Of a stretch of 64,000 nucleotides of DNA, positions 1-64,000 are shown piece by piece. The notes under the pieces were generated by a model that was given only the letters and a program-made list of their open reading frames with translations, was not told the DNA's origin and made no database searches. The translations under genes were made by a program, and so were the position numbers. Source of the DNA: Promethearchaeia archaeon (GTDB lineage: Archaea; Asgardarchaeota; Lokiarchaeia; Sigyniarchaeales; SOKP01); NCBI GenBank assembly GCA_029856045.1, contig JAHQWG010000035.1:64001-128000 (forward strand), in the 5' to 3' direction. Numbering within the stretch: position 1 is the stretch's first letter; the number at the start of each line of letters is the position of its first letter.

Positions 1-1
1 T

Positions 2-214
2 CTTAGAGCTAAAGTATCAAAATTAAATTATAATGAAGTTGATTTAGTTACAGATCAACCAAATTTAGGTGTAATATCTGCGGATTGCTCAAGATGTGGA
101 GGTCCTTTATATTTAATCAAAAGGGATTTATTGAAATGTGAAATTTGTGAAAATATAGAAAAAAGGAAATTAGCAAATGATTATGGTTCAGTAAAAACTC
201 GATTAATAATATAG
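2..214 (+). CDS. csl4: Exosome RNA-binding protein Csl4, C-terminal part (5' truncated by window)
   Basis: Own translation: LRAKV...LGVISADCSRCGGPL...LKCEICENIEKRKLANDY (S1 end plus Zn ribbon); upstream of rpoL as usual in archaea. Confidence 0.9.
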   Translation, partial: LRAKVSKLNYNEVDLVTDQPNLGVISADCSRCGGPLYLIKRDLLKCEICENIEKRKLANDYGSVKTRLII

Positions 215-255
215 AAGTTTTTTAATATTTTTATTAATTTGAAGAGGGATCTCTT

Positions 256-489
256 ATTCCTAAAACTAAACGAAAAGTATTGTCTTTTACATATAATAGT
301 GTAAAACAAGCACTTCAATTTATTGAAGCAATTAAAAAAAAAGTCGTTAATTTAAATATTAATTTGACAATGGATAATGTAAGAATGAAAATAAATGTTG
401 AATTAAGTGGTCCAAGAGATTTACAACGTTTAGCAACTTTTTTAATTCAAGATTTATCTAAGGAGATCCTTAAAAAGGAGATTTCTTAA
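256..489 (+). CDS. Small protein resembling the DUF2067 N-terminal domain; probable ATT start (track start TTG 280)
   Basis: GAGGGA SD-like site at 244-249, then ATT-CCT-AAA (MPKTKRKVLSF...); csl4/rpoL/RNase III/DUF99 neighbourhood. Confidence 0.5.
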   Translation: MPKTKRKVLSFTYNSVKQALQFIEAIKKKVVNLNINLTMDNVRMKINVELSGPRDLQRLATFLIQDLSKEILKKEIS

Positions 490-567
490 GCTATTATTCC
501 GAACTAATAGTAATAGCGAAAAAAATAAATTATATTACGAATTTTAATCAAATAGGTGTTCTTTTAA

Positions 568-1044
568 ATGGCAAAAAAAACAACTACAAGCAAAAAGGAT
601 AAGACAAAGAATAAAGAATTAGAGGATATAGATGAAGAACTTTTTTCTGATGATGATGAAGAAGAATATCCGGCTACGGAAATTAAAGAAGAGGAAAAAC
701 CACAAGATGAATTATCAGAAGAGGAAGAAGAAATTCAAAAAATACCAATAAAAGAAGAAAAATTTTATAAATATTTAAATCTAAAACTTAAGAAAATCAG
801 AGAAAAAGATTATGAACTAAGTATTGAAGGTCAAACTCATGGATTTTGTAATATCTTAGTTAAGTACCTACTAGATATTGAAGGTGTTGAAATAGCTGCT
901 TATAAGAGCACAACTATTGAGCCATCAAAAGTATTTATTAGACTAAAAAATGGATTTGATATTAAAAAAATTATCTCTAAGGGAGTTTCCCTTCTGGAAG
1001 AAGAAGTAATTAAACTTCAAAAAGTTTTTAATAAAAACTTCTGA
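568..1044 (+). CDS. rpoL: RNA polymerase subunit L (Rpo11) with long acidic N-terminal extension
   Basis: IEGQTHGFCNILVKYL...VEIAAYK core; adjacent to csl4. Confidence 0.85.
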   Translation: MAKKTTTSKKDKTKNKELEDIDEELFSDDDEEEYPATEIKEEEKPQDELSEEEEEIQKIPIKEEKFYKYLNLKLKKIREKDYELSIEGQTHGFCNILVKYLLDIEGVEIAAYKSTTIEPSKVFIRLKNGFDIKKIISKGVSLLEEEVIKLQKVFNKNF

Positions 1045-1062
1045 TTCTTTTTGTGTCATATT

Positions 1063-1539
1063 ATGGAAAAAAATAATAATAATAAAAATGAACTAACATA
1101 TCTAATTTCTGATTTAAAAGATAAACCAAAGCTAATTGGAACTGATAAAGGTTTGGCGAAAATCGGAGATGGTATTGTTAATTTAACATATTCTGTAGCA
1201 AAATCGAAATTTTTAACACATTCTAAAAACATTCCTGAATCTCCAATTAGAGAGGGAAAAAAAGTTGATAAACTTATTCTCTCTAATGCTTTAAAAAATG
1301 CAGATATGAGGCAATATGCAAAAAATCGCTCAGATTCCCATGATTTAGCAAATACCTATGAGGGTCTAATTGCATACGTTTGGTTGTCTGGAGAAATAAC
1401 TATTAAACAAATTATATCAATTCTTGCGAGTCAACTTGAAGATGATATCTCCAATTACAAAATTGAAAGAATTGAAGCTATTAAATCGTTTACTCACTTA
1501 TTAAAAAAAGTTAAAAAATTCATTCCTAGGATTGAGTGA
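1063..1539 (+). CDS. Archaeal ribonuclease III-family (Mini-III-like) protein
   Basis: LAKIGDGIVNL and ANTYEGLIAYVWL motifs; conserved neighbourhood. Confidence 0.75.
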   Translation: MEKNNNNKNELTYLISDLKDKPKLIGTDKGLAKIGDGIVNLTYSVAKSKFLTHSKNIPESPIREGKKVDKLILSNALKNADMRQYAKNRSDSHDLANTYEGLIAYVWLSGEITIKQIISILASQLEDDISNYKIERIEAIKSFTHLLKKVKKFIPRIE

Positions 1540-1545
1540 TATAAT

Positions 1546-2112
1546 TTGAAAGATTATCCAATTACTATTGGCTTTGATGATGCTAAATTTCGTTTTGATG
1601 GACAAAAACAAACTACCCCCTTAATCGGTGTTGTATGTCAAGGAACTAGAGTAGTAAAAGTTGTAAAAAAAGAAATATTTATTGATGGAGACGATTCTAC
1701 GGATGCGATTATTGATCTGGTTAGATCGTGCGAAAATAATGTTCAATACATCCTAACACATACAATTACATTTGGTGGTTTCAACATTGCAGATATTGAG
1801 GAGATACACCAAAAACTTAAAACTCCGATAATTGCATTTACTGAACGTATGGTAAACCTTGATGATGTAAAAAAAGCCATTATTAAAAAATTTCCAAATC
1901 AAAACCGTGATAAAATCAATAAAATCATTAAAGCCGGCAATTTATATGAAATGAAAATAAAAACCCATGGTGGATATTCCACAGTTTATTTTCATTCAGT
2001 AGGAATACCTCCTGAGAAAGTTAAGTTTTTAATGGAAAAAGTTTCCATAGATTCGAAACTTCCCGAACCCGTTCGAATTGCTCATTTGATAGGAGCGTCT
2101 TTCGAGATTTAG
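1546..2112 (+). CDS. DUF99/UPF0215 endonuclease V-like protein
   Basis: IGFDDA, IDGDDST, ITFGGFNI, KLPEPVRIAHLI motifs. Confidence 0.9.
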   Translation: MKDYPITIGFDDAKFRFDGQKQTTPLIGVVCQGTRVVKVVKKEIFIDGDDSTDAIIDLVRSCENNVQYILTHTITFGGFNIADIEEIHQKLKTPIIAFTERMVNLDDVKKAIIKKFPNQNRDKINKIIKAGNLYEMKIKTHGGYSTVYFHSVGIPPEKVKFLMEKVSIDSKLPEPVRIAHLIGASFEI

Positions 2113-2154
2113 CTTTTTCAAAATGAACAAAAATGATAATTACAAAAAATTTTA

Positions 2155-2634
2155 CTAAATTTCGGAAATCTCTTGCCTTAAAATTGCTTGAACTTCTTTT
2201 CTTTTTGCAGGATCTATTGCGCACATCCCATATGTTTTAACACCTAATTTATTAGCAACATTCTGGATATTAATTGCTCCGGGTAAGTCTTGTTTATTTG
2301 CAATTGCGATAACTTTACTCCCTTTAAACCTAGAAAACCTTTCATAAAAACCTTTGGTGAAATTAATATTCTCTTCTGTGGAATCAGTAATTAATACTGT
2401 TAATCCAGCTCCTTTAACAAAATCTTCCCACATGAATTGAAAACGTTCTTGTCCTCCCATATCCCATATGGTTATTTTTTCACCATTATTTAATTTTACT
2501 TGCTCAATAGCAACACCAATTGTGGGATCACGACGTTCCAAAATTTCCTTACCTTGCATTAAAGAAAGAATAGTGGATTTGCCTACGCCACCTTTACCTA
2601 TGAACACAACTTTCTGTTTAATATTACCAACCAT
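2155..2634 (-). CDS. Small Arf/Rab-like GTPase
   Basis: GKGGVGKS, PTIG, WDMGGQERF, NKQD, CAI; start placed at internal ATG (MVGNIKQK). Confidence 0.9.
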   Translation of the reverse strand: MVGNIKQKVVFIGKGGVGKSTILSLMQGKEILERRDPTIGVAIEQVKLNNGEKITIWDMGGQERFQFMWEDFVKGAGLTVLITDSTEENINFTKGFYERFSRFKGSKVIAIANKQDLPGAINIQNVANKLGVKTYGMCAIDPAKRKEVQAILRQEISEI

Positions 2635-2828
2635 TGTTTCTATATTAAAAATTTTTAAAAGGATGAATATCAATTCCCATAAAAATTTCAAAAAATAAAG
2701 TATCATACAGATGTTATTGAGTCTTAATCTTAAATTAGGAAAATATTGGCAATAGCGAACAACTTGTTTTAATTTAAAGATTTGCTAAAAAGATGAGTGG
2801 TTGGAATTTCTAAGTGCTTTTTTATGTA

Positions 2829-2845
2829 GAAAAAAAGTTTATATA
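2829..2845 (+). promoter_or_regulatory. Canonical BRE-TATA promoter
   Basis: GAAAAAAAG-TTTATATA upstream of ORF 2940. Confidence 0.6.
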
Positions 2846-2939
2846 TTTAACAATTAAACATATTTTTATCCAAGTAATAGTTCTAGCTTCTAACTATAAC
2901 AAAATTTAAATAAAAAATTGAAAATTTGAAGGTGAAATT

Positions 2940-3518
2940 ATGTCAGGCAAAGAAGTTGTTGGAAGTATTTTAATTTCTTTAATCTTAATGAGTGCGATAG
3001 TTTTTTTTGCTTTACCGTTTATTTTTCCAGGTGTCAGTGAGAAAAATATTGTTGTTCAATCTAAATACGCAGAATGGAAAACTACCGCGATGATTTATGA
3101 TAGTGAAACTACAGCATATAAAAAAATAAGCGACACTGAATTAAATATTACTATTCAAGAGAGCTCCTCACTAGCTATTGTTTTTAGCGCCGATGCAATC
3201 TTGCATCTAAGTGATACTTTTACTGTAAAAAATAGCTATTTTTTTTCTGTAGTGATAGAAGGAGTAGGTAATAAAACTTTTTTTATTACCTACTTTGATT
3301 CTAGCGCAGCAACGGGTAGTATTCGAGAATTAACTTACAATCTCTATGTCAATTATGTAACAAACCCTTTACCAGCGGGAACCTATAATGTTGCAGTGTA
3401 CTGGCAGTCGAGATTTGATGCAAATGGCAGTAATTTTCTAAGCTTAGCACATTCTGGATATAATTATTCGCGAAGCTTGTGGATACAAGAATTAAGTATG
3501 GCGTTAATTACGACGTAA
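2940..3518 (+). CDS. Membrane-anchored beta-rich hypothetical protein
   Basis: N-terminal hydrophobic helix, GGTGA SD. Confidence 0.7.
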   Translation: MSGKEVVGSILISLILMSAIVFFALPFIFPGVSEKNIVVQSKYAEWKTTAMIYDSETTAYKKISDTELNITIQESSSLAIVFSADAILHLSDTFTVKNSYFFSVVIEGVGNKTFFITYFDSSAATGSIRELTYNLYVNYVTNPLPAGTYNVAVYWQSRFDANGSNFLSLAHSGYNYSRSLWIQELSMALITT

Positions 3519-3633
3519 ATTTTAAAATTATTATTTTTTTTTTTTAATTGTAATAAATTCAGAAAAATTCAAGAAGATATAATTTTATGGTTTAATAGTA
3601 TCTTTTATATCTATAATTTATAGGTCTGGAAAA

Positions 3634-4425
3634 ATGGAGAAACATAAAGAACTTTATTCAATTAATGAAATTGATGGAGTAACTTCTATCAGTAGCCCCC
3701 ATAAAAAAGAATTAAAGGAAATTGGGGAGAGAAAAGCTAAAACCTTTAGAACACTCACCGAAGAACAACTTAAGAATGCGACAAAAAACATTATCGGAGG
3801 CACACTTGAAAACATAGGGTTGAATGAAGACTGGACAATAACTAAAGTTTTTTTTCCTAATGTCAAAATTCACACAATCTATTTTTATTATGGAGATGAG
3901 TTTGGGTCAAAAGAAATAGATCAATTGAAATTTCTCTTTTCAGGTGAGCGTATAAGGTGGATTCCCGGGGAAGACCTCGCAAATTTTATAGATATAATGA
4001 TGAATTACGCCGAAAGAATGATTATAAAAAAAGAACCATTTAAATCCAGGAAAGAAAAACAATCTGAAATGTTAAAAAATGCTATTGAGGAAAGAAGCCC
4101 CTCGTTCTATTTTATAATTAATGAAGATATTCCAAATATAGCAGAATTGATTGGTGGGAATTTCATAAAACATAAAGATTTCTGGGAACTAAATAAAGAA
4201 ATCTTTCCTGGAATAACAATTAGAATTAAATATACCGAAAAACATGAACTAATCCCCCTTATTTTGGGAGTTAAATCCGATATGCTCGAAAATTACGAGA
4301 AAGATCTTCTTAGAATCCTCACTATCAATCACATCTTGCGATACATAACTATAAAATATGATAAGAGAGACCTCCCCGAAGTCTGCAAAAAGATGTTCGC
4401 ACCTGGTTATCTTAAACAGAAATAA
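3634..4425 (+). CDS. Hypothetical protein with two DUF3786-like repeats
   Basis: Repeats WTITKVFFPNVKI / WELNKEIFPGITI; GDEF motif. Confidence 0.5.
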   Translation: MEKHKELYSINEIDGVTSISSPHKKELKEIGERKAKTFRTLTEEQLKNATKNIIGGTLENIGLNEDWTITKVFFPNVKIHTIYFYYGDEFGSKEIDQLKFLFSGERIRWIPGEDLANFIDIMMNYAERMIIKKEPFKSRKEKQSEMLKNAIEERSPSFYFIINEDIPNIAELIGGNFIKHKDFWELNKEIFPGITIRIKYTEKHELIPLILGVKSDMLENYEKDLLRILTINHILRYITIKYDKRDLPEVCKKMFAPGYLKQK

Positions 4426-4556
4426 TATAGTAAAAAAAAAATTCCTCGAAATAATGAACTACAAAAAAAAAATGAAGAAGAAAACAAAAAAAAATTGAAA
4501 AATTAGACTGCAAAAAAATATAAAGGAATAAAATATATTTAAAAAAAATTATATTT

Positions 4557-5861
4557 TTACTCTGATTGAATTTCTTTGACAATTCCAACAGCGACCGTAC
4601 GTCCCATATCTCGCACCGCAAACCTCCCTAACTCTGGTATCTCTGAGTATTTCTCAATACAGAGTTTCTTGAGAGGTTGTAATTCCACAAATGCGACCTC
4701 ATTTCGTTTTATAAATTTTGGGTTATCTTCAATGACTGCTCCAGTTTTTTGGTCAATTTTTTTGAGCAAATTAACAAATTTGCAAGCTGTTTGTGAGGTA
4801 TGAGCGTGCACTACTGGTGTATAACCTTGTGCGATTGCTGTGGGGTGCCAAATAACCATTAATTGTCCTTTGAAATTTCCTGTTTTTGAGATAACTGTAG
4901 GTGGATCGCTGGGATGACCTAAGACATCTCCACGATGAACATCATTCATAGTTATACCTCGAATACTGAAACCCACATTATCACCTGGTTCCGCCTTATC
5001 GTATCCCTCATGGTGCATCTCGATGCTTCGAACCTCTCCTTTAAATCCAGTAGGCAATATAAGAATTTCTTCTCCAACCTTCATTACACCAGTTTCAACT
5101 CTGCCAACGGGTACAACGCCTGTGCCCTTTATTTTATACGCATCCTGAATTGGGAGTCTAAGAGGTTTATCCAATGGCTTTTCTGGTAATTTAAATTTGT
5201 CCATTGCTTCGAAAAGTGTTGGTCCATCATACCAAGGTGTTTTATCACTTTTCTCAACGATATTATCGCCTGTTATTCCACTAACTGGCACAAAATTAGT
5301 CTCTTTAATGTTGAAGCCAATTCTTTTTAAGAGATTAGAGACTCCATCTTTTACTTCATTGAACCGTTCTTCAGAATAGTTAAATGATGCATCATCGGCT
5401 TTATTAACTGCAACAACCAATTGTTTTATACCTAGAGTTTGGGCAAGATATGCGTGTTCTGTGGTTTGGCCATTAGCAGCTATGCCAGTTTCGAATTCTC
5501 CTTTTTTACCGGAAACTACGAGGACTGCTGCGTCTGCTTGAGAGGCGCCGGTTATCATATTTTTAACAAAATCCGCATGTCCTGGTGCATCAATTATAGT
5601 GAAGTAAAAGTTATTTGTATTGAATCTTCTGAACGCAAGGTCTATTGTAAGGCCACGTTCTCGTTCTTCTTTTAATCTATCAAGTACATAAGCGAATTTC
5701 CAAGATTCACGGTCGAGTTCTTTCGCAAGTTTTTCAAGTTCCCTTGCTTCGCGGTCTGAGATAGCTCCTGCGAGTATTAGCATGTGTCCCATCATGGTTG
5801 ACTTGCCATGGTCGACATGACCGATTATAATCAAGTTTAAGTGTGGTAATTCCTTAGGCAT
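4557..5861 (-). CDS. tuf: Translation elongation factor EF-1alpha
   Basis: GHVDHGKST, ERERGLTID, DAPGHADFVKNMITGASQAD, LGRFAVRDMG. Confidence 0.99.
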   Translation of the reverse strand: MPKELPHLNLIIIGHVDHGKSTMMGHMLILAGAISDREARELEKLAKELDRESWKFAYVLDRLKEERERGLTIDLAFRRFNTNNFYFTIIDAPGHADFVKNMITGASQADAAVLVVSGKKGEFETGIAANGQTTEHAYLAQTLGIKQLVVAVNKADDASFNYSEERFNEVKDGVSNLLKRIGFNIKETNFVPVSGITGDNIVEKSDKTPWYDGPTLFEAMDKFKLPEKPLDKPLRLPIQDAYKIKGTGVVPVGRVETGVMKVGEEILILPTGFKGEVRSIEMHHEGYDKAEPGDNVGFSIRGITMNDVHRGDVLGHPSDPPTVISKTGNFKGQLMVIWHPTAIAQGYTPVVHAHTSQTACKFVNLLKKIDQKTGAVIEDNPKFIKRNEVAFVELQPLKKLCIEKYSEIPELGRFAVRDMGRTVAVGIVKEIQSE

Positions 5862-6103
5862 TTATCATCACTTTTTTGTTATTTTATATAGATTTGAAAT
5901 TATATAGATTTAATTAATAAGTCTCCTTATTTTTTAAAGTTTTAAAATTTTTGGATAAATTAATATTTTTTGCTCTTTATTAATTTGGATTTCAACAAAA
6001 AAATTAATGTGATATGAGATAAAAAGCATTGAATTTTAATGAATTTATTGGCAAAAAATGTATAGGAATGCTTTTAAATGTAAAAACGATGAAGGAATAA
6101 ATA

Positions 6104-6219
6104 GATTTATAGAGCAGATGGTTCTCTCAACCTTGCCCAATGGTCAAGATTAATAGCCAGAATTGTGGATTTTTCAAGTAATTTGAGTCCAGAGTGCTCG
6201 TAAATCGGTAGATTTTTTT
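6104..6219 (+). ncRNA. Candidate structured non-coding RNA (three-way junction)
   Basis: TATA TTTAAATG at 6073-6080; terminal stem GATTTAT-A-GAGCA/TGCTC-GTAAATC; two internal hairpin arms; T7 tract at 6213-6219. Confidence 0.45.
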
Positions 6220-6245
6220 CATTATAAACCTTTATTTTTATTCCT

Positions 6246-6704
6246 CTACTTTTTCAAATTTTTAATTAATAACACACCCCAATATATAAAAATGCATATG
6301 CTCATTAAAGCAAATAGAAAAATCATATCTTGACCAAAAAATACTCTTAAGGTGATATAAATACCTGAGAAAAAAATTAATATTAAGCCAAAAGGTATAA
6401 AAATTTTAAATATAACATTTTCAAATTCAATGAGATCTTCTTGATCTTGTTTCCTTGAACCTTTTAAATAATCAACGAGCGCGATGATTATATACGGTAT
6501 TGATAATATAAAAATTGATATGGGTAAAACTAATATAATAAGGAAAATTAAGGCTTGGAGAAATCCAAACATTTCAACGTATATTTCTTGGAAAGTCAAT
6601 GCAATAGAACTAGTTATTAAATAAAAAAGAATTATAACGAGATAACCAAGAATCAAACCTAAGACATTCCAAAATAAGATTTTTTCTAACTGTTTTATCT
6701 TCAT
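6246..6704 (-). CDS. Four-TM hypothetical membrane protein
   Basis: Hydrophobic segments in translation. Confidence 0.65.
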   Translation of the reverse strand: MKIKQLEKILFWNVLGLILGYLVIILFYLITSSIALTFQEIYVEMFGFLQALIFLIILVLPISIFILSIPYIIIALVDYLKGSRKQDQEDLIEFENVIFKIFIPFGLILIFFSGIYITLRVFFGQDMIFLFALMSICIFIYWGVLLIKNLKK

Positions 6705-6922
6705 TTTTTCATGTATTTATCGTATTAAAATTAAATAGATATACTAAATTATAAAATTTCTTATCTCTGATAATTTGAGAAATAAGATTTAATAAATCTT
6801 TATATTTTATCCCTATCAAAAGAGAATATTTTTTATAATTCTATTAGGAAAAAACTTAAATATTTCTAAAGAATTAACCAACTACCCGATTGCTATTAAA
6901 AATAAGTGTTTTTAAAAAATGC

Positions 6923-8081
6923 GATGAAAAATATGAATGAAGTTAATTTAATAAAAAGTGAGCCAGAAGATTTGGGACAAAGCAAGACTCATTATTTTCA
7001 AGTAGATGCAATGAAAGCGTTAATGATATTTTTAGTTATATTCGACCATACAATACCATGGACGATAAAGGGTGATATGGGAGTTGCGTTTTGGGAAAGA
7101 ATTTCAATTCCTGTTTTTTTGGTGATTATGGGTTTTAACATGGGGAATTCATTTAAACAGAAGGGAAATGCCCCATTGAGGGAGTTATATTCGAAGAGTT
7201 ACTTTAAAAATAAAACCTTACGCTATATAGTTCCTTTTCTAATACTATATATAATATCAACTATTGTTGGCTTGGTTCTTTATAATTTCGATTATAATGC
7301 GATGATTGAAACTCAATTATTGCCTCATTTTGGTGAAGTTAATATGATTATGGGAATTCTTCCATTTTGGGGTCCGGGCAATTGGTTCATTCCAATAATT
7401 TTCGAATCTATCTTAATCATGCCATTACTATATAAAGGTTTTTCAAGCAAACCTATTTGGAGTGTATTAACCCTAATTTCATGTTTTGTTATTGAAATTG
7501 TCGCTCAGTTATTTATCTTTTTTTATTTTGGTACACCTCCATTTCCTTCGTGGGAAATATATTATAGTTATCTTTTTGTAATTTGCAGTGTTTTTATATA
7601 TCTTTCCGCTATTGGGTTGGGTTTGTGGTTTTCTATGGGATATGGTATCACACAGAAGAGGAATTTATTTATTTGGATTTTATTTCCACTTAGTGTCATC
7701 TATCTTATAATGTATCAATTTTTTGATTTTCGATTTGACTTTATTAGGGGAGATTACAATTTATTTGTATTTCCTTATTCTGCTTTCTTATTTCTGATTG
7801 GAGTGAAATTATTACCTGAGAAAGCGGAGAGTAAATTTGCAAAAGCAATTGCTGTGATTGGAAAGGCGACGTATCATATCTTATTAGCACAAATCTTATA
7901 TTTTGGGATTGTTGTTGCCATTTGGGGTGACCATTATTGTGCATCAATTATTGGAATTAACCCTTTTAACTACATTGTTTGTTTTACTTATTTACCGATT
8001 AATTGGGTGATTTGTATCCCCCTTGGTGTCTTATGGTATTTTGTAGAAACCAAAATACGAAAGTATCGATTATATAAGTAA
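6923..8081 (+). CDS. Acyltransferase 3 (OafA-like) membrane acyltransferase
   Basis: DAMKALMIFLVIFDH, IPVFLVIMG, WFIP, GKATYHILLAQ; multi-TM. Confidence 0.85.
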
Positions 8082-8086
8082 ATAAA

Positions 8087-8641
8087 TTAAAATTCTTTTT
8101 TTTTTATTTCAAATCTATAATTTAATACATCTAATGTTTTAGGAATTTGATTTACTCTTTTGAAGGACAGTGCTACAATTCCTAATTTGTATCCAATTTC
8201 TGAAGGGAAAATGTATCCATTTAATTTCTTAAACATAAAAGGATATTGTCTATATAATCCTTGGATTTTCGTAATTACAGGAATATTTAAATTTGAATCA
8301 ATTTCGAAGCCCTTTCCTTTTTGGATATTTTTAAAAAGGTAGATAATATCACTAAGATCTTTATAATCTCTGATACTTAATGAAATTTTTTTGATGTGGT
8401 TTTTAGAATAAGTAAAAAATATCGTATTATTTGATATTTTGATATCCATTTTGTTAAGATATTCATTGCTATACTCACAAGCGTAAATAAAAACTGTGAA
8501 TAAAAATATTAATTCACTTCTCGAAAGATCTAGTTTTTGAGATAAATCATTTAGGTTAAAAAACATATCCTCCCTAATCGGGAGTTTTTTTTGTATAAAA
8601 TCCATAAATTTATTCCAATTTTCGAAACTAAACTCTAACAT
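8087..8641 (-). CDS. Hypothetical protein, probably co-transcribed with the upstream large gene
   Basis: 184-aa ORF 24 nt downstream of the 8666 stop. Confidence 0.6.
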   Translation of the reverse strand: MLEFSFENWNKFMDFIQKKLPIREDMFFNLNDLSQKLDLSRSELIFLFTVFIYACEYSNEYLNKMDIKISNNTIFFTYSKNHIKKISLSIRDYKDLSDIIYLFKNIQKGKGFEIDSNLNIPVITKIQGLYRQYPFMFKKLNGYIFPSEIGYKLGIVALSFKRVNQIPKTLDVLNYRFEIKKKEF

Positions 8642-8665
8642 GATGATCCAGAAAAAAGAAAAAAG

Positions 8666-11600
8666 TTAAGGTTTTAAATTCTTATTATCAATTGGAGTGT
8701 TATTATGTTTTTTGTTTTTTATTTTTTTTTTCATATCAGTTATTTGATTTTTCTTTTGCTTTCTTCTTATTACAGTTGATGATACAGTTAAAACAATTGC
8801 AAAACCAAAAATACCTGTTAGAGCAGGCATATTATAATTAGAAACATACTGTTCTTCTGAATCGGTTTCTTCATTGTTTGGGTCAGTCGAATTATCATTA
8901 TCTGAGGGATTATTATCAGGAATCTCAGGTAAAATGCTGATTGAGTAATATATCTGAAATGTTAATTCCTTTTTTCCTATCTCTGGATTAAATATATCGG
9001 GATCTAAGAACGGATGGATCAAGTAAAAATCAAAAATATATGAACCTGAATCTACAAAATCATAAGTTATACTATAATGGTTTTTTGGCCCTACCTGTGA
9101 TGATTCCAAAGTAATATTTTCGTTAAAAGTATCGTTAATAATAATATTTACGTACATACTTGTTCCCGATATTGGGGTATATCCTGAGGATGTATTAACG
9201 GTATAATTAAATTCTACGGTTATAGAATTTGAATTATTAGTATAACAATGCTCAGAAATTATATCTATATTGATATTTATTTCTACGGGATTTTCAATTA
9301 TTTTTTCTATTCCCGAATATACACATAAATTTCCATTTATTTTTGGAAGATAATCAGGATTGAGGTCAAGATAAATATCTTTTTCATATAAATTTTCACC
9401 GTTTCTATCCAGAATAATCGTTCCCAGCATATCGCTCTCAAATTTTACCGTTACTGGCGGTCCCAAACTGTCAAGAATCGGATTAGAAAGGTTTGCTTCT
9501 ATATGGAATGTATGCCCGAGAGTAGCATTATTATCTATTTGATAAAATAATTCGTTAAAATAATATGTCTGAAGCGTCAATTCCTTCTTACCAATTTCAG
9601 GATTATATATCTTGGGATCTAAGAATGGATGGATCACGTAAAAATCAAAAGTATATTGCCCTAGCTCTATAAGACCATAAGTCAGATTAAAATGATTTTT
9701 CTGTCCGACCCGAGATGAGCCCAATGAAACATTTTCTATAAAAGAATCGTTGAGAAATACGCTTGCATACATTTCTATTCCCGATATTAGAGTATATCCC
9801 GAGGATGTATTAACGGTATAATTAAATTCTACGGTTATAGAATTTGAATTATTAGTATAGCAATTTTCCGAAATTATGTCTATATTGGTATTTATTTCTA
9901 CGGGGGTTTCAATTATTTTTTCTATTCCCGAATACACACATATTTTACCGTCTATTTTCGGGAGGTAGTCGGGATTAAGATCAAGATAAATGTTTTTTTC
10001 ATATAAATTCTCACCGTTTTTATCCAAAACAATCGTTCCCAACTTATCGCTCTCAAATTTTACCGTTACCGTCGGTCCAAAACTGTCAAGAATTAGATTA
10101 CATAAACTCGACTCAATTCTAAATGTATATCCGAGGGTGGCATTATCATCTATTTGATAATATAACCTAATGTCATCATTTACTGCAATATCACATATCC
10201 AAAAGACCATATCCGTGTCGATGGTTTCCGAAGTATTTAAGGCAAAATATTCTTTTTCATCCCCAATATATAAACTATGAATTAGAGTCCTAACTTTCTC
10301 AATATCAAGGTCAATGGTAATATTCAAGACTTTTGAAATTTTAAACGTATAATAAACATCCCTAAAATTGGAATAATCCAACTGTGAAAAAATGTAATTT
10401 ATAATTTTTTGGGTATCTAAATTATATCTCCCTACAGATGTTAAGACATAGACCATATAATAAATATCTTTCAAAATATCGCTGAAATCATCGGAATAGT
10501 TGGGGTCATAATAAAGATATTGCGAAGATTCCATAACACCTGCGGAGATAAAGGTGCACAGTGCGTCAATGTCTATCCCGTTATTAGTTATATCCCCGTC
10601 ATCCAAGAATATATCGAGTATTTCTATGCATCTTATGGTAAAATAGGAGTAATGTAAATAAATATGGTCCTCATAATTCTCAGGCGGATATAAAGTATAT
10701 ATATAATCCGGAATAAATCCGCCGTATTTGGTATATCCGGGTTCTAAAAATTGACATGTTATTATATGCTCAAGTAACTCAGTCAGGTTGTTAGCTGAAG
10801 AAAAATCATCCAGTTTATATATAGTGTCTAAAGCGGATAAAGCATAGAAGATATGCTCTACCGAATGAAGGAATCCTATCTCTTGTGAATAAGTGTGTTT
10901 TTTTGTTCCTTTATATTCCAACGGGGCTGTTCTATAATTAACGGAAGTTAAATTTGATGTGGCAGGTCCGTAGAATGTACCTTCACCAAGATTACCGAAA
11001 GTATAATTTTTATGAGCCGATTCTATGAGTTCATATAACTCCTGCAGATTTAAATCGGGGATTCTATAATTTAAATCGAAAGAGCTAACGGTATTCCAGA
11101 CTACCTTTAGAGAAGTATGGTCTCTTGATAGAGATGAGAACCCTTCTATTTGCTGGAATCTTAGGATAAATTGGTAAATTTCTTCTCTTGCTAAATCATC
11201 AAGATAAAAAAGTTTTTCATTCCTTTTGAAATACCTTATAACCTCATAAGTATCAATTAACTCATAGGTCCCCAAAAATTGAGTATTCTCCCAACCTCCG
11301 CCATTCATTCTAATGTTTAACAAAAAATCTGTTGATAATGAATTATTATAGTTATAGCCGATAAGGTCTGCAACCTCCATCGTTAAAGCGGTCGAAAAAA
11401 TATTATAAGTTTTTGTAATTTTGTTAAAATAATTATAATAAAAACAACCCGAATCTATATCGTACAATCCATCGATATACTGTAAGAGATTTTCAATGTT
11501 TATCACGTCCAGCATTTCAAAAGAATCAAGTATAGTAATAGCAAAAAATGTGGATCTCAAGTTAGGATCATATCTTAAAACTGTATCTACTAAATCTTCC

Positions 11601-12361
11601 AAATCATTATTAAACCCACCGTGGGTGTACGAATTATAGGGACTCTGGACTTGAAGTGAATTCAGGAAGGCAATAATTTGGTTTCTCTGAACAAGGTAAT
11701 AATCCCAATTTATGTTAAGGACATTCAATAATTCGACGGCAAAAAATGTATTTTCTGCCGTTGGAATATTTTGCGGGGAACTATCGGGAGAAGGACAACC
11801 AAAAAATCCACCAGTATCCGGATCGTGGCAGCTCCATATATAATCCGTAATATCTTCCTGGTTTAATGCACTTAGCTCATCCAATATAATCAAAGAAAAA
11901 ATGGCATAACAATATGTCAAGAGGGGAGAGTTTTGATAATAAGCTTCCGAGTCTATAAGATCATAAAACCTAAGGGAATAATCATCTTGAAATTCATTGT
12001 TCACAGAATCATAATGAGACATTATATATTGTAAGACTTTTCCCTCATCGATTTGATGTAATTTGCTGATTGCATCCAGAACATACAGAGCAAAATAAGT
12101 ATCCCTGATTGATGGAGAATAATATTCCTGGAAGCATCCATATTGATTATAATCAGATAGTCTGTCATCTAAAAGATCATCGACATTTGATTGGTTTAGA
12201 CCATATTCTGATGAGTCTATACGTTTTATATTTGCCTGGGAAAAATCAATCGAGACCATTTTCTTAGATGATAATAAAGAAATAAATCCAGACATTCCTA
12301 CAATGAATATTATTAGATTTCCAATCAATATTTTTTGTTTAATTTTAATCAATTTAATCAA
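8666..12361 (-). CDS. Large cell-surface protein: prenyltransferase/squalene-cyclase-type repeats, two 205-aa beta-sandwich repeats, C-terminal TM
   Basis: Repeats CHDPDTGGF, QVQ..THGGF, RMNGGGW, QQIEGF, CQF..YGGF; N-terminal anchor; many N-x-S/T sites; start moved to TTG 12361 using TATA at 12382-12389. Confidence 0.75.
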   Translation of the reverse strand: MIKLIKIKQKILIGNLIIFIVGMSGFISLLSSKKMVSIDFSQANIKRIDSSEYGLNQSNVDDLLDDRLSDYNQYGCFQEYYSPSIRDTYFALYVLDAISKLHQIDEGKVLQYIMSHYDSVNNEFQDDYSLRFYDLIDSEAYYQNSPLLTYCYAIFSLIILDELSALNQEDITDYIWSCHDPDTGGFFGCPSPDSSPQNIPTAENTFFAVELLNVLNINWDYYLVQRNQIIAFLNSLQVQSPYNSYTHGGFNNDLEDLVDTVLRYDPNLRSTFFAITILDSFEMLDVINIENLLQYIDGLYDIDSGCFYYNYFNKITKTYNIFSTALTMEVADLIGYNYNNSLSTDFLLNIRMNGGGWENTQFLGTYELIDTYEVIRYFKRNEKLFYLDDLAREEIYQFILRFQQIEGFSSLSRDHTSLKVVWNTVSSFDLNYRIPDLNLQELYELIESAHKNYTFGNLGEGTFYGPATSNLTSVNYRTAPLEYKGTKKHTYSQEIGFLHSVEHIFYALSALDTIYKLDDFSSANNLTELLEHIITCQFLEPGYTKYGGFIPDYIYTLYPPENYEDHIYLHYSYFTIRCIEILDIFLDDGDITNNGIDIDALCTFISAGVMESSQYLYYDPNYSDDFSDILKDIYYMVYVLTSVGRYNLDTQKIINYIFSQLDYSNFRDVYYTFKISKVLNITIDLDIEKVRTLIHSLYIGDEKEYFALNTSETIDTDMVFWICDIAVNDDIRLYYQIDDNATLGYTFRIESSLCNLILDSFGPTVTVKFESDKLGTIVLDKNGENLYEKNIYLDLNPDYLPKIDGKICVYSGIEKIIETPVEINTNIDIISENCYTNNSNSITVEFNYTVNTSSGYTLISGIEMYASVFLNDSFIENVSLGSSRVGQKNHFNLTYGLIELGQYTFDFYVIHPFLDPKIYNPEIGKKELTLQTYYFNELFYQIDNNATLGHTFHIEANLSNPILDSLGPPVTVKFESDMLGTIILDRNGENLYEKDIYLDLNPDYLPKINGNLCVYSGIEKIIENPVEININIDIISEHCYTNNSNSITVEFNYTVNTSSGYTPISGTSMYVNIIINDTFNENITLESSQVGPKNHYSITYDFVDSGSYIFDFYLIHPFLDPDIFNPEIGKKELTFQIYYSISILPEIPDNNPSDNDNSTDPNNEETDSEEQYVSNYNMPALTGIFGFAIVLTVSSTVIRRKQKKNQITDMKKKIKNKKHNNTPIDNKNLKP
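8945..10161. repeat. Intragenic tandem duplication, 615-nt (205-aa) period
   Basis: e.g. gaggatgtattaacggtataattaaattctacggttatagaatttgaattattagtata at 9186 and 9801. Confidence 0.95.
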
Positions 12362-12503
12362 AAGAAGACTAAAAATATACATATATAAAAAAAAAAAGGT
12401 AATTTTCAAATTAGAAAGAAATTCATGAAAATTTTTATATATAAATTTAATTAATTAAATAATATAAAAACAAACTTGAAAAAAATTTAAGGGAGTTGTT
12501 TTT

Positions 12504-12932
12504 TTGCCAAGAATGGATAAAAAAATTATAATTAAAGCGTCTTTAAATAAAATTTATGATATTATGAAGGACTATTCAACTTTACCTAGATGGAATATTG
12601 TTATAAATGAAGCTACTGAACTTGAACCCGGTAAATACTTCTTTAAAACAAATGTTGGAGATGTTATAAATACTGAAATAGAAAATATTCCAAATGAGAG
12701 AATGACATCGACACAAGAGGGAAGTCCGATGACTTCAATAGGATACATTTTTAAACCTGTAGATGAAGGAACCGAAGTGACACTTTGGGCAGAATTTGAA
12801 TTAGAGGATCAAAGAAATGTTATGGACATAGCAGGAGATTTATTTTTAAAGAGTTTGAAAGTATATGTTGATTATATTGAAGCTGGTGGAAATCCAGAAG
12901 AATATAAGAAGAAATTTTCAGCAATAAAGTAA
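12504..12932 (+). CDS. SRPBCC/START-like (polyketide cyclase) protein
   Basis: IIIKASLNKIYDIMKDYSTLPRW and FKPVDEGTEVT patterns. Confidence 0.8.
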   Translation: MPRMDKKIIIKASLNKIYDIMKDYSTLPRWNIVINEATELEPGKYFFKTNVGDVINTEIENIPNERMTSTQEGSPMTSIGYIFKPVDEGTEVTLWAEFELEDQRNVMDIAGDLFLKSLKVYVDYIEAGGNPEEYKKKFSAIK

Positions 12933-13103
12933 ATTTAAAAATTCCTAAAATTCTTCCTAAATCGTTAATATCTCATGCTTCTTGGAGATATGGAGTGATT
13001 TTAATTATGATAATACCATTTTCCTTTCTTTTTATTATTATAAGTCTTAATAAAAGAAATATCTGGAAAAAATAATATAATAAAAAAAAAAAATTAATTA
13101 TTA

Positions 13104-13616
13104 TTAATCTCTGCCTGCAAAACCCCCAATAAGACCTAAAAAGCCTCCTGCAATTAATACGTATGTCCCAATATCCACTGTGTCAAGTTCTAATATTTTA
13201 AGCGGAATTATTCCATCTATTAATGGCTCGGCATCCCAAAATAAAAATGTATATATACTCAATTCCGTAGGAAGAACCCCAAAACCATATAATAAAATAT
13301 ATATACCTATTAAAATTGGCAATATTGAGCCTATAATCACTAATACGCGACTTTTTACCCCAATTAACTGAAAGATCCCTGAAATCAAGAAAAAAATAAT
13401 AACGACTACAATAATATAAATTGCAAAAGTTGGTAAACTAAATAAAGTCGCATATGAATCAGGATTGGTTAACATCTCTGGGATTTGTTTCATTGAGCCT
13501 ATTCCACCAAGATAAATGGTTACAAAAAAGAATTCAAATGCAAAAAAAGATAAAAAGTATGTTGCTACTATCGTTAAAAGTCCAGCTAATACACTAAAAA
13601 TTTTTCCAGCACCCAT
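13104..13616 (-). CDS. Four-TM membrane protein
   Basis: Hydrophobic segments, C-terminal GTYVLIAGG; GAGG SD. Confidence 0.75.
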   Translation of the reverse strand: MGAGKIFSVLAGLLTIVATYFLSFFAFEFFFVTIYLGGIGSMKQIPEMLTNPDSYATLFSLPTFAIYIIVVVIIFFLISGIFQLIGVKSRVLVIIGSILPILIGIYILLYGFGVLPTELSIYTFLFWDAEPLIDGIIPLKILELDTVDIGTYVLIAGGFLGLIGGFAGRD

Positions 13617-13780
13617 TTTTTAATAAACCTCTTAAAAAAGATTTCGATTATAAATAATTTAATCACAGAATTATTTATAATTTATGTTATTTCTTTTACG
13701 AAATTGTCTTGTTTTTTATTCAAAAAAAAATAAATTATATATTTAAAGCGATTTTTAAGTGAATAAATATTTTCTTTATT

Positions 13781-14968
13781 GTGATACCACCTTGGCTAAG
13801 CTTTCTTCTGATAATTGCATTAATTATTATTTTTTCTAAAAAAGAATTGAGCATCATTTTGTTTTTTGGGGCTCTAATATTTGGAATTTTAACTCAAGTA
13901 GATGTAATAATTTCGATTATTTCAGTCTTTACGGATCCTTCAATCATCCTATTAGCACTTTCAGTAACATTAATCCCCATTCTCGGTGGTATAATGGAAG
14001 AGTCAGGCCTAATGCTTGAATTGGTTCAAAAAATGAAGGTTTCTAAAAGAGTTGCATTAATGACAGCTCCCGGGCTTTTTGGGCTTTTACCAGTACCGGG
14101 AGGGGCACTTCTCTCCGCTCCAATCATAGATCAAATAGATCCAAACCTTAATCCTAATCGTAAGGTTGGAATCAATGTATGGTATCGTCATGTATTAATT
14201 TTAATTTATCCTCTTTCCTCCACTCTGATTGTAGCCAGCGCCTTATCCGGTATTTTATTATATATCATTATTGCAGCGATGATTATTCCATTTATCATTA
14301 TGATAATTATTGGATACTACACATTACTTCGAACAATTGAAAAAACGGAAGACATAAATACTCGGGATCTTAAAAGAGTGTTCTTTAATATTATCCCCAT
14401 TGTGATAGCACCAATTATTGATTTTATTGGTAGAATTGTTCTAAATCTTACTATTCCAGAGATTTTTTTATTTATTGGATTAGTCTTGAGCATTTGGGTT
14501 GCTTTAAAATTTGCAAAAATGCCGGCATCAAATATAAGAAATATCGCTAAAAAAATGCAAATTTGGAGATTTCCACTTTTGATTATTGCAATGTTCTTAT
14601 TTTTAGATATATTCATAAATTCAGGGGTGCCTGAAGATATTGGAGCATTAGATCTACCGTTTATATTATTAATTTGCATCGGATTTTTACTTGGATTTGC
14701 TTTAGGGCGCGTTATATTACCAATTTCGATTTTAATTCCGATTTATTTAATCCAAAACATCTTAATAATTATGCCTCTACTTGATTTTGTATTTCTATAT
14801 TTTGCTACATTTCTGGGCTATTTAATGACCCCACTTCACCCATGTCTTGCATACAGTATCCAATACTTCAAAACTGTCTATAAAAAAGCTTTCAAAGATA
14901 TAGCAATTCCCACATTTATCTGCTTTGGTTTATTACTAATCGTTTATTTGATTATCAGTTTATTTTAA
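13781..14968 (+). CDS. DUF401 family permease
   Basis: GLLPVPGGALLSAP, NVWYRH, GYLMTPLHPCL. Confidence 0.85.
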   Translation: MIPPWLSFLLIIALIIIFSKKELSIILFFGALIFGILTQVDVIISIISVFTDPSIILLALSVTLIPILGGIMEESGLMLELVQKMKVSKRVALMTAPGLFGLLPVPGGALLSAPIIDQIDPNLNPNRKVGINVWYRHVLILIYPLSSTLIVASALSGILLYIIIAAMIIPFIIMIIIGYYTLLRTIEKTEDINTRDLKRVFFNIIPIVIAPIIDFIGRIVLNLTIPEIFLFIGLVLSIWVALKFAKMPASNIRNIAKKMQIWRFPLLIIAMFLFLDIFINSGVPEDIGALDLPFILLICIGFLLGFALGRVILPISILIPIYLIQNILIIMPLLDFVFLYFATFLGYLMTPLHPCLAYSIQYFKTVYKKAFKDIAIPTFICFGLLLIVYLIISLF

Positions 14969-15047
14969 ACCTTTCACACGTTTTTAGAGCGTGGAGGAAC
15001 TTTAAAAAAATTTATTAAAAGGAGAGAAAAAAGGAAGTAATTAAAAC

Positions 15048-16304
15048 TTATATAGGAGGGCCTTTTTCCGGATGCCTTTTATTTAATTTTAAAATTTGAA
15101 AATCGCTCCTATTTATTATATTTGTATAGTTCTCTAAAAGATTAAGTGGATAAGTATTTATGGTAAATTTGAGTGGATCTGAATGCAAATTATGAGGAAC
15201 TATATCTCGAAAATCTTCCAGACTTACATTAAAATGATGTTCCTTTTCATTTTTTAGGTCAATAATTACAATTTCACTTTCATCTGATTCTTCAATTTCT
15301 TTCCCAACTGAGATATCTTGAACAATATCAGACTTAATTATTAGCGCATCAAACACAACACCTTCAATTACTTCTTTTATCAATTTTGATGAGTTTACTA
15401 AACTTTTGAATCCTGAAATTCTCTTTTTACCGAAAATATGATTTTTAACCTGATAATTAATTGTGCTCATTTTAATTCCAATCTTATCACAAATGCTTGA
15501 GATCGAAACGGAATTAATATTTTTAGCAGTTATTGTTAAGGTGGTCACCACACCTGCGATTACATCATCTTTTGTATTCTTGATAAATGGCCAAAATTTC
15601 AGCAGTATAATATTTGCAATTTTAATGAAATCATTGTTAAAATTAAAGGATAAACAAATTTCATTTATTTTTTTAAGGATCAATTGTTTTCTATCTCTCC
15701 TAGCGTAAGCTGGATAATAGCGAGATGCTTCCATTAAAATCTCTTTAAAATCGCTTTTACTTACGTTTAAAATGTTTATAAAATGTGGAATTTCGAAATT
15801 AATTGCTTTTACTTTTGAAACCATAAAGAGAATAACGGGTACTAACTTCTCTGGTGCCCTTCCTTTAGTTCCTTTTTTTAAATTTTTCCAAACATTCTTA
15901 AAAACGAAGATACAATCAGATTTTAACGAGATAGGAAGATGTAGAGCAGTTATAATACGATTAAATTCGGAATCAGCTATTTGAAGTACAAAATTTCTAT
16001 ATCCATTAGAAATCCTTTGCATCTTTGACATTCGCTCTAACTCATATGAGCGTGAATTTGCTCTCCTTTCTAAATTAGTCCCTAATTTTGTTGTTTTCTT
16101 AAGTTCATTAGAATAAACTTGAATTGAATCTTGATTATAGGGAGAGTTATATCGAAAGATCGGTAAATCTAATGTTAATCCACAATTTCTACAAACATAA
16201 ACACCACCAGACTCGATAATGTCTTCTGATCTACAGCCGTCACAGAAAAATCCAATCGTTTTTTCCGGTAAATCAAATATTTGAAGGTTTTTATTAAACA
16301 TCAT
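15048..16304 (-). CDS. Divergent TFB/TFIIB paralog (Zn ribbon plus two cyclin folds, C-terminal tail)
   Basis: CDGC..VYVCRNCG ribbon; EFNRIITALHLP; KGRAPEKL; terminal HTH SISSICDKIGIKMSTI. Confidence 0.75.
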   Translation of the reverse strand: MMFNKNLQIFDLPEKTIGFFCDGCRSEDIIESGGVYVCRNCGLTLDLPIFRYNSPYNQDSIQVYSNELKKTTKLGTNLERRANSRSYELERMSKMQRISNGYRNFVLQIADSEFNRIITALHLPISLKSDCIFVFKNVWKNLKKGTKGRAPEKLVPVILFMVSKVKAINFEIPHFINILNVSKSDFKEILMEASRYYPAYARRDRKQLILKKINEICLSFNFNNDFIKIANIILLKFWPFIKNTKDDVIAGVVTTLTITAKNINSVSISSICDKIGIKMSTINYQVKNHIFGKKRISGFKSLVNSSKLIKEVIEGVVFDALIIKSDIVQDISVGKEIEESDESEIVIIDLKNEKEHHFNVSLEDFRDIVPHNLHSDPLKFTINTYPLNLLENYTNIINRSDFQILKLNKRHPEKGPPI

Positions 16305-16687
16305 TTTTTATAGATCCGAAATTTAATTATCACTTGAATATGATAGGGTAGGAGTTTTAATTTTAAAGATTACGATTACCCTCTAGAAATGGCTTCTATC
16401 ATATTTTAAATGGAATAAAATTGAATAAAATTGAATTCTTAAGGAATAATCTAAGATCTAGTATTCTTCATCAAAAATCTAAGACCCTTTAAATTATTTA
16501 AAAAACGTCTCTGATAAAAATATAAAAAGGTACTGCAATTATATTTAAAAATTAATAAGTTTATGGTGTCAAAGGTTCTTAAATTATTAAAAAATTATTT
16601 ATGTATAAAAAACTAAAAATTAATTTTTATCTAAAAATATTAGCCTAAATCTATTAGGGTGCGTTATTTGATATGTTTCATAAAAAT

Positions 16688-17431
16688 TTACTCTAAATTT
16701 AATAATTTATTTAATTTTGGGATAATTTCATCAGAAAAATCATAATATTGAAGAAAAAGATCCAAAAATTCATCGTAATCATTTTCATTTAAATTAAAAT
16801 TTTGAAATATCAGGTTGCGCGAAATATCAGAAAGAGGAGTATTACTTATCCAATTTAAAAACTTACTAAAAAAATCGCCATTACCAGTTAAAATATAACC
16901 TAAATTAATCCAAACTTTATCAGGAACAAGTCCCTCATTATTAAATAATGTTTTTTCGATAATCCTCAAACTTTCTTTATTATTTTTTATTTTCTGTAAT
17001 GCTTTAAAATTGGTCCCATTACTTATTTTAAAGCTTTCAATGAATAGCTTTTGAGCTTCTATTTTATTCCCTGCAATTTCTTCAATCAATCCCAAGTAAT
17101 AATAATTTACATCAAAAAATTGATTGATTTTTATAGAAGCAATGAACATTTTTTTTGCAGTTTTATATTTCTTTTGCTTGAATTTTATTTTTCCTAAAAG
17201 ATATCTTGATTCGAAATCTTCAGGATCGTTCAGTATTGCTTTATTGAGAAAATCTTCACTTTCTACAAATTTTCTTAACTTATAAAGAACCTTTGCCATA
17301 AAACCATAAGCAGTACTATAATTAATATTAATTTCAAATATGTTTTTCAGAAGATTGTATGCTTCTTCAATATTATTCTCGCTATATTGAAATTCCGCTT
17401 CCAACATTAGGTTTTCTAATTTAGAATTCAT
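16688..17431 (-). CDS. TPR-repeat protein
   Basis: AY..MAKVL, RYLLGKI, YYYLGLI TPR patterns. Confidence 0.8.
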   Translation of the reverse strand: MNSKLENLMLEAEFQYSENNIEEAYNLLKNIFEININYSTAYGFMAKVLYKLRKFVESEDFLNKAILNDPEDFESRYLLGKIKFKQKKYKTAKKMFIASIKINQFFDVNYYYLGLIEEIAGNKIEAQKLFIESFKISNGTNFKALQKIKNNKESLRIIEKTLFNNEGLVPDKVWINLGYILTGNGDFFSKFLNWISNTPLSDISRNLIFQNFNLNENDYDEFLDLFLQYYDFSDEIIPKLNKLLNLE

Positions 17432-17574
17432 CTATAAATGAACTCAAGAATTTTTTTATCCAATATGGTTAAATAAATCTTTATTATGATTTTATAATAA
17501 TTTATCTGTATTTTTTGTTAATACTAATTTTTTTTTTATTGAATTCAAAAAATTTGATGATTTTTCTTTTTATA

Positions 17575-20106
17575 TCATGCTAATGTATTAAACCCCTCAA
17601 ATTCTTTTATTTTGCTTTTATTTTTTCTTGATTTTGTTGATATTATTATTGATTTACAGATTGTTAAGTTTAATCCTGTTTTATGTCGCAATATATGAGG
17701 ATTTTCAGAAAGAACTTTTGATGCAATATGATATCCAGCATTATACAAAATCCGACCCCTGACTCTTCCCACATTCCTCAACCTTAAAACTAAATCAAAT
17801 AATTCTTCACGAATTCCGTGTGTAATTCGGATTATTAATGTTTCACATAAATTTGCAATTTTATCATCATCTAAATAAGAAGCAATTATTCCAATAAATT
17901 TGATAATTCTGATAACGTTTTCTTTAATTGAAAATAAATCCCCGGCATAAATTTTGAATTCATCCAATATATTTTGTAAAGGTTCTTCATCTGCCCACCA
18001 AATGAGTGGTTTCATCATCTTCATATTTCTGATTCTTGATTCAGATTTTAATACAATAAAAGCACACTTAATTAAACTTTTATAATCATTAACTTCACCG
18101 TTTTCTAACATTTTTCTAATTTTTACACCGCTTGACGGATACAGATATAATTTAACTATTAATTTGCCAAAATTGGAGCAAATTAATCCATTCCTTTCCT
18201 TTAATAAAAGCCCTTTCTCAATTAAATAATCTAAGATATATTCTCCCTTCACACTTTTAGGGATTATATCATTTACGTATTTTATTATTCTTACATCGGT
18301 CTGAGAAACCAAAAATAAAAGAAAACTACTTATGTGATTACAAAAAATGAAGTTACAAGAATTTTGTCCTAGTAAATCTTCTCCAACTCTATTATTAAAA
18401 TTACAACTACATGTAATTCCGCTATCCATATCAAATCTTACATGAAAGACTCCAAAATCTGTTTTAACTATCCCTTCAATTGAATCCTTTTTTATATTTG
18501 TAATTTTTGTTTGAAAGTTAGACCTTTTAATTTTTTCTAAAACTTCTGGATTTGAATGCAATTTCAATATATTCTCTGTTGTTATTTCTTTAATTCGTAA
18601 GAATTGATCTATGGGAATTATTTTATCCTTTATGCAATTCCAATAATATGTTTTTTCAAAAAAATTTTTCAATTTATTAAATGAAATGGATTCTTGCTCA
18701 AAAACCCTTAATAATACTTGTTCTCTTAAAGTTTCAGTTGAATTTATAGCAGATTGAATAGAATTATATATAGGAACCAATCGTTTTCCATCCTCTCCTA
18801 TTTGAAAATATTGATCCTCCACCCATATTTTTTCTTCAATGTTTTTAACAAGTATTATTCCAAAACCTTTAAGATCTAAACCTGGTCTACCAGCTCTGCC
18901 CAGCATTTGGAAAATTTGATTTCTTGAAAAAGGTTCAAAATAAGTAAATCCATTGCCAAAATCTTCATAAAATTTAGAAAAATCGGTAATGTTATCAACA
19001 CTTGTTTGATATCTTTTAAAATCCTTAATAATTACCATTCGAGCTGGCGTGTTTATTCCTGCGGAGAGAGTTGTTGTGGAACAAATAACTTTTAAAATTC
19101 TCTTATTAAAATATTCTTCAATTATTTGTCGTTCTTTTGAGAGAAGTCCTGCATGATGGAAAACCACACCTCCTTTTATGCAGCTCTTTAATTCAGTAAT
19201 TCCACCCTTAATGTTTTCTAATTGCTGTGATAATTTTTTACAGATTGATAGTTCTTGAGGATCCAACTTTTTCTTTATAAAATTTTTAAGGTATAGAGCA
19301 AGCTTCTGCGCTTCCTTCCTTTTATTCACAAATATTATAATTTGGCCTTTTTTCTTTAAAATTTCATTTACATAATGTTTGATGGTTGAATCTTTATTTT
19401 GAGACACTTTGATATCATATTTTAATGGTACTGGCCTTTCATTAGAAATTATTAAGATAAATTCTTGCCCAAGTGACGATAACCAGTTGCAAAAAAATTC
19501 AGGATTTGCTACTGTGGCAGATAAAGCAATAATTTGAGGATTAATCAAAAATTCATTCAATCTAACAATTAATGATTCTAACCGCGGACCTCTGTCTCTC
19601 TCTCCAACACAATGTATTTCATCTATAATAATTGTCGTAATTTCATTAATCCATTTTTCTTCTTTATAATTTCTTAATATTGAGTCCATCTTCTCATATG
19701 TAGTTATAATTATATTAGCTTTTTGAAGTTCCTTATCGTCAATGACAATATCCCCGATTGATAATTCTATTTTTATTCCGTATTTACTGTAATTTTTCGA
19801 GAAATATTGATACTTCTCGGAAGCCAAAGCTTTAAATGGTACTAAGTAAATTGCCTTTCCATCGTTTTTGAAAATATTATTAACAATACACAGTTCACCA
19901 ATCAATGTTTTTCCGCTACCGGAGGGTGCAACAATTAAAAAAGATTTATTAAAATAGAGTCCCTTAATAATTGCTTCTTTTTGGATATCTCGTAAATTAT
20001 AAATGTTATTTTTTAATAAGATTCTAATTATTCTCTCATCGTCTACATATTGATTAAATTCTGAGATTATTTCCTCCGGTGATTTTTCAAAATTAGTCGT
20101 TGTCAT
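17575..20106 (-). CDS. Ski2-like (Hel308/Hjm-family) DNA helicase with inserted SWIM Zn finger and C-terminal HhH
   Basis: APSGSGKT, DEIH, SAT, QMLGRAGRPG; CSC-x17-CNH insert; LRNVGRVRGRILY. Confidence 0.9.
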   Translation of the reverse strand: MTTTNFEKSPEEIISEFNQYVDDERIIRILLKNNIYNLRDIQKEAIIKGLYFNKSFLIVAPSGSGKTLIGELCIVNNIFKNDGKAIYLVPFKALASEKYQYFSKNYSKYGIKIELSIGDIVIDDKELQKANIIITTYEKMDSILRNYKEEKWINEITTIIIDEIHCVGERDRGPRLESLIVRLNEFLINPQIIALSATVANPEFFCNWLSSLGQEFILIISNERPVPLKYDIKVSQNKDSTIKHYVNEILKKKGQIIIFVNKRKEAQKLALYLKNFIKKKLDPQELSICKKLSQQLENIKGGITELKSCIKGGVVFHHAGLLSKERQIIEEYFNKRILKVICSTTTLSAGINTPARMVIIKDFKRYQTSVDNITDFSKFYEDFGNGFTYFEPFSRNQIFQMLGRAGRPGLDLKGFGIILVKNIEEKIWVEDQYFQIGEDGKRLVPIYNSIQSAINSTETLREQVLLRVFEQESISFNKLKNFFEKTYYWNCIKDKIIPIDQFLRIKEITTENILKLHSNPEVLEKIKRSNFQTKITNIKKDSIEGIVKTDFGVFHVRFDMDSGITCSCNFNNRVGEDLLGQNSCNFIFCNHISSFLLFLVSQTDVRIIKYVNDIIPKSVKGEYILDYLIEKGLLLKERNGLICSNFGKLIVKLYLYPSSGVKIRKMLENGEVNDYKSLIKCAFIVLKSESRIRNMKMMKPLIWWADEEPLQNILDEFKIYAGDLFSIKENVIRIIKFIGIIASYLDDDKIANLCETLIIRITHGIREELFDLVLRLRNVGRVRGRILYNAGYHIASKVLSENPHILRHKTGLNLTICKSIIISTKSRKNKSKIKEFEGFNTLA

Positions 20107-20180
20107 TTTTTCTTTAGAGGGTCTTTAATTAATCTGGATTGAACTTTTTTTAAATTAGTTAAATATTACTAAAATTGCAA

Positions 20181-20195
20181 TTTATAAAGAAAAAA
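20181..20195 (-). promoter_or_regulatory. T-run/TATA promoter motif
   Basis: TTTTTT-C-TTTATAAA upstream of the helicase. Confidence 0.45.
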
Positions 20196-20254
20196 TCTCA
20201 ATTAAATTACAAGTATCTCAATTAAAACCATTTATTACTTTTTTTTCTCACTTC

Positions 20255-20267
20255 TTTTATTTAAATA
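20255..20267 (+). promoter_or_regulatory. T-run/TATA promoter motif
   Basis: TTTT-A-TTTAAATA, 24 nt before ATG 20292. Confidence 0.55.
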
Positions 20268-20291
20268 GTTTGATTTTATACATCTACTAAT

Positions 20292-20717
20292 ATGGATAAA
20301 AGATTATTTGATCCAAACGACATAAAAATTTCACGCTCTGGAATATGGAAAATAGAAAGAGACCATGGAATTTTATATTTTGGGGTTAATTTAGACAATA
20401 AATCAGATTTTAATATTTATAATCTCAAATTTTTCTTACACAAAATTCCCATAAATATGAAATTAGAGCCAAAACAAATTCATAGAATTCCAAATTTGAA
20501 TCCAAAAACGAATATCTCAGTTTATTTCAGGTTAATTCCCGAAAAAGATTATATTTTTGATACTGTAGAAGGATTTATTTCATATTATGATTTACGAGAA
20601 AAAATATATATTAGAGATATAGAGCCGTATAAGATCGAATTTCAAAGAGAATTATATACACCGAATAAAATTTTCATAAGGAATTTGAATCAAAAAGTTA
20701 AGTCTTCTTCTATTTAA
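20292..20717 (+). CDS. Hypothetical Ig-like beta-sandwich protein
   Basis: V.LDNKSDF.I.NL and IPNLNP....VYF pattern resembles adaptin-ear/CARDB-type sandwiches. Confidence 0.55.
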   Translation: MDKRLFDPNDIKISRSGIWKIERDHGILYFGVNLDNKSDFNIYNLKFFLHKIPINMKLEPKQIHRIPNLNPKTNISVYFRLIPEKDYIFDTVEGFISYYDLREKIYIRDIEPYKIEFQRELYTPNKIFIRNLNQKVKSSSI

Positions 20718-20749
20718 GCGTTTTCACTGATATAAAAAAAACTTTGGAG

Positions 20750-20766
20750 TTTTTTTTATTTAAATA
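20750..20766 (+). promoter_or_regulatory. T-run/TATA promoter motif of the membrane operon
   Basis: T8-A-TTTAAATA, 27 nt before ATG 20794. Confidence 0.55.
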
Positions 20767-20793
20767 TACTTATTTGAACATCTATTGGATATT

Positions 20794-23175
20794 ATGGATA
20801 ATTACTTATATCAAAGTGATACGACATTAGATACCCCAGATAGAACAGATTATAAATATCATTATAATGAAGCAGAGAAATTGGAGAAAGAAGGAACTCT
20901 AGAAAGCCTTGAGTCCGCTATTGTTCATATTGAGATGGCAATCAATAATTTAAACATGAAAAAAGAAATATTGCCAGAGAAATCATTAGATTCAGAGTTA
21001 AAAAAATTCGCTGAACATCAATTAACGATTAAAACAAATTATCATGAGAAACGAATTAATAAATTGTTAGAAGAGGTAAAAAATGAGGAGAATTCAAAAA
21101 ACTATAAAAAATCGGTAAATATTTATAAGAAAATAAGAGATTCAATGAATTTTTTATATAAATTAGGAGATAAAGGCATAAACATTAATGAAATAAATAA
21201 AGTAAAAGAGAAAATTAGTAAATTAACTAAAAAGATATTAAATGAGAATTTATCAATCTCTTTGAACAGAAAATCAAGTAAAACTGAGCAAAAGCCATAT
21301 TCAGATGAATTTAAAGAAATTAATGCAGAATTTGAGGAAATAAATTTTGATACAAATGATCAAATTCCTTTACAGAATCATGATACTGAAGGAGAAATAA
21401 AAATACCGATTGAGGTTGAATCCAAGGTAATGGATCAAGATGAATTAGCTCAATCAGAAATGATATTATTAGAGGATAATGAAGTGGAGGAGGATAACAT
21501 AGATTTACTTGATAGACCTAACAAAATTAATATCTTAGATCAAATTAAAGTGATTTCAAATATCCCTGAAACTAAAGAATATTGCATGGAAAACGAAATT
21601 TTGGATAAAAAATCAGTCAAATTGTTATTAGCTCAGTTAAGAAAAGCATTAATTGCTAATAATTACCAAATTTTTCCTAATGATGACATTGATTTTCAAG
21701 AATTATATAATAAGATTGATTTTCTTGCAATAAAGATCTTCCATATTAATGAATTTTTAGATATATGCCATATTTTACCACTAAAACTTGCTAAACTATA
21801 CGGTTTATTACTTGTCTCAGAAAAAAAGATCGATTATAATAGCAATAATACAAATTTATCTCAGATTGAGCGTAAAAATCTAATACAGCCACTAAAAGAA
21901 GACATAAATGATGTCGTTCGTACTTTATCAAATGAACTTGGAAATGAAGGCCCGATCGCTAAAAATTTCATTTCGTATATTAATGATGATATATCCTTAG
22001 AAAAAAGCAGAATAGCAAGTAAAGGCTATTTTTATTGTAGAGGCCGAATGCAATACAATTTTATAGTTCAGCCCATTATCATTTCCCAAAATAAAATTGG
22101 ATTTTTAGAGAGGAATATACCATATGCATTCCAACAATCTTCTGATTTATATGTTGTTAATATTAACGATTTAAATGATTTATTAAGCTACTTGGAACAG
22201 AAAAAAAGTTCAATTGAAAAAATTTGTATCAAAAAGCAGCCACTTAATTTATTTATAGATAATAAAATAAAATTAAGCAATGCTTTAAGGTTAATAAGCA
22301 TCTTATTAGGAGTATTTGGGGTTTCTTACTTAATTTCATTGTTTTTAAATGATAAAATTTTTGTCAGTGTGTTTCAAGTATTACAAATTCCTTTTATAAT
22401 AGGGATAATACTTCTATTAGGTTTCTTTATATACATATATAAAAAAAACCAAGATGAGATCATTCAAAAATATAATAGACCATTCGGCTTCGACCATCCG
22501 GACTTTTCTGGACAAAATTTATCTATTGCTTTGAATCAAATTAATCCTCCTGAAAGAGAGCAATTCCTATATGAGATATATAACAAGCGTCCAATTCCTA
22601 TTGAGTTATTGCAAAAGATCCAAAATCCTCACATTTTTTCAGAATTTGTTGAATTATTTGAATCAAACATAGTAAATATCACATTAAATAATGAGAATTT
22701 AACTAGATTAAAACAGTCTTTTAAATATTTTAAACAAAAACATAATTTCTACAAAGCATATTGTATTCTTCGGGCAATTCTTGTGTTGAAATTACGAGAT
22801 TTTATAAGACATCGCTTGAATAAATCAGCCGATGATATCCATAATATCTCTTCCCTGCTAGATATAATATGCGCTGAATGTAATATCCTATTTAACAATA
22901 AGTCGGTAGAAGCGATAAAGAAAATAGAGGGAATTAGAGAACTGAAGGGACTTATAAATCAGAATTTTTTTACTCAAATTGTAAATATAGTATATGATAT
23001 TATCGAAATAATTCAGAAGAATACCAAATTGACTGAAGATCTTAAAGAATTTAATAATTTTCATGAAGAAAATGTTCAGAAATTTGAAGAGAATGCTGTA
23101 TTTGAAAAAAGCATTGGCTATACGGGAGGAGACCCTCCAGAAAATATATTTAAAGATTTCTTAAAGGATGATTAA
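20794..23175 (+). CDS. Large two-TM protein: helical N-terminus, acidic linker, degenerate PD-(D/E)xK-like domain, helical C-terminus
   Basis: LIANNYQIF...KIDFLAIK...ILPLKL; two hydrophobic helices near residues 500-550. Confidence 0.6.
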   Translation: MDNYLYQSDTTLDTPDRTDYKYHYNEAEKLEKEGTLESLESAIVHIEMAINNLNMKKEILPEKSLDSELKKFAEHQLTIKTNYHEKRINKLLEEVKNEENSKNYKKSVNIYKKIRDSMNFLYKLGDKGININEINKVKEKISKLTKKILNENLSISLNRKSSKTEQKPYSDEFKEINAEFEEINFDTNDQIPLQNHDTEGEIKIPIEVESKVMDQDELAQSEMILLEDNEVEEDNIDLLDRPNKINILDQIKVISNIPETKEYCMENEILDKKSVKLLLAQLRKALIANNYQIFPNDDIDFQELYNKIDFLAIKIFHINEFLDICHILPLKLAKLYGLLLVSEKKIDYNSNNTNLSQIERKNLIQPLKEDINDVVRTLSNELGNEGPIAKNFISYINDDISLEKSRIASKGYFYCRGRMQYNFIVQPIIISQNKIGFLERNIPYAFQQSSDLYVVNINDLNDLLSYLEQKKSSIEKICIKKQPLNLFIDNKIKLSNALRLISILLGVFGVSYLISLFLNDKIFVSVFQVLQIPFIIGIILLLGFFIYIYKKNQDEIIQKYNRPFGFDHPDFSGQNLSIALNQINPPEREQFLYEIYNKRPIPIELLQKIQNPHIFSEFVELFESNIVNITLNNENLTRLKQSFKYFKQKHNFYKAYCILRAILVLKLRDFIRHRLNKSADDIHNISSLLDIICAECNILFNNKSVEAIKKIEGIRELKGLINQNFFTQIVNIVYDIIEIIQKNTKLTEDLKEFNNFHEENVQKFEENAVFEKSIGYTGGDPPENIFKDFLKDD

Positions 23176-23917
23176 AATGATTGAGAATAGTGAGAAGATT
23201 GTAAGATGTTTTAAAATTTTCTATATCATAGGGATCGGACTGGTTATTGCATCCTTTTTCTCTGAGTGGTATTATTACGCTTATATCATCAATAGAATTA
23301 CAATGATTTGGGGATATAACATAATTGCAGGATGGAACTGTATTACTAATAATTCTATAAATTATCCTATATCAATCGAGATTGATCTTATGTTATTTTT
23401 ACTATATGTATTTATTTTTTTTTTAGCATTAATATCATTTATTTATATTTCACTTGAGCGTCCACTTTTTAGCAAGAAAAATTTTTATAATAAGGTAAAA
23501 ACTTTAAATTACATTTTTCCTGTATATCTTGGATTTAACCTTATAATATTGGCATTATTTTTATTTAATTTATTCCAGGCTAATTTCTATTTTCCATTTT
23601 TGAAGCTTTATATTGTTTCCGAAGATTCTGAAACTCTTTACTGGCTTGGTCCGGGATGTATTTTGCATATGATATCTTTTATTTTTATGTTTCCCTTTTC
23701 TGCTATAGTTTTACAGATCCCTCGAAAATTTAAATTAAAGGAGAATAAAATTGAAATTAATAAATTAATTGAAGTAAGTTCTAAAAATATAGATTTTGAG
23801 AAAATTATAATGAAAGAGAGGATAAAGAAAGATAAGACATTCAATCAATCTTCTAACGGAAAACTACAAAAAGGAAAATTTAATCTGGATAATATACGCT
23901 TGGAGAGTGAATCATAA
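23168..23917 (+). CDS. Four-TM membrane protein
   Basis: SFFSEWYY, WGYNIIAGW, LGPGCIL; overlaps the upstream stop. Confidence 0.7.
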   Translation: MIKMIENSEKIVRCFKIFYIIGIGLVIASFFSEWYYYAYIINRITMIWGYNIIAGWNCITNNSINYPISIEIDLMLFLLYVFIFFLALISFIYISLERPLFSKKNFYNKVKTLNYIFPVYLGFNLIILALFLFNLFQANFYFPFLKLYIVSEDSETLYWLGPGCILHMISFIFMFPFSAIVLQIPRKFKLKENKIEINKLIEVSSKNIDFEKIIMKERIKKDKTFNQSSNGKLQKGKFNLDNIRLESES

Positions 23918-24796
23918 GTGTCAAAATTATTAGAAGCCACTAAATTGTTATTGAATAATCAAAATTACAATGACCTGTATGAATTATATTTGGATTTGAT
24001 TTATAACGCGGTCAATGAAATTGGTGTAAAATTAAATATTACAACACTTAAATCCAACGAAAAAATTTATGATTATATGATAATAATCGATAAATTCCTC
24101 TTTAATAATATCAATATTGTATTATTTGGAGAACATATTCAGAAAGTAGTTAATTTTCACACTATATATGATAAAATTAAAAATACTTCAGAAAACCTAA
24201 AACTAGATCAGTATGATATAAAAGAATTAATTGAAGAATACTATGAACTTAAAGCCCTAGCTGTCCCTAATGTTTTTCAAGATATTGAAAGTTATAAGAC
24301 AAGTAAATATGCCAATTTTCAAACACTCAAAGCGTGTAATTTAGTTTTTGGAAAAAAAAATAAGAATTATGATAATACCAACATTGAAGATGCATTGTAT
24401 GAGATGATCTCCAATCGTATTCAAAATGATTCTGATAAAATCAGGAGAGATTATGTGAAAGGAAAACTAGCTTTTGATAAAAGTTTCAGAAAATTAGCAA
24501 CCTTAGATTCAATCCAAAAAACAATAGAGTCGTCAAAGAAAAAATTCAGCCAAATAGAGATCAGTGGAACCTTATCTGACAATTTAGAATATAAAATCTA
24601 TACATTACGGATGCCGGGATATCTTATATTATCTTTTGGAATTATTTCAGCGATATTATTAGGTTTTATATTTATGGAGATATTTTCAGTGCCAATACTG
24701 GCTGTATCATTATATCCTAGTGCTATATTTTCTGGATTAATTTGTTTTATTTGTTTTTATATCTTTATTAAATTCTTTATTAGAGGAAAAAAATGA
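23918..24796 (+). CDS. Helical protein with C-terminal TM hairpin
   Basis: Abuts both neighbours; two C-terminal hydrophobic helices. Confidence 0.7.
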   Translation: MSKLLEATKLLLNNQNYNDLYELYLDLIYNAVNEIGVKLNITTLKSNEKIYDYMIIIDKFLFNNINIVLFGEHIQKVVNFHTIYDKIKNTSENLKLDQYDIKELIEEYYELKALAVPNVFQDIESYKTSKYANFQTLKACNLVFGKKNKNYDNTNIEDALYEMISNRIQNDSDKIRRDYVKGKLAFDKSFRKLATLDSIQKTIESSKKKFSQIEISGTLSDNLEYKIYTLRMPGYLILSFGIISAILLGFIFMEIFSVPILAVSLYPSAIFSGLICFICFYIFIKFFIRGKK

Positions 24797-27700
24797 GTAA
24801 AACACCAACAGAAATCACAACAAGTTTGAGTCCTTCAGAGAAAGAGGATTTAAATAGATTTGGAGCCGTTGCTGACATTAACATTTGGAATGAACGACCT
24901 GCATTCAAAGACGTGAATAAATTTTGTATTTATTTAAAAAGTGGTTTTATCATTGGTATATTTTTAATATTTACTTTATTGTTATATTATTGTAGTGGGG
25001 CGTTGATACCTTCGTTCTTATTCCCGAGTTTGATAATTTTCTTTTTTGTGTTAATATTTTTCCAAGATATTTTTTATTATTTTCCTAAATTCAGATATTC
25101 TGGAATTAAAAGAATCGAATTATTTAAGAATTGTTCATTTAGGATTAAAGATAAGAATTCTGATACTTTATTTATTTTCAATAGAAAAGAGAATTTAGTT
25201 ACTGGTATAAAGTTATTTAAAATAGACATATTACCTGAAACGATTGAAGGTAACGTTTATCGATTCTTAAGTTCTCTCGATCGAACTGGAATTCCTTATG
25301 TTTATCAAATAATTCAGACTTCAAATATTCAGTTAATAAAGAGATCTTCAGATTTTTCTGATAAAAAAGAAAAAATGAGAGTTAGGAACACTCTACAAAA
25401 TTCACAGACATCTTTTAATATTAGTTTATTCTTGGCAACTTCTTATTGTAATATGAATAAAATAATTTCTGTTGCATTGGATGAAATACAAAATTCTTTA
25501 AATCGTTATGGTAAAGGTATCATTTCCTCCTTTATTGCCTGTTTTCCTCATCATCATTTAACAGAACTAAAAGGTTTGGAATTAATAAATGGGTTATATA
25601 CTTTATTTTTTAAGACAGAAGTAGAACCAAGAAAAGATAATGAAAAATCATTTAAAAATAGAAATTGGAGATCCACAATAATCAGAATTGTTTATCTATT
25701 TATTTTTATTAGTTTTGAGGCATTCTTATTATTTTCTGTAGGCATTAGTGTTGATTTTAATATATTGGTTAATCTAATTGTTTTGATTGGAATTCTTTTC
25801 ATCTATTGGAGAGAAATATTTAGCTCTTTGACAGATAAATTCATCTTTAGGGATTTTCTTAGATTAAATCTTTTTAACGATTATAAATTTTTTATGAGAG
25901 CTGGTATTCCGGATTCTGTTTTTGTTTGGAATGAAGAATTGAAATTATTGATTGGAATTAAGTTATTTGCAGTTAGAAATATTATGACCCGTGGTTATTG
26001 TAATCCCGATAAGTTTATTAGAGCAATCTCGCCTTTTAAATTGTCATATTCTTATACAACGATCCAGGCTGCTCTTTCTCAATTTGATTTGGAAAAAGAT
26101 TATATGAAATACCTGAAAAGTAAAATCATTTACAGCATGCAGAAATATTATAATAATGAGGAGAAACTTTTAAAATGGCTTTCTATGAGAGCCGGTATTT
26201 GGCGATTTATGTTTCTTATTTCTATAAATTCCTACAAATTTACATCCTATATTTCAACTGAAATTATTGATAATTTAGAGTTGGAATTACAGGAGAGATT
26301 TGAAACCATTCACCTTGCGTTTCAGGAGACATATAGTGATTATGTGCCATTAGTATTAAGAAATCGACGATTAATTTTAGGAATTAAGGTAATTCTTTTA
26401 AAAAACAAGTTTATCCGTCGTGGAGGCACATATATACCCTATTCTCTTATTCAAGGTAAAATTTTAAAAGAAGTTAACAAAATAATGAATGAATTAAAGA
26501 AGGGAATTAAAACTCAAGTGGCTGTGGAGTTTAATACACCCTTAAGCTTAAAAAATGAAATTTTAATTGGTAATACAATAAATACTGAATTTTTTAGGGA
26601 GGAAATACCTTTTGGTTTATTATTTAATCAGATTAATAATTTAATCATTAGTGGTGGAACACACAGGCAAAGAGAAGATATTTGTATGAAAATAATAACG
26701 GAATTGGTTAAAAACAAAATCCCTTCAATAATATTTGATTTTAATGGAAAATATAGTAGGCTTATTGAAATTTTCTCTAAGACACAATTTTATCGTGATT
26801 TCTATTATTTTAAACTGGGTCAAAGTTTTAATATCGAGTTATTGAATTCGGGAATAAAAAATGATCCCAAGAATTTAGAATATTTGGATTATATCTGTGA
26901 AGCGATTGGATGTATAAAAAAATTAAATGACAAAGAAATACAAACGATTAGGGATTTGATATCAAAAGTCCCAATGGATTCTAAATCTATAACTATGGAT
27001 ATGGAAATGGAAGATAAGTGGAAAAAAAATAAAAATTATAATGAAAAATATATTGCTTCAGTATTTAATGATTATACTCAACAAACTAGAAATACAATCA
27101 GTGCAATAGGCATTGTGGAGGAAAATATTAATTCAAATGATTTTCTAAAAGATGATAAAACTGTAATTATTGATTTAAGCATTTTAAGCCCCCCGCTTAA
27201 TATATTTGCAATGTTTGTGTTGATTTCGAGAATAATTCATTATACCCAAGAAGGTAAAGATTATATTCCTAAGTTGTTAGTAATGCCTAACGTCGAATAT
27301 TTTTTCGATAAATTTTATCTTGATAAATTTATTAAGCCTTATACAATTGATAGATTCCTTAATCCATTGAAAGAAAAAGGATTTGGATTTATGTTTTTAG
27401 TCAATGAAGTAAATAAATTACATCCAACATTTTTTGATTATATTCAAAATTTTATGGCTCTAAAAACGGTGCAACCGGCAGATTTAATGGTTTTAAAAAA
27501 TCTTCTTAACTTGCAAGAAATTCAAGGTCAAGGATATTATACAAAATCACGAAAAAATACATATCATATAGATTTTTTGAAACAATTAAGGAATAATAAT
27601 GCCATAGTCTTAAGAGATGATATTGACCAACCCTTTCCCGTTAAAATCGATATTGATTCTCTTGCAGCGATACCTATTCCAAAATATTTGGAATTAAGCG

Positions 27701-28650
27701 AATATATGAAAGAATTTGGGTATAATTTTCAAAAAACCGAAGAGCAAATCTTGAATTCAATTGAAAAAACAATATTTGAAAAAGATTTTCAACAATATCT
27801 CTTTCTTTTAGACGATATTATTAATTTTCTTAGAGCCTTAAATCGAATAGACACAATTGGTAATATTTATGAGTTTAAAATCAAAGAACAACTTTTTAAG
27901 TTTATACATAAAAAATTAGTAGCTAAAGACTACAAGAGAAAACAAATTAGTAAAATTAGAGATGATTTGTTCAATGTATTAATTTCCCATCAATATTTGG
28001 TTGAAAATCACCCAAGAGAAGCTGGAGGCTCTCAATCGATGAGAACATCATATTCTGTAGGACATCAATTTGTGAAAGCATTGGATGATCATTATGATTC
28101 AAAAAAAAAAATCAATGATCAGGTTGATTTACAGCTTATCGAGAAGAGAAAGATTAATGTAAATGAAATTATCCCTAAAAAGGAAGAGATTTTCGAATAT
28201 TTCGTTCCACCAGATAGTGATCAGAATAAGCAACAAGTGATAATAAAAACCAAAAAAAAGATTAGTAATTCAAAAAATATATTGGCAAGTCTTATAGGAG
28301 CACTTTTAGTCAATGGAACTATAAGGGCTGGTAAAGAATTAAGAAGAAATCAATACAAAGATACAATCTTAAAAGTGAGAGATGTTTTATCTAAATTTTT
28401 ATATAAATTATATGATTTTAAATTTGATGAAAAAAGCAATGCAAAAATCCACAGTGATGTACTATTAGAAGCGGTAGATTTTATTGCTGAATCTAATATC
28501 ATTCCTTTCAATAGGCAAGAATTATATGATATTCTCAAAATGATTAATATTATTAAAATTAAAAGTGGAGAGTTAGAAAATACTGCAAAAAATCATTATG
28601 AAATGCTTTATGATTTTACACAAAAAATTTTGATAGGGGTCATGGATTAG
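24793..28650 (+). CDS. Membrane-bound VirB4/HerA/CedB-like protein with degenerate ATPase motifs
   Basis: Two TM-hairpin+domain repeats; NLIISGGTHRQRE, PSIIFDFNGKY, KTVIIDLS, LLVMPNVE, KEKGFGFMFLVNE. Confidence 0.7.
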   Translation: MSKTPTEITTSLSPSEKEDLNRFGAVADINIWNERPAFKDVNKFCIYLKSGFIIGIFLIFTLLLYYCSGALIPSFLFPSLIIFFFVLIFFQDIFYYFPKFRYSGIKRIELFKNCSFRIKDKNSDTLFIFNRKENLVTGIKLFKIDILPETIEGNVYRFLSSLDRTGIPYVYQIIQTSNIQLIKRSSDFSDKKEKMRVRNTLQNSQTSFNISLFLATSYCNMNKIISVALDEIQNSLNRYGKGIISSFIACFPHHHLTELKGLELINGLYTLFFKTEVEPRKDNEKSFKNRNWRSTIIRIVYLFIFISFEAFLLFSVGISVDFNILVNLIVLIGILFIYWREIFSSLTDKFIFRDFLRLNLFNDYKFFMRAGIPDSVFVWNEELKLLIGIKLFAVRNIMTRGYCNPDKFIRAISPFKLSYSYTTIQAALSQFDLEKDYMKYLKSKIIYSMQKYYNNEEKLLKWLSMRAGIWRFMFLISINSYKFTSYISTEIIDNLELELQERFETIHLAFQETYSDYVPLVLRNRRLILGIKVILLKNKFIRRGGTYIPYSLIQGKILKEVNKIMNELKKGIKTQVAVEFNTPLSLKNEILIGNTINTEFFREEIPFGLLFNQINNLIISGGTHRQREDICMKIITELVKNKIPSIIFDFNGKYSRLIEIFSKTQFYRDFYYFKLGQSFNIELLNSGIKNDPKNLEYLDYICEAIGCIKKLNDKEIQTIRDLISKVPMDSKSITMDMEMEDKWKKNKNYNEKYIASVFNDYTQQTRNTISAIGIVEENINSNDFLKDDKTVIIDLSILSPPLNIFAMFVLISRIIHYTQEGKDYIPKLLVMPNVEYFFDKFYLDKFIKPYTIDRFLNPLKEKGFGFMFLVNEVNKLHPTFFDYIQNFMALKTVQPADLMVLKNLLNLQEIQGQGYYTKSRKNTYHIDFLKQLRNNNAIVLRDDIDQPFPVKIDIDSLAAIPIPKYLELSEYMKEFGYNFQKTEEQILNSIEKTIFEKDFQQYLFLLDDIINFLRALNRIDTIGNIYEFKIKEQLFKFIHKKLVAKDYKRKQISKIRDDLFNVLISHQYLVENHPREAGGSQSMRTSYSVGHQFVKALDDHYDSKKKINDQVDLQLIEKRKINVNEIIPKKEEIFEYFVPPDSDQNKQQVIIKTKKKISNSKNILASLIGALLVNGTIRAGKELRRNQYKDTILKVRDVLSKFLYKLYDFKFDEKSNAKIHSDVLLEAVDFIAESNIIPFNRQELYDILKMINIIKIKSGELENTAKNHYEMLYDFTQKILIGVMD

Positions 28651-28744
28651 ATGATCTAATTTTACTACTACTCATAAACGTCAATTAAGGCTACAGAGTC
28701 TAAAAAAAAAGAGATTAATTGAATTTTTATTTTTAAGATTTTTC

Positions 28745-29059
28745 TTATTCTTTTATTTTTTTACCAAGTTTCATTAAAATTGGAAGCAATTTAATCAATT
28801 CCATAGCAGGCGTAGTTTTTATGAATTTAAAAACACCTGGTTTGGCGATTCTCCATACTGCTGTGCCTTGTGCCATTTGTTCTTCGGTATCCGCTTCTGT
28901 TATTGATATGCCCTAAAAATCAGAGGTGCTGATATACCTAGCAATTGTCTTTGTGCCTTCAACTGGATAGAGTTTCTTGTTAAGGATTGTTTGTGCCATC
29001 TCCGATAATTCTGATGGGTCAAAATCTGTATTTAACTCCCAATACGAAATAAATATCAT
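28745..29059 (-). pseudogene. DUF3303-like protein interrupted by in-frame TAG (codon 49)
   Basis: Own translation MIFISYWELN...YPVEGTKTIARYISTSDF*GISITEADTEE...KTTPAM; GGTGG SD. Confidence 0.65.
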
Positions 29060-29102
29060 TCTTTTTTACCACCTTTTGTATTTTAATTGGATTCAATAAA
29101 GG

Positions 29103-29121
29103 TATAGTTTTCAAAACTATA
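29103..29121. promoter_or_regulatory. Perfect palindrome, candidate operator
   Basis: TATAGTTTT-C-AAAACTATA between a TATA near 29151-29158 and ATG 29059. Confidence 0.45.
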
Positions 29122-29340
29122 TACCATTTTTTCCTTCTATTTTTGATTATTTATAAATTGCCATTATAAATTATTAATTATTTTAGGAGTATTATCAGTT
29201 ATGGGATGATCTAATTACATTTTAAAAAATTGAGATAAAACCATTAAGTATATTATTATAAATACAAGAAAAGAGTAATTATTGAAAAGAAAATTTCATA
29301 ATAAAAAATCTAAAAAAAAATTTTATTAAAGTGAGAAGTA

Positions 29341-29775
29341 ATGAGAATTAAAAAAAAACAGATGAATAATTATTTCTTAATTACGTTTGGATTAAATCTT
29401 GCCACTATGGTGATGGGAATTCTCTATTTCGTGATTGGACCTGATTTAATATTTGGATTTTTATTTGGTATTATTTTGGTCATCTCATGGCTTCTTGACA
29501 TCGGTTTAGTTTTATTAGATGATTTCAAACTCGCAAAAAACAATGCAACTGGAAAAATTCTTAATCGACTTGGTTATTGTTTTGTTTTTTTCCAGATATT
29601 TGGGGTGTTTTGCATGGTAGGTGGATTATTCCTTTTGAATGCAGATTGGACATCGGCTTTAGTTCACTATTCATTGATATTTATTAGCTTTTTTGGCTTT
29701 TTTCTTTTTGGTAGCATCTTGGCTTACTTGAATATAAAAAAATTAGATATTCCGGAGGCATGGAACTTTGAATAA
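29341..29775 (+). CDS. Four-TM membrane protein
   Basis: Hydrophobic segments; overlaps the hydrolase gene. Confidence 0.7.
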   Translation: MRIKKKQMNNYFLITFGLNLATMVMGILYFVIGPDLIFGFLFGIILVISWLLDIGLVLLDDFKLAKNNATGKILNRLGYCFVFFQIFGVFCMVGGLFLLNADWTSALVHYSLIFISFFGFFLFGSILAYLNIKKLDIPEAWNFE

Positions 29776-31039
29776 ACTCAAGATTTTCAAGCTGTTATTG
29801 GTAATTTTCTGCATCATAATCTTAGTTTGGGGTTGCTTGTGGATATATTTATTATTTGTCGGAGGTAGACAATTACGGGGTGTTATGATATTATTAGAGG
29901 AATTTGTCGCGCAAAGTGCGACTTTGATGGTTGGTCTTTGCGTTTCAGCCACAATTTTATTGTTGAAACTCTTTTCTTCTAAAAGAATTCGTCATCCAAA
30001 ACAATATTATGCTCTCGCTATTATTGGTTTTACAATTGCTGGATTGAATTCTATGTCCTTACTAGCCACCCCATTCACAATATTGCACGCCAATGTTGAA
30101 TTCGATGAAGTTTTTGGGCCTAATTGGGAAAACTCCATCCCTAAAGATGTTAAACAACATTTCCTCCAAACTCCTTATATTCTTCCTACGCATATTCTAA
30201 CAATTCCCGAAAAACCAATTCTTGTAGAAAAAGATGTTTTATTTTATGAAGGAGAAAATATCACGCTATATTTTGATGTATATATACCTGCCCGGCCATC
30301 ATCGGAATTGCCTGGTAATGGAAGTATTATTATTAATCTTCACCCAGGCGCTTGGTGTTCTGGAGGAAAAGGCACATGGAATATGATTTCAACTAGTAAA
30401 TACTTGGCAGGTCAGGGTTATGTTGTATTCGATATTGAATACGGATTGATAGAATGGTTCCATTATTATGCTGCAGCTCCAGATACTCCTGTGCATGTAA
30501 TGGGTAATTTTACCATAGAGGATCAAATCAGACATATAGGAATTTTCACAAAGAGACTTGAAAATGAATTTGCAGCGACTTACGGGGCCAATTTGGATTC
30601 CGTTTATTTTATGGGTAGATCTGCTGGAGCACACCTTGCAGGTGTATCGGGATTGGGATATAATGAAGAATTCCATAATGGTACTTTTAGTTCGAAAATG
30701 AAAGTGAAAGGGATTATACCATTATATACCCCTTCAGCAGCTCCTGATGCATTTTTGAAAGAAGACCAAGAAACAAATCCCGAATTATTTGATGCTTATG
30801 CATTTGAAAAACTCTCTGACCCACAAGATCCACCTGCACTTTTCTTTCAAGGAACTAGTGATGGTCAAGTATCGAGCACAAGTGTTGAAACTTTAGAATC
30901 AGAGATGGAATTGAAAGGGGTTCAATGCTGTCTTTTAATATTCCCATTCGCAGGCCATGCTAATGATTTCGTTTTAAGTACGAACATTGGTCAAGTATGG
31001 GTTTATTATTTAGAACGTTTTCTATATTTAACACAATAA
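29768..31039 (+). CDS. Membrane-anchored alpha/beta hydrolase (esterase/lipase)
   Basis: HPGAW, GRSAG nucleophile elbow, GTSD, AGH; N-terminal TMs. Confidence 0.9.
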   Translation: MNKLKIFKLLLVIFCIIILVWGCLWIYLLFVGGRQLRGVMILLEEFVAQSATLMVGLCVSATILLLKLFSSKRIRHPKQYYALAIIGFTIAGLNSMSLLATPFTILHANVEFDEVFGPNWENSIPKDVKQHFLQTPYILPTHILTIPEKPILVEKDVLFYEGENITLYFDVYIPARPSSELPGNGSIIINLHPGAWCSGGKGTWNMISTSKYLAGQGYVVFDIEYGLIEWFHYYAAAPDTPVHVMGNFTIEDQIRHIGIFTKRLENEFAATYGANLDSVYFMGRSAGAHLAGVSGLGYNEEFHNGTFSSKMKVKGIIPLYTPSAAPDAFLKEDQETNPELFDAYAFEKLSDPQDPPALFFQGTSDGQVSSTSVETLESEMELKGVQCCLLIFPFAGHANDFVLSTNIGQVWVYYLERFLYLTQ

Positions 31040-31229
31040 TTTACTTCGAGATATCTTATATCCACAATGATAAAGAATATGGATTTGAATCAATATAATT
31101 TAAATAACTTCCCTTTTTTTTAATTTCTATTTTTAATATAAATTCATTTTATTATCTGATTAATAACCTAGTTAAAATGGAGGATCTTTCAAAATATATT
31201 GTAAATAATAAATCATTAAGCCGGGAGTC

Positions 31230-31245
31230 TTTTTTTATTTAAATA
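31230..31245 (+). promoter_or_regulatory. T-run/TATA promoter motif
   Basis: T7-A-TTTAAATA. Confidence 0.5.
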
Positions 31246-31301
31246 GTTACTTTTGAAACTGATGATAACGCATCCCATAATTAAAAATTGATTTTATAAA
31301 A

Positions 31302-31694
31302 ATGGAAGCAGAATCGAGAGCAAACAGAAAATTTGGTTCCATAAACTTCTTTTTGGATGAAGATTTCATCAATACATTTAAGTGGAAGCAACCAAAATGG
31401 GATGAGTTTGAATATCAAATTTTTAAAAGGTATTATGCTCATTATATTGAAGAGGAAGATCGCCTTGAAGAATTTTGGGAAACCTTAAAAAGAGTGATTG
31501 AAGGCTGTTTTGGTATTCAAAAGGAACATTGTATGAATTTAGGAATACCATGGGATGAACAAGACGCTCAAAGATCAAGCCAATTAATGTTCCAAAAAAT
31601 GTGGCATTTTAAATTTCTAGAGCCTGGTAGATATATGCTAAAATTTTCTGAAACTCTTTTAAAATATTCTAACTCAGTTAAGAAATATAGATAA
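31302..31694 (+). CDS. Stand-alone N-terminal domain of class II (NrdJ/RTPR-type) ribonucleotide reductase
   Basis: FKRYY..EEFWETLKRVIEG..AQRSSQLMF.KMW.FKFLEPGR. Confidence 0.7.
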   Translation: MEAESRANRKFGSINFFLDEDFINTFKWKQPKWDEFEYQIFKRYYAHYIEEEDRLEEFWETLKRVIEGCFGIQKEHCMNLGIPWDEQDAQRSSQLMFQKMWHFKFLEPGRYMLKFSETLLKYSNSVKKYR

Positions 31695-31733
31695 TAATTT
31701 TAAAAAAAAGTTTATTATTTCAGCGCAATTTGT

Positions 31734-31994
31734 TCAAGTAATTCCTGCACCAAATAATTTCTGAGATTCTAATAATTTATTTTCATACTGTTTTGATTTA
31801 ATCATAGCCCGAAACAATGAAATATCTAATTTTAATTCAAAAATTCCATTTTTACTTACAAAATCATCTAATTTATCTAATAACCAGTTTGATTCGATTA
31901 TTTGATTTTTACTAAGGTAAATGTGTACAATTTCTAACAAGTTTTTTATTCGTTTTATTTGACTTTTTTTGGCTTTCTTCATATCTGTTCTCAA
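31734..31994 (-). CDS. Small helical hypothetical protein
   Basis: 86-aa ORF with T5-A-TTTATATA at 32045-32058. Confidence 0.5.
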   Translation of the reverse strand: MRTDMKKAKKSQIKRIKNLLEIVHIYLSKNQIIESNWLLDKLDDFVSKNGIFELKLDISLFRAMIKSKQYENKLLESQKLFGAGIT

Positions 31995-32122
31995 AATTAA
32001 ATAATTTAATTTATTTTATTATTTGCAAAATTATTGAGCGAAGATATATAAATAAAAAGGACATACATTAGCGTTCTTTAACAAATTTTTTTCTTTAAAT
32101 ATATTTATTTTAAACAGGAAGT

Positions 32123-32230
32123 ATGGCACAAATAACTTCGATAATATTAATATTAATTGCATCTTTGGGAATTGGATTTATATTTTTCTTCATCAAAAAT
32201 GTTATATCATTTTATATAAATTCAAATTAA
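32123..32230 (+). CDS. Unannotated 35-aa single-TM peptide
   Basis: MAQITSIILILIASLGIGFIFFFIKNVISFYINSN; T7-C-TTTAAATA ends 21 nt before the ATG. Confidence 0.5.
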   Translation: MAQITSIILILIASLGIGFIFFFIKNVISFYINSN

Positions 32231-32325
32231 AACTCCTTGAATTTTTGCAGATAGTTTTTTTTCTTTATATAAATCATTTTTATTTTATTTTATTTTTATA
32301 GATAAGAGAGATCAAATATTTTATT

Positions 32326-32700
32326 ATGAAAGAAACAATAAGAAATGTTAAAAATATATCAGCAGATAAAATAAAAACTCAATTAAATACTTTAGATTTC
32401 ATCGTAGAATCCATAAGAGATATTATTTTTGACACTCAATATTTAGCAATATTAAAAAAGACCATTTTAAGATTAATTAATGGGCAAATTGAACAAAAGG
32501 ACTTAAAAAGATTGATAATTGAGCATGGAGTTAGTTCAGTAGAAGATATTAAAGATTTAATTAAATTATATACTGAAACAGAGATTAAAAGAGTTATTAA
32601 AAGCGTTGAAGCACAAAAAGATAAAATTAAAAAATATAATCAATTGCTTTCAAAAATTGCTCCTAGAGTAGAAAAAATTTATAATAAATTGAGTTTGTAA
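32326..32700 (+). CDS. Helical/coiled-coil hypothetical protein, first gene of the Hef operon
   Basis: 124-aa ORF 7 nt before the helicase. Confidence 0.65.
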   Translation: MKETIRNVKNISADKIKTQLNTLDFIVESIRDIIFDTQYLAILKKTILRLINGQIEQKDLKRLIIEHGVSSVEDIKDLIKLYTETEIKRVIKSVEAQKDKIKKYNQLLSKIAPRVEKIYNKLSL

Positions 32701-32707
32701 AGAGTGA

Positions 32708-34792
32708 GTGAAAATTAGCAATTCAAGGACCTTAAAAAATGAAGAGAATAATCTATTAAATTTCAATTTTCTTAAAAACGAGAAAATTGACCATAGAGAG
32801 TATCAAATAAATATTGCTAAGAAATGTTTTGGTAATAATTCCTTAGTTGTGATTCCAACTGGGTTAGGAAAAACGATAATATCTATAATTATTGCAGCTC
32901 ATACTCTTGAGAATTCTCCACCACATAGTAAAGTGGTAATTTTAGCACCAACACGCCCCCTGATTAACCAACATCATGAAAACTTTTTAAAATTCATGAA
33001 TATTCCTAGTGAAAAATTCAGTATTTTAACTGGACAGATCGAGCCACATAAAAGGACACACGAATTTATGAATAATCAGGTCTTATTTTATACTCCTCAA
33101 ACATTAAGGAATGACATCTTAAATAACAGATATTCTTTAATGAATGTTTGTTTAGTTATATTCGATGAGGCCCATCGAGCCCAAGGAGACTATGCTTATT
33201 GTCAAATTGCAGATGAATATATTGAACATAATAATGATGGAATTATACTTGGTCTTACTGCCTCTCCAGGGTCAAACAGAGAAAAAATCTCAGTTCTTTG
33301 TAAAAACTTGCATATTCCCGATTCTAATATTTTCCTTAGAACAAGAGATGATAAAGATGTTAAAGATTATATCAAACCAATGAAAATTTGGAAAGTTGGT
33401 GTTGATATGACAGATTTAATGAGATTAGTTCATTCCGCTTTAAAAAAAATGATTCAAGAAAGATTAAATTACCTAAATTCTCTTGGATTTATTGATTCTA
33501 ATAAAGAACAATTGGAAAGTATCTATAGAAAAGATTTAATAAAATTAAATCGAGATCTTTTAGAAATAATTAATGGAGATGGAAATAAAACGGGTGCTTA
33601 TAAAGCATTATCAATTAATGCACAAATGCTTAGGTTGTTTCATATGTTAAGCTTAGTTGAGAGTCAAGGACTTGATTCATTATTATCTTATTTAAAATCT
33701 ATGAAAAATCAATCTTCACAAAAAAATGCCTCTAAAGCGTTAATTATTTTAGCGAATGATTATGAAATCAATAAAATCTTCAATGAACTTCAGCAATATA
33801 ATGAATTAGATGAATTAATATTAATCCATCCAAAATTCAATATTTGTAAAGAAATAATTTTAAAGGAGCTTAAAGCAAATCCTAATGCAAGAATTTTAGT
33901 ATTTTCAAAATTAAGAGATTCAGTAGCAAATATCTCTTCTAAATTAAAAAAAAATAGTTTGATAAAACCAAAAAGATTTGTAGGGCAAGCAACTAAATCA
34001 ACTAATGATAAAGGTCTTTCTCAGAAAAAGCAAATTGAGATATTAAATAAGTTTAAGAATGGAGAATATAACGTGTTGGTATCAACTAACGTAGCTGAAG
34101 AAGGACTTGATATCACAGAATGTGATCTTGTCATATTTTATGATGTTGTTGCTTCGGAAATTAGATTTATACAGAGAAAAGGGAGAACAGCTAGAATTCG
34201 TGAGGGTAAAGTAATTATTCTTTATTGTAGAGGAACTTCAGATGAAATATATTTACGTATTTCTTTAAATAGACTTAAAAGAATGTATGAATCATTAAAT
34301 AACACGAAAAAGATTCCTGAAATTAATAAACAAAAAAATAAAATTAAGCGTATAAAAAAATCACAGAATGAAAATTTAGATAATTATCTTTCTCCTATTG
34401 TAATATTAAGTAAAATTATTCCTTTATTTTTTGGAATTCGACAATTCTACTCAGAATCCGGTATTAAATTTCAGGTATCCTCTAATGATTATCATATTCA
34501 AATTCAGAATCAAATAGGTATTCACATCTTTGAACCTAGAGATTTAATACAACAAGATGCAAATAATCAGTTTAAAAATTTTATTGAAAAATTTAAGAAA
34601 AGTTTTAAAATCATTATAATTATAGCCCAATTTCTTGATTTTACCGAGATTTTTAAAAATGAAAAGAAGTATATCAAAAGAAAATTATTAAAGATTTCTC
34701 AAAAATATGAAATTCAAATTATTCCTATTGATAATAAAGATGAATTATTTCTTTTATTGAGAGGATTTTTCAAAAAGAGAATAAAGAAATGA
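32708..34792 (+). CDS. hef: Hef/FANCM-like DEAH helicase with degenerate C-terminal ERCC4-like domain
   Basis: PTGLGKT, DEAH, TASPG, RFVGQA, EEGLDI, QRKGRTAR; tail lacks ERK/GDY. Confidence 0.85.
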   Translation: MKISNSRTLKNEENNLLNFNFLKNEKIDHREYQINIAKKCFGNNSLVVIPTGLGKTIISIIIAAHTLENSPPHSKVVILAPTRPLINQHHENFLKFMNIPSEKFSILTGQIEPHKRTHEFMNNQVLFYTPQTLRNDILNNRYSLMNVCLVIFDEAHRAQGDYAYCQIADEYIEHNNDGIILGLTASPGSNREKISVLCKNLHIPDSNIFLRTRDDKDVKDYIKPMKIWKVGVDMTDLMRLVHSALKKMIQERLNYLNSLGFIDSNKEQLESIYRKDLIKLNRDLLEIINGDGNKTGAYKALSINAQMLRLFHMLSLVESQGLDSLLSYLKSMKNQSSQKNASKALIILANDYEINKIFNELQQYNELDELILIHPKFNICKEIILKELKANPNARILVFSKLRDSVANISSKLKKNSLIKPKRFVGQATKSTNDKGLSQKKQIEILNKFKNGEYNVLVSTNVAEEGLDITECDLVIFYDVVASEIRFIQRKGRTARIREGKVIILYCRGTSDEIYLRISLNRLKRMYESLNNTKKIPEINKQKNKIKRIKKSQNENLDNYLSPIVILSKIIPLFFGIRQFYSESGIKFQVSSNDYHIQIQNQIGIHIFEPRDLIQQDANNQFKNFIEKFKKSFKIIIIIAQFLDFTEIFKNEKKYIKRKLLKISQKYEIQIIPIDNKDELFLLLRGFFKKRIKK

Positions 34793-35325
34793 TTGAAAAA
34801 AATGCCCAAATAAGAAATTATATTGTATTTCCTTGTAGGAAGTGCTATCAATATACTTATGCTCATGTGGATCAAAAAGGAAAAAAATGCCCCCGTTGTG
34901 GACAAAATCACAAAATTTCAGAAATCTCTGGAGAAATTGTCAATAATTTGAAAGAAGCAAATCTATTGGTAAGAAAAAAACAATATGAATTTGATAAAAA
35001 AAGTGGATTTAAAAAACTCCACTTATCATCTTTAACATCTGGTTTTACCATACCAGGATCTGATAAATCTACAATTAATTTCCAGCAATTTATAGAAAAG
35101 AATAGAAAAGATAATAAAAATTCATATAACAAATTTATATTTTGGCTGAAACAATTAAAAAGTAATTTTTCTACAATTCCAGAAAATATTTTTAATTTAT
35201 TTTTTATAAATAAGGGTTTTAAGAGTTCAGAAATTAGACAATTTACAAAATTGGCTTTAAAAAACAAAAAAATTGATCAAAATTTAAAAATTAATGATGT
35301 TAAATATTATCAAATAGTTGTTTAG
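34789..35325 (+). CDS. DUF1922-like Zn-ribbon protein with C-terminal winged-helix-like region
   Basis: CRKC...KKCPRCG; ATGA overlap with hef. Confidence 0.7.
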   Translation: MIEKNAQIRNYIVFPCRKCYQYTYAHVDQKGKKCPRCGQNHKISEISGEIVNNLKEANLLVRKKQYEFDKKSGFKKLHLSSLTSGFTIPGSDKSTINFQQFIEKNRKDNKNSYNKFIFWLKQLKSNFSTIPENIFNLFFINKGFKSSEIRQFTKLALKNKKIDQNLKINDVKYYQIVV

Positions 35326-35354
35326 ACTTTTCTTTTGTATTATAATTTTTATAT

Positions 35355-35888
35355 TTAAATCATATTAGCATTTTCCATCATTACACGAGCTATAGCGACG
35401 AAGACTGATTCAACATTTTCACCAGATTTAGAAGAACATTCAGTGTATCCAATTAAATTATGAGATTTTGCCATCTCTATAGCTTCTTCTCTAATTACAG
35501 TTCTTTTTTGAGAAAGATCTGCCTTCCCTCCGACCATCAAGATTGGAATTTTGTTATAATCATCTTTTAATCCTTGACTTATTACCTTAAGCCATTGATC
35601 TAAATTTTTAAAACTGGAATATCTGGTAATATCATACATGAAAATACCTCCAGAAGCCCCAATTACATAACCAGGCAAAAGAAACCTGAATCTTGATTCT
35701 CCTGCAAAATCCCAGATTTGTAAAGAGATCTTTTTCCCGTCGTAATTAATATTTTTTAAGTGAAAATCAAGACCTATTGTCATTAATGAATCACTTTTAA
35801 AAATACCAGTAACATAACGATAAGTTAATGCAGTCTTTCCTACCCCACCCTCCCCACAAATAAAAATCTTAAAAACTGCATCTCGAAT
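35355..35888 (-). CDS. Rab-like small GTPase, ATT start
   Basis: Extension gives (M)RDAVFKIFICGEGGVGKT...MTIGLDF, WDFAGE, GGKAD, CSSK; GGTGAT SD 6 nt upstream. Confidence 0.85.
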   Translation of the reverse strand: MRDAVFKIFICGEGGVGKTALTYRYVTGIFKSDSLMTIGLDFHLKNINYDGKKISLQIWDFAGESRFRFLLPGYVIGASGGIFMYDITRYSSFKNLDQWLKVISQGLKDDYNKIPILMVGGKADLSQKRTVIREEAIEMAKSHNLIGYTECSSKSGENVESVFVAIARVMMENANMI

Positions 35889-36194
35889 TTTGTTATCACC
35901 TTGATTTTGAAAAAAATTTTTATTTTGTCTTAATTGAAATTTAATAATTTATGTATTTAATTTTATAGATATTAAATTATAAAGTATAGATATTCTCATA
36001 CACTATTAATAAGCAAAATATTCAATTATTTTTTAATTTTATCTTATTTTAAAGGATTAAATACACCATTTAAATTACTCATTCATAATAAATTTTTTCA
36101 TTCAAAATGTTAATCAATTTTATCGTCATTAGAATTGCAAGAATATTATATAAATATTAGATAAAAGAAAATAGTTTCCTCTGCTTTAAAGTTA

Positions 36195-37247
36195 TCAATT
36201 TCTTCTTTTAAAAAAAAAATTGCATTTTTCGTAATTATTAGTAAATTTAATTATATTATTTTTTATCCTTTCTGAATTTAATGTATGATCTTCACACATA
36301 AATTCCATAATTTTCTCTATTTGAGGATAATTCCATTTAAAATTAGAATAATTGCTAATTACTTCAGGAAATAGAAATATTTTTCTAATCTCCGCGATTT
36401 TTTTTCCATATAACCCAGAGAAATCGAATTTAGACGTACAATTTTTGACAACTGATTCAATAGAGCCAAATTTTTTAATAAACCGTAATGCTAACTTGGG
36501 ACCTATTCCCCTAATTCCTTTATTATAATCCGTTCCAATAAGCATTGCAATATCAACTAATTGAAATAGATCAATGTCCCATTTTTTTAAATTCTCTTTT
36601 AATTTAATGATAGATGGTTTTATTTTTGTATATTGCCAACTATTATTTATTTTCCTTACTCTAGATTTTGATAAATTTCTAACTTGTCCCAAGCTTCCGA
36701 AAACTAAACAATCAAAATCCTGGCTAACCGTAAAATCTACCACTTTTGTTTTAACCAAATAAGCGCATTGTGACTCCGCTGATGCAGGAGATTCCACGTA
36801 AGGAATTCCCAAATATGATAACATCTTTTTTGATTCTTGAATTGTATTAATCCACAAAAATTCTTTTCCAGTAGCGATTTGTTGAGCAAGTTGGTAATTA
36901 TGATTTTCTATTGCTTCTTTGTATTTTTGTTTAATATATTGGAAATCATGTAATTTATCTTTTGTAATCAATCGTTTATAGGGATGTACACAACCATCAA
37001 AACAAAAAATTGGGAGTATTTTTTTTGAATAATAAAAATTTATTCGATATAACAGTCCATAAAGATGAGAGATAATCCTTCTTGTTCGATCAAGCATATA
37101 TTTTGAGTTGAAATAACTGGATTTTTTATAAGAATAATTTAATAAAGACATAACAATATTAGGGCCATCTACGGCAACTATACTACCTTCCAAATCCTTT
37201 AATTCAATTTGATGAATAGTCAGAATATCTTTAATTTTTACTCCCAT
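36195..37247 (-). CDS. FEN1/XPG-family flap endonuclease paralog
   Basis: MGV, VAVDG, FDG, AESQ, SQDFD, GTDYN.GIRGIGPK. Confidence 0.9.
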   Translation of the reverse strand: MGVKIKDILTIHQIELKDLEGSIVAVDGPNIVMSLLNYSYKKSSYFNSKYMLDRTRRIISHLYGLLYRINFYYSKKILPIFCFDGCVHPYKRLITKDKLHDFQYIKQKYKEAIENHNYQLAQQIATGKEFLWINTIQESKKMLSYLGIPYVESPASAESQCAYLVKTKVVDFTVSQDFDCLVFGSLGQVRNLSKSRVRKINNSWQYTKIKPSIIKLKENLKKWDIDLFQLVDIAMLIGTDYNKGIRGIGPKLALRFIKKFGSIESVVKNCTSKFDFSGLYGKKIAEIRKIFLFPEVISNYSNFKWNYPQIEKIMEFMCEDHTLNSERIKNNIIKFTNNYEKCNFFFKRRN

Positions 37248-37271
37248 TTCGATAAAATGTTACATATTGGG

Positions 37272-37289
37272 AATTTAAAAACAAAAAAA
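37272..37289 (-). promoter_or_regulatory. T-run/TATA promoter motif
   Basis: T7-G-TTTTTAAATT, 24 nt before ATG 37247. Confidence 0.55.
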
Positions 37290-37401
37290 TAACTTGGATT
37301 AGGAAAAATCTTTTAATTTCTTAGCATTTTAAAAATTTTTGTTTAAATATGCTCATTTTATTTTTTGTCTGATTAATATTAAAAAAAACAGGATATATAA
37401 A

Positions 37402-37947
37402 ATGCAAGCAATACCGAAATTATTATATAAAAATAAAATTTCAGAAATTTTGGATGAAATTAGATATAATTATGGGATTTTAACACGACATGGTTATATT
37501 TATGGTTTAATAGCAGTGGATCAGGACGCAAAAATTATTGCAGTTGATACCAGATTTGATAAAAAATTAAATTATTGGGATCTTGCATCGATTGGTACAG
37601 CATTATATGGAGTTGCAAAACAAGGTCAAGATTTCTTCGAGGCAGAAGAACTTGAGCGCGGTGCCTTAATTTATAGAAACATGCAGTTATTTGTTAAATC
37701 TATCGGTAATGTCCATATTGGAGATAAGGGTAAAAGAGATATACTTATTGTCATTTTAGCAGATAATGAAGTGAATATCGGAATTATCATCTTACAAATG
37801 AGTAAATTTGCAAATAAGATAAAAACAATTATTGAAAAAAGCGGAAATATTAAGAACACATTGAAAATGACAGAAAGTGAACTTAGAGAACATATAAAAG
37901 AATTAAAAAAGCAAATATTTTCGGATAAAATCGGAATTATCTCATGA
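37402..37947 (+). CDS. Roadblock/LC7 (MglB-like) protein
   Basis: LIAVDQDAKIIA, ADNEVNIGII; directly upstream of MglA-like GTPase. Confidence 0.75.
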   Translation: MQAIPKLLYKNKISEILDEIRYNYGILTRHGYIYGLIAVDQDAKIIAVDTRFDKKLNYWDLASIGTALYGVAKQGQDFFEAEELERGALIYRNMQLFVKSIGNVHIGDKGKRDILIVILADNEVNIGIIILQMSKFANKIKTIIEKSGNIKNTLKMTESELREHIKELKKQIFSDKIGIIS

Positions 37948-37965
37948 TTTGGAGGTCTATAGCTT

Positions 37966-38613
37966 GTGATAATCAAATCTGAACACGATTCTAGCAAATC
38001 AGAACTTCCAGATTTTAATAAGGATGATTATATAATTCAATTTAAAATTGTATATTGGGGTCCAGGTGAATCAGGAAAAACAACAAATTTTCTAAGATTA
38101 AAGGAAAAATTCAGTTTTTTAAAAATTTCTAATGGATATTCTATAGATACTACTGATGGCAGAACACTTTGGCACGATTCCATATTTTTTACATTTAATT
38201 TGCAAATAAAAGGAAAAAAATATAATATTATTACTCAAATAACCACTTGTACCGGTCAAGAGCGTTTTTTATCAACTCGAGAGTATGTTATCGATGGTGC
38301 TGATGGAGTTATCTTTGTTGGAGATTCATGTCCTGATAAAATAGAGGAAAATAAACGGAGCTATCGAGAGCTAATAAGTTTTGTCAATAGAAATAATATA
38401 CCTATTGTTATTCAGTTAAATAAGCGAGATTTACCAGATGCAATTTCTTTAAAAAATTTTAAAAAACATTTAGGTCTTCCAAATTTAGATAAAAATTCAG
38501 ATGGAACACCAATTGTTTACGAAACCATAGCTTTAAAGGGTGAAAATGTTGCAAGAGTTTTTGAAGATTTGGTTATGAAAATATTCATCAATTTTTTTAT
38601 AAAAAATAATTGA
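37966..38613 (+). CDS. MglA-like GTPase
   Basis: KIVYWGPGESGKTTN, RTLWHD, TCTGQ, GADGVIFVGDS, QLNKRDLP. Confidence 0.9.
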   Translation: MIIKSEHDSSKSELPDFNKDDYIIQFKIVYWGPGESGKTTNFLRLKEKFSFLKISNGYSIDTTDGRTLWHDSIFFTFNLQIKGKKYNIITQITTCTGQERFLSTREYVIDGADGVIFVGDSCPDKIEENKRSYRELISFVNRNNIPIVIQLNKRDLPDAISLKNFKKHLGLPNLDKNSDGTPIVYETIALKGENVARVFEDLVMKIFINFFIKNN

Positions 38614-38628
38614 AGGTATATTGTTAAT

Positions 38629-39798
38629 ATGGATACTGAATATGACATTATATCTCCTGAATTCTTTTATTTATTATTTTTTAAGCAAAAAAATCTAATT
38701 ATTTACCCATATCTTGATTTAAAGCATTTAATCCCCCTTGAATGCTTTTTAGTAGGTTATAATATTGAAAAATTAGATGGAACAGCATTATATAATATAA
38801 GTGAGATTATTGAATATGGTTCAGTTCCTACTCATAATCATAATCCTACATTTTTTATCATCACAAATGTTAATCGAGAAGAAATTGAAAAATTAATTAA
38901 GATCAAGGATCTTCATTGTATAATTAACACAAAAGAAGACGTATCTAAAGATTTCATTTCTAATTCCAATTTTATTGTATATAATAAAAAAAAGAAAACT
39001 TTTCTAAATCAAGATTTTTCTAACATTGATCTATCATTTGAAACTCAGATAATACAAAAATCTTCTTCATTAGAATTTTTAACTGATGAGATTCAATCTA
39101 TTAAAAATCTTGGTAATAAGATATATCTGGAACTTAATAAAACCGGAAAAATTGAAGATATTATGTACTTACTGAGTGAATTTAAACCTCAATACCATAA
39201 AACAATTTTAGATTTTGTTTCAAATTATTATAAAATTGTTATTCCTATTTCTATTCCAAAAGAACTAAACCAGTCCAATAAAAAATCAGACTCCAAAATA
39301 ATAGAACAATATCAAAAAATTCAAAAGATAAATTTAAAAATATTTTCGATTTTTAAGACCTTATTGCAGGATTACAAGAAAAATTTTGATGATAGTAATC
39401 TAACAACTAAGCAATTATTTCCGAGAAATTTTTTTGTATATTTAAGAGAACATCATTGGAAAAATGGTATTCCTCGAAAATTTTTAAATAATTGGCATTC
39501 TCGTTATATCAGTCAAATGAACCCAAACGATGAGGATTACACAGAATTCAAACAGATTTTAAGTATATTAGACGTATCTGAACCAGAAATTAACTCTCTT
39601 TTTATAAAGAACTTATCGACTAAGGAAAAAACAAAACCACTGATAATAAATAACTCTAATTCCTCTATTGATTTCAACCTTAAAGAAATTGATAATAAAG
39701 AGATTCCAAGTATTAATAATATAGACAAGTTTGAAAAATGGATCCTTAATAAATTAGATCAGATTGATTCAATACTAGATAAAAAAGATCTTCCTTAG
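38629..39798 (+). CDS. Hypothetical protein in the MglBA operon
   Basis: 389-aa ORF 15 nt after the GTPase. Confidence 0.65.
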   Translation: MDTEYDIISPEFFYLLFFKQKNLIIYPYLDLKHLIPLECFLVGYNIEKLDGTALYNISEIIEYGSVPTHNHNPTFFIITNVNREEIEKLIKIKDLHCIINTKEDVSKDFISNSNFIVYNKKKKTFLNQDFSNIDLSFETQIIQKSSSLEFLTDEIQSIKNLGNKIYLELNKTGKIEDIMYLLSEFKPQYHKTILDFVSNYYKIVIPISIPKELNQSNKKSDSKIIEQYQKIQKINLKIFSIFKTLLQDYKKNFDDSNLTTKQLFPRNFFVYLREHHWKNGIPRKFLNNWHSRYISQMNPNDEDYTEFKQILSILDVSEPEINSLFIKNLSTKEKTKPLIINNSNSSIDFNLKEIDNKEIPSINNIDKFEKWILNKLDQIDSILDKKDLP

Positions 39799-39866
39799 TT
39801 TTCCTTTTAATTTTTATACTTTCATCATAATAATATTTCTGTAAATTATAGAATGGGTGTATAATT

Positions 39867-40589
39867 ATTTCTAAAAGTCAATATAAGAAAAAATCGAAAT
39901 CCTCAATTAAATATCGACCCTATATTATTGTAGATGAGAGAGAACCAAAAATCATTAAAGAGATACTTGATAATATAGGGTGTGATATTATTAATCAAAC
40001 TCTTGATATAGCCGACTATATTCTCTCTGAAAAAGTAGCTGTTGAAAGAAAACGTGGTGATGATTTTGCAAAATCATTATGTGATACTCGGCTTTTTGAA
40101 CAATTATTAAGATTAAAAGAGTCTTTCGAATCACCAATTTTAATTTTAGAGGATTTTGAAAAAATGTTCTCACGACCAAAAATGAAAATTGATTCTCTCT
40201 ACGGTGCTCTTATTTATATTGCAAGAAAGTTTGGATATCCCATTATTCCTACTAGAAATATAGCGGAAACCGCGACTTGCTTAAAGAGAATCGCAATTCG
40301 TGAGCAAGTTAAAAATCCTGCCCCTTTTTTTTCTCGAAATGCCCCAAAAAAAATGAATAATGAAGAAAGGAAAAAATTCATTTTGGAGGGTCTATATGAT
40401 ACTGGACCAAAACTCGCTAAAATTTTAATTAAAAAATTTAAAACCCCATACGATGTTCTCTATGCAATATATAATTCAAAATTAACATTTACAAAAACGG
40501 GAAATCCTAAGGGAGTTGAAGGACATTTAGGAGAAATACGGGGTATAGGGTTCAAATGGGTTGAAAAAAATAAGAAATTATTTGAATAA
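39867..40589 (+). CDS. Stand-alone XPF/ERCC4 nuclease with HhH domain, ATT start
   Basis: Extension upstream of 40164 gives IIVDERE, IADY, VAVERKRGDDF, RLFEQL, ILE; GGGTG SD; in-frame TAG at 39849. Confidence 0.85.
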   Translation: MSKSQYKKKSKSSIKYRPYIIVDEREPKIIKEILDNIGCDIINQTLDIADYILSEKVAVERKRGDDFAKSLCDTRLFEQLLRLKESFESPILILEDFEKMFSRPKMKIDSLYGALIYIARKFGYPIIPTRNIAETATCLKRIAIREQVKNPAPFFSRNAPKKMNNEERKKFILEGLYDTGPKLAKILIKKFKTPYDVLYAIYNSKLTFTKTGNPKGVEGHLGEIRGIGFKWVEKNKKLFE

Positions 40590-40646
40590 AATTTATAATT
40601 ACAATTTTTATTAAAAATTGTTAAAGAAAAAAAGAGTAAATTATTA

Positions 40647-41469
40647 TTATTCACTGGGATGATACTGTGGTTTTATAACAAATCCCAGCGTCATTATACA
40701 CCATATAATTAGATCCATTATTTCCGAGACCCATACAAGGCCCCAAGGGGGTTCTCCAATTGTCATGAGGAAAGGTCTTAAAATTGATGAAATCAAATAT
40801 GCTATCCAAGCAATAGATATGATTAAACTATGTATTTCAGGCAGTCTTTTATATTTATAAAGAAATAGATAAGTAACAATAGACAGGATAATAATTGGTA
40901 ACAATAAAAAAACATGAATATCTTTTATTAGTCCAAAAGTAGGAACTACAACAATGTATATAGTCCAAGAGGAAATGAATATAATAAGCATTAAATATAA
41001 ATATTTTTTATTATAATCTGCCATCCATATCGATAATAATAAACCCACCATTGGAACTGTATTCGCCAGTATTAAGAGCCATCTTATTTTAGCATACCAT
41101 ATCAAAATTGGATCTATAGCGATATATATTTCAAAATCATAGCCACCAAAAAGGTTGAAAAGATATAGATCATATGCTTTTGCTACAATTAATATAAAAG
41201 TAGTAAGCGCCATCAGGAATGGTAAGTCTGTAAAAAAATGTTTTTCCGACTTAAGCCATTTATTTAGTAAAAAAAAACCTAAAAATACTAACACTATTTC
41301 TCTAGCTATAATAGAAATGGTTAATAAAGGATCTACATTAAATTCCATACCACCTGGAGGTAATTGAGCAAGAACAAAAGAACTCAAAAATCTAAAAAGA
41401 TTTAATATCGCAATTATAAAGCCCATAATAAGGATTAAATACAATTTATTTAGTTTTGTGGAAGTCATA
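40647..41469 (-). CDS. Multi-pass (about 7 TM) membrane protein
   Basis: Hydrophobic segments; start uncertain (41469 or 41516). Confidence 0.7.
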
Positions 41470-41684
41470 AGAATCAAATTAAAATATTTTAAAGGTTTTT
41501 GATATAAAATTTGCATTATTATTTAAAAACATCTATATAAAAGATTTTGAAGATTAACTGTATTTAACGTATTATTTTTTTAACTTTCGAAATTAATTGA
41601 AATTTTAAATGAATTTTTATACAGAATGATTTTTATATACAAGAAATTACAAATATCTTGTTTCTTATTATTAAAATGGCTTTT

Positions 41685-42161
41685 CTAACCATAATATATA
41701 AGCAAATTATTAAATAATGAAATTCCTGTTAAGATAATTCCAATCAAGATAAAAATGACATTCCATTTAAAGTCGTCATAAGGTATATTGGATATTTTTT
41801 TATTATTAAATAGTAAAGGGATGCCAGTCGGATTTAATGCATCCAATAATATATGAATTTCAAAAATAAACCACATTGAAATGGCTAAAAATATTGAAAA
41901 AGGAAGATTAATTAAAATTCCAAATAATCCTAAGATTATTGCCAATCCGATAAGTAATGGAGAGAGTGGAGAGTGTGTCCAAAAATATCTTTTATGTTTA
42001 ATAAACAATTTATAATCAAGGATATCATTTATTATTCCCGCTTCAAAATAAATTGGCAACATAAAAAAATAAATAACTCCAATATTTTGAAAAAAATTAA
42101 AAATTGTTAATAAAAAAGAGCCGATTCCAAGACTCATAAATCTATGAGAGTTTTTTTTCAT
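41685..42161 (-). CDS. YdjM/DUF457-like metal-dependent membrane hydrolase
   Basis: DILD, HKRYFWTHS, HILLDALNPTGIPL. Confidence 0.75.
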   Translation of the reverse strand: MKKNSHRFMSLGIGSFLLTIFNFFQNIGVIYFFMLPIYFEAGIINDILDYKLFIKHKRYFWTHSPLSPLLIGLAIILGLFGILINLPFSIFLAISMWFIFEIHILLDALNPTGIPLLFNNKKISNIPYDDFKWNVIFILIGIILTGISLFNNLLIYYG

Positions 42162-42313
42162 TTTATCTTCTTATTTATTGTTTTCTAAATAAAAAATTCC
42201 AATTTTTAGAAAGAATATATACTCCTTATTATTAAAGAAAAATGTTTTCTTTTTTTTTATTTAAATAGATCTATTTTATTTTTCACATAAATTTCCAAAA
42301 TTATTAAAAAGAG

Positions 42314-43462
42314 ATGTTTAGTTTGCAAATTGAAATACAAGAAAATACATTTTATTGTAAAAAATGTATTAATCATAAAGGATGTATCAGCGTAGAGATA
42401 GGAAGTGATGGCATTTGCAATCACTGTAAAGAACCTGATAAACATTTTGTTGTCCCAATATCACCCGAATTAAAAGAGCAAAAACGTAAAGAAATGGAAA
42501 AAATCCTAAAAAAAATAAAAGCCAAACATAGAAATCGGGAATATGACTGTGTGATTGGTTTTTCTGGAGGAAAAGATTCTACATATCTGTTGTACATTCT
42601 TGCCGTTAAATATGGACTTAATGTTCTTGCAGTTTCAGTAAATTCAGGTTATATGAATAAGGTTGCTTTAAATAATATTAAACAAACGATTAAAAACTTA
42701 GGTGTAGAGCATATTTTTATTAAACCACCAATAGAAGTATTCACTAAATTATATCGCTGGCACATTATTAACTATGATTCTAACGATTTACCTATGATGA
42801 AGAAAATCTGTGATAATTGCACTGATCTTATTGACTCGCTTGTGATTAAAGAAGCAGCACGTAGGGGAATCCCTTATGTTTTTATTGGGCTTTCGCCAGA
42901 CGAGAATGCAAGACATTTCTTTGAAATTCCTAAAGAAAAATTAAATCATTCCTTGTTACCTAAACATTGGAAATCTGATTTTTATAGTAATGAGGATAGA
43001 AAATGGTGGTGGGATCCAAATGAATTTGGATCAAAAAAGGCACCTCGATTGTTATTTCCTCTTCACATCTGGCCGTACAATGAGAAGGAAGTCATTGCAA
43101 CGGTTGAGAGAGCAGGTCTCGTAAGGAGAGGTAAAGCTGATCCTCTAAAAACTAATTGCATTCTTATCTGGGCTATAGGTATGTATGATATAATGCGATT
43201 TGGACACCATATGTATAGACTACAAATCGCAAAATTGGTACGACAGGGATTAGGAGACAGAGAGCATTGGTTGGAGATTTTTAACAGGTTAGAACCTCTC
43301 GTAGCGAATGGTGAGTTCAATACTCAACAATTAGATCGTTTTTTTAAGCAAATAGGTATGACAAGAGATGAATTGATAGAATTAGCTCGATTTAAACGGA
43401 AAAATGATCCTCGAAGGGATAATATTGAGAATGCTATGAAATTAAAAGGAATTTCCTTATAG
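42314..43462 (+). CDS. PP-loop ATPase, N-acetyl sugar amidotransferase (WbpG-like) family
   Basis: CKKC..GICNHC, YDCVIGFSGGKDS, ICDNC. Confidence 0.8.
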   Translation: MFSLQIEIQENTFYCKKCINHKGCISVEIGSDGICNHCKEPDKHFVVPISPELKEQKRKEMEKILKKIKAKHRNREYDCVIGFSGGKDSTYLLYILAVKYGLNVLAVSVNSGYMNKVALNNIKQTIKNLGVEHIFIKPPIEVFTKLYRWHIINYDSNDLPMMKKICDNCTDLIDSLVIKEAARRGIPYVFIGLSPDENARHFFEIPKEKLNHSLLPKHWKSDFYSNEDRKWWWDPNEFGSKKAPRLLFPLHIWPYNEKEVIATVERAGLVRRGKADPLKTNCILIWAIGMYDIMRFGHHMYRLQIAKLVRQGLGDREHWLEIFNRLEPLVANGEFNTQQLDRFFKQIGMTRDELIELARFKRKNDPRRDNIENAMKLKGISL

Positions 43463-43525
43463 CTTTATTTTCTTTTTTTTGTCTTTGGTCTTCTTTTTAT
43501 TAAAATATTTATTTAAAAACTATTT

Positions 43526-44746
43526 TCAGTAAACAAGATCCACTATTTTTTCTGCTTCAGGAATTAATTGTAGTTTAGGATTTAATTTTCCTTTTTCTAG
43601 ATTAAATATTATATGATCTTCAAATAATTCTCCTGATGGTGTGATAACTCTTTTCCAACTTGGAATATATCCTCTAACTTTAAATCCAACATCACAAAAT
43701 ATTCTTTGATGATTAGGTTTATAGGCTGATACAAAACATTCAATATAACGAACTTTTTTTTCAGAAGCATATCGTTTAAGTTCTTTAAGTAAGACAAACA
43801 ATTCAATATCATTATTCACATTATACTTAATCTTTTCGATGTTTTCAACAGTTGGTGTATATAAGAATTTGATATTGGAATCTGTTTCTAAAATCTTAAT
43901 TATAACCTTATGATATCCAAATTTATCAATTTCTTCATAAATTTTTACACTTTTTCTATTCCAAATCTTCCTATCTAAATTAAAATCATATTGAACTATT
44001 GGTTCTAAATAGTTTGCCTCTTCAAGATTATATTGTTTTTGAATAAATGAATATATCTTATTTATCTCTGGTATTAGAACAGGATTTTTTTTCCGTAAAG
44101 AAGATAAAACTTTCTCTGAGTAAATTGTATGGAAGATATCTGATTCTATATTATTTAAGAAAATATCCTTATTAGGTAGAAAAGCTAAGGGTTTTATACC
44201 ACAGATATTTGCTAAATATTGTGATTTTATATGAGCTGTTCGACATTCTGCGTACCATATATAAATAATATTTTTGAATGTACCCCACATTCCAATCATC
44301 GAGCCAATCATTAATTTCTTAACATTTGTAATTTTCTGATATTTCTTTTTTACTAATAACCCTCTCATATAACCTTTTTTTTGTTTTCTATTTAATACGT
44401 AAGTAAAACATCCTATAGTCTTTCCTCTAGGTGTTCTGAATAATACCCAATAATAATTTTTATTCAAAATCATCTTTTGAACTTCTACCGGATCTTCCAT
44501 TTCTTTATAAGGATATGTACCGTTATAGCAATCTTTATAAATTTCAGTTATATCATAGGCATCTTCAGGTGAAGCTAAGGTCAAACAGCAATCTAACCTA
44601 TCTAAATTTTTATCAATCTCGAAATTTAATTCCATATTTTCAGTTAGATCTGGATTAACTCCAATTTTAGTAAATTTTTCAATAAATTTTTCTGTAGAAT
44701 CTGAGGTTATCAATTTGGTTTTTATTATAAAACTACTTGAAGCCAT
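43526..44746 (-). CDS. GNAT-fold acyltransferase-like protein (tandem domains)
   Basis: YNGTYPY, RGLLVKKKYQ, ECRTAH..SQ, GFKVRGYIP. Confidence 0.7.
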   Translation of the reverse strand: MASSSFIIKTKLITSDSTEKFIEKFTKIGVNPDLTENMELNFEIDKNLDRLDCCLTLASPEDAYDITEIYKDCYNGTYPYKEMEDPVEVQKMILNKNYYWVLFRTPRGKTIGCFTYVLNRKQKKGYMRGLLVKKKYQKITNVKKLMIGSMIGMWGTFKNIIYIWYAECRTAHIKSQYLANICGIKPLAFLPNKDIFLNNIESDIFHTIYSEKVLSSLRKKNPVLIPEINKIYSFIQKQYNLEEANYLEPIVQYDFNLDRKIWNRKSVKIYEEIDKFGYHKVIIKILETDSNIKFLYTPTVENIEKIKYNVNNDIELFVLLKELKRYASEKKVRYIECFVSAYKPNHQRIFCDVGFKVRGYIPSWKRVITPSGELFEDHIIFNLEKGKLNPKLQLIPEAEKIVDLVY

Positions 44747-45075
44747 AAAAAAATCAGCATTACTATCTTTTAATTCTTTTAAAATTTGATAGGAACTGTA
44801 TAAAATGAGGATATTTAAAGAAAAAATTAAATTACATTACTAAAAGAATTGTAAAAACTTTTCAAACATAAAAACAAATAAGATCTAAGAATTTGAATAC
44901 ATTTTATTATCAAAAATTATAATATTTAGACAAATACTATTGAATAATTATAGGTTTTAGATAATATGGTATTAAAATTTAATTAGTAAATTTCTATTTG
45001 ATTAAAAATTTTTATTTAAATATGTCTGTTTTACTCTCCTTTAAAATAAATTTAGAAATAATTTTGAAACCATAA

Positions 45076-46239
45076 GTGAGAAAAATGGTATTAGAATATG
45101 AATTAGTAAAAAAAATCTATCAAACCCATGACTTAATAGAAATTGAATATGCTTTAGAATCTATCCTTGAAATTTCCGATAAACGATTGAAATCTAGAAT
45201 TGTAAGTGAAATTTTAAAATATCTAATTGAGAAATTTTTTGATAATATCTATAAAATAGCTGTTTATATCTGCCGTGATAATTCTGAAATTGTTGGATTT
45301 GTTATTGCTCAAATAGATCCTAGTTATCGAAGTTATGGTAAGTTGTGTGCTACTTTTGGATGGTTACGGGCTGATTCCTTAGAAACATGCAAAAAACTTA
45401 TGAATGCTTGTGAAAATTTTGCTAGAAAACATGGATTTCGAAAAATTAGAGGACCAATTAATTATCCAAAAGGTTTAGGTGGTATTGGAGTTCAAGTAGA
45501 TGGATTTAATGAGAAGTTATTTTATGGTGTTGCTTTCAATCCTATTAATATAGCAGATTATTTAGACAAGTTGGGATTTAAACGAGATGCCGAATATATT
45601 TGTGTTCATGTGACAGAAAAAACTTGGAAGAAGGGAAAAAAAATAGATAATAATGTTTGTTTAAGATTTCTTCCTTTAAAAGATATAATTGCAAAAGAAG
45701 AAGAGATTATGGAATTGACATCTAACGCGTTTAATTTCATTTTGCCTGATCATAGTGGAAGTGGTAGGTTTGATGAAGTTATGAGACAATATGCTGCAGT
45801 ACCAAAAACTCATTATAAATTGCCACCAAATTTTAACCCAAGAAACTATTCCGATATTCCAGAGTTTATTGAAGCATGGGAATCTTGTGACCTAGAAAAT
45901 GTAGTTACATGGGCTCCGATAGCATTTAATAGTTATACAGGAGAGATTGTTGGAGCCATCTTTTCACTTCCTGATCTTTATCAACTATGGCTTAGAGAAC
46001 CAATTACACGGGTTAATGTTGATACTGTTTTTGTTAAACCCGGTTATACAGGTAAAGGAATATTCTCTGCATTAAATAACATCGGACAGATCACTACCGG
46101 ATTCAACGGGATAAAATATATTGAAGGAACACATATCTGGAATAAGAATGAAGAAGCGGTACAGTCAATCTTTCCTCATACTAAACCTTTAAGAAAGCAT
46201 ATTATTTTTCAAAAAAGATTGCGTGCTCATAAAAAATAA
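45076..46239 (+). CDS. YghO-like tandem GNAT protein
   Basis: ATFGW, ARKHGFRKIRGPIN, VKPGYTGKGI, IEGTHIWNKN. Confidence 0.75.
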   Translation: MRKMVLEYELVKKIYQTHDLIEIEYALESILEISDKRLKSRIVSEILKYLIEKFFDNIYKIAVYICRDNSEIVGFVIAQIDPSYRSYGKLCATFGWLRADSLETCKKLMNACENFARKHGFRKIRGPINYPKGLGGIGVQVDGFNEKLFYGVAFNPINIADYLDKLGFKRDAEYICVHVTEKTWKKGKKIDNNVCLRFLPLKDIIAKEEEIMELTSNAFNFILPDHSGSGRFDEVMRQYAAVPKTHYKLPPNFNPRNYSDIPEFIEAWESCDLENVVTWAPIAFNSYTGEIVGAIFSLPDLYQLWLREPITRVNVDTVFVKPGYTGKGIFSALNNIGQITTGFNGIKYIEGTHIWNKNEEAVQSIFPHTKPLRKHIIFQKRLRAHKK

Positions 46240-46252
46240 AATCAATATTCAT

Positions 46253-46951
46253 TTATTTTTTAATTATTTTATCTATTAAGTCCTTTATAACATCAGATGA
46301 TTTTCTCAGACTTATAAATCCAACTAAATGAAGACTTTTAAAAATTTTATTTTTTACTTGATAATTTACTGTGCTCATTTTAATTCCTATTTTATTACAT
46401 ACGTGTACAAAAGGGATGGAATTTATTCCCAATGCAATCATTGTTAAAATAAAAATTACTCCCACTATTACATCATCTTTTGTATTTTTTATATAAGGCC
46501 AAAATTTTTTAAAAATCTCTTGAGATTTATTAGTAAAACCTTTGTCAAATCTAAAAATTTCTTTTATTTTGTTTATTTTTTTGATAATAACGGTCTTTCT
46601 ATCTCTTTTAAAATAAGTCGGATAAAAAATCGCTGCTTGCTTTAAAATTTCAGTAAATTCTTTTTTATTTGAATTGATCTTTTCTATAAAATCAGCAATT
46701 CTAATATCAAATCCTTTTGCTTTAAAAACCATATAAATTATTACTGGGGCTAACTTTTTTGGTGACCTTGATTTAGTTCCTTTTCTCATCTGTTTCCATA
46801 TCTGTAAAAAAATCTGAAAACATTCTTCATATAAGTTTGGATATTTTGCCAAATCCAAAATAATTATCAATTTGTTTAAAATTAATTCAAAACTATCAAT
46901 TACAGTTTTCTCATAGTAAGAATATTGAATAAATTGTTCAGATTTGCTCAT
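46253..46951 (-). CDS. TFB-like cyclin-fold protein lacking the Zn ribbon (paralog of 15048-16304)
   Basis: Shared blocks KGTK.R.P.KL.PVI, KFWP.IKNTKDDVI.GV, KIGIKMST.NYQVKN.IF. Confidence 0.75.
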   Translation of the reverse strand: MSKSEQFIQYSYYEKTVIDSFELILNKLIIILDLAKYPNLYEECFQIFLQIWKQMRKGTKSRSPKKLAPVIIYMVFKAKGFDIRIADFIEKINSNKKEFTEILKQAAIFYPTYFKRDRKTVIIKKINKIKEIFRFDKGFTNKSQEIFKKFWPYIKNTKDDVIVGVIFILTMIALGINSIPFVHVCNKIGIKMSTVNYQVKNKIFKSLHLVGFISLRKSSDVIKDLIDKIIKK

Positions 46952-46972
46952 GAATAGTTTTTAAATTAAAAA

Positions 46973-46987
46973 TATTTAAATAAAAAA
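46973..46987 (-). promoter_or_regulatory. T-run/TATA promoter motif
   Basis: T6-A-TTTAAATA, 21 nt before ATG 46951. Confidence 0.55.
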
Positions 46988-46998
46988 GAGATTTACTT

Positions 46999-48162
46999 TC
47001 ATAAGTTAAGTAATATTGGACTTTTAGGAATTTTAACTTCCGACATTATTTCTTTTTTTAAATTGTTGTCATAACGGAACTCATTACATTTATATTCCTC
47101 TAAATTTAGAGAAAATGGATAATAAAACTTACATATTGAATGATAAATAAATTGGAACCAGAGATATGGAATTTTTTTCAACATGTTATTATCATCTTGT
47201 TCAATATTATAGAAAATAAATCTCAAATCTTCAAATCCATTTTGTGTTAATGAATTTAAAGGAGGAAATGACTCATATTTCAAAAGATCTAATGATAAAT
47301 TAGAATTAGGATTATTTAAAATGAGAATTAACTTATTTTGGAAATTTTTTTCTATGTTTTTTCTTAAAATGAATTTTATAATAAAAATTGAAGAAATTAT
47401 TTTTCTTAAGAAGATAGGAAGCGTAATAGGAAATTTAATTAAAAAAATTCCCTCCTGTATTTTATCAAGAGTCCAAGACTCAATATTAATTTCATTTAAA
47501 TCTTGCATAATCATGTGAAAATTTATATGATACAACAATTGGTATAAAATCGAGATGAATTTATCATTTATTTTTGAGCCAAAATGTTTCAATTGGTTGA
47601 TATTTTTATTACCAGATATGAAGCTCTCAAATGGATCGTTATTTAATAATAGAGTTTCAATCTCTATTGCTTCTATTTCGGTTAATTTAAATATAGATTT
47701 TAAAATTTGCGTAATTGAATTATACCAAATAAAAGGATTAATCTTTGAAGGACGAACAAATAAGTTTTGATACATATCTGAATTAAAATAAATAGTATTT
47801 ACTTGAGATTTAAATATATTATGGCGAAAAAGTTCATTATTAAAATCAAAAATCACAACCGAATGATTTTTCATATTAATAATACCCAATTCTTTATCTT
47901 CCTGAAATAATTGAACATATTGAGAAATTAAAAACTCTACCAACTTAGTTTGATCTTGAAAGTGATGAATTTTGCTTGAAATAAAGATGTTTTCTTTTTT
48001 AAATACTCTATGAATAAGAGAGTAAAACACAAATGGGTTAAGATAATAGATTTTTTTTTTTGATGATTTCTGAAAAAATCTTTGCCTATTTTTGAAGTTT
48101 CTTATTAATTCCCAATCAGTTTTTTGTAATCTATTGGATATTTTACTGAAATTTTTAATCAT
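46999..48162 (-). CDS. Hypothetical protein, possibly a highly degenerate HerA/VirB4-like fold
   Basis: SVVIFDFNNE resembles PSIIFDFNGK of the 1285-aa protein; start moved to ATG 24 nt below TATA 48187-48194. Confidence 0.45.
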   Translation of the reverse strand: MIKNFSKISNRLQKTDWELIRNFKNRQRFFQKSSKKKIYYLNPFVFYSLIHRVFKKENIFISSKIHHFQDQTKLVEFLISQYVQLFQEDKELGIINMKNHSVVIFDFNNELFRHNIFKSQVNTIYFNSDMYQNLFVRPSKINPFIWYNSITQILKSIFKLTEIEAIEIETLLLNNDPFESFISGNKNINQLKHFGSKINDKFISILYQLLYHINFHMIMQDLNEINIESWTLDKIQEGIFLIKFPITLPIFLRKIISSIFIIKFILRKNIEKNFQNKLILILNNPNSNLSLDLLKYESFPPLNSLTQNGFEDLRFIFYNIEQDDNNMLKKIPYLWFQFIYHSICKFYYPFSLNLEEYKCNEFRYDNNLKKEIMSEVKIPKSPILLNL

Positions 48163-48284
48163 ATCAAGAAAGTTATAAGACATAAGCTTTTAAAGAAAAA
48201 ACATCATTTCATCTTTTTTTCTTTATATATTTTGATTATTATTTTCTCATAAAAGGTAATTGAACGATCAAATTTTGATGAGTA

Positions 48285-48617
48285 ATGAGTAAAACAAGTG
48301 TGTTAAAAATATTTGGAGTATTTTCAATAGGTATAATATCATTAGTGGTATTTTTCCAAGATGAAATTATGGTCCATCTTATTGATCCAATCCAAGAAAT
48401 TTTTAGATATATATTTAATTTAATTCCAGTGATATTATTTTCCGCAGCCGGAATATTTTTAATAAGCGGATTTATAAGTAAAAGGAATAGAGTAAGTTGT
48501 CTCATATTCAGTGCATTATGTTTCTTATTTGGGTTCTGGTTATCTAATCCAAGTGGTTTAGAAGATATTGCAAATATGTTTGCTGGAAGACCAGTAACTC
48601 CAAAAGGTTGGCATTAA
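48285..48617 (+). CDS. Small membrane protein (leader helix plus TM hairpin), VirB2/CedA1 pilin-like
   Basis: Three hydrophobic helices with basic loop ISKRNR. Confidence 0.5.
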   Translation: MSKTSVLKIFGVFSIGIISLVVFFQDEIMVHLIDPIQEIFRYIFNLIPVILFSAAGIFLISGFISKRNRVSCLIFSALCFLFGFWLSNPSGLEDIANMFAGRPVTPKGWH

Positions 48618-48642
48618 GTAAAAAAATGGGGGTAAATATAAA

Positions 48643-48900
48643 ATGTATAATTTATTTCAATTTCCAGATTTAATTGATATATTTACAAATCAATTACCTG
48701 TAAACTTGGCAGAGTTTTGGCAGTTTTTAACAGCAATTCTTTCATTATTGGGATTAACAGGACTTGTTATTTCAATTGTGTGCCTTTTACTCTCAATTAA
48801 AGTAAAATTTAAAGGATTATTGAGTTTTATGATATTTTCATTGATTTTATGTTTAATTTGCGGCTTCGATACCGGATTGATCTATTTTAAGATTATTTAA
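48643..48900 (+). CDS. Small TM-hairpin protein, pilin/CedA-like
   Basis: Two hydrophobic helices with basic loop IKVKFK; GGGGG SD. Confidence 0.5.
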   Translation: MYNLFQFPDLIDIFTNQLPVNLAEFWQFLTAILSLLGLTGLVISIVCLLLSIKVKFKGLLSFMIFSLILCLICGFDTGLIYFKII

Positions 48901-49025
48901 ATTAAAAATTTCTTGCTTTAAATTAATTTAAGAGGAAAATATTAACTATTTTCAATTATTCTAATTTTTTCTTTTAAATATCTTCATTGTATAATTATTT
49001 CAAAATTTAAGAAATTTTGATAATA

Positions 49026-50204
49026 ATGACAGAATTAAAATTAGTGAAAGGCATTCAAGCGAGACATATTAAGATTTTTACAGAGAACGGTATTACTACA
49101 GCAGAAGCTCTTGCTATGTCTGGTTTTAAGAGTATTACTGCAATGGAAGGTATTGGAGAAGCAACTTCTAAAAAACTTATTTGGAATGCCAGAAGTGCTT
49201 TGGGAATGAGTAGTTTTAAAACAATATCAGAGTTCCAAGAAAATCATGAATATATTAGCACAGGTTCTTTAAATTTTAATGCAATTTTAGGAGGTGGTAT
49301 AGAAACAGGTTTTATAACAGAAGTTTTTGGTCCATTTAAATCCGGAAAGACCAATTTAGCGCACACTTTGTGTGTTACTACACAATTACCAAAAGGAAAA
49401 GGTGGATTAAGTGGTGCTGTGATTTATATTGATACCGAAAATACATTTTCGAAAGAAAAAATCAAACGAATTACCAAGAGATTTGGTCTTAAACCCGAAA
49501 ATGTACTCCCGCACATTTTTCATGCGAGAATTTATAGTTCCGATCATCAAGCTCAAATGATTTTGGAAGCGGAGAAACTCGTAAAAGAAAAAAATGTTAG
49601 AATAATAATTTTAGATAGTTTAATGGCGCTTCTTCGAGCAGAATACATCGGAATTGGAATGCTTCCACAACGACAAGCTACATTAAATCAAATGATTCAT
49701 GCTCTTTCCAGAATTGCAGAGAGTTATAATATAGCGATCCTTGTAACAAATCAGGTTGCCCAACAAATAAAGGGAATGTTCAGCGGTATTGATGCAATTG
49801 GAGGGAATATCGTCGCTCATGGTTGCCAGATTCGGGTGATGTTTAAGACAAAAGGGTTCGCCGCGAATAGTTCTCTTGAAAGAAAGGCAATTATTGTTGA
49901 TGCACCTGATTTACCTCCTGAGGAATGCCAGTTTTATATAACTCCAGCAGGGATCTCAGATACAGAGAAAATAGATTTTTCAAGTATGGAAGAAAATATA
50001 GAACCCAAATTTATTATGGCTAATGATGAATTTACCTTAGAAAAAATTAGAGGAATAGGAAAAAACATAATGGAGAAATTGGAACAAATAGGAATTACTA
50101 CTACTGAGCAATTGAAAGATACAAATCCCGAAGATCTTGCTAAAGATTTGCCAGGTATTTCAAGTAAAAAAGTAAAAGAATGGATTGAACAAATTCCTGC
50201 TTAG
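49026..50204 (+). CDS. radA: RadA/Rad51-family recombinase paralog with extra C-terminal HhH domain
   Basis: N-terminal HhH, GPFKSGKT, YIDTENTF, IILDS, VTNQV, IGGNIVAH; tail LEKIRGIGK. Confidence 0.85.
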   Translation: MTELKLVKGIQARHIKIFTENGITTAEALAMSGFKSITAMEGIGEATSKKLIWNARSALGMSSFKTISEFQENHEYISTGSLNFNAILGGGIETGFITEVFGPFKSGKTNLAHTLCVTTQLPKGKGGLSGAVIYIDTENTFSKEKIKRITKRFGLKPENVLPHIFHARIYSSDHQAQMILEAEKLVKEKNVRIIILDSLMALLRAEYIGIGMLPQRQATLNQMIHALSRIAESYNIAILVTNQVAQQIKGMFSGIDAIGGNIVAHGCQIRVMFKTKGFAANSSLERKAIIVDAPDLPPEECQFYITPAGISDTEKIDFSSMEENIEPKFIMANDEFTLEKIRGIGKNIMEKLEQIGITTTEQLKDTNPEDLAKDLPGISSKKVKEWIEQIPA

Positions 50205-50332
50205 AAAAAATAAATCTTTCTTTTTTTTAATATTAATTTTTTTTTTAAGCTTAAATGAAAAAAACAGATAAAAATTGTTAGAATTAATTTCCTTATTATT
50301 CAAACTTTTCTGATATTTGATTATGTTTATAT

Positions 50333-51391
50333 TTATTTTATGGGTTTTTGCCCATATGTTTCATCTAATCCTTTAATTTTTATTTTCCTGGCTTGCATTG
50401 ATAAAATTATTACAATTACAACCACAATACTTACGAATATCATTAAAAAATAACCTTCTAGAGGGATTTCGAAATAAAATGTTGTGTTAAAATAGCCAGT
50501 ATTATTAAAAGTGTCATTTGCTGGGTTATTTATATCATAGGCTTGAGTTTCATTAATTCCTTGTCCAATTTTTCTAGATTCATATATTAAATATGCAAAA
50601 TTGTATCTGGGATATGCTGAAGCCAGACCAAATTTAAATAAATAAGACCCACGAAGTGCTGTTCCGAATAAAATGTCAGCAAATTCTAAATTTTCGGGAA
50701 GAGAAGTTGTATTATCAAATATAAGATAAGGATCTGCCTCAGGATCAATAATAGTTAAATTTACCGTTTGAGTTGCTGGTAATGTATAGGCAATCGGAGA
50801 AACTCTTACGACAATTATTCGGTAAAATGTATCATTTTCTAAATTAGCCAAAAATTGTAATTCATTATAAACTCCCGAACTGAAACAATGGACGTCATAA
50901 GATATTGTATCATTAAAAACACTTTCTAATAATTTGTCATATATGCACATATCCCCTTCCTTTACTGCAATATGTAAATTAAGATTATATTCAGTCTCAA
51001 CTGTTATTTTCAGTTCATAAGTTCCATTTTTTGCTGTTCCAAATGGCACAGTAAATTTTTTCGTATTTTCAAAATAAAAAGACATTGTCGCATTATAGAT
51101 TTCAAACTCAATACCGTCGGGATCTATCATATTTAGAGATATATTGCACTCATTAGGCGTTACTAATTCACAATTGATTATATAATAATAGTATTCTCTA
51201 AATTCTAAATCAAATATTCTTGTTGTTTTTGGAAAATTAAATTTATATACTTTATCAATGTAAGTCTTTGGCCACTCATTTGATTCGTTAGCAATCACAT
51301 TATAAATATTAAGATTGATTGAATTCATTAAAATTAATGATGCTAGAGAAAAAATCAAATATATAGATTTAATTTTTCTTTTAATACCCAT
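50333..51391 (-). CDS. Single-pass surface protein with two beta-sandwich repeats
   Basis: Signal helix; repeats MIDPDG..PFGTAKNGTY / IIDPEA..LFGTALRGSY; C-terminal TM; many sequons. Confidence 0.7.
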   Translation of the reverse strand: MGIKRKIKSIYLIFSLASLILMNSINLNIYNVIANESNEWPKTYIDKVYKFNFPKTTRIFDLEFREYYYYIINCELVTPNECNISLNMIDPDGIEFEIYNATMSFYFENTKKFTVPFGTAKNGTYELKITVETEYNLNLHIAVKEGDMCIYDKLLESVFNDTISYDVHCFSSGVYNELQFLANLENDTFYRIIVVRVSPIAYTLPATQTVNLTIIDPEADPYLIFDNTTSLPENLEFADILFGTALRGSYLFKFGLASAYPRYNFAYLIYESRKIGQGINETQAYDINNPANDTFNNTGYFNTTFYFEIPLEGYFLMIFVSIVVVIVIILSMQARKIKIKGLDETYGQKPIK

Positions 51392-51707
51392 TCACCTTTA
51401 ATTCTTTAAACTCTTTAATTAGATTATTTACTTCCGAACATTGGGTATAATCAATACAAGTAAAACATGGTCTATCAGTCCAAAAATAATTGGTTTTATT
51501 TTTCTTAAATATAAGCAAGATTGGCACTTTTGTATTTGGACATAATAAAGTAGTATTTTCAATCTTTCCTGCTTTGGGCACAGCATACGAAAAATTACAT
51601 GTCTCAGATTCACATTTTATAAATCTCTTATAAGATTTTGTCTTATAAAGAATTAATTCATCAAATCCGCATTTAGGGCATTCTCCAATAGAAATAATCT
51701 TTCTCAT
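51381..51707 (-). CDS. Topoisomerase I-type C4 Zn-ribbon protein
   Basis: GECPKCG..L......RFIKCESETCNFS, CP..CFTC. Confidence 0.75.
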   Translation of the reverse strand: MRKIISIGECPKCGFDELILYKTKSYKRFIKCESETCNFSYAVPKAGKIENTTLLCPNTKVPILLIFKKNKTNYFWTDRPCFTCIDYTQCSEVNNLIKEFKELKVNGY

Positions 51708-51731
51708 AACAATGAAATGCTAAATTTAAAA

Positions 51732-51749
51732 TATTTAAATAAAAAAAAA
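51732..51749 (-). promoter_or_regulatory. T-run/TATA promoter motif
   Basis: T9-A-TTTAAATA, 24 nt before ATG 51707. Confidence 0.55.
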
Positions 51750-51766
51750 TTGAGTGCATACAAATA

Positions 51767-52204
51767 TTAGTGATAATCATTTATTGTTGAAGAATTAGGC
51801 AAGGAGGTTGTAGCAAATTCAATTTTTTCCTGTAGAATATGTTCGAACAAACGTTTTAAAAACTCTGACTGTGGATATTTCAATAATCTATTATATTTTC
51901 CAATATTTATCCAAAAAGCTTGATCTGTTTCATGTTTTTTTATCGAAATTTTTGTAGTTTCATTATTAAATATGTGAATCGTACTCCACTCTGTTTTTTT
52001 CTGAGAGAGAACAAATAACATCTCGATAATTTCACATATATTAAATTTCACAATTTTACCTTCATTGAGTGATGGTTTTTCCCAAATTCCATTCTCCTTT
52101 TTTCTTATACAATGAAAATATAGAAATGGCTCATTTTTTTTATTACTTTTAACAATAATTCCTACTTTCTGACCAAAAAAACTCTGATTGTGCTTATCTG
52201 TCAT
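51767..52204 (-). CDS. Hypothetical protein, possible Whirly/PC4-like ssDNA-binding fold
   Basis: Two beta-beta-beta-beta-alpha-like units, aromatic/basic (WEKPS..EGKIVKF..CEI). Confidence 0.4.
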   Translation of the reverse strand: MTDKHNQSFFGQKVGIIVKSNKKNEPFLYFHCIRKKENGIWEKPSLNEGKIVKFNICEIIEMLFVLSQKKTEWSTIHIFNNETTKISIKKHETDQAFWINIGKYNRLLKYPQSEFLKRLFEHILQEKIEFATTSLPNSSTINDYH

Positions 52205-52225
52205 TACTTCACATCCAATTTTATT

Positions 52226-52993
52226 TTAAATTATAAATTCAAATCCATTATTTGACAACTTGTATTTAGAAATAAATTCAATTTTATGATATTTTAAGTT
52301 AAGAGCTTTTTCTCGTTTCTCATTTACTTCCAATTTTATCATTATTGAGTCAATCCTATCAAATAATTTATGTAAAAATTTAACGTTTTTATTCAAATTT
52401 GGTTTATATGAAACTTCATGAATGAAAATTAGATTTACTCTATTAAGTGAAGCAAACATTTGTAGCGGATATATTTGCTCAGTAAAGAATGTATTTATTA
52501 TCTTGATTTTGTTGTCAATCTCATTAAATTCCATAAGTTTAAGGCGAAAATTGCTTGAAATTGAATCAAATATTATTAATTTTGTATTTATGGGAATAAA
52601 ATTTTCTATTGAGCTTAGCTCATTTATTAAATTCTGTTGTTTAAAATATGATGAAATATTGGTTAAAAAAATATTATTCTTAATATATTCTAACTGTTCT
52701 GGAGCATCCTTAAAGTTATGTTCTAATCTTTTATATGAAAATGGCGAACCAGCATTTATCCATAAAGCAGAATATAAATTTTCCTTATCTGAAATCAGAT
52801 GTCCGACTAAAAATTGTACAAACGTTGATTTACCTGAACCTGATTCACCAGATATTTGAATTATTCTAGAATTATTTCTTAAGAGATTATAGATAAGATT
52901 AAAAAATTCATCACACAACTCATTTTTATTTGAAATAAAATCATAGAAATTTGTTTTATTATTTTTTATCAGTTTTTTTGCCTCAATTATCAA
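52226..52993 (-). CDS. RadB/Rad51-paralog-like ATPase
   Basis: QISGESGSGKST, LIIFDSISSNFR; no N-terminal HhH. Confidence 0.8.
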   Translation of the reverse strand: MIIEAKKLIKNNKTNFYDFISNKNELCDEFFNLIYNLLRNNSRIIQISGESGSGKSTFVQFLVGHLISDKENLYSALWINAGSPFSYKRLEHNFKDAPEQLEYIKNNIFLTNISSYFKQQNLINELSSIENFIPINTKLIIFDSISSNFRLKLMEFNEIDNKIKIINTFFTEQIYPLQMFASLNRVNLIFIHEVSYKPNLNKNVKFLHKLFDRIDSIMIKLEVNEKREKALNLKYHKIEFISKYKLSNNGFEFII

Positions 52994-53330
52994 ATAATTT
53001 TAAAATTTGATTTTTTTCTTCTTTCAAATCTTCATCTCTTTCTTTTAAAGAATTCATCACATCTTGTTTTAAAATAAGTTTTACAGGTTGTGATTGATTC
53101 TGATTCAATAGAGACATTAAAAGTACCAATTTCACTAAATCATTGTTTGTCGATTCCCCAATTTCTCCTTTCCCAAAAATTCCCCCACCAGAATTCTTAT
53201 ATTTTCGATATTTTGGATATAAATAAATTATTAAAATAATTCCAATAATTATTGAGGCTGTTAAGGGATCTTTCTGGAAAAAGATAAAACCCATCAATAT
53301 CATTACCCCATATATTATTAATTTAAACAT
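52983..53330 (-). CDS. Small two-TM membrane protein
   Basis: N-terminal hairpin, GAGG SD, overlaps the RadB-like gene. Confidence 0.65.
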   Translation of the reverse strand: MFKLIIYGVMILMGFIFFQKDPLTASIIIGIILIIYLYPKYRKYKNSGGGIFGKGEIGESTNNDLVKLVLLMSLLNQNQSQPVKLILKQDVMNSLKERDEDLKEEKNQILKLFDN

Positions 53331-53359
53331 TTTTTCTTACCTCATTTTTCTTCTCTATT

Positions 53360-54112
53360 CTACCATTGAGTGCGTGGTGAGAATTCATTTCCTCTTTTTT
53401 TTTTGCGATATTTAACTTCTATTTTATGTTTAGTATATTTGATTTTTCTCCGGGAGATTATTATGTTGTGATGGATTAAAATTAATCCGAGTCCGAGATA
53501 TCTCATCATGTAATAAAAGAGCATTGATAGAAAAAACAATGTTATTAATGAATCAAATATAATTAGTTCAAAAAAATTCATTAAATAATAGGAGATTGAC
53601 GAAGCAATAAAAATGACAATAATTTGAATTACTGTATATCTCTTGTTAGTGCTTTGAAATGATTTAGCAATCATTCGAATATCGGTATTGCTGGGACTCA
53701 TCTGTGTAAGAATTGAAATTGCGATATAAATTAAGATTAGGGCAATCATATAATTAACTACTGGACTGAATATATAGAAAAGGATAAAGCCAATAATATA
53801 GGTTCCAATAAATAAAGGTGCAAACGAGACCAAAAGACTCTGAAAAAAATTCGAATTTGCAGTGGCAATTTTTCCAGACAGACCACCTTTTTTATTTCTT
53901 ATTGGTATAATATTTGTTTCAGTTACTTTAGTATGAGTTAAAATACACATAATATAATGACTTACCTCATGAACGATAATCCCAATAAAGAAGCATGTAT
54001 GAAATAAACGATAAAATGTTATACTTTTACTACCTAAATGGGTTGTAACGAATGATAACAATGTGGAGATTACAAGAACTCCAATAAATATTATTAAACA
54101 GGTTACAATCAT
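53360..54112 (-). CDS. Membrane metallopeptidase, M50B/DUF3267-like
   Basis: GIIVHEVSH (HExxH), SFAP, PSNTD; multi-TM. Confidence 0.75.
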   Translation of the reverse strand: MIVTCLIIFIGVLVISTLLSFVTTHLGSKSITFYRLFHTCFFIGIIVHEVSHYIMCILTHTKVTETNIIPIRNKKGGLSGKIATANSNFFQSLLVSFAPLFIGTYIIGFILFYIFSPVVNYMIALILIYIAISILTQMSPSNTDIRMIAKSFQSTNKRYTVIQIIVIFIASSISYYLMNFFELIIFDSLITLFFLSMLFYYMMRYLGLGLILIHHNIIISRRKIKYTKHKIEVKYRKKKRGNEFSPRTQW

Positions 54113-54136
54113 GAATTGAGATTTTTATAAAATGAT

Positions 54137-54153
54137 TATTTAAAAATAAAAAA
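54137..54153 (-). promoter_or_regulatory. T-run/TATA promoter motif
   Basis: T6-A-TTTTTAAATA, 24 nt before ATG 54112. Confidence 0.55.
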
Positions 54154-54209
54154 TGTAAAAATGAATTTTATTTAGAAGAATTTTAAAAATTTGTTTCTTA
54201 CATTAAATT

Positions 54210-55028
54210 ATGGTCAAATCAAAAACAAAATTTCCAAAAGAAGGAAGTTTTGTTATTGCTAAGGTTGTGGATATTCAAAGGGGCTATATTTATGTAGATC
54301 TATTAGATTTTGAAGGTCGGGAAGATGAAAATTTAGCAAGAGGGATGATTCACATATCTGAGATATCTTCTAGGTGGATAAGAAATGTAAGAAATTATGT
54401 TCGTATGAATGAAATTTTAGTATTGAAAGTTTTGAATGTAGATAATTTAAAAGGTCATGTAGATCTATCATTACGACGTGTTACGTCTCAACAAAAGCAA
54501 TTAAGAATGAAAGAATGGAAATATGCTGTTAAATATGAAAATTTATTAACATTTTTAGCTGATGAAACTGGGAAATCAATAGATGAATTGTATGAAATAA
54601 TTGGATTTCCTATATTAGATAGTTATGAATCATATCAAAAAACACTTGAGGATATTAAAGAAAATGGTATTCAAGCAATTAAAAATTTAGATATTGATCC
54701 TGAAATTTCTAAAAAATTCGTAAAAATTATAGAAGAGAATGTTATTATAGGTACAGTATTAATTAGCGGCAAATTGTTATTGACTTCTACTGCTCCAAAT
54801 GGAATTAAACTTATAAAGAATATATTAAATACTGGAATAAAAGTGATAAAAAGCCCAAAAGAAACACAGAAAGTTGATATTCGTTATGTTGCTGCCCCTA
54901 ATTATCGTTTAGAAGTGATTGAAAAAAATTATCAAGAAGCAGAATCAGTACTAGCTAGTGTTCTAAAAACAATTGAAGATGAAATGATTAATGTTGGTGG
55001 GACCTTTGAATTCATTCGAGATAAATAA
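54210..55028 (+). CDS. eif2a: Translation initiation factor 2 alpha
   Basis: S1 domain GMIHISEISSRWIRN, KGHVDLSLRRV, YVAAPNYR. Confidence 0.95.
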   Translation: MVKSKTKFPKEGSFVIAKVVDIQRGYIYVDLLDFEGREDENLARGMIHISEISSRWIRNVRNYVRMNEILVLKVLNVDNLKGHVDLSLRRVTSQQKQLRMKEWKYAVKYENLLTFLADETGKSIDELYEIIGFPILDSYESYQKTLEDIKENGIQAIKNLDIDPEISKKFVKIIEENVIIGTVLISGKLLLTSTAPNGIKLIKNILNTGIKVIKSPKETQKVDIRYVAAPNYRLEVIEKNYQEAESVLASVLKTIEDEMINVGGTFEFIRDK

Positions 55029-55058
55029 ATTATGAATTTAATTGGTTTTTAAAGAACT

Positions 55059-55265
55059 ATGACGAAATTACTTTTTAAATGCGTGGATTGTGGAGAATAT
55101 TCTTTACCAAATAAAGAAATGAAATGTAAAATTTGCGGAGGGAATTTAAAGAATTCCAAACCTTCTAAGTTCTCATTAATTGATAAATTTGGAAGATTTA
55201 GAAAAGATTATTTCAAGGAGGAATTTAATAAGCGTTTTGATAGAACCTCTAATAATAATAATTAA
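55059..55265 (+). CDS. nop10: H/ACA RNP protein Nop10
   Basis: CVDCGEYSL..CKICGG..PSKFSLIDKFGRFR; follows aIF2alpha. Confidence 0.9.
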   Translation: MTKLLFKCVDCGEYSLPNKEMKCKICGGNLKNSKPSKFSLIDKFGRFRKDYFKEEFNKRFDRTSNNNN

Positions 55266-55282
55266 AATTTTTCAACAATAAT

Positions 55283-55954
55283 TTATTTTGGCATTATTTT
55301 TTCCGCTATCTTTTCTTCAATAAGAATTTTCGCATTTTCAAAAGGTACCATACAGACATCTTCCTTTAAAAAAGGGCCGTAATTTACAAGATCAATTCCC
55401 ACTAATGCAGGACAATCCATTATAAATCTTACATTTAGATATTCAATTCCATTTAAAGATGCATATATTGTTGAGTTCACAGCCAGTTCATCTTTTTTTG
55501 AAAGTATATTTGGAATTTCTGAAACATTCTTTTCAACTGGAGTTAATTCTTTCTTCTTTAAAGAACTTTCGATATCAGATAATGTTAGAGATTCCAAATT
55601 TTTAAATCCTTTAAAAGAAGCAATGAGATTATCATAGAACATTTGTTCATGTTCTAATAATTTGTTTCTATCAATTTCTAATAAAATAAGTGATTTTTCA
55701 ATTATTTTGCGTTTTCTAACTTTTAATAAATCATCTAATAGAAATTTAGTATTTTTTATTAAAGAATTAATTAAAGATTCTTTTATAACTTGCATATCTG
55801 AATTATTTAGTTTTCCATCTGAAGCCGAATCGAGTGCATATAATTTTAAATATTCCTTAAAAGATTCATTAGTAAGAGAAGTTATCTCTTCATTATTTAT
55901 TTCATTAGTCCATTGTTGATATAATTCATTATATATTTTCTGAGTATTCATCAT
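55283..55954 (-). CDS. GINS subunit (Gins15/51 type)
   Basis: RKRKI helical A domain; C-terminal PALVGIDLVNYGPFLKEDV..P.ENAKIL; downstream of priS. Confidence 0.9.
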   Translation of the reverse strand: MMNTQKIYNELYQQWTNEINNEEITSLTNESFKEYLKLYALDSASDGKLNNSDMQVIKESLINSLIKNTKFLLDDLLKVRKRKIIEKSLILLEIDRNKLLEHEQMFYDNLIASFKGFKNLESLTLSDIESSLKKKELTPVEKNVSEIPNILSKKDELAVNSTIYASLNGIEYLNVRFIMDCPALVGIDLVNYGPFLKEDVCMVPFENAKILIEEKIAEKIMPK

Positions 55955-56043
55955 TTCTTGAGTATATCTTTTAGTACCGATTCAATTATTTTATATGTCT
56001 TATTATTTAAATAAATTTAAAATCACTATTATTTAATTAAATT

Positions 56044-57303
56044 TTATTTAAGAGTTGCCACATTTTTACATAAAAGAAAGATTCCAATATCATGTGGAAG
56101 ATCTAAGACTTCTCCCATTTTAAAAGGACCCCAAATGTTTTCTCTTACACGGATCTTAGGTACTTCTGGAACTGTAATTTCCAGTTTAAGGAAATTTTTT
56201 TTTGAAAAAATTACTGGATCAGAAAATGGATCAAAACTTTCTAAATTCTTATACTCGATTCCAACCACTTTAAAGCCACTACTGCCATGTAAAGAACCAG
56301 GATATCTTATTAATCTATGGATATCAATGGTTACCGGGATATCAACATCTGTTCCAATATTTTTAACTAAATTAAAAAAAAGGTTTTCCCATGATTTTAT
56401 GCCAAATCCAAGTAAATTCCAAGGATTCTTCCTTTGAGAGACAATATTATCTATTATGTGTTTTCTTTCTTTAATTATAGTACCTATTTGTTCCTTGTTA
56501 AGTGAAAAATTACTTAAACTATTTTTTAATGCTTCTTCATTTTCTATTGAAAGTATCTCCTTTAATTTCAACATTATTTTTCTAGGCCAGCCAGCAGCAT
56601 ATTGATTAAAGAAACCAAGACCAATGTTTGGCTTTTCTAATCCTAAAACAGTAAATGAAATATTGTTCCCGGTAATATAATCAACTATTTCTCTTCGTTC
56701 ATGACTTGATAATTTCCTTAATTTCTCATCTTCTATATGAAGATGATAACCTCTATGTCCAGAAAAAAAGATAAAACAATTGTCTTTATTAATTCCAAAA
56801 TCTGGTTCTAAAAATTCATTAATCAATTTAAATATCTCTTTTTTTGCCTTTTCGAGACATTCTTCACAAATCCAAGTTATTTTTTTAAATTTTGTTGATT
56901 TACAATCAGGATTAGGACATAATTTGGGTGATAATCCAGTTCCATATTGATTACATGATTCACATTCCCAAAAATCATGTTTTTCTTTACATGTAGTATC
57001 TAAATGATCAGCATCAATATCAAAGATTAAATCACAACCAAGATAATTTTTATTATCCATTTTAGATGCATCAGGAAGCTCATAAAGTGATGCACTTGAA
57101 TACATATGTTTTGGAACATTATGAATCAAATAATCAGTTAAAATATCTAAGGATTTAAAGCCTATATGTCGAATCATAATATTATTTTCCCATGTTAAAA
57201 ACGCAAATTCTCTTTCCAGCAGATTACTAACTGATGGAAGAGAATTCTGTTGATTTTTATAATAGGCTTGAAATAATCTTTTTATAAATCTTATACTTTC
57301 CAT
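56044..57303 (-). CDS. priS: DNA primase small subunit
   Basis: REFAF, DLIFDIDAD, FSGHRGYH, DIHRLIRYPGSLH. Confidence 0.97.
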   Translation of the reverse strand: MESIRFIKRLFQAYYKNQQNSLPSVSNLLEREFAFLTWENNIMIRHIGFKSLDILTDYLIHNVPKHMYSSASLYELPDASKMDNKNYLGCDLIFDIDADHLDTTCKEKHDFWECESCNQYGTGLSPKLCPNPDCKSTKFKKITWICEECLEKAKKEIFKLINEFLEPDFGINKDNCFIFFSGHRGYHLHIEDEKLRKLSSHERREIVDYITGNNISFTVLGLEKPNIGLGFFNQYAAGWPRKIMLKLKEILSIENEEALKNSLSNFSLNKEQIGTIIKERKHIIDNIVSQRKNPWNLLGFGIKSWENLFFNLVKNIGTDVDIPVTIDIHRLIRYPGSLHGSSGFKVVGIEYKNLESFDPFSDPVIFSKKNFLKLEITVPEVPKIRVRENIWGPFKMGEVLDLPHDIGIFLLCKNVATLK

Positions 57304-57316
57304 TATTTAGATTCCT

Positions 57317-58567
57317 TTATTTTTTTTCGATTTTTGTTATGTTTTGTCCATTAATTTCTTTTTTTTTTATTTCCCAGAGAGATCTTGATTCTTTAACGCT
57401 TGTAAAGAAAAGTGGATGCGAGATTTTTATTATTTTATCTTGATTTTTTGAATAAAATCCTTCCCGACAAATCTTATCCCCAAAAATTTTATGATCCTTT
57501 TGACAAATCCCTAACGTTTCTAATTTTGCACAACTATGAGGTGAATACCCCTTTTTAATAGCAAATTCAATTTGATATCGTGCAATTTTGTCATCAAAAT
57601 CCGGTAGTGTTTTAAAAATATTTATTATCAGGTCTATAGGGTATTTTAAAGAATTTAGAAAAAATACTAAAAATAGACGTTCATTGTGAATTAAATTTTG
57701 ACTTTGTTGCACTTTTGATAAAAGTAATTTTATACAAGGAGGAAAAAAAATAGATAGATCTTTTCCCTCTTTATATTTCATAGTTTCGGTATAATCACTG
57801 CTTAAATCAATTTTTTTACTTTTAATTAGATCTTTTATTTTTTCAAATGTAATTTTAAAAGCGGTTATCTCGGTTAAGGTTTCTTCTAAATCAGTTCTTT
57901 CTTTCGGATCATCTTCAGATTTATTAGTCTTTTCAAACTTTAAAATTTCATTTCTAACATATTCTTGAAGAAGTCTAATCAATCGATTCTTTGAAATGAA
58001 TACATATCCGTGAGAAAGTGAATTATTTACAAGTTTTCTATAATCATCCCTGAGATTGATTCCCATTTTTATGAAATCAATAAAATGCACGCTTAGATTT
58101 GTTTTTTCAACAGCTGTAATTTTAATTGGATCTTCATAATATTGAACGTTAAGACCCAAATCACTACAAATCCAGTAAAGATATTCCATTTTTTCATCTC
58201 TAAGTAGTTCTAACTGGGTTTTTGCATTTTTTGAATACAGATTAGCAATTCTATTTGTTATATTTTGATTATTTAGAAGGAATAAAATGATTTTTAACAT
58301 CCAATAAATGTAAATATTCAATTCTCCGTCTTTAGGATCAAAATCTCGAATTATCTCTAAATTATTTATTGCATCTTCAAAAATTGATTCGATTTTCTTA
58401 TCAATATCAACTTTATTTTCGTCCCAATACTTTTTGTATAGCCACTCAACAAATTCATAGGGGTTTTTTTTTCCAATCTCTTTGAATTTGAATTTAGTAA
58501 AAGATAACCATGGGAATCTATATAATAATTCTGGTTTCGATGTTAAGATATTTTCATCAGAACTCAT
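57317..58567 (-). CDS. priL: DNA primase large subunit
   Basis: RFPW, FPPCI, HNER, YSPHSC..L...GIC Fe-S motif. Confidence 0.95.
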   Translation of the reverse strand: MSSDENILTSKPELLYRFPWLSFTKFKFKEIGKKNPYEFVEWLYKKYWDENKVDIDKKIESIFEDAINNLEIIRDFDPKDGELNIYIYWMLKIILFLLNNQNITNRIANLYSKNAKTQLELLRDEKMEYLYWICSDLGLNVQYYEDPIKITAVEKTNLSVHFIDFIKMGINLRDDYRKLVNNSLSHGYVFISKNRLIRLLQEYVRNEILKFEKTNKSEDDPKERTDLEETLTEITAFKITFEKIKDLIKSKKIDLSSDYTETMKYKEGKDLSIFFPPCIKLLLSKVQQSQNLIHNERLFLVFFLNSLKYPIDLIINIFKTLPDFDDKIARYQIEFAIKKGYSPHSCAKLETLGICQKDHKIFGDKICREGFYSKNQDKIIKISHPLFFTSVKESRSLWEIKKKEINGQNITKIEKK

Positions 58568-58686
58568 AATTATAGTGCGCAGATTTTTTCTTATTATGGA
58601 TAATTAATTAAAAAATTATTAAAATTTGTAAGAATGAGAAATTAGTAATAAACAAAAAAAAAACGATATGAATCAACGATTAAATT

Positions 58687-59484
58687 TTAGTATTCTTCTA
58701 AATCTTCTTCTTCAAATTCAATTTCTTCTACCCTCGGTGCCAGAAAATAACTAATTGTGCCTCCTTCGAGAATATTAAAGATTAATTTTAATGGATGATC
58801 GTCCTTCAACGAAATCGTTAATTTCTCAGTAATATTTTCAATTTTAAGAATGCTCTTTAAAAATTGAAGTGAATAAGAACCTTTACTTATTGCCTTAATA
58901 TTTTTTTCCAATAAATCATCGAGAGCTAATTCATATTCCATTTCTCCAATTTGTCCAACAGAACTAAATAATAAGCCTTTATCTTCCTCTGCTTTTATAG
59001 TTAGAATTTCTGAATAAATTTCAGCATCTTTTATTGCTTCTACAAAAAATACAGGATCCATTGACCAATCTGCATTATATTCTAATTTTAAAAGATTTTC
59101 CATTGGAATATCTTCCATCTCTATATCTAACAATGCAAGACTAAAGGTTCTAACTTTTGTGCTTTTATGTTGTTTCATTTTAATTTTTAATTTTTGAGTA
59201 TCAGGTTCGAAAATTAACTCAACAGAATCACCTGCAGAGCTTCTTTTTAATATTTTATCGAGATCTTCGAGATTTAGACCAATTTTGGTATCTTTATCGC
59301 ATTCATACTCATCGAAATCTTGTTTAGCCATAGACAATTGGAGAAGACATATTCTAGATGGATCCATAGCTCTAATTGATAATTCCGTAGTAGTAATTAT
59401 GAATTCAGTTTCATCAATAATCGACGCTAAAGCCTCTATAATCCCTCTTAAAATTCTACTATTTTCTAATTTTATTTTAAACAT
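58687..59484 (-). CDS. pcn: PCNA sliding clamp
   Basis: AMDPSRI, YSLQFL, YFLAPRVE. Confidence 0.97.
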   Translation of the reverse strand: MFKIKLENSRILRGIIEALASIIDETEFIITTTELSIRAMDPSRICLLQLSMAKQDFDEYECDKDTKIGLNLEDLDKILKRSSAGDSVELIFEPDTQKLKIKMKQHKSTKVRTFSLALLDIEMEDIPMENLLKLEYNADWSMDPVFFVEAIKDAEIYSEILTIKAEEDKGLLFSSVGQIGEMEYELALDDLLEKNIKAISKGSYSLQFLKSILKIENITEKLTISLKDDHPLKLIFNILEGGTISYFLAPRVEEIEFEEEDLEEY

Positions 59485-59582
59485 AAAATGGTATCAACTA
59501 CTAAAGTTTTAATAAAAATAATTATATTTTGATAAATAATCTAAATATATATTAAAAATTATATTATTAAGCCACTATTATT

Positions 59583-59918
59583 TTGTCTGAGCAATTCTTT
59601 AAACCCAAATCACCAGCAATACAAAGGATTATTGGTGATTTAAAAAGCGATGATGTTAGAATTCAAATTATTGGATATATTAGGGAAATAATATCAAATT
59701 CAGAGTTTATTTTAAAAGATAATTCAGGAGAAATCAAAGTTACTTTCGAAAAATCTGATTTTCCTATTAAAAAAGATTTATTAATTAATGTAATTGGTGA
59801 ATTGGAAATAAATGTTGAAGGTGAAAAGAATGTTAAAGCAAAATTTATTCAAAATATGAATATGTTGAATTATGAATATTATGAAAAGATTTATCACTTA
59901 AAAAAAGAATATTTATAA
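59583..59918 (+). CDS. Single OB-fold protein, RPA small subunit (RPA14-like)
   Basis: VRIQIIG, FILKDNSGEIKV, INVIGE. Confidence 0.65.
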   Translation: MSEQFFKPKSPAIQRIIGDLKSDDVRIQIIGYIREIISNSEFILKDNSGEIKVTFEKSDFPIKKDLLINVIGELEINVEGEKNVKAKFIQNMNMLNYEYYEKIYHLKKEYL

Positions 59919-59993
59919 AATTAAGTAATCAAAATCCTGTTATGGCTTGTTTTATTTCTGTATTTAAGAGAAATTTACTGGGAGTATAAGAAT

Positions 59994-60329
59994 ATGATAA
60001 AATTCTGTCCTAAATGTAATAATTTATTACGAAAAAAAATAACTGATAAGAAATTTGTTTATTCTTGTGCTTGCGGATATTCAGAACCGTTTGAAGAAGA
60101 TATACAAGAAAAGGAAATGATTGCTAAAAATAAAATCAAAAAATATTCAGATAAAACAATTGTTCTACCAGAAATAAATGCTGTTATTTATCCAACAACT
60201 AAGGCAGAATGTAGAAAATGTGGAAATAAAGAAGTAGAATATTGGCAATCCCAAACACGTTCGGCAGATGAAGGATCCACAACTTTTTTTCGTTGCACAA
60301 AATGTAAATTTACTTGGCGTGAATATTAA
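59994..60329 (+). CDS. tfs: Transcript cleavage factor TFS
   Basis: KFCPKCNNLL, QTRSADEG, FFRCTKC..TWRE. Confidence 0.95.
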   Translation: MIKFCPKCNNLLRKKITDKKFVYSCACGYSEPFEEDIQEKEMIAKNKIKKYSDKTIVLPEINAVIYPTTKAECRKCGNKEVEYWQSQTRSADEGSTTFFRCTKCKFTWREY

Positions 60330-60336
60330 ATCTTTT

Positions 60337-60537
60337 TTAGGTTAAAACTTCTAAAATTTTTGTTAAAATATTAGCTTTACCTCCAGTAGATTGTGTTAAA
60401 GGCTTACCACATACACGACAAACAACTTTAGTGGAGGCACAACCAAAAATTATTTGTTCATTACCGCAATTCAAACATTTAACGCCCAGGAATCTTGATT
60501 TAGGATTTGGTATTAATTTTCGAATTTCTCTTGACAT
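60337..60537 (-). CDS. rps27e: Ribosomal protein S27e
   Basis: [28 protein letters not shown]. Confidence 0.97.
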
Positions 60538-60558
60538 TTTTTTTATTCCTTTTTTTTT

Positions 60559-60840
60559 TTATACTTCAATTAATTCAAATCGTTTTACCCGATAAGATTT
60601 ACCAATTGACTTTTTTGAACACTCCGTACATTGAAATATAGGTGTAGATTTCTTGTTAATTTTAGCAAAATTATGCTGAACCTCCTTGGGCTGCGAACCA
60701 TAGCCTTTTTTCTTTCGCTCGTATCTTCTTTTGCCTTCCGCAGTTTTTCGCTCTTTTCCTTTCTTATAAATAGTTACCTTGTGTTCGGTATGCTTTTTAC
60801 AATGTTTACAATATCTTCTTTGGGTCTTGGGATACTTCAT
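60559..60840 (-). CDS. rpl44e: Ribosomal protein L44e
   Basis: MKYPK...YCKHCKKHTEH, GYGSQPK. Confidence 0.97.
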   Translation of the reverse strand: MKYPKTQRRYCKHCKKHTEHKVTIYKKGKERKTAEGKRRYERKKKGYGSQPKEVQHNFAKINKKSTPIFQCTECSKKSIGKSYRVKRFELIEV

Positions 60841-60944
60841 AAATGTTTTTTCTCGTTATTATACATATCATAAAAATTGATAAATTTTAAATTTTTTCAC
60901 AAAGAGTAAGTTTCAAAACTAATTAAACAATTATTATATTTCAA

Positions 60945-60959
60945 GAAAATTTTTATATA
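60945..60959 (+). promoter_or_regulatory. Canonical BRE-TATA promoter of pyrB
   Basis: GAAAATTTTTATATA (same string at 12427-12441), 23 nt before ATG 60983. Confidence 0.6.
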
Positions 60960-60982
60960 ATAAAAAAACTTCCTAAATGATA

Positions 60983-61909
60983 ATGAGGGATTTTAAAAAC
61001 TAGAATATATTAAGTGCAAGAGATTTTACTAGGGAAGAAATTGATTTTATTCTGCAAATCGGTAAAAAGATGGTAAATAATAAGTATTCTAAATTATTAG
61101 ATAATAAAATAATGGCTACTTTATTTTTTGAACCTTCAACCAGAACAAGATTGAGTTTTGAATCTGCAATGCTTAGATTAGGAGGAAAAGTTATTGGATT
61201 TCAAACTCGAGATGTCTCATCAGTTAAAAAGGGAGAATCTATTGCAGATACTGTTAGAACAGTTGAAAATTATTCAGATATTATTGTAATACGTCATCCT
61301 TTGGAAGGTGTAGCACGTATGGCAGCCAAATTTTCTTCAATTCCGATTATTAATGGTGGATCAGGAAGCGCAGAACACCCTACACAGGCGTTATTAGATT
61401 TATTTACAATTAAAGAAGAATGTGGAACCATTGATGGACTGAATATTGGACTCTGTGGTGATTTAAAATATGGCCGGACAGTTCATTCGCTAGCCTATCT
61501 TTTTAGTAATTATAATATAAATTTATATTTTATATCTCCTGCTTCATTGAAAATGCGATTTAGAATAACTGATTGGTTGCGTGACAAAAAGATGAAATTT
61601 AAAGAAACTGAAAAGTTCAAAGAGATATTACCAATATTAGACATTCTGTATATGACACGAATTCAAGAAGAGCGTTTTTTGGAACCAGAAGAATATGAAA
61701 AAGTTAAAGATGTATATATTCTAACTGAGAAGGATTTAGATAATACAAAAGAGAATTTTCGTTTAATGCATCCTTTACCAAGAGTTGGTGAAATATCTCC
61801 CGATATTGATAAATCTCCTAAAGCGGTTTATTTTAAACAGATGAAATATGGACTTTATCTAAGAATGGCACTGCTTGCATTAATATTAAAAGGAAATAAT
61901 TTTGTATAG
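60983..61909 (+). CDS. pyrB: Aspartate carbamoyltransferase catalytic subunit; in-frame TAG at 61001-61003
   Basis: FFEPSTRT, HPTQ, HPLPR; N-terminus MRDFKN*NILSARDFTREEI in frame with the track ORF at 61070. Confidence 0.92.
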
Positions 61910-61946
61910 ATATTGAAAATCAAGATATATTAAGTGCTGAAAGATT

Positions 61947-63998
61947 TTATAAATATCTATTTATAATTTTTTTATTTAAGGATTCAGAATCTATATATTG
62001 AGTGTCTGGTCTTATAAGAATACCTTTTTTGTCAATGGATTTATTGTAATAATTTAAATGTTTTGATGAAAAACAAAAATAACGAATCCCATATGTAATT
62101 AAATATTTTATCTTTTCATGGAAATCTTCTATATTTTTTGAATTGGGTAATAGTATGTTAAAAAGTGTGCCCCCATCTACGATTTTTTGAAATGTTTTAA
62201 ATAATGAGACTTTTTTTTCAAAATTCAATTTTGATTCAAATCGTATGAATTCTGTACTGAAACTATCATATTTATGAGAAATTTTATCAAATTCAAAATT
62301 CCATCTATTTATAAGATAATTATCTACATGAGGCTGGGAGAAAATGAAGTATTCATTTTGTTCATTATTCATTTCATTTATTCTGTTACTAATTCTAGTT
62401 AAAATTTGTTTTGCAAACTCTTGACTTTGGTCAATTCGATCAAGCTCGATATTACAATGATATAGAATAGATTCATTTAAACCAAAAAAACTGACCGCTT
62501 TAAAAGGATGATCAGGAAATACATAATTTTTATTATTAAAGAGAATTCTAGAAAGAGACTGCCAATGATGAAATGAATTTAAATATTTTTTTATTAAATC
62601 TTGTTTTATTTTAAAAATTTCAAATACCGCTGTGATATTTAAATCTAATAATTCTAGAAAGTGTTGATCATTTTGTTTTGATTCTAATGCAATTTTTGGT
62701 AAATTTATAAAAATTTTATCCAATAATATTTTGTTAAATGAATTAGGGATAGAATCATAATTTTGAGTTATTGAAGTTAATACATTGTTTATTGGATTTG
62801 CCCCTCGATTTCTATAGAAAAGTAAATTTGATTTATCAATTATATTAAAGAATCGAGTGAGAACACTTTCATTGAAGTTTTGAGAATTAACATCACTACA
62901 ATCATATAATATCAATGGATTTAAATGAACAAAATTTTGATATCGATCGTTTTTTATTGATTCAATCAAATCATTTTCTAATTCTATGATAAGACTTGGG
63001 TCAAATTCTCTCTTTTGCAAAAAACCATGAGAAAAATCTAAACTAATTTGAGATTTTCCTAAATTTAAATTAAAATTTAATTTAAAGAATTGTTCTAAAA
63101 GGAATAATAATAAACTTTTTGTATCTTTTTGATTCAATCTTGAAAGTATTGAAAGTAATATTTCATTAAACTTATATAATAAAATATCTTCATTAAAAAA
63201 TTTCTTAATATGAGTTAAAATAGAGATAAAATTTAAGAAATTAGATTTTATTTGGGTTTTTTCAAGAGGGGCATCGATTTTTATAAATCTTTTATCCATA
63301 TTATTTGTATTCTCTAAATTAGATATCGAAATAGACAAAGGACGTAAAGCCCAAGAATCTAAATGTAATAAAGATATCTGCCCTGAAAGATAGAGATCTG
63401 CTAGTTCACGAGGTAATAAATTCAATAATAGATATTGCTCTGATACTTCACTACCCAATTTTTTTAAAAATTCTTTAGGATCAGAAAATTTTTGATTTCT
63501 TAATAAGGATTCTACTTCGAAAGGTGGTAAGCCTAATCGTGTAAGTTTGTGTCTATATTCCTCAAAACCTTTTTCAATTAAAATGCCATTTATATATTCT
63601 CTTATTAGAGGAGTAGTTAAGTAATTTACTTTTGAATTAGATAACTTTAACTTTACTTCATTTGCAATTTTCCTTGCTAATTTTTCTGGCATCTCCGATT
63701 CTCGAATTAAATATTCAATGATTTTATTTATGTTAAAGAGTTCAAAAGTGTAATTTGATGTTCGGATTTGAAGAATTCTTTTTTCTTCATTAATTATATC
63801 TCCTATATCTAATAATTTCTCCAATATTCTTCCACCCAATTTTGTTAAAAAATATCCCTCTTCTCCTGATAATATGAAATTGTTTTCTTTTAGAATGTTT
63901 AAATGATATGAAATTTTACTACTATCCCCTTTTTCTTCTAAAATTCTTCTCTTTAAAGCCATAAATGGAATTGGGCTGTTTATTTCATATAAAATCTT
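61947..63998 (-). CDS. wHTH + ATP-cone + degenerate class III RNR (NrdD)-like protein (5' truncated by window)
   Basis: SSKISYHLNIL..YFLTKLG; LTTPLIREYIN; INLPKIA, FFGLNE, DGG; no glycyl-radical motif. Confidence 0.75.
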   Translation of the reverse strand, partial: KILYEINSPIPFMALKRRILEEKGDSSKISYHLNILKENNFILSGEEGYFLTKLGGRILEKLLDIGDIINEEKRILQIRTSNYTFELFNINKIIEYLIRESEMPEKLARKIANEVKLKLSNSKVNYLTTPLIREYINGILIEKGFEEYRHKLTRLGLPPFEVESLLRNQKFSDPKEFLKKLGSEVSEQYLLLNLLPRELADLYLSGQISLLHLDSWALRPLSISISNLENTNNMDKRFIKIDAPLEKTQIKSNFLNFISILTHIKKFFNEDILLYKFNEILLSILSRLNQKDTKSLLLFLLEQFFKLNFNLNLGKSQISLDFSHGFLQKREFDPSLIIELENDLIESIKNDRYQNFVHLNPLILYDCSDVNSQNFNESVLTRFFNIIDKSNLLFYRNRGANPINNVLTSITQNYDSIPNSFNKILLDKIFINLPKIALESKQNDQHFLELLDLNITAVFEIFKIKQDLIKKYLNSFHHWQSLSRILFNNKNYVFPDHPFKAVSFFGLNESILYHCNIELDRIDQSQEFAKQILTRISNRINEMNNEQNEYFIFSQPHVDNYLINRWNFEFDKISHKYDSFSTEFIRFESKLNFEKKVSLFKTFQKIVDGGTLFNILLPNSKNIEDFHEKIKYLITYGIRYFCFSSKHLNYYNKSIDKKGILIRPDTQYIDSESLNKKIINRYL

Positions 63999-64000
63999 GA

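Follow-up and report, generated by a model that had tools for sequence, protein, structure and literature searches.

The window, a 64,000-nucleotide stretch of a Promethearchaeia archaeon contig, contains a gene island whose promoters carry a T-run in the BRE position. We propose that these dedicated promoters and a TFB encoded in the island would switch the island on as a block, in the manner of a bacterial alternative sigma factor, and we put the probability of this reading at about 0.7. The idea that TFB paralogs of archaea act in a sigma-like way is an old one.

A T-run in the BRE position

An initial annotation listed 20 T-run sites, and all 20 were present at the positions given, minus-strand sites being numbered by the low end of the TATA 8-mer. 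The consensus claimed for them, with a few looser sites, was recovered as T5-[ACG]-TTTWWAWA in register at 13 sites; the remaining 7 of 20 were looser. The sites and their genes are as follows.

12382..12389, minus: T-run TATA, loose; for 8666-12409 (prenyltransferase-like toroid protein), perhaps also 8087-8641
20181..20188, minus: T-run TATA; Hel308/Ski2-like helicase 17575-20106
20260..20267, plus: T-run TATA; 20292-20717, leaderless, 32 nt
20759..20766, plus: T-run TATA; operon 20785/20794-28650 (three membrane-associated genes and the HerA-fold protein)
31238..31245, plus: T-run TATA; 31302-31694 (RNR alpha-domain protein)
32045..32052, minus: T-run TATA; 31734-31994
32094..32101, plus: T-run TATA; 29 nt upstream of a 35-aa hydrophobic ORF
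32123..32230, plus: the 35-aa hydrophobic ORF, predicted by the motif, missed by the ORF caller and kept in a genome of the same genus (G004)
32264..32271, plus: T-run TATA; operon 32326-35325 (unknown, Hef helicase, DUF1922 Zn ribbon)
37272..37279, minus: T-run TATA, loose; FEN1/XPG paralog 36195-37247, leaderless
37342..37349, plus: T-run TATA; roadblock-GTPase operon 37402-39798
42182..42189, minus: TATA-like core TTTAGAAA behind a T-run; 41685-42161; weakest site
42260..42267, plus: T-run TATA; PP-loop protein 42314-43462
44812..44819, minus: T-run TATA; GNAT 43526-44746
45015..45022, plus: T-run TATA; GNAT 45076-46239
46973..46980, minus: T-run TATA; short TFB, 29 nt to ATG
48187..48194, minus: T-run TATA, loose; 46999-48162/48183
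48222..48229, plus: T-run TATA; small membrane genes 48285-48900
48973..48980, plus: T-run TATA; RadA paralog 49026-50204
51732..51739, minus: T-run TATA; 51381-51707 (topo-type Zn ribbon) and 50333-51391
54137..54144, minus: T-run TATA, loose; operon 54112-51767 (HEXXH membrane protein, small membrane protein, RadB-like ATPase, Whirly-like protein)

The poorest-scoring sites were those at 32045, 37272, 48187 and 54137 (leave-one-out PWM scores of 4.8-9.3), and the site at 42182, with its TATA-like core, was also among the weakest. In relatives, orthologues of the genes served by 37272 and 54137 have the motif at 29-32 nt. Leaderless spacing had been claimed for ten sites, and at ten the distance from the first T of the TATA to the start codon was indeed 28-35 nt; among these, the site at 12382 (TTG start) is doubtful, and orthologues of its gene carry the motif 54-99 nt upstream.

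We found 14 matches to the T-run motif in 4.3 kb of island gaps. Shuffling of these gaps (Markov order 1-4) gave means of 0.8-1.3 and a maximum of 6 in 500 shuffles, and the base composition of island gaps equals that of other gaps, so a composition artefact was dropped. The comparison inside and outside the cluster that had been suggested at the outset showed strong enrichment: a T5 run preceded 12 of 16 upstream TATA cores in the cluster but only 5 of 450 elsewhere (p=6e-17). At a PWM score of at least 18, island sites accounted for 15 of 21 matches genome-wide, these sites being also the PWM training set. By orientation, ten motifs in island gaps were divergent, four were tandem (sense) and none was antisense or convergent. 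It had been argued that copies in divergent gaps cannot be terminators and that the motifs are not reversed BREs. Both arguments were upheld; because the motif always faces a gene and has no copy in convergent gaps, the terminator and reversed-BRE readings were dropped.

An A-rich BRE beside the TATA was found at 0 of 16 cluster cores versus 106 of 450 elsewhere in the genome, and a second element, a purine at +13 followed by TTTTA in this genus, lies downstream of the TATA. The contrast with purine BREs of housekeeping genes, as first drawn, is weak. Its four examples exist, but just pyrB (61070) is a housekeeping gene; the other three precede an acyltransferase, a polyketide-cyclase-fold gene and an unknown gene. 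Genome-wide, the purine element was enriched about 2-fold in divergent over convergent gaps (2.0 vs 1.0 per kb). Neither tRNA upstream regions, taken as a canonical-BRE standard, nor a genome-wide k-mer contrast gave a clear motif or BRE consensus, respectively. Taken as sequence patterns, the data support a dedicated core-promoter class, in which T5-8 occupies the BRE position beside a normal TATA and a weak downstream element.

The same pattern was present in islands of relatives from other genera, where a T-run accompanied 46 of 62 leaderless-spaced TATAs versus 0 of 44 outside; for all TATAs the counts were 111/166 and 2/213. The distance to the ATG peaked at 29 and 32 nt, and an A-rich BRE was found at 1/62 TATAs in islands versus 9/44 outside. 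The motif/control ratio was 1.97 in 27 TFB-positive genomes versus 0.86 in 8 genomes in which neither the TFB nor the island gene F19 was found, the genomes in these sets being kin rather than independent samples.

Homologous islands, here called family 2, occur in the cultured P. syntrophicum MK-D1, near DSAG12_02152-02155, where DSAG12_02155 is the TFB, and Ca. L. ossiferum, near NEF87_004779-004787; the TFB of the latter (NEF87_003786) is 1.2 Mb away from the island core. For MK-D1, DSAG12_02152 has an RPKM of 296 and its neighbours among the genes listed have about 130-420, which is uninformative. The family-2 TFB helices are ITASTVYSH and VSASTVYTR, and the element ahead of the TATA is TNNGNY, a pattern set post hoc after the sites were inspected; it was present at 9/13 sites versus 2/35 in MK-D1, at 7/8 versus 0/24 in L. 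ossiferum and at 0/58 in family-1 islands. Matches to the strict exact pattern were clustered in L. ossiferum, with 5 of 29 inside 30 kb, and scarcely so in MK-D1 (2 of 21); the element was clear in both cultured strains only with the looser TNNGNY test. These results support the view that TFB helix and promoter element differ together between the two families, a co-variation that amounts to essentially one contrast between two clades. The TFB tree, in which branches are long, does not decide between one clade and several for the family-2 TFBs.

Two TFBs encoded in the island

15048..16304, minus: long island TFB, 418 aa; Zn ribbon, two cyclin folds, altered HTH, C-terminal extension
46253..46951, minus: short island TFB, 232 aa; both cyclin folds, HTH as in the long copy

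The long TFB matched profile PRK00423 (E 1e-4), and its AF2 model, with pLDDT about 90 over residues 90-310, had TFIIB, TFB and Brf as its top Foldseek matches (1d3u_B, TMt 0.73). It aligned to ordinary TFBs by hhalign at 98%, with about 15-18% identity to solved TFB/TFIIB proteins, and its Zn-ribbon residues C21, C24, C38 and C41 are nearly invariant among its homologues. Its BRE helix is KMSTINYQ (GIKMSTINYQV; also written KMSTIQxQ), where the ordinary TFB has TEVTVRNR and four of four ordinary TFBs have T-E-V/A-T-V/L-R-x-R; base-contacting residues were assigned by alignment to 1d3u, and M279, S280 and Q285 are invariant across 66 homologues. The protein was not among the PF00382 matches of the genome. 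Thus it is not a canonical TFB, since both the housekeeping BRE helix and the Pfam TFIIB match are missing. The predicted complex of TBP with the long TFB had weak support, scoring 0.46 versus 0.01 for the best control, with at least 93% contact agreement and partner pLDDT of at least 85; 58/80 solved pairs passed the mark for this score, as did 2/110 mismatched ones, and scores up to 0.60 took in 7 of the 80 and both mismatches. As TBP-TFB is a solved pair, this score shows likeness only. In TFBs, BRE reading falls to the second cyclin fold and RNA polymerase recruitment to the Zn ribbon (PMC7289017, PMC4581349), and we infer that the long TFB is the candidate T-run reader. In the genomes examined, no T-run promoter was found upstream of the long TFB, and some TFB homologues are located outside islands.

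The short TFB lacks the Zn ribbon and the reader, covers only profile positions 101-320 and has an open frame of only 235 aa. It is 46% identical to the long copy, and the tree places it beside the long copies from this genus (support 97/92). By its upstream sequence it is under a leaderless T-run promoter, and N-terminally truncated Sulfolobus TFB2 is dominant negative (10.64898/2026.09.06.749720). With no ribbon and with a T-run promoter, the short TFB looks more like an inhibitor than like another sigma-type factor, and it may act in feedback. The two paralogs are thus not equivalent, because only 15048-16304 has a Zn ribbon. The sigma-like switch first proposed retains its promoter class, its confinement to the island and the changed helix of the long TFB, while the equivalence of the local TFB paralogs does not stand.

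TBP binds the TATA box. The second cyclin fold of the long TFB, with its changed HTH, would then read the T-run in place of an A-rich BRE, and RNA polymerase would be recruited via its Zn ribbon; ordinary TFBs would serve these promoters poorly. Made from its own non-T-run promoter, the long TFB would turn on the whole island as a block. More tentatively, in this genus the ribbon-less copy, itself a target, might occupy the promoters without polymerase and turn the wave off. The island TFB is thus a probable counterpart of the alternative sigma factors of bacteria. That its helix and cognate BRE co-evolved away from the housekeeping pair in lineage-specific ways, giving Lokiarchaeia a true sigma-like system, is a doubtful extension.

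Alternatively, the T-run could be a null BRE or an operator, with an ordinary TFB initiating, helped in trans by the island TFB in the style of TFB3 or controlled by F7 or F5 as activator or repressor. TFB3 is an activator in trans that works with canonical TFB (PMC7289017, PMC6101594). UV promoters of Sulfolobus rely on a motif that lies ahead of the core promoter elements (PMC5817253). F7 (8087-8641), present in islands of both families, and F5 (34789-35325), in family 1 at least, gave no informative match, have no assigned fold and could be regulators. In one 99% complete genome (G032) no TFB match was found, yet the ratio was 29/19 and an island gene there carried the motif. However, the T-run adjoins the TATA exactly at the position of the TFB HTH, and the island TFB has lost neither cyclin fold and has a helix that is different yet strictly conserved, whereas TFB3 has no HTH. 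Nor would a null BRE give way to the specific TNNGNY of family 2. The other helical candidate, F24 (a 200-aa helical family), is unlike TFB profiles and was rejected as the T-run reader because the motif is intact in this genome though F24 was not found there. We consider this alternative unlikely and favor reading of the T-run by the long island TFB.

The island and its origin

8087..54112, unstranded: whole island, ~46 kb, about 25 conserved families plus genus-specific and unrelated genes
24793..28650, plus: 1285-aa protein with N-terminal hydrophobic segments and a HerA/TrwB/CedB-type core

The sites first listed span 12382-54153; the island extends further left, to 8087. It encodes second copies of RadA, FEN1, Hel308 and Hef, together with RadB-like and HerA/CedB-fold proteins, a roadblock-GTPase pair and membrane proteins for which no family match was found. 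PDB and Pfam sequence searches with the 1285-aa protein gave no match; only the fold search did (Foldseek, HerA, E 3e-13). Its value of 0.89 against a CedB cluster of the Atlas is a lead only, and its Walker A looks degenerate, the lysine apparently missing. An island marker was found in 85/105 family genomes, and searches of several near-complete genomes did not detect the island. Judged from gene content and distribution, the island is a conserved, dispensable Lokiarchaeia unit marked by T-run promoters. Its most likely output is a DNA-exchange/recombination programme, which is the least certain part of our reading.

The island flanks differ between genera, its presence is patchy and extra copies occur, as would be expected of a provirus, an integrative element or a remnant of one with its own TFB and element-specific promoters. 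TFB homologues are known from viruses and mobile elements of Asgard archaea (10.1101/2021.07.29.453957), the closest Atlas feature clusters of the Whirly-like protein are viral (a lead), and the ATPase fold is of conjugation type. Against this, the sole tyrosine integrase match of the genome is on another contig, the window has no tRNA and no terminal repeats, and ten unknown island proteins had no PHROG family except for one match at E 0.004. The marker is also widespread in the family, and in G004 parts of the island sit on another contig with their promoters retained. A mobile element as such is improbable, though the island may have an ancient, domesticated origin. Chance in AT-rich DNA, terminators or structural poly-T tracts, for which a GC content of 27% and 164 loose regex matches across the genome could be cited, are very improbable and already largely refuted by the gap composition, shuffles, orientation and lack of convergent copies, by the fixed spacing and by replication in relatives' islands of 29-35% GC.

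Relation to known systems

The proposed island switch resembles the Sulfolobales TFB3 DNA-damage regulon, which includes Ups pili and Ced import (PMC6101594, PMC6101591), in that a TFB paralog is tied to DNA-exchange and repair genes including a HerA/VirB4-type protein. The 1285-aa protein, with its HerA-type fold, may be a counterpart of CedB in the Ced importer, but its Walker A looks degenerate. TFB3 is truncated, lacks an HTH, has a coiled coil and works with TFB1, whereas both island TFBs keep the HTH; the long island TFB is not truncated and its HTH is rewired, its putative element replaces the BRE and its putative targets lie in one island. The TFB3 regulon is damage-induced; damage induction of the island would be speculative. 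In the Sulfolobus D-phase regulon, a full-length paralog, TFB2, drives a wave of genes, and its N-terminal truncation, with the architecture of the natural short copy described here, is a competitive inhibitor (10.64898/2026.09.06.749720). TFB2 promoters have a similar BRE with altered spacing, whereas the island promoters depart from the BRE in sequence. The tfb2 gene is essential and controls its own expression; the long island gene is not under the motif, and the island went undetected in several near-complete genomes. Haloarchaea also have several TFBs and TBPs with some promoter specificity (PMC7289017). That specificity is only partial, whereas T-run promoters occur almost nowhere but in the island, and the island TFB is far from ordinary ones. 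In streptococci, ComX/SigX is an initiation factor reserved for promoters with an anchor element of their own, and it switches on DNA-uptake and recombination genes. The island TFB differs in belonging to a non-sigma family and in using a TBP-dependent TATA promoter, and the link to competence is by analogy; homology between sigma4 and the TFB HTH has been argued (PMC4581349).

No description of this island or promoter system was found in the literature searched, a search that left most subscription journals outside. The studied cases that we found have a similar BRE (TFB2), no DNA-reading helix (TFB3) or partial specificity (haloarchaea); here the paralog has a rewired helix, and the BRE that goes with it is a different one, confined almost entirely to the island. 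Two natural helix/element pairs allow a direct swap test with purified proteins, and homologous islands in two cultured strains make the system testable. The regulon would give Asgard archaea a second set of recombination tools, membrane components included, and may bear on the control of DNA exchange before eukaryotic sex and on the start of TFIIB-family specialisation.

T-run promoters of the island and its relatives

All 20 sites at which the initial annotation had placed a T5-8 run at the BRE position before the TATA box were found; 13 keep strict register and 7 are looser. The stretch of the window that the motif marks, 8087-54112, is hereafter called the island; the window itself is G000:C35:64001-128000 of the source genome. 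Upstream of called genes, a T5 run preceded 12 of 16 TATA cores in the cluster versus 5 of 450 elsewhere (p=6e-17), gap composition being equal; elsewhere in the genome the motif is rare. Island gaps contained 14 copies, compared with about 1 in Markov shuffles of order 1-4 (maximum 6 in 500). Ten lay in divergent gaps, where the annotation had noted many copies, and four in tandem gaps, all in sense orientation; none was antisense or in a convergent gap. In the source genus the full motif reads T5-8, one base, TTTAWATA, five bases and then ATTTTA, and a purine at +13 is the sole family-wide part of the downstream element.

Leaderless spacing was confirmed for ten sites, whose distance to a start codon is 28-35 nt; the remaining T-run sites are 53-94 nt away. 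A hydrophobic ORF of 35 aa is predicted from the site at 32094; it is conserved in the same-genus genome G004. Of the four purine BREs that had been offered as housekeeping counterparts, all are present, but three stand before genes that are not housekeeping; across the genome the purine element is enriched only about twofold. Strong motif copies facing genes also occur outside the island (G000:C27:187284, C43:2741, C36:69169, C43:9617 and C15:21300); these may be outlying regulon members.

In relatives, a motif matrix trained on the window identified motif clusters next to the island TFB. Across 11 islands from other genera, 46 of 62 leaderless-spaced TATA cores carried a T-run versus 0 of 44 in background DNA of G022 and of four genomes that carry these islands; with all spacings the values were 111 of 166 and 2 of 213. 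Distances to ATG peaked at 29 nt, with 21 cases, and at 32 nt, with 11, and the spacing class was kept between orthologous island genes. Genome-wide, motif and reversed-control counts were 509 and 258 in 27 TFB-positive genomes and 57 and 66 in eight genomes without a detected TFB or island gene F19; these sets include non-independent kin, and several genomes in the group of eight are incomplete. Two genomes had F19 only: G035, where a contig ends at the expected TFB place, and G032, which keeps a single island gene. We conclude that the promoter class is real, conserved and island-specific.

Several arrangements in relatives were also recorded. The G004 island is split: C10 holds F18, F19 and the HerA-fold gene. 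In this genome (L077:13926-19228 on C3, L078:7222-9057 on C10), strong T-run promoters stand before a duplicated pair (83-aa plus 342-aa TPR-like ORF) and several small ORFs outside the island. A second, partial copy of the island within the same genome was seen in G014 (L055-L056, C87) and in G027 (L042, C9, 389-404 kb); the G014 copy encodes a 212-aa TFB without a Zn ribbon that groups on a long branch with sequences of the source genus. An island-type TFB outside any island (L072:10001-11218) adjoins a dnaK-dnaJ-grpE operon, an ordinary TFB and CRISPR genes.

A TFB paralog as candidate reader

In the source genome (3.34 Mb, GC 27%), ordinary TFBs are encoded by four genes and TBP by two, all of them outside the window; the TBP genes (L173 on C20, L174 on C41) are closely related and both lie outside the island. 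Two further TFB genes are in the island.

15048-16304, minus strand: long island TFB, a TFB-family protein of 418 aa
46253-46951, minus strand: short island TFB, with the two cyclin folds and the helix of the long copy

By predicted fold, the long protein is a TFB-family member: it has four Zn-ribbon cysteines and two cyclin folds (pLDDT about 90), Foldseek matched it to TFIIB, TFB and Brf, and hhalign to ordinary TFBs gave 98%. It belongs neither with canonical TFBs nor with TFB3. Its predicted TBP complex gave weak support (0.46 versus 0.01 for the control), which shows likeness only, TBP-TFB being a solved pair. TFB's second cyclin fold reads the BRE and the Zn ribbon recruits polymerase (PMC7289017, PMC4581349). 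The helix of P. woesei TFB, T-E-V/A-T-V/L-R-x-R, is retained in each of the four ordinary TFBs. In the island family it reads K-M-S-T-I-Q-x-Q instead, its M, S and Q showing no variation among 66 sequences, and V/I replaces the Q that is conserved ahead of the first HTH helix. The helix is thus changed yet conserved, as would be expected for a new specificity.

Homologous islands in two genomes of the same order, Promethearchaeum syntrophicum MK-D1 and Ca. Lokiarchaeum ossiferum (family 2), provide a natural comparison. Their TFB is a more distant homologue (E 1e-25 and 2e-14) with the helix ITASTVYSH or VSASTVYTR. Promoter spacing equals that of the T-run islands (family 1), mostly 28-30 nt. 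A T-run was found at 1 of 13 MK-D1 and 0 of 8 L. ossiferum island promoters; TNNGNY, typically TTYGAT, precedes the TATA box. This pattern, set after viewing the sites, occurred at 9 of 13 island promoters versus 2 of 35 in MK-D1 (p=2e-5), at 7 of 8 versus 0 of 24 in L. ossiferum (p=2e-6), and at 0 of 58 in family-1 islands. Because the pattern is post hoc and the comparison a single contrast between two clades, it supports the pairing of helix and element, short of proof.

The MK-D1 island is L094-L096 (NZ_CP042905.2, about 1,730,000-1,787,000). Cluster look-up returned a second, near-identical protein set (DSAG12_03578, QEE17742, QEE17768); because the current chromosome yielded a single match to each query and the RPKM of DSAG12_03581 is 0, an earlier assembly or a co-occurring variant may be its source.

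Of the alternative-TFB regulon proposed initially, the promoter class stands, and a TFB paralog whose helix is rewired occurs and varies together with it. Direct reading of the T-run by the long island TFB is what we infer, with a probability of about 0.7. In the genomes examined, its own gene has no T-run promoter.

The short island TFB lacks the N-terminal third, its open frame being only 235 codons. It falls together with the long copy from its own genus, is conserved among same-genus genomes and has a leaderless T-run promoter. N-terminally truncated Sulfolobus TFB2 binds promoters without recruiting polymerase and is dominant negative (10.64898/2026.09.06.749720); by this analogy, we tentatively suggest that the short protein could be a feedback inhibitor.

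Island content and possible output

Island Hel308, Hef, FEN1 and RadA are each second copies of genes present elsewhere in the genome, and alongside them are a RadB-like ATPase and an ERCC4 fragment. A 1285-aa protein has a core fold like HerA/TrwB (Foldseek E 3e-13), seemingly without the Walker A lysine. Further genes encode a Whirly-like protein, whose identity is a lead only, a roadblock-GTPase pair, GNATs, an HEXXH membrane protein and small membrane proteins. The short ERCC4/XPF-like C-terminal fragment lies at 40164-40589, and the nuclease-domain match of Hef (32708-34792) is only faint (E 0.01); the helicase may thus be separate from the nuclease. A stand-alone ribonucleotide-reductase alpha domain (31302-31694; PF17975, E 3e-21), also in G004, has a T-run promoter, and a 1247-aa prenyltransferase-like toroid protein contains a 300-nt internal repeat (8946-9860; 80% identity, 615-nt spacing).

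About 25 island families recur in at least 11 relatives, with shuffled order and different flanks. The HerA-fold marker was present in 85 of 105 genomes of the family, 6 of 9 of the MK-D1 family and 1 of 2 of a third. The island was not associated with an integrase, a tRNA, a terminal repeat or any viral family, and the literature searched, which covered a minority of subscription journals, yielded no published description of the island or promoter system. There is about an even chance that the output of the island is DNA exchange or recombination, and the long island TFB probably acts like an alternative sigma factor.

Follow-up and report, generated by a model that had tools for sequence, protein, structure and literature searches.

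A conserved gene island of one Asgard order with its own TFB paralogs, a rare promoter and a second set of recombination genes

The window analyzed in this study is a 64,000-nucleotide stretch of a Promethearchaeia archaeon contig, and its positions 8087-54112 hold, in the rearranged version of one genus, a gene island that at least 11 genera of a single Asgard order have in common. We consider it very probable that this segment is a chromosomal accessory island of the order and also a regulon. Because the island joins its own TFB, its own rare promoter and a second recombination set to membrane and surface proteins, it may represent a switchable DNA-exchange and recombination programme. The proposal that it serves DNA uptake or cell-to-cell exchange, followed by recombination by dedicated enzymes, is tentative; as an explanation of the whole it is the best we have, with a probability that approaches an even chance without reaching it. 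An initial annotation of this DNA had arrived at a similar reading. Nearly all of the genes on its list were verified, and its second repair set, co-occurrence and shared control (the points on which it offered itself for refutation) held, while DNA transfer and cell contact are still what we infer. No published description of the island was found in the literature.

Across 28 loci from at least 11 genera and two families, compared by tblastn and family clustering, about 20 families stay together despite rearrangement, whereas the genes flanking the island are not conserved between loci. The cluster delimited earlier at 15048-54153 is real, but its left edge lies further out, at 8087, and the genes at 8087-8641 and 8666-12409 are conserved island members. 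Three segments within the span (13781-14968, 29341-31039 and 35355-35783) could not be linked to the island. Of 68 genomes of the family, 42 have both RadA* and f352, 7 have just one of the two and 19 have neither. For example, three genomes that are 97-99% complete (G008, G009 and G020) have no RadA*, Hel308-l, TFB-l, FEN* or f352, and island-present and island-absent states both occur within genera g4 and g6. The island is thus mostly present or missing as a whole, even inside genera, in agreement with the co-occurrence expected by the initial annotation. In the genus of the window the island looks partly eroded, with families X9, X11 (RPA-like), X12, X13 and X19 lost, and in sister species f352 is split, f250 is truncated and TFB-l2 is broken.

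Selection was gauged by within-genus Ka/Ks, with values of island genes (0.10-0.52) the same as those of flanking genes. Base composition equals that of the flanks, no tRNA was found in the window, and the island is chromosomal in the closed genome G038. Pfam scans of the window proteins identified no integrase, capsid, relaxase or terminase domain and ten unknown window proteins had no PHROG match, as anticipated by the earlier statement that integrase, capsid and relaxase genes are absent.

The promoter of the island consists of a T-tract, one base and TTTAAATA, and its strict form is the 14-nt TTTTT-N-TTTAAATA; generic upstream regions of this genome are A-rich. The strict motif occurs 38 times in the 3.34 Mb genome and nine of these copies lie inside the 46.2 kb island (expected 0.53, binomial P = 2e-9). 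The strict sites start at 20753, 31232, 32088, 37336, 42254 and 45009 on the plus strand and have their 5' bases at 51745, 46986 and 44825 on the minus strand, and looser copies precede W8666, Hel308-l, FEN*, F39, RadA*, f250 and the gene at 46999-48183. More than 20 transcription units in the window have a promoter with a T-tract in the BRE position, TTTAAATA, about 7 nt and ATTTT. The same motif precedes the orthologues of other genera at conserved distances, and it is enriched about 14-27-fold on the island contigs of G014, G017, G006, G005 and G021 (P from 5e-5 to 8e-8). In G017 and G014, motif sites outside the island lie next to homologues of island families, one of them in G017 beside a homologue of F55. 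A further off-island gene with the motif encodes three PD-(D/E)XK domains, and a DprA-like gene with the motif is present in this genome and is not conserved in relatives. Shared control, which had been postulated before, is thus visible as a rare promoter common to island genes and conserved across genera, with an altered-helix TFB paralog encoded alongside, and co-regulation of the island genes is supported at the level of sequence.

Two divergent TFB paralogs had been reported in the locus and both were recovered. TFB-l1 (15048-16304, -) has a Zn ribbon, two cyclin-like repeats and a C-terminal extension that ends in KGPP. Its BRE-recognition helix reads MSTINYQVK, and the TFB-l pattern is MST(I/V)QxQVK, as compared with TEVTxRxRYK in canonical TFBs. 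The Zn ribbon is conserved in TFB-l, and its profile matches the TFIIB cyclin repeat (E 1e-5). TFB-l2 (46253-46951, -), 48% identical to TFB-l1, has the same altered helix and neither the Zn ribbon nor the C-terminal tail. Four canonical TFBs elsewhere in the genome pass the Pfam TFIIB cut-off, of which both window copies fall short. The promoter of TFB-l1 has no island motif, and an island promoter precedes TFB-l2 and is taken to drive it. From their co-location and the changed helix we infer that TFB-l reads the island motif.

The genome encodes canonical copies of RadA (two), FEN1, full-length Hef, short XPF, RPA and four TFBs outside the island, so a "second toolkit" of recombination genes, as the initial annotation had proposed, is supported, with Hel308 as the exception. 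RadA* (49017-50204, +) is a divergent RadA paralog with 318 bits on NF003301, whereas the C17 and C15 copies reach 461 and 486. Its Walker A, Walker B and L1/L2 regions are intact, with a 5-residue insertion, and an acidic linker and HhH domain are added at the C-terminus; RadA* thus looks like an active paralog. We found it in only two families, both of one order (48 of 75 genomes); 225 other Asgard genomes yielded no clear orthologue, and family f19 contributed three genomes with only borderline matches (1e-73), whose identity is at the canonical level. RadB-l (52226-52993, -; TIGR02237 51 bits) is a RecA-fold ATPase with conserved Walker A (GxxGxGKT) and Walker B, so both the RadA and the RadB paralog listed earlier are present.

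The helicases and nucleases named earlier were likewise identified by Pfam and NCBIfam. Hel308-l (17575-20106, -), a Ski2-family helicase with Pfam DEAD, Helicase_C and Helicase_dom4_arc domains, scores 332-405 bits on NCBIfam Hel308 models, all under cut-off. It is the only Hel308-type gene found in the genome by tblastn, and it is missing along with the island in G007, G008, G009 and G020. The Hef-like SF2 helicase (32708-34792, +) has no functional-looking nuclease domain and scores 584 bits on NF010337 over the helicase part only, as compared with 853 for canonical Hef on C27; a DUF1922-type Zn-ribbon gene (34789-35325, +) overlaps it. FEN* (36195-37247, -) scores 289 bits versus 425 for the canonical copy and keeps every catalytic acidic residue, and in the window it does not have the C-terminal PIP-like motif found in other genera. 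It is closest to archaeal FEN1 rather than to EXO1, GEN1 or XPG. The XPF-type nuclease paralog at about 39850-40589 (+) has a whole ERCC4 domain, including ERKxxxD, and a complete open frame, but no ATG, GTG or TTG precedes 40164; canonical short XPF is on C25. Of the remaining candidates, two Zn-ribbon proteins were found (34789-35325 and 51381-51707), and no single-stranded DNA-binding protein could be verified in the window: islands of other genera add an RPA-like OB-fold protein, which is missing here.

The membrane operon (20785-28650) comprises four overlapping or abutting genes with predicted TM segments, and in several genera it abuts Hel308-l. The strict site at 20753-20766 precedes its first gene, F28 (20785-23175, +), which has two to three central TM segments. 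Orthologues of F28 in three other genera have an N-terminal (HhH)2 DNA-binding domain (HHH_5, 1e-9 to 1e-12), which has degenerated in the window. The middle genes F53 (23168-23917, +; about five TM) and F54 (23918-24796, +; C-terminal TMs) keep their order in G018 and L067. F37 (24793-28650, +) is a 1285-aa polytopic membrane protein that matches no Pfam family, and the C-terminal half has a predicted HerA/VirB4/TrwB fold. With a structure model of residues 540-1150 (pLDDT 71.5), the top 50 Foldseek matches are almost all HerA (4d2i, E 3e-12), and VIA gives Z scores of 24.5 for DndH-C, 23.8 for VirB4, 23.5 for HerA and 21.9 for TrwB over about 325 aligned residues; the matching fold covers residues of about 590-960. 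The modelled fold therefore supports the VirB4/HerA-like membrane protein of the initial annotation. In 27 of 27 homologues, Walker A GK[ST], including its lysine, and the Walker B acids are missing, Walker A being replaced by N-G-x4-R-E. By these sequences F37 is a pseudo-ATPase with degenerate Walker A and B and thus no conventional DNA pump. No NurA, VirB or relaxase partner was found for F37, and its HerA-like domain and the HhH domain of F28 are both cytoplasmic by prediction.

Other members are associated with the membrane or the cell surface. W8666 (8666-12409, -) is a large surface protein (PF00432, 3.9e-21) that combines a prenyltransferase-type alpha/alpha toroid domain with a hydrophobic segment at the N-terminus and a TM anchor at the C-terminus. 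Its true start is likely near 12361, 20 nt past a T-tract/TATA site at about 12383-12397, and its family occurs in 14 of 29 contigs compared, mostly downstream of TFB-l. W8087 (8087-8641, -), a conserved cytoplasmic protein with no recognised fold and no Pfam or PHROG match, belongs to a family in nine loci and in other genera has the large surface protein on one side and the Hef-like helicase on the other. F55 (40647-41516, -) and F56 (41685-42161, -) are membrane proteins with eight and four to five TM segments. The surface-modifying enzymes listed earlier correspond to a PP-loop N-acetyl-sugar-amidotransferase-like protein, F57 (42314-43462, +), and the GNAT-like F24 (43526-44746, -) and F38 (45076-46239, +); this glycan-modification trio has one strict motif site each, and in G017 (C62) it lies off-island, again with motif sites. 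Two small membrane proteins were confirmed, F39 (48285-48617, +; three TM) and sm85 (48643-48900, +), a 2-TM hairpin with a basic loop that is conserved in 18 of 29 contigs compared and has no match to solved pilins. The gene at 46999-48183 (-) encodes a genus-specific 394-aa protein with one TM; it was rejected as HerA-like since no such likeness was detectable.

In addition, f352 (50333-51391, -) was identified as a type I membrane glycoprotein; it has two GOLD/CBM-like beta-sandwich domains in tandem and is rich in N-x-S/T sequons, and a double-jelly-roll capsid was rejected for it. It forms a two-gene operon with Zn108 (51381-51707, -), a Top1-type Zn ribbon. Next to it, f145 (51767-52204, -) has no recognised function and is shorter than its 230-260-aa relatives. 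The predicted membrane peptidase is f250 (53360-54112, -), a polytopic protease with an invariant HExxH and a weak S2P-like match; with the 2-TM protein f115 (52983-53330, -) and RadB-l it makes up one operon (52226-54112, -), which in other genera runs on into X13 and RadA*. Among the island genes we found no extracellular DNA-binding protein or nuclease and no type IV pilus ATPase or prepilin peptidase.

An MglAB pair had been proposed, of which the MglA-type small GTPase (37966-38613, +; TxxGQ) was confirmed and its Roadblock-like partner f202 (37339-37947, +; real start probably near 37402) is only a weak match. The third gene of this group (37339-39798), f389 (38629-39798, +), has no recognised function, and complex prediction in this group gave a weak 0.54 versus 0.30 for the best control. 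Short genes with an island-type promoter are an RNR-alpha-domain fragment (31302-31694, +), an 86-aa ORF (31734-31994, -) and w32326 (32326-32700, +), upstream of the Hef-like helicase; a paralog of w32326 on C43 carries a top-scoring motif site. A 141-aa protein (20292-20717, +) has a motif-like promoter at about 20245-20267.

In the mechanism that we propose, an outside signal would switch on TFB-l1, which would bring RNA polymerase to T-tract promoters, so that envelope and recombination modules would be made together. TFB-l2, Zn-ribbon-less and under the motif, may act as feedback, and the MglA-type GTPase may be a switch. The HhH-bearing membrane protein, the two polytopic proteins and the HerA/VirB4-fold pseudo-ATPase would form a membrane complex, and DNA handled there would then be recombined by the private set of RadA*, RadB-l, FEN*, XPF, Hef-like helicase and Hel308-l, much as in competence regulons and the TFB3/Ups/Ced response of Sulfolobales. 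DNA handling at the membrane is suggested by the fold of F37, the (HhH)2 domain of F28 orthologues and the operon abutting Hel308-l, and the surface side by the f352 glycoprotein, the anchored W8666 and the sugar amidotransferase likeness of F57. Counting against DNA exchange are the dead Walker motifs of F37, the predicted cytoplasmic placement of its HerA-like domain and of the HhH domain of F28, the uptake and pilus components that were looked for and not found, the lack of a pilin match for the small hairpin protein, and the signs of erosion in this genus.

Several other explanations were considered. One is a DNA-damage or stress regulon, an inducible programme of intracellular repair or replication restart in which the cell repairs its own chromosomes, the membrane proteins serve as DNA tethers or stress sensors, and the envelope is not crossed by DNA. 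It is unlikely but carries appreciable weight: the identifiable enzymes are all of repair or recombination types, the HerA-like domain is catalytically dead and predicted cytoplasmic, as is the HhH domain, the HExxH S2P-like protease and MglA-type switch fit signalling, and an alternative TFB drives the damage response in Sulfolobales (PMC6101594). However, this would leave unexplained the surface glycoproteins, glycan enzymes and small membrane proteins with the same promoter and phyletic pattern, and species of the same genera live without the island while canonical repair genes lie elsewhere in the genome. A cell-cycle, differentiation or chromosome-handling programme (ploidy reduction, segregation/resolution or cell fusion) run by the TFB paralog is distinctly improbable. 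It would account for TFB paralogs with their own promoter class, an FtsK/HerA-superfamily membrane protein with a membrane HhH protein and an MglA-type polarity-type GTPase, and it has a parallel in a Sulfolobus TFB paralog, TFB2, whose cyclic regulon is reported in a preprint (bioRxiv 10.64898/2026.09.06.749720). A core function, however, ought not to be missing in 19 of the 68 genomes of the family, including several that are 97-99% complete, and division or segregation genes were not recognised among the island genes.

There is a slim chance that we are looking at a defence system or at a mobile element, domesticated or resident, with its own replication-recombination module. The island is patchily distributed and accessory, HerA-fold proteins and Ski2-like helicases are known from defence systems, the best structural neighbours of F37 include Sir2-HerA and DndH, Hel308-l matches the Hachiman helicase HamB at 1e-45, and the three PD-(D/E)XK domains off-island would also fit. 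However, PADLOC matches are to a generic helicase only, with Hel308 models at 1e-121, RadA, RPA and FEN1 paralogs with intact active sites are atypical defence parts, and the Pfam and PHROG results, the glycoprotein nature of f352, the flank-like composition, the lack of a tRNA in the window and the chromosomal location in G038 given above all argue against it. A chance neighbourhood of ordinary housekeeping repair genes has next to no probability: TATA-like strings abound in AT-rich genomes and repair genes are numerous, but canonical copies lie elsewhere, synteny is kept across genera and families while flanks are not, the motif enrichment is repeated in five other genomes and island genes are lost together.

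The DNA-exchange and recombination reading can be compared with several known systems. First, F37 shares its fold with HerA, VirB4 and TrwB (VirD4) of the FtsK-HerA superfamily (Z 21.9-24.5) and is membrane-anchored, as are VirB4, VirD4 and CedB, but its homologues do not have the Walker residues of these proteins. Secondly, Sulfolobales have a TFB3-dependent response to UV and DNA damage with Ups pili and the Ced DNA importer (PMC6101594, PMC6101591, PMC9905601). Both systems combine an alternative TFB paralog, envelope genes, a VirB4/HerA-like membrane protein and homologous recombination, and both are chromosomal rather than mobile elements. However, TFB3 is a co-activator without most of the TFB core, whereas TFB-l1 keeps the Zn ribbon and both cyclin repeats and combines a new recognition helix with a promoter class of its own. 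The island also has no type IV pilus genes that were found, the Walker motifs of its HerA/VirB4-fold protein are dead, and it encodes a second RadA, RadB, FEN1, XPF, Hef and Hel308 set that has no counterpart in the Sulfolobus regulon.

Third, bacterial competence regulons are controlled by an alternative initiation factor, such as streptococcal ComX/sigma-X, with ComEA, SsbB, DprA and RecA. The island resembles these in its dedicated initiation factor and special promoter box and in having a membrane HhH DNA-binding protein, a paralogous ssDNA-binding protein and recombination mediators among its members, but its parts are of archaeal/eukaryotic type (TFB, RadA, RPA, FEN1), its HhH domain is predicted to be cytoplasmic, and no ComEC-like channel or pseudopilus was recognised. 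Eukaryotic meiosis uses meiosis-specific paralogs such as Dmc1, Mer3/HFM1 and MEIOB, and the island is similar in concept, adding a second, separately regulated set of proteins of the Rad51, Ski2-like helicase, RPA-like and XPG/XPF families. By sequence comparison no orthology between island genes and meiotic paralogs was found; RadA* is order-specific and was rejected as a Dmc1/Rad51 orthologue, with the Dmc1 and Rad51 models scoring no better than the RadA model. Lastly, Matsuo et al. 2025 (PMC12722695) reported additional RadA paralogs of Asgard archaea that differ from the main RadA in the same MAG, in a paper without synteny or regulatory analysis. In contrast to that second RadA clade, RadA* occurs in one order only and is embedded in an island with its own TFB.

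The window holds an island-regulon that is conserved yet dispensable and has a TFB paralog and a promoter class of its own; in it, a private recombination toolkit is combined with membrane and surface proteins. The window (G000:C35:64001-128000) belongs to a 3.34-Mb assembly of 55 contigs with about 27% G+C, and the gene inventory of the initial annotation was borne out by the ORF listing and by Pfam and NCBIfam scans. For the synteny set, flanks were taken from 11 other genomes and 17 public contigs, ORFs were called and 734 proteins were clustered. The supposed co-occurrence of the genes was upheld, with about 20 families staying together across loci in varying order and orientation; the genes flanking the island are not conserved between loci. 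Written with a bracket for each co-oriented block and with genes in transcription order, the usual layout is [F28 > F53 > F54 > F37] [Hel308-l] [TFB-l > W8666 > W8087 > Hef-l > Zn178] [f250 > f115 > RadB-l > X13 > RadA*] [Zn108 > f352] [sm85] [X9] [X19 > FEN* > X12 > X11 > f202 > GTPase > f389]. Here F28 to F37 are the membrane operon, RadA* and FEN* are divergent island paralogs, the X families are those of other genera (X11 is an RPA-like OB-fold protein) and the remaining handles are island proteins. A closed genome from the second family (G038) holds the same families within about 60 kb, and in a locus of yet another genus (L067) the membrane operon directly adjoins Hel308-l and Hef-l. The loci fetched with the RadA paralog bear the MAG labels Promethearchaeota, Hermodarchaeota, Lokiarchaeota or Thorarchaeota, which makes the organism an Asgard archaeon of the Loki type. 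DNA matches to the window region 46200-54200 came from marine-sediment and salt-marsh metagenomes, and no RNA dataset was among the matching sequencing runs listed.

In the window's genus the island is broken into blocks, and its left edge reaches 8087, left of the earlier start at 15048. This genus has lost X9, X11, X12, X13, X19, the helix-hairpin-helix (HhH) domain of F28 and the PIP-like tail of FEN*, and its second TFB-like gene (TFB-l2) is a duplicated, truncated TFB-l. Among sister species a split f352, a truncated f250 and a broken TFB-l2 occur. Despite these losses, Ka/Ks inside the genus is 0.10-0.52, the level of the flanking genes. Two MAGs of the genus (G001:C256 and G002:C226) each have a second RadA* copy, 82% identical to that of the window, beside a copy at 94-95%, which points to a mixture of strains in the bins or to duplication of the island.

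Two families of one order were the only ones in which RadA* and the surface protein f352 were found. In the larger family 45 of 68 genomes have RadA* and 46 have f352; in the smaller, the numbers are 3 and 2 of 7. A sample of 225 further Asgard genomes yielded no f352 and no clear RadA* orthologue; in three genomes of family f19 the RadA* matches reached only about 1e-73, at the 43-44% identity that is the level of canonical RadA. Within the 68 genomes of the main family, 42 have both markers, seven have one only and 19 have neither; because the genomes are related to one another, these counts are given as a pattern and not as a statistic. Three genomes that are 97-99% complete (G008, G009 and G020) are without RadA*, Hel308-l, TFB-l, FEN* and f352, and a fourth (G007) keeps TFB-l with the other four absent. 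Both states, island present and island absent, occur inside genera g4 and g6. The island is accessory, and it is mostly gained or lost as a unit.

The promoter class was recognized from upstream regions in the window, which repeat a T-tract, one base and TTTAAATA, often with ATTTT about 7 nt later; A-richness, which a purine-rich BRE would lead one to expect, is typical of upstream regions in this genome. In its strict form, TTTTT-N-TTTAAATA, the motif has 38 sites in the 3.34-Mb genome, nine of them in 46.2 kb of the window where 0.53 would be expected (binomial P = 2e-9), and a looser form places 26 of its 230 sites in the window. A position-weight ranking is circular for window sites and was used solely to find outside candidates, which were few. 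On the island contigs of five other genomes the motif is about 14-27-fold enriched (genome-wide counts; P 5e-5 to 8e-8). Its distance to orthologous genes is conserved in other genera, being 22 nt for X13, 25 nt for sm85, about 50 nt for Zn108, f202, X12 and W8666, and about 60 nt for RadA*. In G017 and G014, off-island sites adjoin homologues of families that lie inside the island in the window, namely the F24-F57-F38 trio, F55, f145, X13, f389, F37 and the FEN*-to-f389 block; therefore, the motif defines one regulon of the same families wherever they are located. A sigma-70 scan, irrelevant for an archaeon, stayed at the level of shuffled sequence.

Several other genes of the window's genome were considered in relation to the motif. 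A DprA/Smf-like gene (G000:C38:13537-14511, locus L057; DNA_processg_A, 2e-36) has a strict site 98 nt upstream and was rejected as a conserved regulon member because no homologue was found in five other island-bearing genomes. The other off-island strict sites, at MFS, SIR2, Fer4/TrmB and PepX_C genes, look like background. On the 20.8-kb contig C43, a 773-aa protein with an acidic N-terminus and three PD-(D/E)XK (PDDEXK_5) domains (G000:C43:9708-12026, L052) and a longer, ~290-aa paralog of window gene 32326-32700 (C43:1766-2659, L010) both stand behind motif sites, and may therefore be an off-island piece of the regulon. Within the window, an adjacent pair at 29341-31039 (+), a 4-TM protein and a membrane-anchored BD-FAE/S9-type esterase, recurs together at C27:555118-556834 (49% identity) and on C55. 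This pair is probably an unrelated insertion, since no island motif was seen there.

The two TFB paralogs named in the initial annotation, TFB-l1 (15048-16304) and TFB-l2 (46253-46951), were confirmed as divergent copies that are only distantly TFB-like and share 48% identity. Pfam TFIIB gave no match to them, the window copies being under a cut-off that four genes elsewhere pass, and NF001658 gave 21.5 bits against a cut-off of 384. In the PDB, a profile of the family finds the first cyclin repeat of TFIIB (E 1e-5), and alignment with four canonical TFBs covers both cyclin repeats. The Zn ribbon of TFB-l1 has nearly invariant cysteines C21, C24, C38 and C41 in 17 sequences and is missing from TFB-l2. 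The BRE-recognition helix of the C-terminal HTH reads MST(I/V)QxQVK throughout the family, whereas the canonical helix reads TEVTxRxRYK, and a tail of 100-130 residues ends in KGPP or KDPP. The island motif precedes TFB-l2 and was not found upstream of TFB-l1, either in the window or in other genera. We infer that the T-tract promoters would have TFB-l1 as their master factor, with TFB-l2 as a downstream modulator. X12 was rejected as a short TFB, its hhalign probability against the TFB-l profile being 5% despite TFIIB-like protein-Atlas clusters (0.88-0.89, a lead only); its profile matched nothing in the PDB.

Every window protein was compared with the whole assembly by tblastn, followed by NCBIfam equivalog scoring. 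The proposed second set of repair genes held for RadA, FEN1, Hef, XPF and TFB, which have canonical copies elsewhere in the genome, but not for Hel308, since the island copy is the sole Hel308-type gene. For example, RadA* (49017-50204) scores 318 bits on NF003301, above the cut-off of 259, whereas genes on C17 and C15 score 461 and 486; on TIGR02236 it falls below the cut-off (279 against 361). It forms a distinct orthogroup with 59-67% identity across genera against 40-44% to canonical RadA; its Walker A, Walker B and L1/L2 regions are intact, and its C-terminus has gained an acidic linker and an HhH domain, the latter atypical for RadA. The two canonical-type genes (C17:3369-4454 and C15:92285-93559) differ in their N-terminal extensions, one having an extra HhH, and a further, more divergent RadA-like gene lies on C1. 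Two canonical-level RadA matches were also seen in most relatives.

FEN* (36195-37247) scores 289 bits on TIGR03674, below the cut-off of 352, against 425 bits for the gene on C27, a contig that also carries canonical RPA. It keeps every catalytic acidic residue, and the PIP-like QxTLDxxF of other genera is missing from the window copy. Hef-l (32708-34792), which is overlapped by a DUF1922 Zn-ribbon gene (34789-35325), retains the helicase half only; it falls under the NF010337 cut-off (584 against 610 bits), matches only positions 4-526 of 781, and has an ERCC4 nuclease part at 16 bits, below cut-off. The Hef on C27 is full-length (779 aa, 853 bits). Hel308-l (17575-20106) is below the equivalog cut-offs (332-405 against 887-1216 bits, mostly over residues 22-496) and carries Pfam Helicase_dom4_arc (7e-8). 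The other Ski2-like gene, on C40, is extended at length on its N-terminal side and falls below the island copy on the Hel308 models; this fits the reported ASH-Ski2 group and the apparent absence of Hel308 reported for most Lokiarchaeota (PMC10946056). RadB-l, a RecA-fold ATPase (52226-52993), is below the RadB cut-off (51 against 172 bits; models TIGR02237 and NF006861) and keeps GxxGxGKT and Walker B, its conserved features being those of RecA-fold P-loop proteins only. The XPF paralog (39850-40589, +) is an ERCC4 core with ERKxxxD, and a 260-aa short XPF lies on C25. A Zn-ribbon protein (Zn108) is encoded at 51381-51707. From their conserved motifs, the recombination paralogs of the window look active.

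The conserved N-terminal parts of the XPF paralog (its ERCC4 core) and of a Ras-family GTPase (the P-loop GEGGVGKT; 35355-35900, -) both fall in an open frame without ATG, GTG or TTG that begins with Ile codons immediately after a stop; the two genes either start at ATA/ATT or are in the course of losing their starts. In addition, a 130-aa ORF (31302-31694, +) consists of an RNR_Alpha domain only, with 64% identity to a section of the ribonucleotide reductase (1256 aa) encoded on C25. A strict island-type promoter precedes this ORF, which is a gene fragment or else a free-standing domain that the regulon has recruited.

The membrane operon consists of four coupled genes (20785-28650). The VirB4/HerA-like protein predicted there was corroborated, as the F37 fold matches HerA, VirB4, TrwB and DndH-C. 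Residues 540-1150 were modelled with 27 homologues (pLDDT 71.5), giving a Foldseek E of 3e-12 and VIA Z scores of 21.9-24.5 over about 325 aligned residues. The P-loop is N-G-x4-R-E and the Walker B acids are absent; no Pfam domain is recognized in the family, whose members were found in Asgard MAGs only. A candidate second HerA-like gene at 46999-48183 was rejected (hhalign probability 0.2% against the F37 profile). F28 orthologues have a significant (HhH)2 domain, and a protein Atlas search with F28 returned nothing usable. Of the surface proteins, f352 (model pLDDT 78) is a type I glycoprotein with a signal anchor and two beta-sandwiches of a generic kind, and the large W8666 is anchored and contains an alpha/alpha toroid domain. 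A double-jelly-roll capsid identity was rejected for f352 given its signal anchor, two GOLD/CBM-like sandwiches and C-terminal TM; PRD1 P3 appeared only at TM 0.19 among generic jelly rolls, and the f352 profile matched nothing in the PDB. The polytopic f250 (53360-54112) has an invariant HExxH, around which lies a weak profile match to RseP-type proteases (E 0.009-0.04), its only match. The conserved 2-TM hairpin sm85 had no meaningful match to solved pilins in a profile search of PDB sequences. PP-loop and GNAT-like enzymes occupy 42314-46239, and F57 resembles N-acetyl sugar amidotransferases.

The small GTPase (37966-38613) is of the MglA type (TxxGQ), with TCTGQE invariant and NKRD present, and its putative partner f202, encoded upstream, matches Roadblock/LC7 weakly (E 0.07). 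The predicted complex scored 0.54 against 0.30 for the best control, rated by the tool as weak support. Of 80 solved complexes 58 attained this mark, as did 2 of 110 mismatched pairs, but only 7 of the 80 attained it with a score of 0.60 or less, which was the case for both passing mismatches. The partner pLDDT was 73 or higher, and the runs shared 64% or more of the contacts. In G021 the f389 orthologue (L020:10368-11873) reaches 502 aa through an added NYN nuclease domain of the Zc3h12a-like kind at its C-terminus (26 bits against a cut-off of 23), which hints that f389 may work on nucleic acids.

The best reading of the island, which we hold at somewhat less than even confidence, is that it serves inducible DNA handling at the envelope, whether uptake or exchange, with recombination as the next step. 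Three observations count against transfer. First, the HerA-fold F37 is a pseudo-ATPase. Secondly, the DNA-binding domains seem cytoplasmic. Third, no pilus or channel family was recognized in the island. Beside these observations stands the leading rival, a rather unlikely one in our judgement, that the island is an intracellular stress-repair programme. A programme for the cell cycle or for chromosome handling is doubtful. An origin in defence or mobile elements is more doubtful still; PADLOC gave helicase-level matches only, with none or a trivial P-loop match for eight other island proteins, and a PHROGs search with ten uncharacterised island proteins gave zero matches. Chance clustering is excluded.

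DNA handling at the envelope can be extended to a fuller proposal, which is put forward tentatively: members of the order may possess a switchable chromosomal genetic-exchange programme, with TFB-driven surface recognition proteins and glycan modification, a membrane DNA-handling complex and private, separately evolved recombination paralogs (RadA, RPA, FEN1, XPF, Hef and Hel308). If true, the archaea most closely related to eukaryotes would have a prokaryotic counterpart to a sexual or competence cycle, one that would have arisen apart from the meiotic toolkit yet with the same logic. No description of the island was found in the literature searched; Matsuo et al. 2025 (PMC12722695) reported extra RadA clades in Asgard archaea without genomic context. 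The regulon would be the first alternative-TFB regulon described in Asgard archaea, and the rewritten BRE-reading helix with the T-rich BRE is a concrete, testable pairing that bears on the diversification of promoter choice by TFIIB-family factors. Relatives of the eukaryotic ancestor evolved a second, separately regulated recombination toolkit tied to envelope proteins, which makes gene exchange in Asgard archaea and precursors to sex directly testable questions. More than 15 unannotated protein families gain a context from the island. The genomes with both markers or with neither, and the two states within genera, are natural knock-outs; therefore, population genomics offers a culture-free comparison of recombination rates and gene flow. 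In the Ced system, CedA, CedA1 and CedA2 comprise a VirB6-like protein and VirB2-like pilins, and CedB is a VirB4/HerA-type ATPase with functional Walker motifs; F37 has the fold expected of CedB, but its own Walker A and B are degenerate. As a whole, inducible DNA handling at the envelope would be analogous to competence regulons and to the TFB3/Ups/Ced response of Sulfolobales.

Follow-up and report, generated by a model that had tools for sequence, protein, structure and literature searches.

In archaea, alternative TFBs correspond to sigma factors, and few clear factor-promoter pairs are known. In TFB/TFIIB, the Zn ribbon recruits RNA polymerase. The present locus therefore raises a question: what does a TFB-like protein do when its gene encodes the core without the ribbon, in the same stretch of DNA as a full-length paralog? 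We analyzed a window of 64,000 nucleotides from a Promethearchaeia archaeon. All coordinates are positions in this whole window, counted from its first letter, and the features are collected in Table 1. An earlier note, made from the sequence of the window, had proposed that the two genes encode an activator and its feedback inhibitor.

Two TFB-like Open Reading Frames

Both of the ORFs named in the earlier note exist, and they are called P0001 (long copy) and P0002 (short copy) here. BLASTP aligned residues 127-317 of P0001 with residues 40-230 of P0002 without gaps (191 residues, 49% identity, 68% positives, E = 4e-57). The two ORFs had been described as sharing long near-identical blocks. 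Because the overall identity is 49%, this description holds for three blocks only, GTKxR[AS]P.KL.PVI, FWP.IKNTKDDVI.GV and KIGIKMST[IV]NYQVKN, and not for the match as a whole. Both helix strings quoted for the final HTH are present, and the recognition helices are identical at 12 of the 13 positions.

Neither protein matched PF00382 or PF08271 at the Pfam gathering threshold. With 21.5 bits, NCBIfam PRK00423 remained below its cut-off of 384, and a single-sequence search of the PDB returned ribbon look-alikes only. Since these searches gave nothing usable, profiles were needed for the family call. The A1 profile matched cyclin 1 of human TFIIB (E = 1.6e-6) and P. woesei TFBc (E = 1e-3), and hhalign against the canonical TFBs of the same genome gave a probability of 97.4% (E = 1.2e-11) over 186 columns, including the recognition helix. 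The AF2 cores (pLDDT about 90) matched TFIIB, TFB, Brf1 and Brf2 in Foldseek, the top matches being TFIIB and TFB. With 1d3u_B, TMt was 0.72 (rmsd 3.7) for P0001 and 0.67 for P0002; identity to solved structures is about 14-18%. The cyclin/TFIIB fold, on which the earlier proposal depended, was thus detected in both copies by profile, profile-profile and structure comparison. P0001 and P0002 are two paralogs in a branch of the TFB/TFIIB family that is lineage-specific and has diverged strongly.

Table 1. Positions of the two TFB-like genes, their parts and the T-run/TATA sites in the window
Feature	Position	Strand	Remarks
Long TFB-like paralog P0001, 418 aa	15048..16304	-	Zn ribbon, reader/linker-like segment, two cyclin repeats, rewired HTH, C-terminal extension ending KGPP
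P0001 Zn ribbon, residues 21-44	16173..16244	-	CxxC...CxxC; profile match to 1pft
P0001 cyclin-repeat core, about residues 100-318	15351..16007	-	pLDDT about 88-96; 1d3u_B match
P0001 recognition helix GIKMSTINYQVKN, residues 276-288	15441..15479	-	Aligned to canonical GVTEVTVRNRYKE
P0001 C-terminal extension, residues 319-418	15051..15350	-	Low-confidence beta elements; terminal KGPP conserved; missing in P0002
Short core-only paralog P0002, 232 aa	46253..46951	-	Two cyclin repeats and HTH; without ribbon, reader, linker and C-terminal extension
P0002 recognition helix GIKMSTVNYQVKN, residues 189-201	46349..46387	-	Alignment to P0001
P0002 T-run/TATA promoter TTTTTTATTTAAATA	46973..46987	-	21-22 nt to ATG; conserved in orthologs of G148 and P0084
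T-run/TATA, upstream of Hel308-like helicase (17575-20106)	20181..20195	-	
T-run/TATA, upstream of four-gene membrane operon (20785-28650)	20750..20766	+	
T-run/TATA, upstream of 130-aa RNR_Alpha-domain protein (31302-31694)	31230..31245	+	
T-run/TATA, upstream of small ORF	32086..32101	+	
T-run/TATA, upstream of 32326-35325 (124-aa ORF, Hef-like helicase, DUF1922 protein)	32255..32271	+	
T-run/TATA, upstream of PP-loop ATPase-like gene (42314-43462)	42250..42267	+	
T-run/TATA, upstream of 406-aa unknown gene (43526-44746)	44812..44826	-	
Relaxed T-run/TATA, upstream of GNAT-like gene (45076-46239)	45009..45022	+	
T-run/TATA, upstream of 394-aa ORF (46999-48183)	48188..48201	-	
T-run/TATA, upstream of small membrane protein (48285-48617)	48214..48229	+	Back to back with the 48188..48201 site
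T-run/TATA variant, upstream of RadA-like gene (49017-50204)	48965..48980	+	Conserved in G148, G202, L052
T-run/TATA, upstream of 108-aa Zn-ribbon protein and 352-aa partner (50333-51707)	51732..51749	-	Conserved in G202, G169, G188
T-run/TATA variant, upstream of 250-aa ORF (53360-54112)	54137..54153	-	

Modules of the Long Copy

The four ribbon cysteines of P0001 (C21, C24, C38 and C41) do not vary among 41 homologs. The family profile matched the TFIIB ribbon 1pft (E = 8e-3), and PF08271 is present in some homologs. Between ribbon and core, residues 48-100 are a conserved segment with the motifs PYN.D, LG.TQIG, ER and L.KLNKLQSI; the reader part was modelled with pLDDT below 50, and the hhalign match begins at residue 86, in the linker. 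The recognition helix is altered, as the earlier note had recognized. Compared with the canonical VTEVT[IV]RNRYKE, the helix reads IKMSTI[NQ]xQVK, and both Arg residues are replaced by Asn/Gln in P0001 and P0002. The C-terminal extension was modelled at low confidence (pLDDT 27-55).

The T-run Promoter Class

Upstream of P0002, where a T-run promoter had been noted before, a TATA box is directly preceded by a T-run (TTTTTTATTTAAATA); the transcript is probably leaderless. In this promoter class, 6-9 consecutive T residues occupy the BRE position, abutting the TATA box on its upstream side at a fixed spacing, whereas upstream regions genome-wide are A-rich on the sense strand. Within the adjoining 34 kb, such promoters stand in front of about 15 transcription units, among them Hel308-, Hef- and RadA-like genes, the membrane operon and genes for small membrane proteins. 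The motif is rare in the genome and concentrated at 20-54 kb of the window: of the 21 strict sites in the 3.34-Mb genome, 9 fall within 31 kb (P = 1.3e-13), and of the 60 relaxed promoter-like sites, 13 fall within 38 kb (P = 1.7e-13). No T-run/TATA site was detected in the 384-bp region upstream of P0001.

In G148, G169 and G202, the long TFB-like gene lies amid clusters of the motif. In G188, the orthologous genes are dispersed yet have kept the motif. In G202, G188 and G169, an ortholog of the 250-aa ORF adjoins the long TFB-like gene, and in the first two of these genomes it is on the opposite strand, head to head with that gene. Across genera, conservation of the motif goes along with that of the gene set and the factor. 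The T-run promoter is a statistically real, evolutionarily conserved promoter class that is clustered next to the P0001 and P0002 genes. The sister family f3 failed as a motif-negative control, because weak family matches and RadA-like orthologs with a looser T-rich element were found there.

Co-localisation and co-conservation of factor and motif suggest that P0001 reads the T-run. Alternatively, the T-run may be a structural element of the A-tract kind, a composite of terminator and promoter, or a binding site for another regulator; the TFB-like proteins would then act at other promoters. Several sites, including that of the short copy, follow co-directional genes, where oligo-T could terminate transcription. 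The genome-wide motif count is barely above the reversed control (21 vs 15), and most sites in G188 are far from the TFB-like gene. However, we rejected termination as the only role, since no co-directional gene lies upstream of at least five sites of the cluster, which are in divergent intergenic regions. Furthermore, the T-run abuts the TATA box at the fixed spacing, and, besides the co-conservation described above, factor and element are both present in f3 only in weaker, looser forms. We consider the alternative, in which the T-run is not read by the TFB-like proteins, improbable.

Domain Loss, Selection and Distribution of the Short Copy

Because P0002 is behind the same rare T-run promoter as the recombination/membrane gene cluster, it may be a built-in brake. 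The Zn ribbon is absent, as previously claimed: P0002 has no CxxC pair, and upstream of its ATG the open frame continues for just 3 codons (235-aa frame). P0002 keeps all core residues that are invariant in the family, and the basic loops GTKxRSP and NTKDD are retained. Six-frame searches of the genome revealed no separately encoded ribbon/reader module of the P0001/P0002 family. A 161-aa split-gene ribbon candidate on contig C44 was rejected, as the gene is merely cut by the contig end.

The P0001/P0002 family is present in 97 of the 134 genomes of one Lokiarchaeia-type GTDB family, and a core-only ORF occurs in only about 8-10 of these 97 species genomes. Further core-only genes in other genera are located behind T-run promoters. 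In the TFB phylogeny, which had been suggested as a check, 13 ribbon-less sequences formed a clade (SH-aLRT 97) that is sister to the P0001-type long forms, although this monophyly may be partly an artefact because the branches are long. The clade was obtained from a rooted tree with more members. The first tree, without an outgroup, did not resolve the origin of the ribbon-less forms, and the stem branch of the short clade was long in it (0.77). Two apparent ribbon-less genes in G241 (C53 and C84) were set aside as contig-end truncations, and the sequence of G271:C65 has an N run.

P0002 might be a decaying, functionless remnant of a duplication, since the core-only copy is missing in most species of the family and the copy in the same-genus genome G145 is riddled with stop codons. 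However, the orthologs of P0002 have intact ORFs of equal length at 99, 86 and 68% identity, and the promoter is also kept. In addition, dN/dS is about 0.28 and the AF2 model has a pLDDT of 91. Decay is thus very improbable, and the substitution pattern indicates that P0002 is under purifying selection. Nevertheless, given the small number of core-only ORFs and the broken copy in G145, any brake would be a dispensable accessory and not an obligatory part of the regulon.

A Candidate Regulatory Circuit

P0001 appears to keep the modules to nucleate a pre-initiation complex (ribbon, reader/linker-like segment, cyclin repeats and HTH), and would be the dedicated initiation factor for a private T-run promoter class. 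P0002 would offer the same recognition helix without the RNA-polymerase-recruiting parts. Being itself under a T-run promoter, it would build up after the regulon had been switched on. P0002, which may bind TBP-DNA, would then compete with P0001 for T-run promoters occupied by TBP, and the result would be damping or a delayed negative feedback. Its effect would presumably be to shut the programme off, as the earlier note had proposed. We assign a probability of about 0.4 to this reading, with P0001 as the dedicated factor and P0002 as the competitor. In Sulfolobus, TFB2 with an engineered N-terminal truncation is reported to engage promoters without recruiting RNAP and to inhibit competitively, in a dominant-negative manner, in vivo (bioRxiv 10.64898/2026.09.06.749720).

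P0002 could instead be positive or neutral at promoters. It might bookmark them or pre-assemble TBP and then be exchanged for P0001, or it might be one part of a split TFB whose ribbon/reader is supplied in trans. The conserved core and recognition helix agree with this possibility, as do the many other ribbon-bearing TFB-like proteins in the genome; moreover, Sulfolobus TFB3, a half-TFB, activates in trans (PMC6101594, PMC7289017). However, the genome searches found no separate ribbon/reader gene of the family, no Zn-ribbon gene consistently adjoins the short copy in G148 or L052, and the engineered Sulfolobus equivalent inhibits. A positive or neutral role is therefore rather unlikely.

P0002 could also work off DNA, by titrating one of the two TBPs encoded in the genome or another partner of P0001, or as a cyclin-like protein scaffold. 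Cyclin folds generally serve in protein binding, and the long stem branch of the short clade would be compatible with such a change. Without DNA binding, however, the near-identity of the recognition helices and the retained basic loops are hard to explain, and we doubt that P0002 acts in this manner.

If P0002 is a competitor, the locus might represent a Loki-type Asgard circuit that resembles sigma/anti-sigma control and is made of TFIIB paralogs only, in which an alternative TFB that reads a T-tract in the BRE position would turn on clustered recombination and membrane genes, and a natural core-only competitor, made from the same class of promoter, would then displace it and limit the response to a pulse. 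This wider proposal is more tentative. At one locus, a sharply delimited promoter class is found together with a candidate for its reader and a possible built-in competitor. The system is small, and it bears on the rewiring of BRE specificity and on the possible regulatory use of a half-factor.

Comparison with Known Systems

The Asgard lineage is the closest to eukaryotes, in which the TFIIB family later gave rise to TFIIB, Brf, Rrn7 and cyclins. As in archaeal TFB and TFIIB (PDB 1AIS, 1D3U; human TFIIB), P0001 has the ribbon, the reader/linker-like segment, the cyclin repeats and the HTH, and the core fold is common to both copies. Differences include the additional 100-aa C-terminal extension of P0001 and the loss of everything N-terminal of the core in P0002. 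A TFIIB-like body with a C-terminal extension is also the organization of Brf1, Brf2 and Rrn7. However, the structural matches to Brf1 and Brf2 cover the cyclin core only, and no similarity of the extension, modelled at low confidence, to the Brf1 homology blocks was detected.

Haloarchaeal TfbA-G and Sulfolobus TFB2 are paralogous, sigma-like initiation factors with partly distinct promoter sets, which P0001 would resemble. The promoter class described here differs sharply, with a T-run in place of the A-rich BRE; in addition, the candidate regulon is physically clustered and the factor is beyond Pfam detection. TFB3 of Sulfolobales is a truncated paralog tied to genes of the DNA-damage and DNA-exchange type (PMC6101594, PMC6101591), and a truncated TFB paralog is found here with a similar set of helicase, recombinase and membrane genes. 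The description of P0002 as the mirror image of TFB3 is apt, since P0002 is the core only, whereas TFB3 has the ribbon and N-terminal part without the DNA/TBP-binding core. TFB3 activates a DNA-damage regulon in trans.

TFS4 of Saccharolobus solfataricus, a TFIIS-type paralog turned inhibitor, acts on RNAP globally (PMC5715097). It is a precedent for an inhibitor that evolved from a paralog of a basal factor, but the inhibition proposed for P0002 would occur at promoters and in one regulon only. No characterised natural core-only TFB was found in the literature searched, and natural shut-off in Sulfolobus occurs by proteolysis and the repressor aCcr1. Both P0002 and the engineered TFB2 truncation of Sulfolobus acidocaldarius (bioRxiv 10.64898/2026.09.06.749720) are core-only TFBs, the latter belonging to an alternative-TFB regulon and the former to a candidate one. 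The truncation is, however, a laboratory construct, whereas P0002 is a natural, conserved gene under the promoter class of the candidate regulon itself.

Architecture of the Two Paralogs

The genome contains only two members of this TFB-like family, the ribbon-bearing long copy (P0001) and the core-only short copy (P0002). An earlier note, made from the DNA alone, had described the two ORFs as sharing near-identical blocks. BLASTP aligned residues 40-230 of P0002 with residues 127-317 of P0001 without gaps (E 4e-57). Three nearly identical blocks were found, including the final helix (KIGIKMSTINYQVKN versus KIGIKMSTVNYQVKN), but the identity over the whole match was only 49%. Thus, the description holds for the blocks and not for the entire aligned region.

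The long copy is composed of a C4 ribbon with invariant cysteines, a conserved B-reader/linker-like segment between ribbon and core (PYN.D, LG.TQIG, L.KLNKLQSI), two cyclin repeats followed by an HTH, and a 100-aa extension with a conserved KGPP at its end. The KGPP motif is preceded by an acidic linker and a small beta-rich segment. The short copy spans the first to the last core helix with nothing beyond, and the C-terminal KGPP tail of the long forms is missing. Its ORF cannot be extended (235 codons from stop to stop), and 47 nt separate it from the end of its upstream gene. The Zn ribbon is absent, as had been noticed, and the short copy is a natural "TFBc".

Other arrangements were observed among the homologs. 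Unrelated N-terminal regions replace the ribbon before the cyclin core in P0181 (772 aa), P0228 (1107 aa), P0177, P0222, P0204 and the homolog at L020 644-1642, and one such core fusion (G229:C233) carries HTH-like repeats. P0087 (477 aa) starts within the linker, without a ribbon, has the first core part in two tandem copies, and ends with the KGPP tail.

Positions of the features discussed (in the window unless a genome or contig is given)
Feature	Location	Strand	Remark
Long copy, P0001	15048-16304	minus	418 aa
C-terminal tail of P0001, ending in KGPP	15051-15350	minus	
Stand-alone RNR_Alpha-domain (ribonucleotide-reductase alpha) protein	31302-31694	plus	130 aa
Small Ras/Arf-family GTPase gene	35355-35783	minus	
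FEN1-like gene	36195-37247		
Small Ras/Arf-family GTPase gene	37966-38613	plus	
Short copy, P0002	46253-46951	minus	232 aa
394-aa ORF and small membrane-protein genes	46999-48980		
RadA-like gene	49017-50204	plus	Rad51 domain 79-315, HHH_5 341-392
Divergent ribbon-bearing TFB-like ORF, same genome	G000:C32:134738-135850	minus	371 aa
Divergent ribbon-bearing TFB-like ORF, same genome	G000:C27:155268-156395	plus	376 aa
Short-copy homolog, same genus	G145:C204:1493-2130		about 11 stop codons
Core with unrelated N-terminal region	L020 644-1642		

Family Identity and Fold

Pfam detected neither a TFIIB repeat nor a ribbon in either protein, and the sole NCBIfam match was PRK00423 (21.5 bits). Eighty homologs, mostly of 400-445 aa, were obtained from MAGs of Asgard archaea that bear the label Promethearchaeota, Lokiarchaeota or Hermodarchaeota. 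PF08271 is present in a few of them, and some carry the JGI label "TFIIIB Brf1/TFIIB". A profile built from 41 of the eighty matched human TFIIB cyclin 1 (E 1.6e-6), P. woesei TFBc (E 1e-3) and the TFIIB ribbon 1pft (E 8e-3), and recovered the canonical TFBs of the window's genome at 5e-16 to 8e-6. Furthermore, hhalign against the four canonical TFBs of the genome gave a match that covers 186 columns, beginning in the linker and reaching the recognition helix (97.4% probability, E 1.2e-11). In the AF2 models, the pLDDT was about 88-96 for the long-copy core and 91 on average for the short copy. The top structural matches in Foldseek were TFIIB, TFB, Brf1 and Brf2, with a TMt to 1d3u_B of 0.72 for the long copy and 0.67 for the short copy. 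The cyclin/TFIIB fold, on which the earlier note's assignment depended, is present in both models. Fold and profile place the two proteins in the TFB/TFIIB superfamily.

In TFB/TFIIB-BRE complexes, the BRE is read by the recognition helix. Profile-profile alignment sets the helix IKMSTI[NQ]xQVK against the canonical VTEVTVRNRYKE, with both arginines substituted, so that the suspected alteration of this helix is borne out. The long copy is an apparently complete but rewired TFB-like factor.

The search for family members covered 400 Asgard species genomes; of the 134 that belong to the same GTDB family as the window, 97 have one. Weak matches (1e-18 to 1e-31) appeared in 6 of 14 genomes of the sister family, and none was found among the 400 beyond these two families. 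Within the own family, no member was detected in some genomes of 97-99% completeness, with 21 candidates scored. The genome of the window also encodes two TBPs, four canonical TFBs and a further TFB that is truncated at a contig end. Two divergent ribbon-bearing TFB-like ORFs stand outside the P0001 family, and the genome has about nine TFB-like genes, canonical ones included.

The T-run/TATA Promoter Class

The short copy lies behind a T-run promoter, as the earlier note had stated: CTCTTTTTTATTTAAATA is followed by 21 nt before the ATG. Sense-strand A-richness is general in upstream regions of this genome (AAAAAATA, 336 sense versus 159 antisense). Across 3.34 Mb there are 21 sites of the strict motif, TTTTTTVTTTAWATA, nine of them at 20.7-51.7 kb of the window (binomial P 1.3e-13). 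With a looser pattern and an ORF 5-95 nt downstream, 60 sites were found in the genome, 13 of them in the 38 kb of the cluster (P 1.7e-13). The sites lie upstream of the Hel308-like helicase, a four-gene membrane operon, the Hef-like helicase operon, PP-loop ATPase-like, 406-aa and GNAT-like genes, the RNR_Alpha-domain protein, the short TFB, the 394-aa ORF, small membrane proteins, the RadA-like gene, a Zn-ribbon protein with its partner, and a 250-aa ORF. Since at least five cluster sites are in divergent intergenic regions, the T-run as a mere upstream terminator is ruled out. Two small GTPase genes and an adjoining FEN1-like gene are also located inside the cluster.

This private promoter class adjoins the long copy. 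No T-run site was found in the long copy's own upstream region, and the strict motif was not found upstream of it, in its orientation, in four other genomes searched. Motif clusters also surround the long gene in G148, of the same genus, and in G169 and G202, of other genera. G188, a single-contig genome, has the genes spread over three loci, with the motif kept at the orthologs. Across several genera, the element is retained at the orthologs of the membrane operon, the Hel308-like, 406-aa and RadA-like genes, the Zn-ribbon pair and the 250-aa ORF. At the sister-family RadA-like ortholog, the T-rich element is looser, with a spacer of 2-4 nt. This is consistent with a joint change of factor and element, without being proof of it; a rival explanation is that something other than the TFB-like proteins reads the T-run.

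In the RadA-like protein, the HhH domain is C-terminal. The genome encodes three RadA-like proteins, with the C17 and C15 copies about 42% identical, and both types occur in the sister family too. In G148 and on contig L052, the short TFB and the RadA-like gene are divergently oriented, and the segment that lies between them in the window, with the 394-aa ORF and the small membrane-protein genes, has no counterpart. This segment is a strain-specific insertion, and it carries T-run promoters of its own, placed back to back.

The Short Copy as a Gene

Orthologs of the short copy at 99, 86 and 68% identity are unchanged in length, and comparison with the G148 ortholog gave a dN/dS of about 0.28. 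G148 and the 68% ortholog both keep the T-run/TATA element 21-22 nt ahead of the ATG, and the 68% ortholog is also divergent from the RadA-like gene. In other genera, core-only genes lie behind T-run promoters too, for example in G252 (TTTTTTGTTTAAATA, 22 nt before the ATG). This core-only paralog is conserved under the same promoter class. With a cut-off of E < 1e-30, a search of 1.8 billion representatives gave 162 clusters of the family; several complete proteins that consist of the core only (228-266 aa) are among them.

A TFB phylogeny had been proposed in the earlier note as a check. In the tree rooted on canonical TFBs, 13 ribbon-less sequences fall into one clade with an SH-aLRT of 97, its sister group being the P0001-type long forms (98), and at least two further ribbon losses occur elsewhere; the branches are long and these groupings are to be read with caution.

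Core-only ORFs were found in only about 8-10 of the 97 family-positive species, and the homolog in G145, which is interrupted by stop codons, is apparently a pseudogene or an assembly problem. Therefore, the short copy is an accessory of the system and not one of its fixed components. A functionless remnant is an unlikely rival explanation; the constant length and the dN/dS of the orthologs weigh against it.

Proposed Mechanism and Comparison with Known Systems

We tentatively propose that the long copy reads the T-run and that the short copy would occupy TBP-bound T-run promoters. Having no ribbon, reader or linker, it would block recruitment there, and the outcome would be negative feedback; the probability of this whole scheme is put at 0.4. 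An N-terminal truncation of S. acidocaldarius TFB2 was reported to engage promoters without recruiting RNAP and to inhibit the TFB2 regulon competitively, with a dominant-negative effect (bioRxiv 10.64898/2026.09.06.749720). This is a direct experimental precedent for the proposed mechanism. As alternatives, the short copy may have a positive or bookmarking role at these promoters, or a role off the DNA.

In a full-text literature search, neither an Asgard TFB family of the P0001/P0002 kind nor a natural core-only TFB was found described. Compared with canonical TFB/TFIIB, both proteins score below the Pfam thresholds and have no canonical recognition helix; the short copy is also without a ribbon. 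In its proposed function, the pair resembles alternative-TFB regulons. TFS4 offers an analogy, as a basal-factor paralog turned inhibitor (PMC5715097). In relation to Sulfolobus TFB3, the core-only short copy is the reciprocal truncation (PMC6101594), and the mirror image drawn in the earlier note is an apt one.
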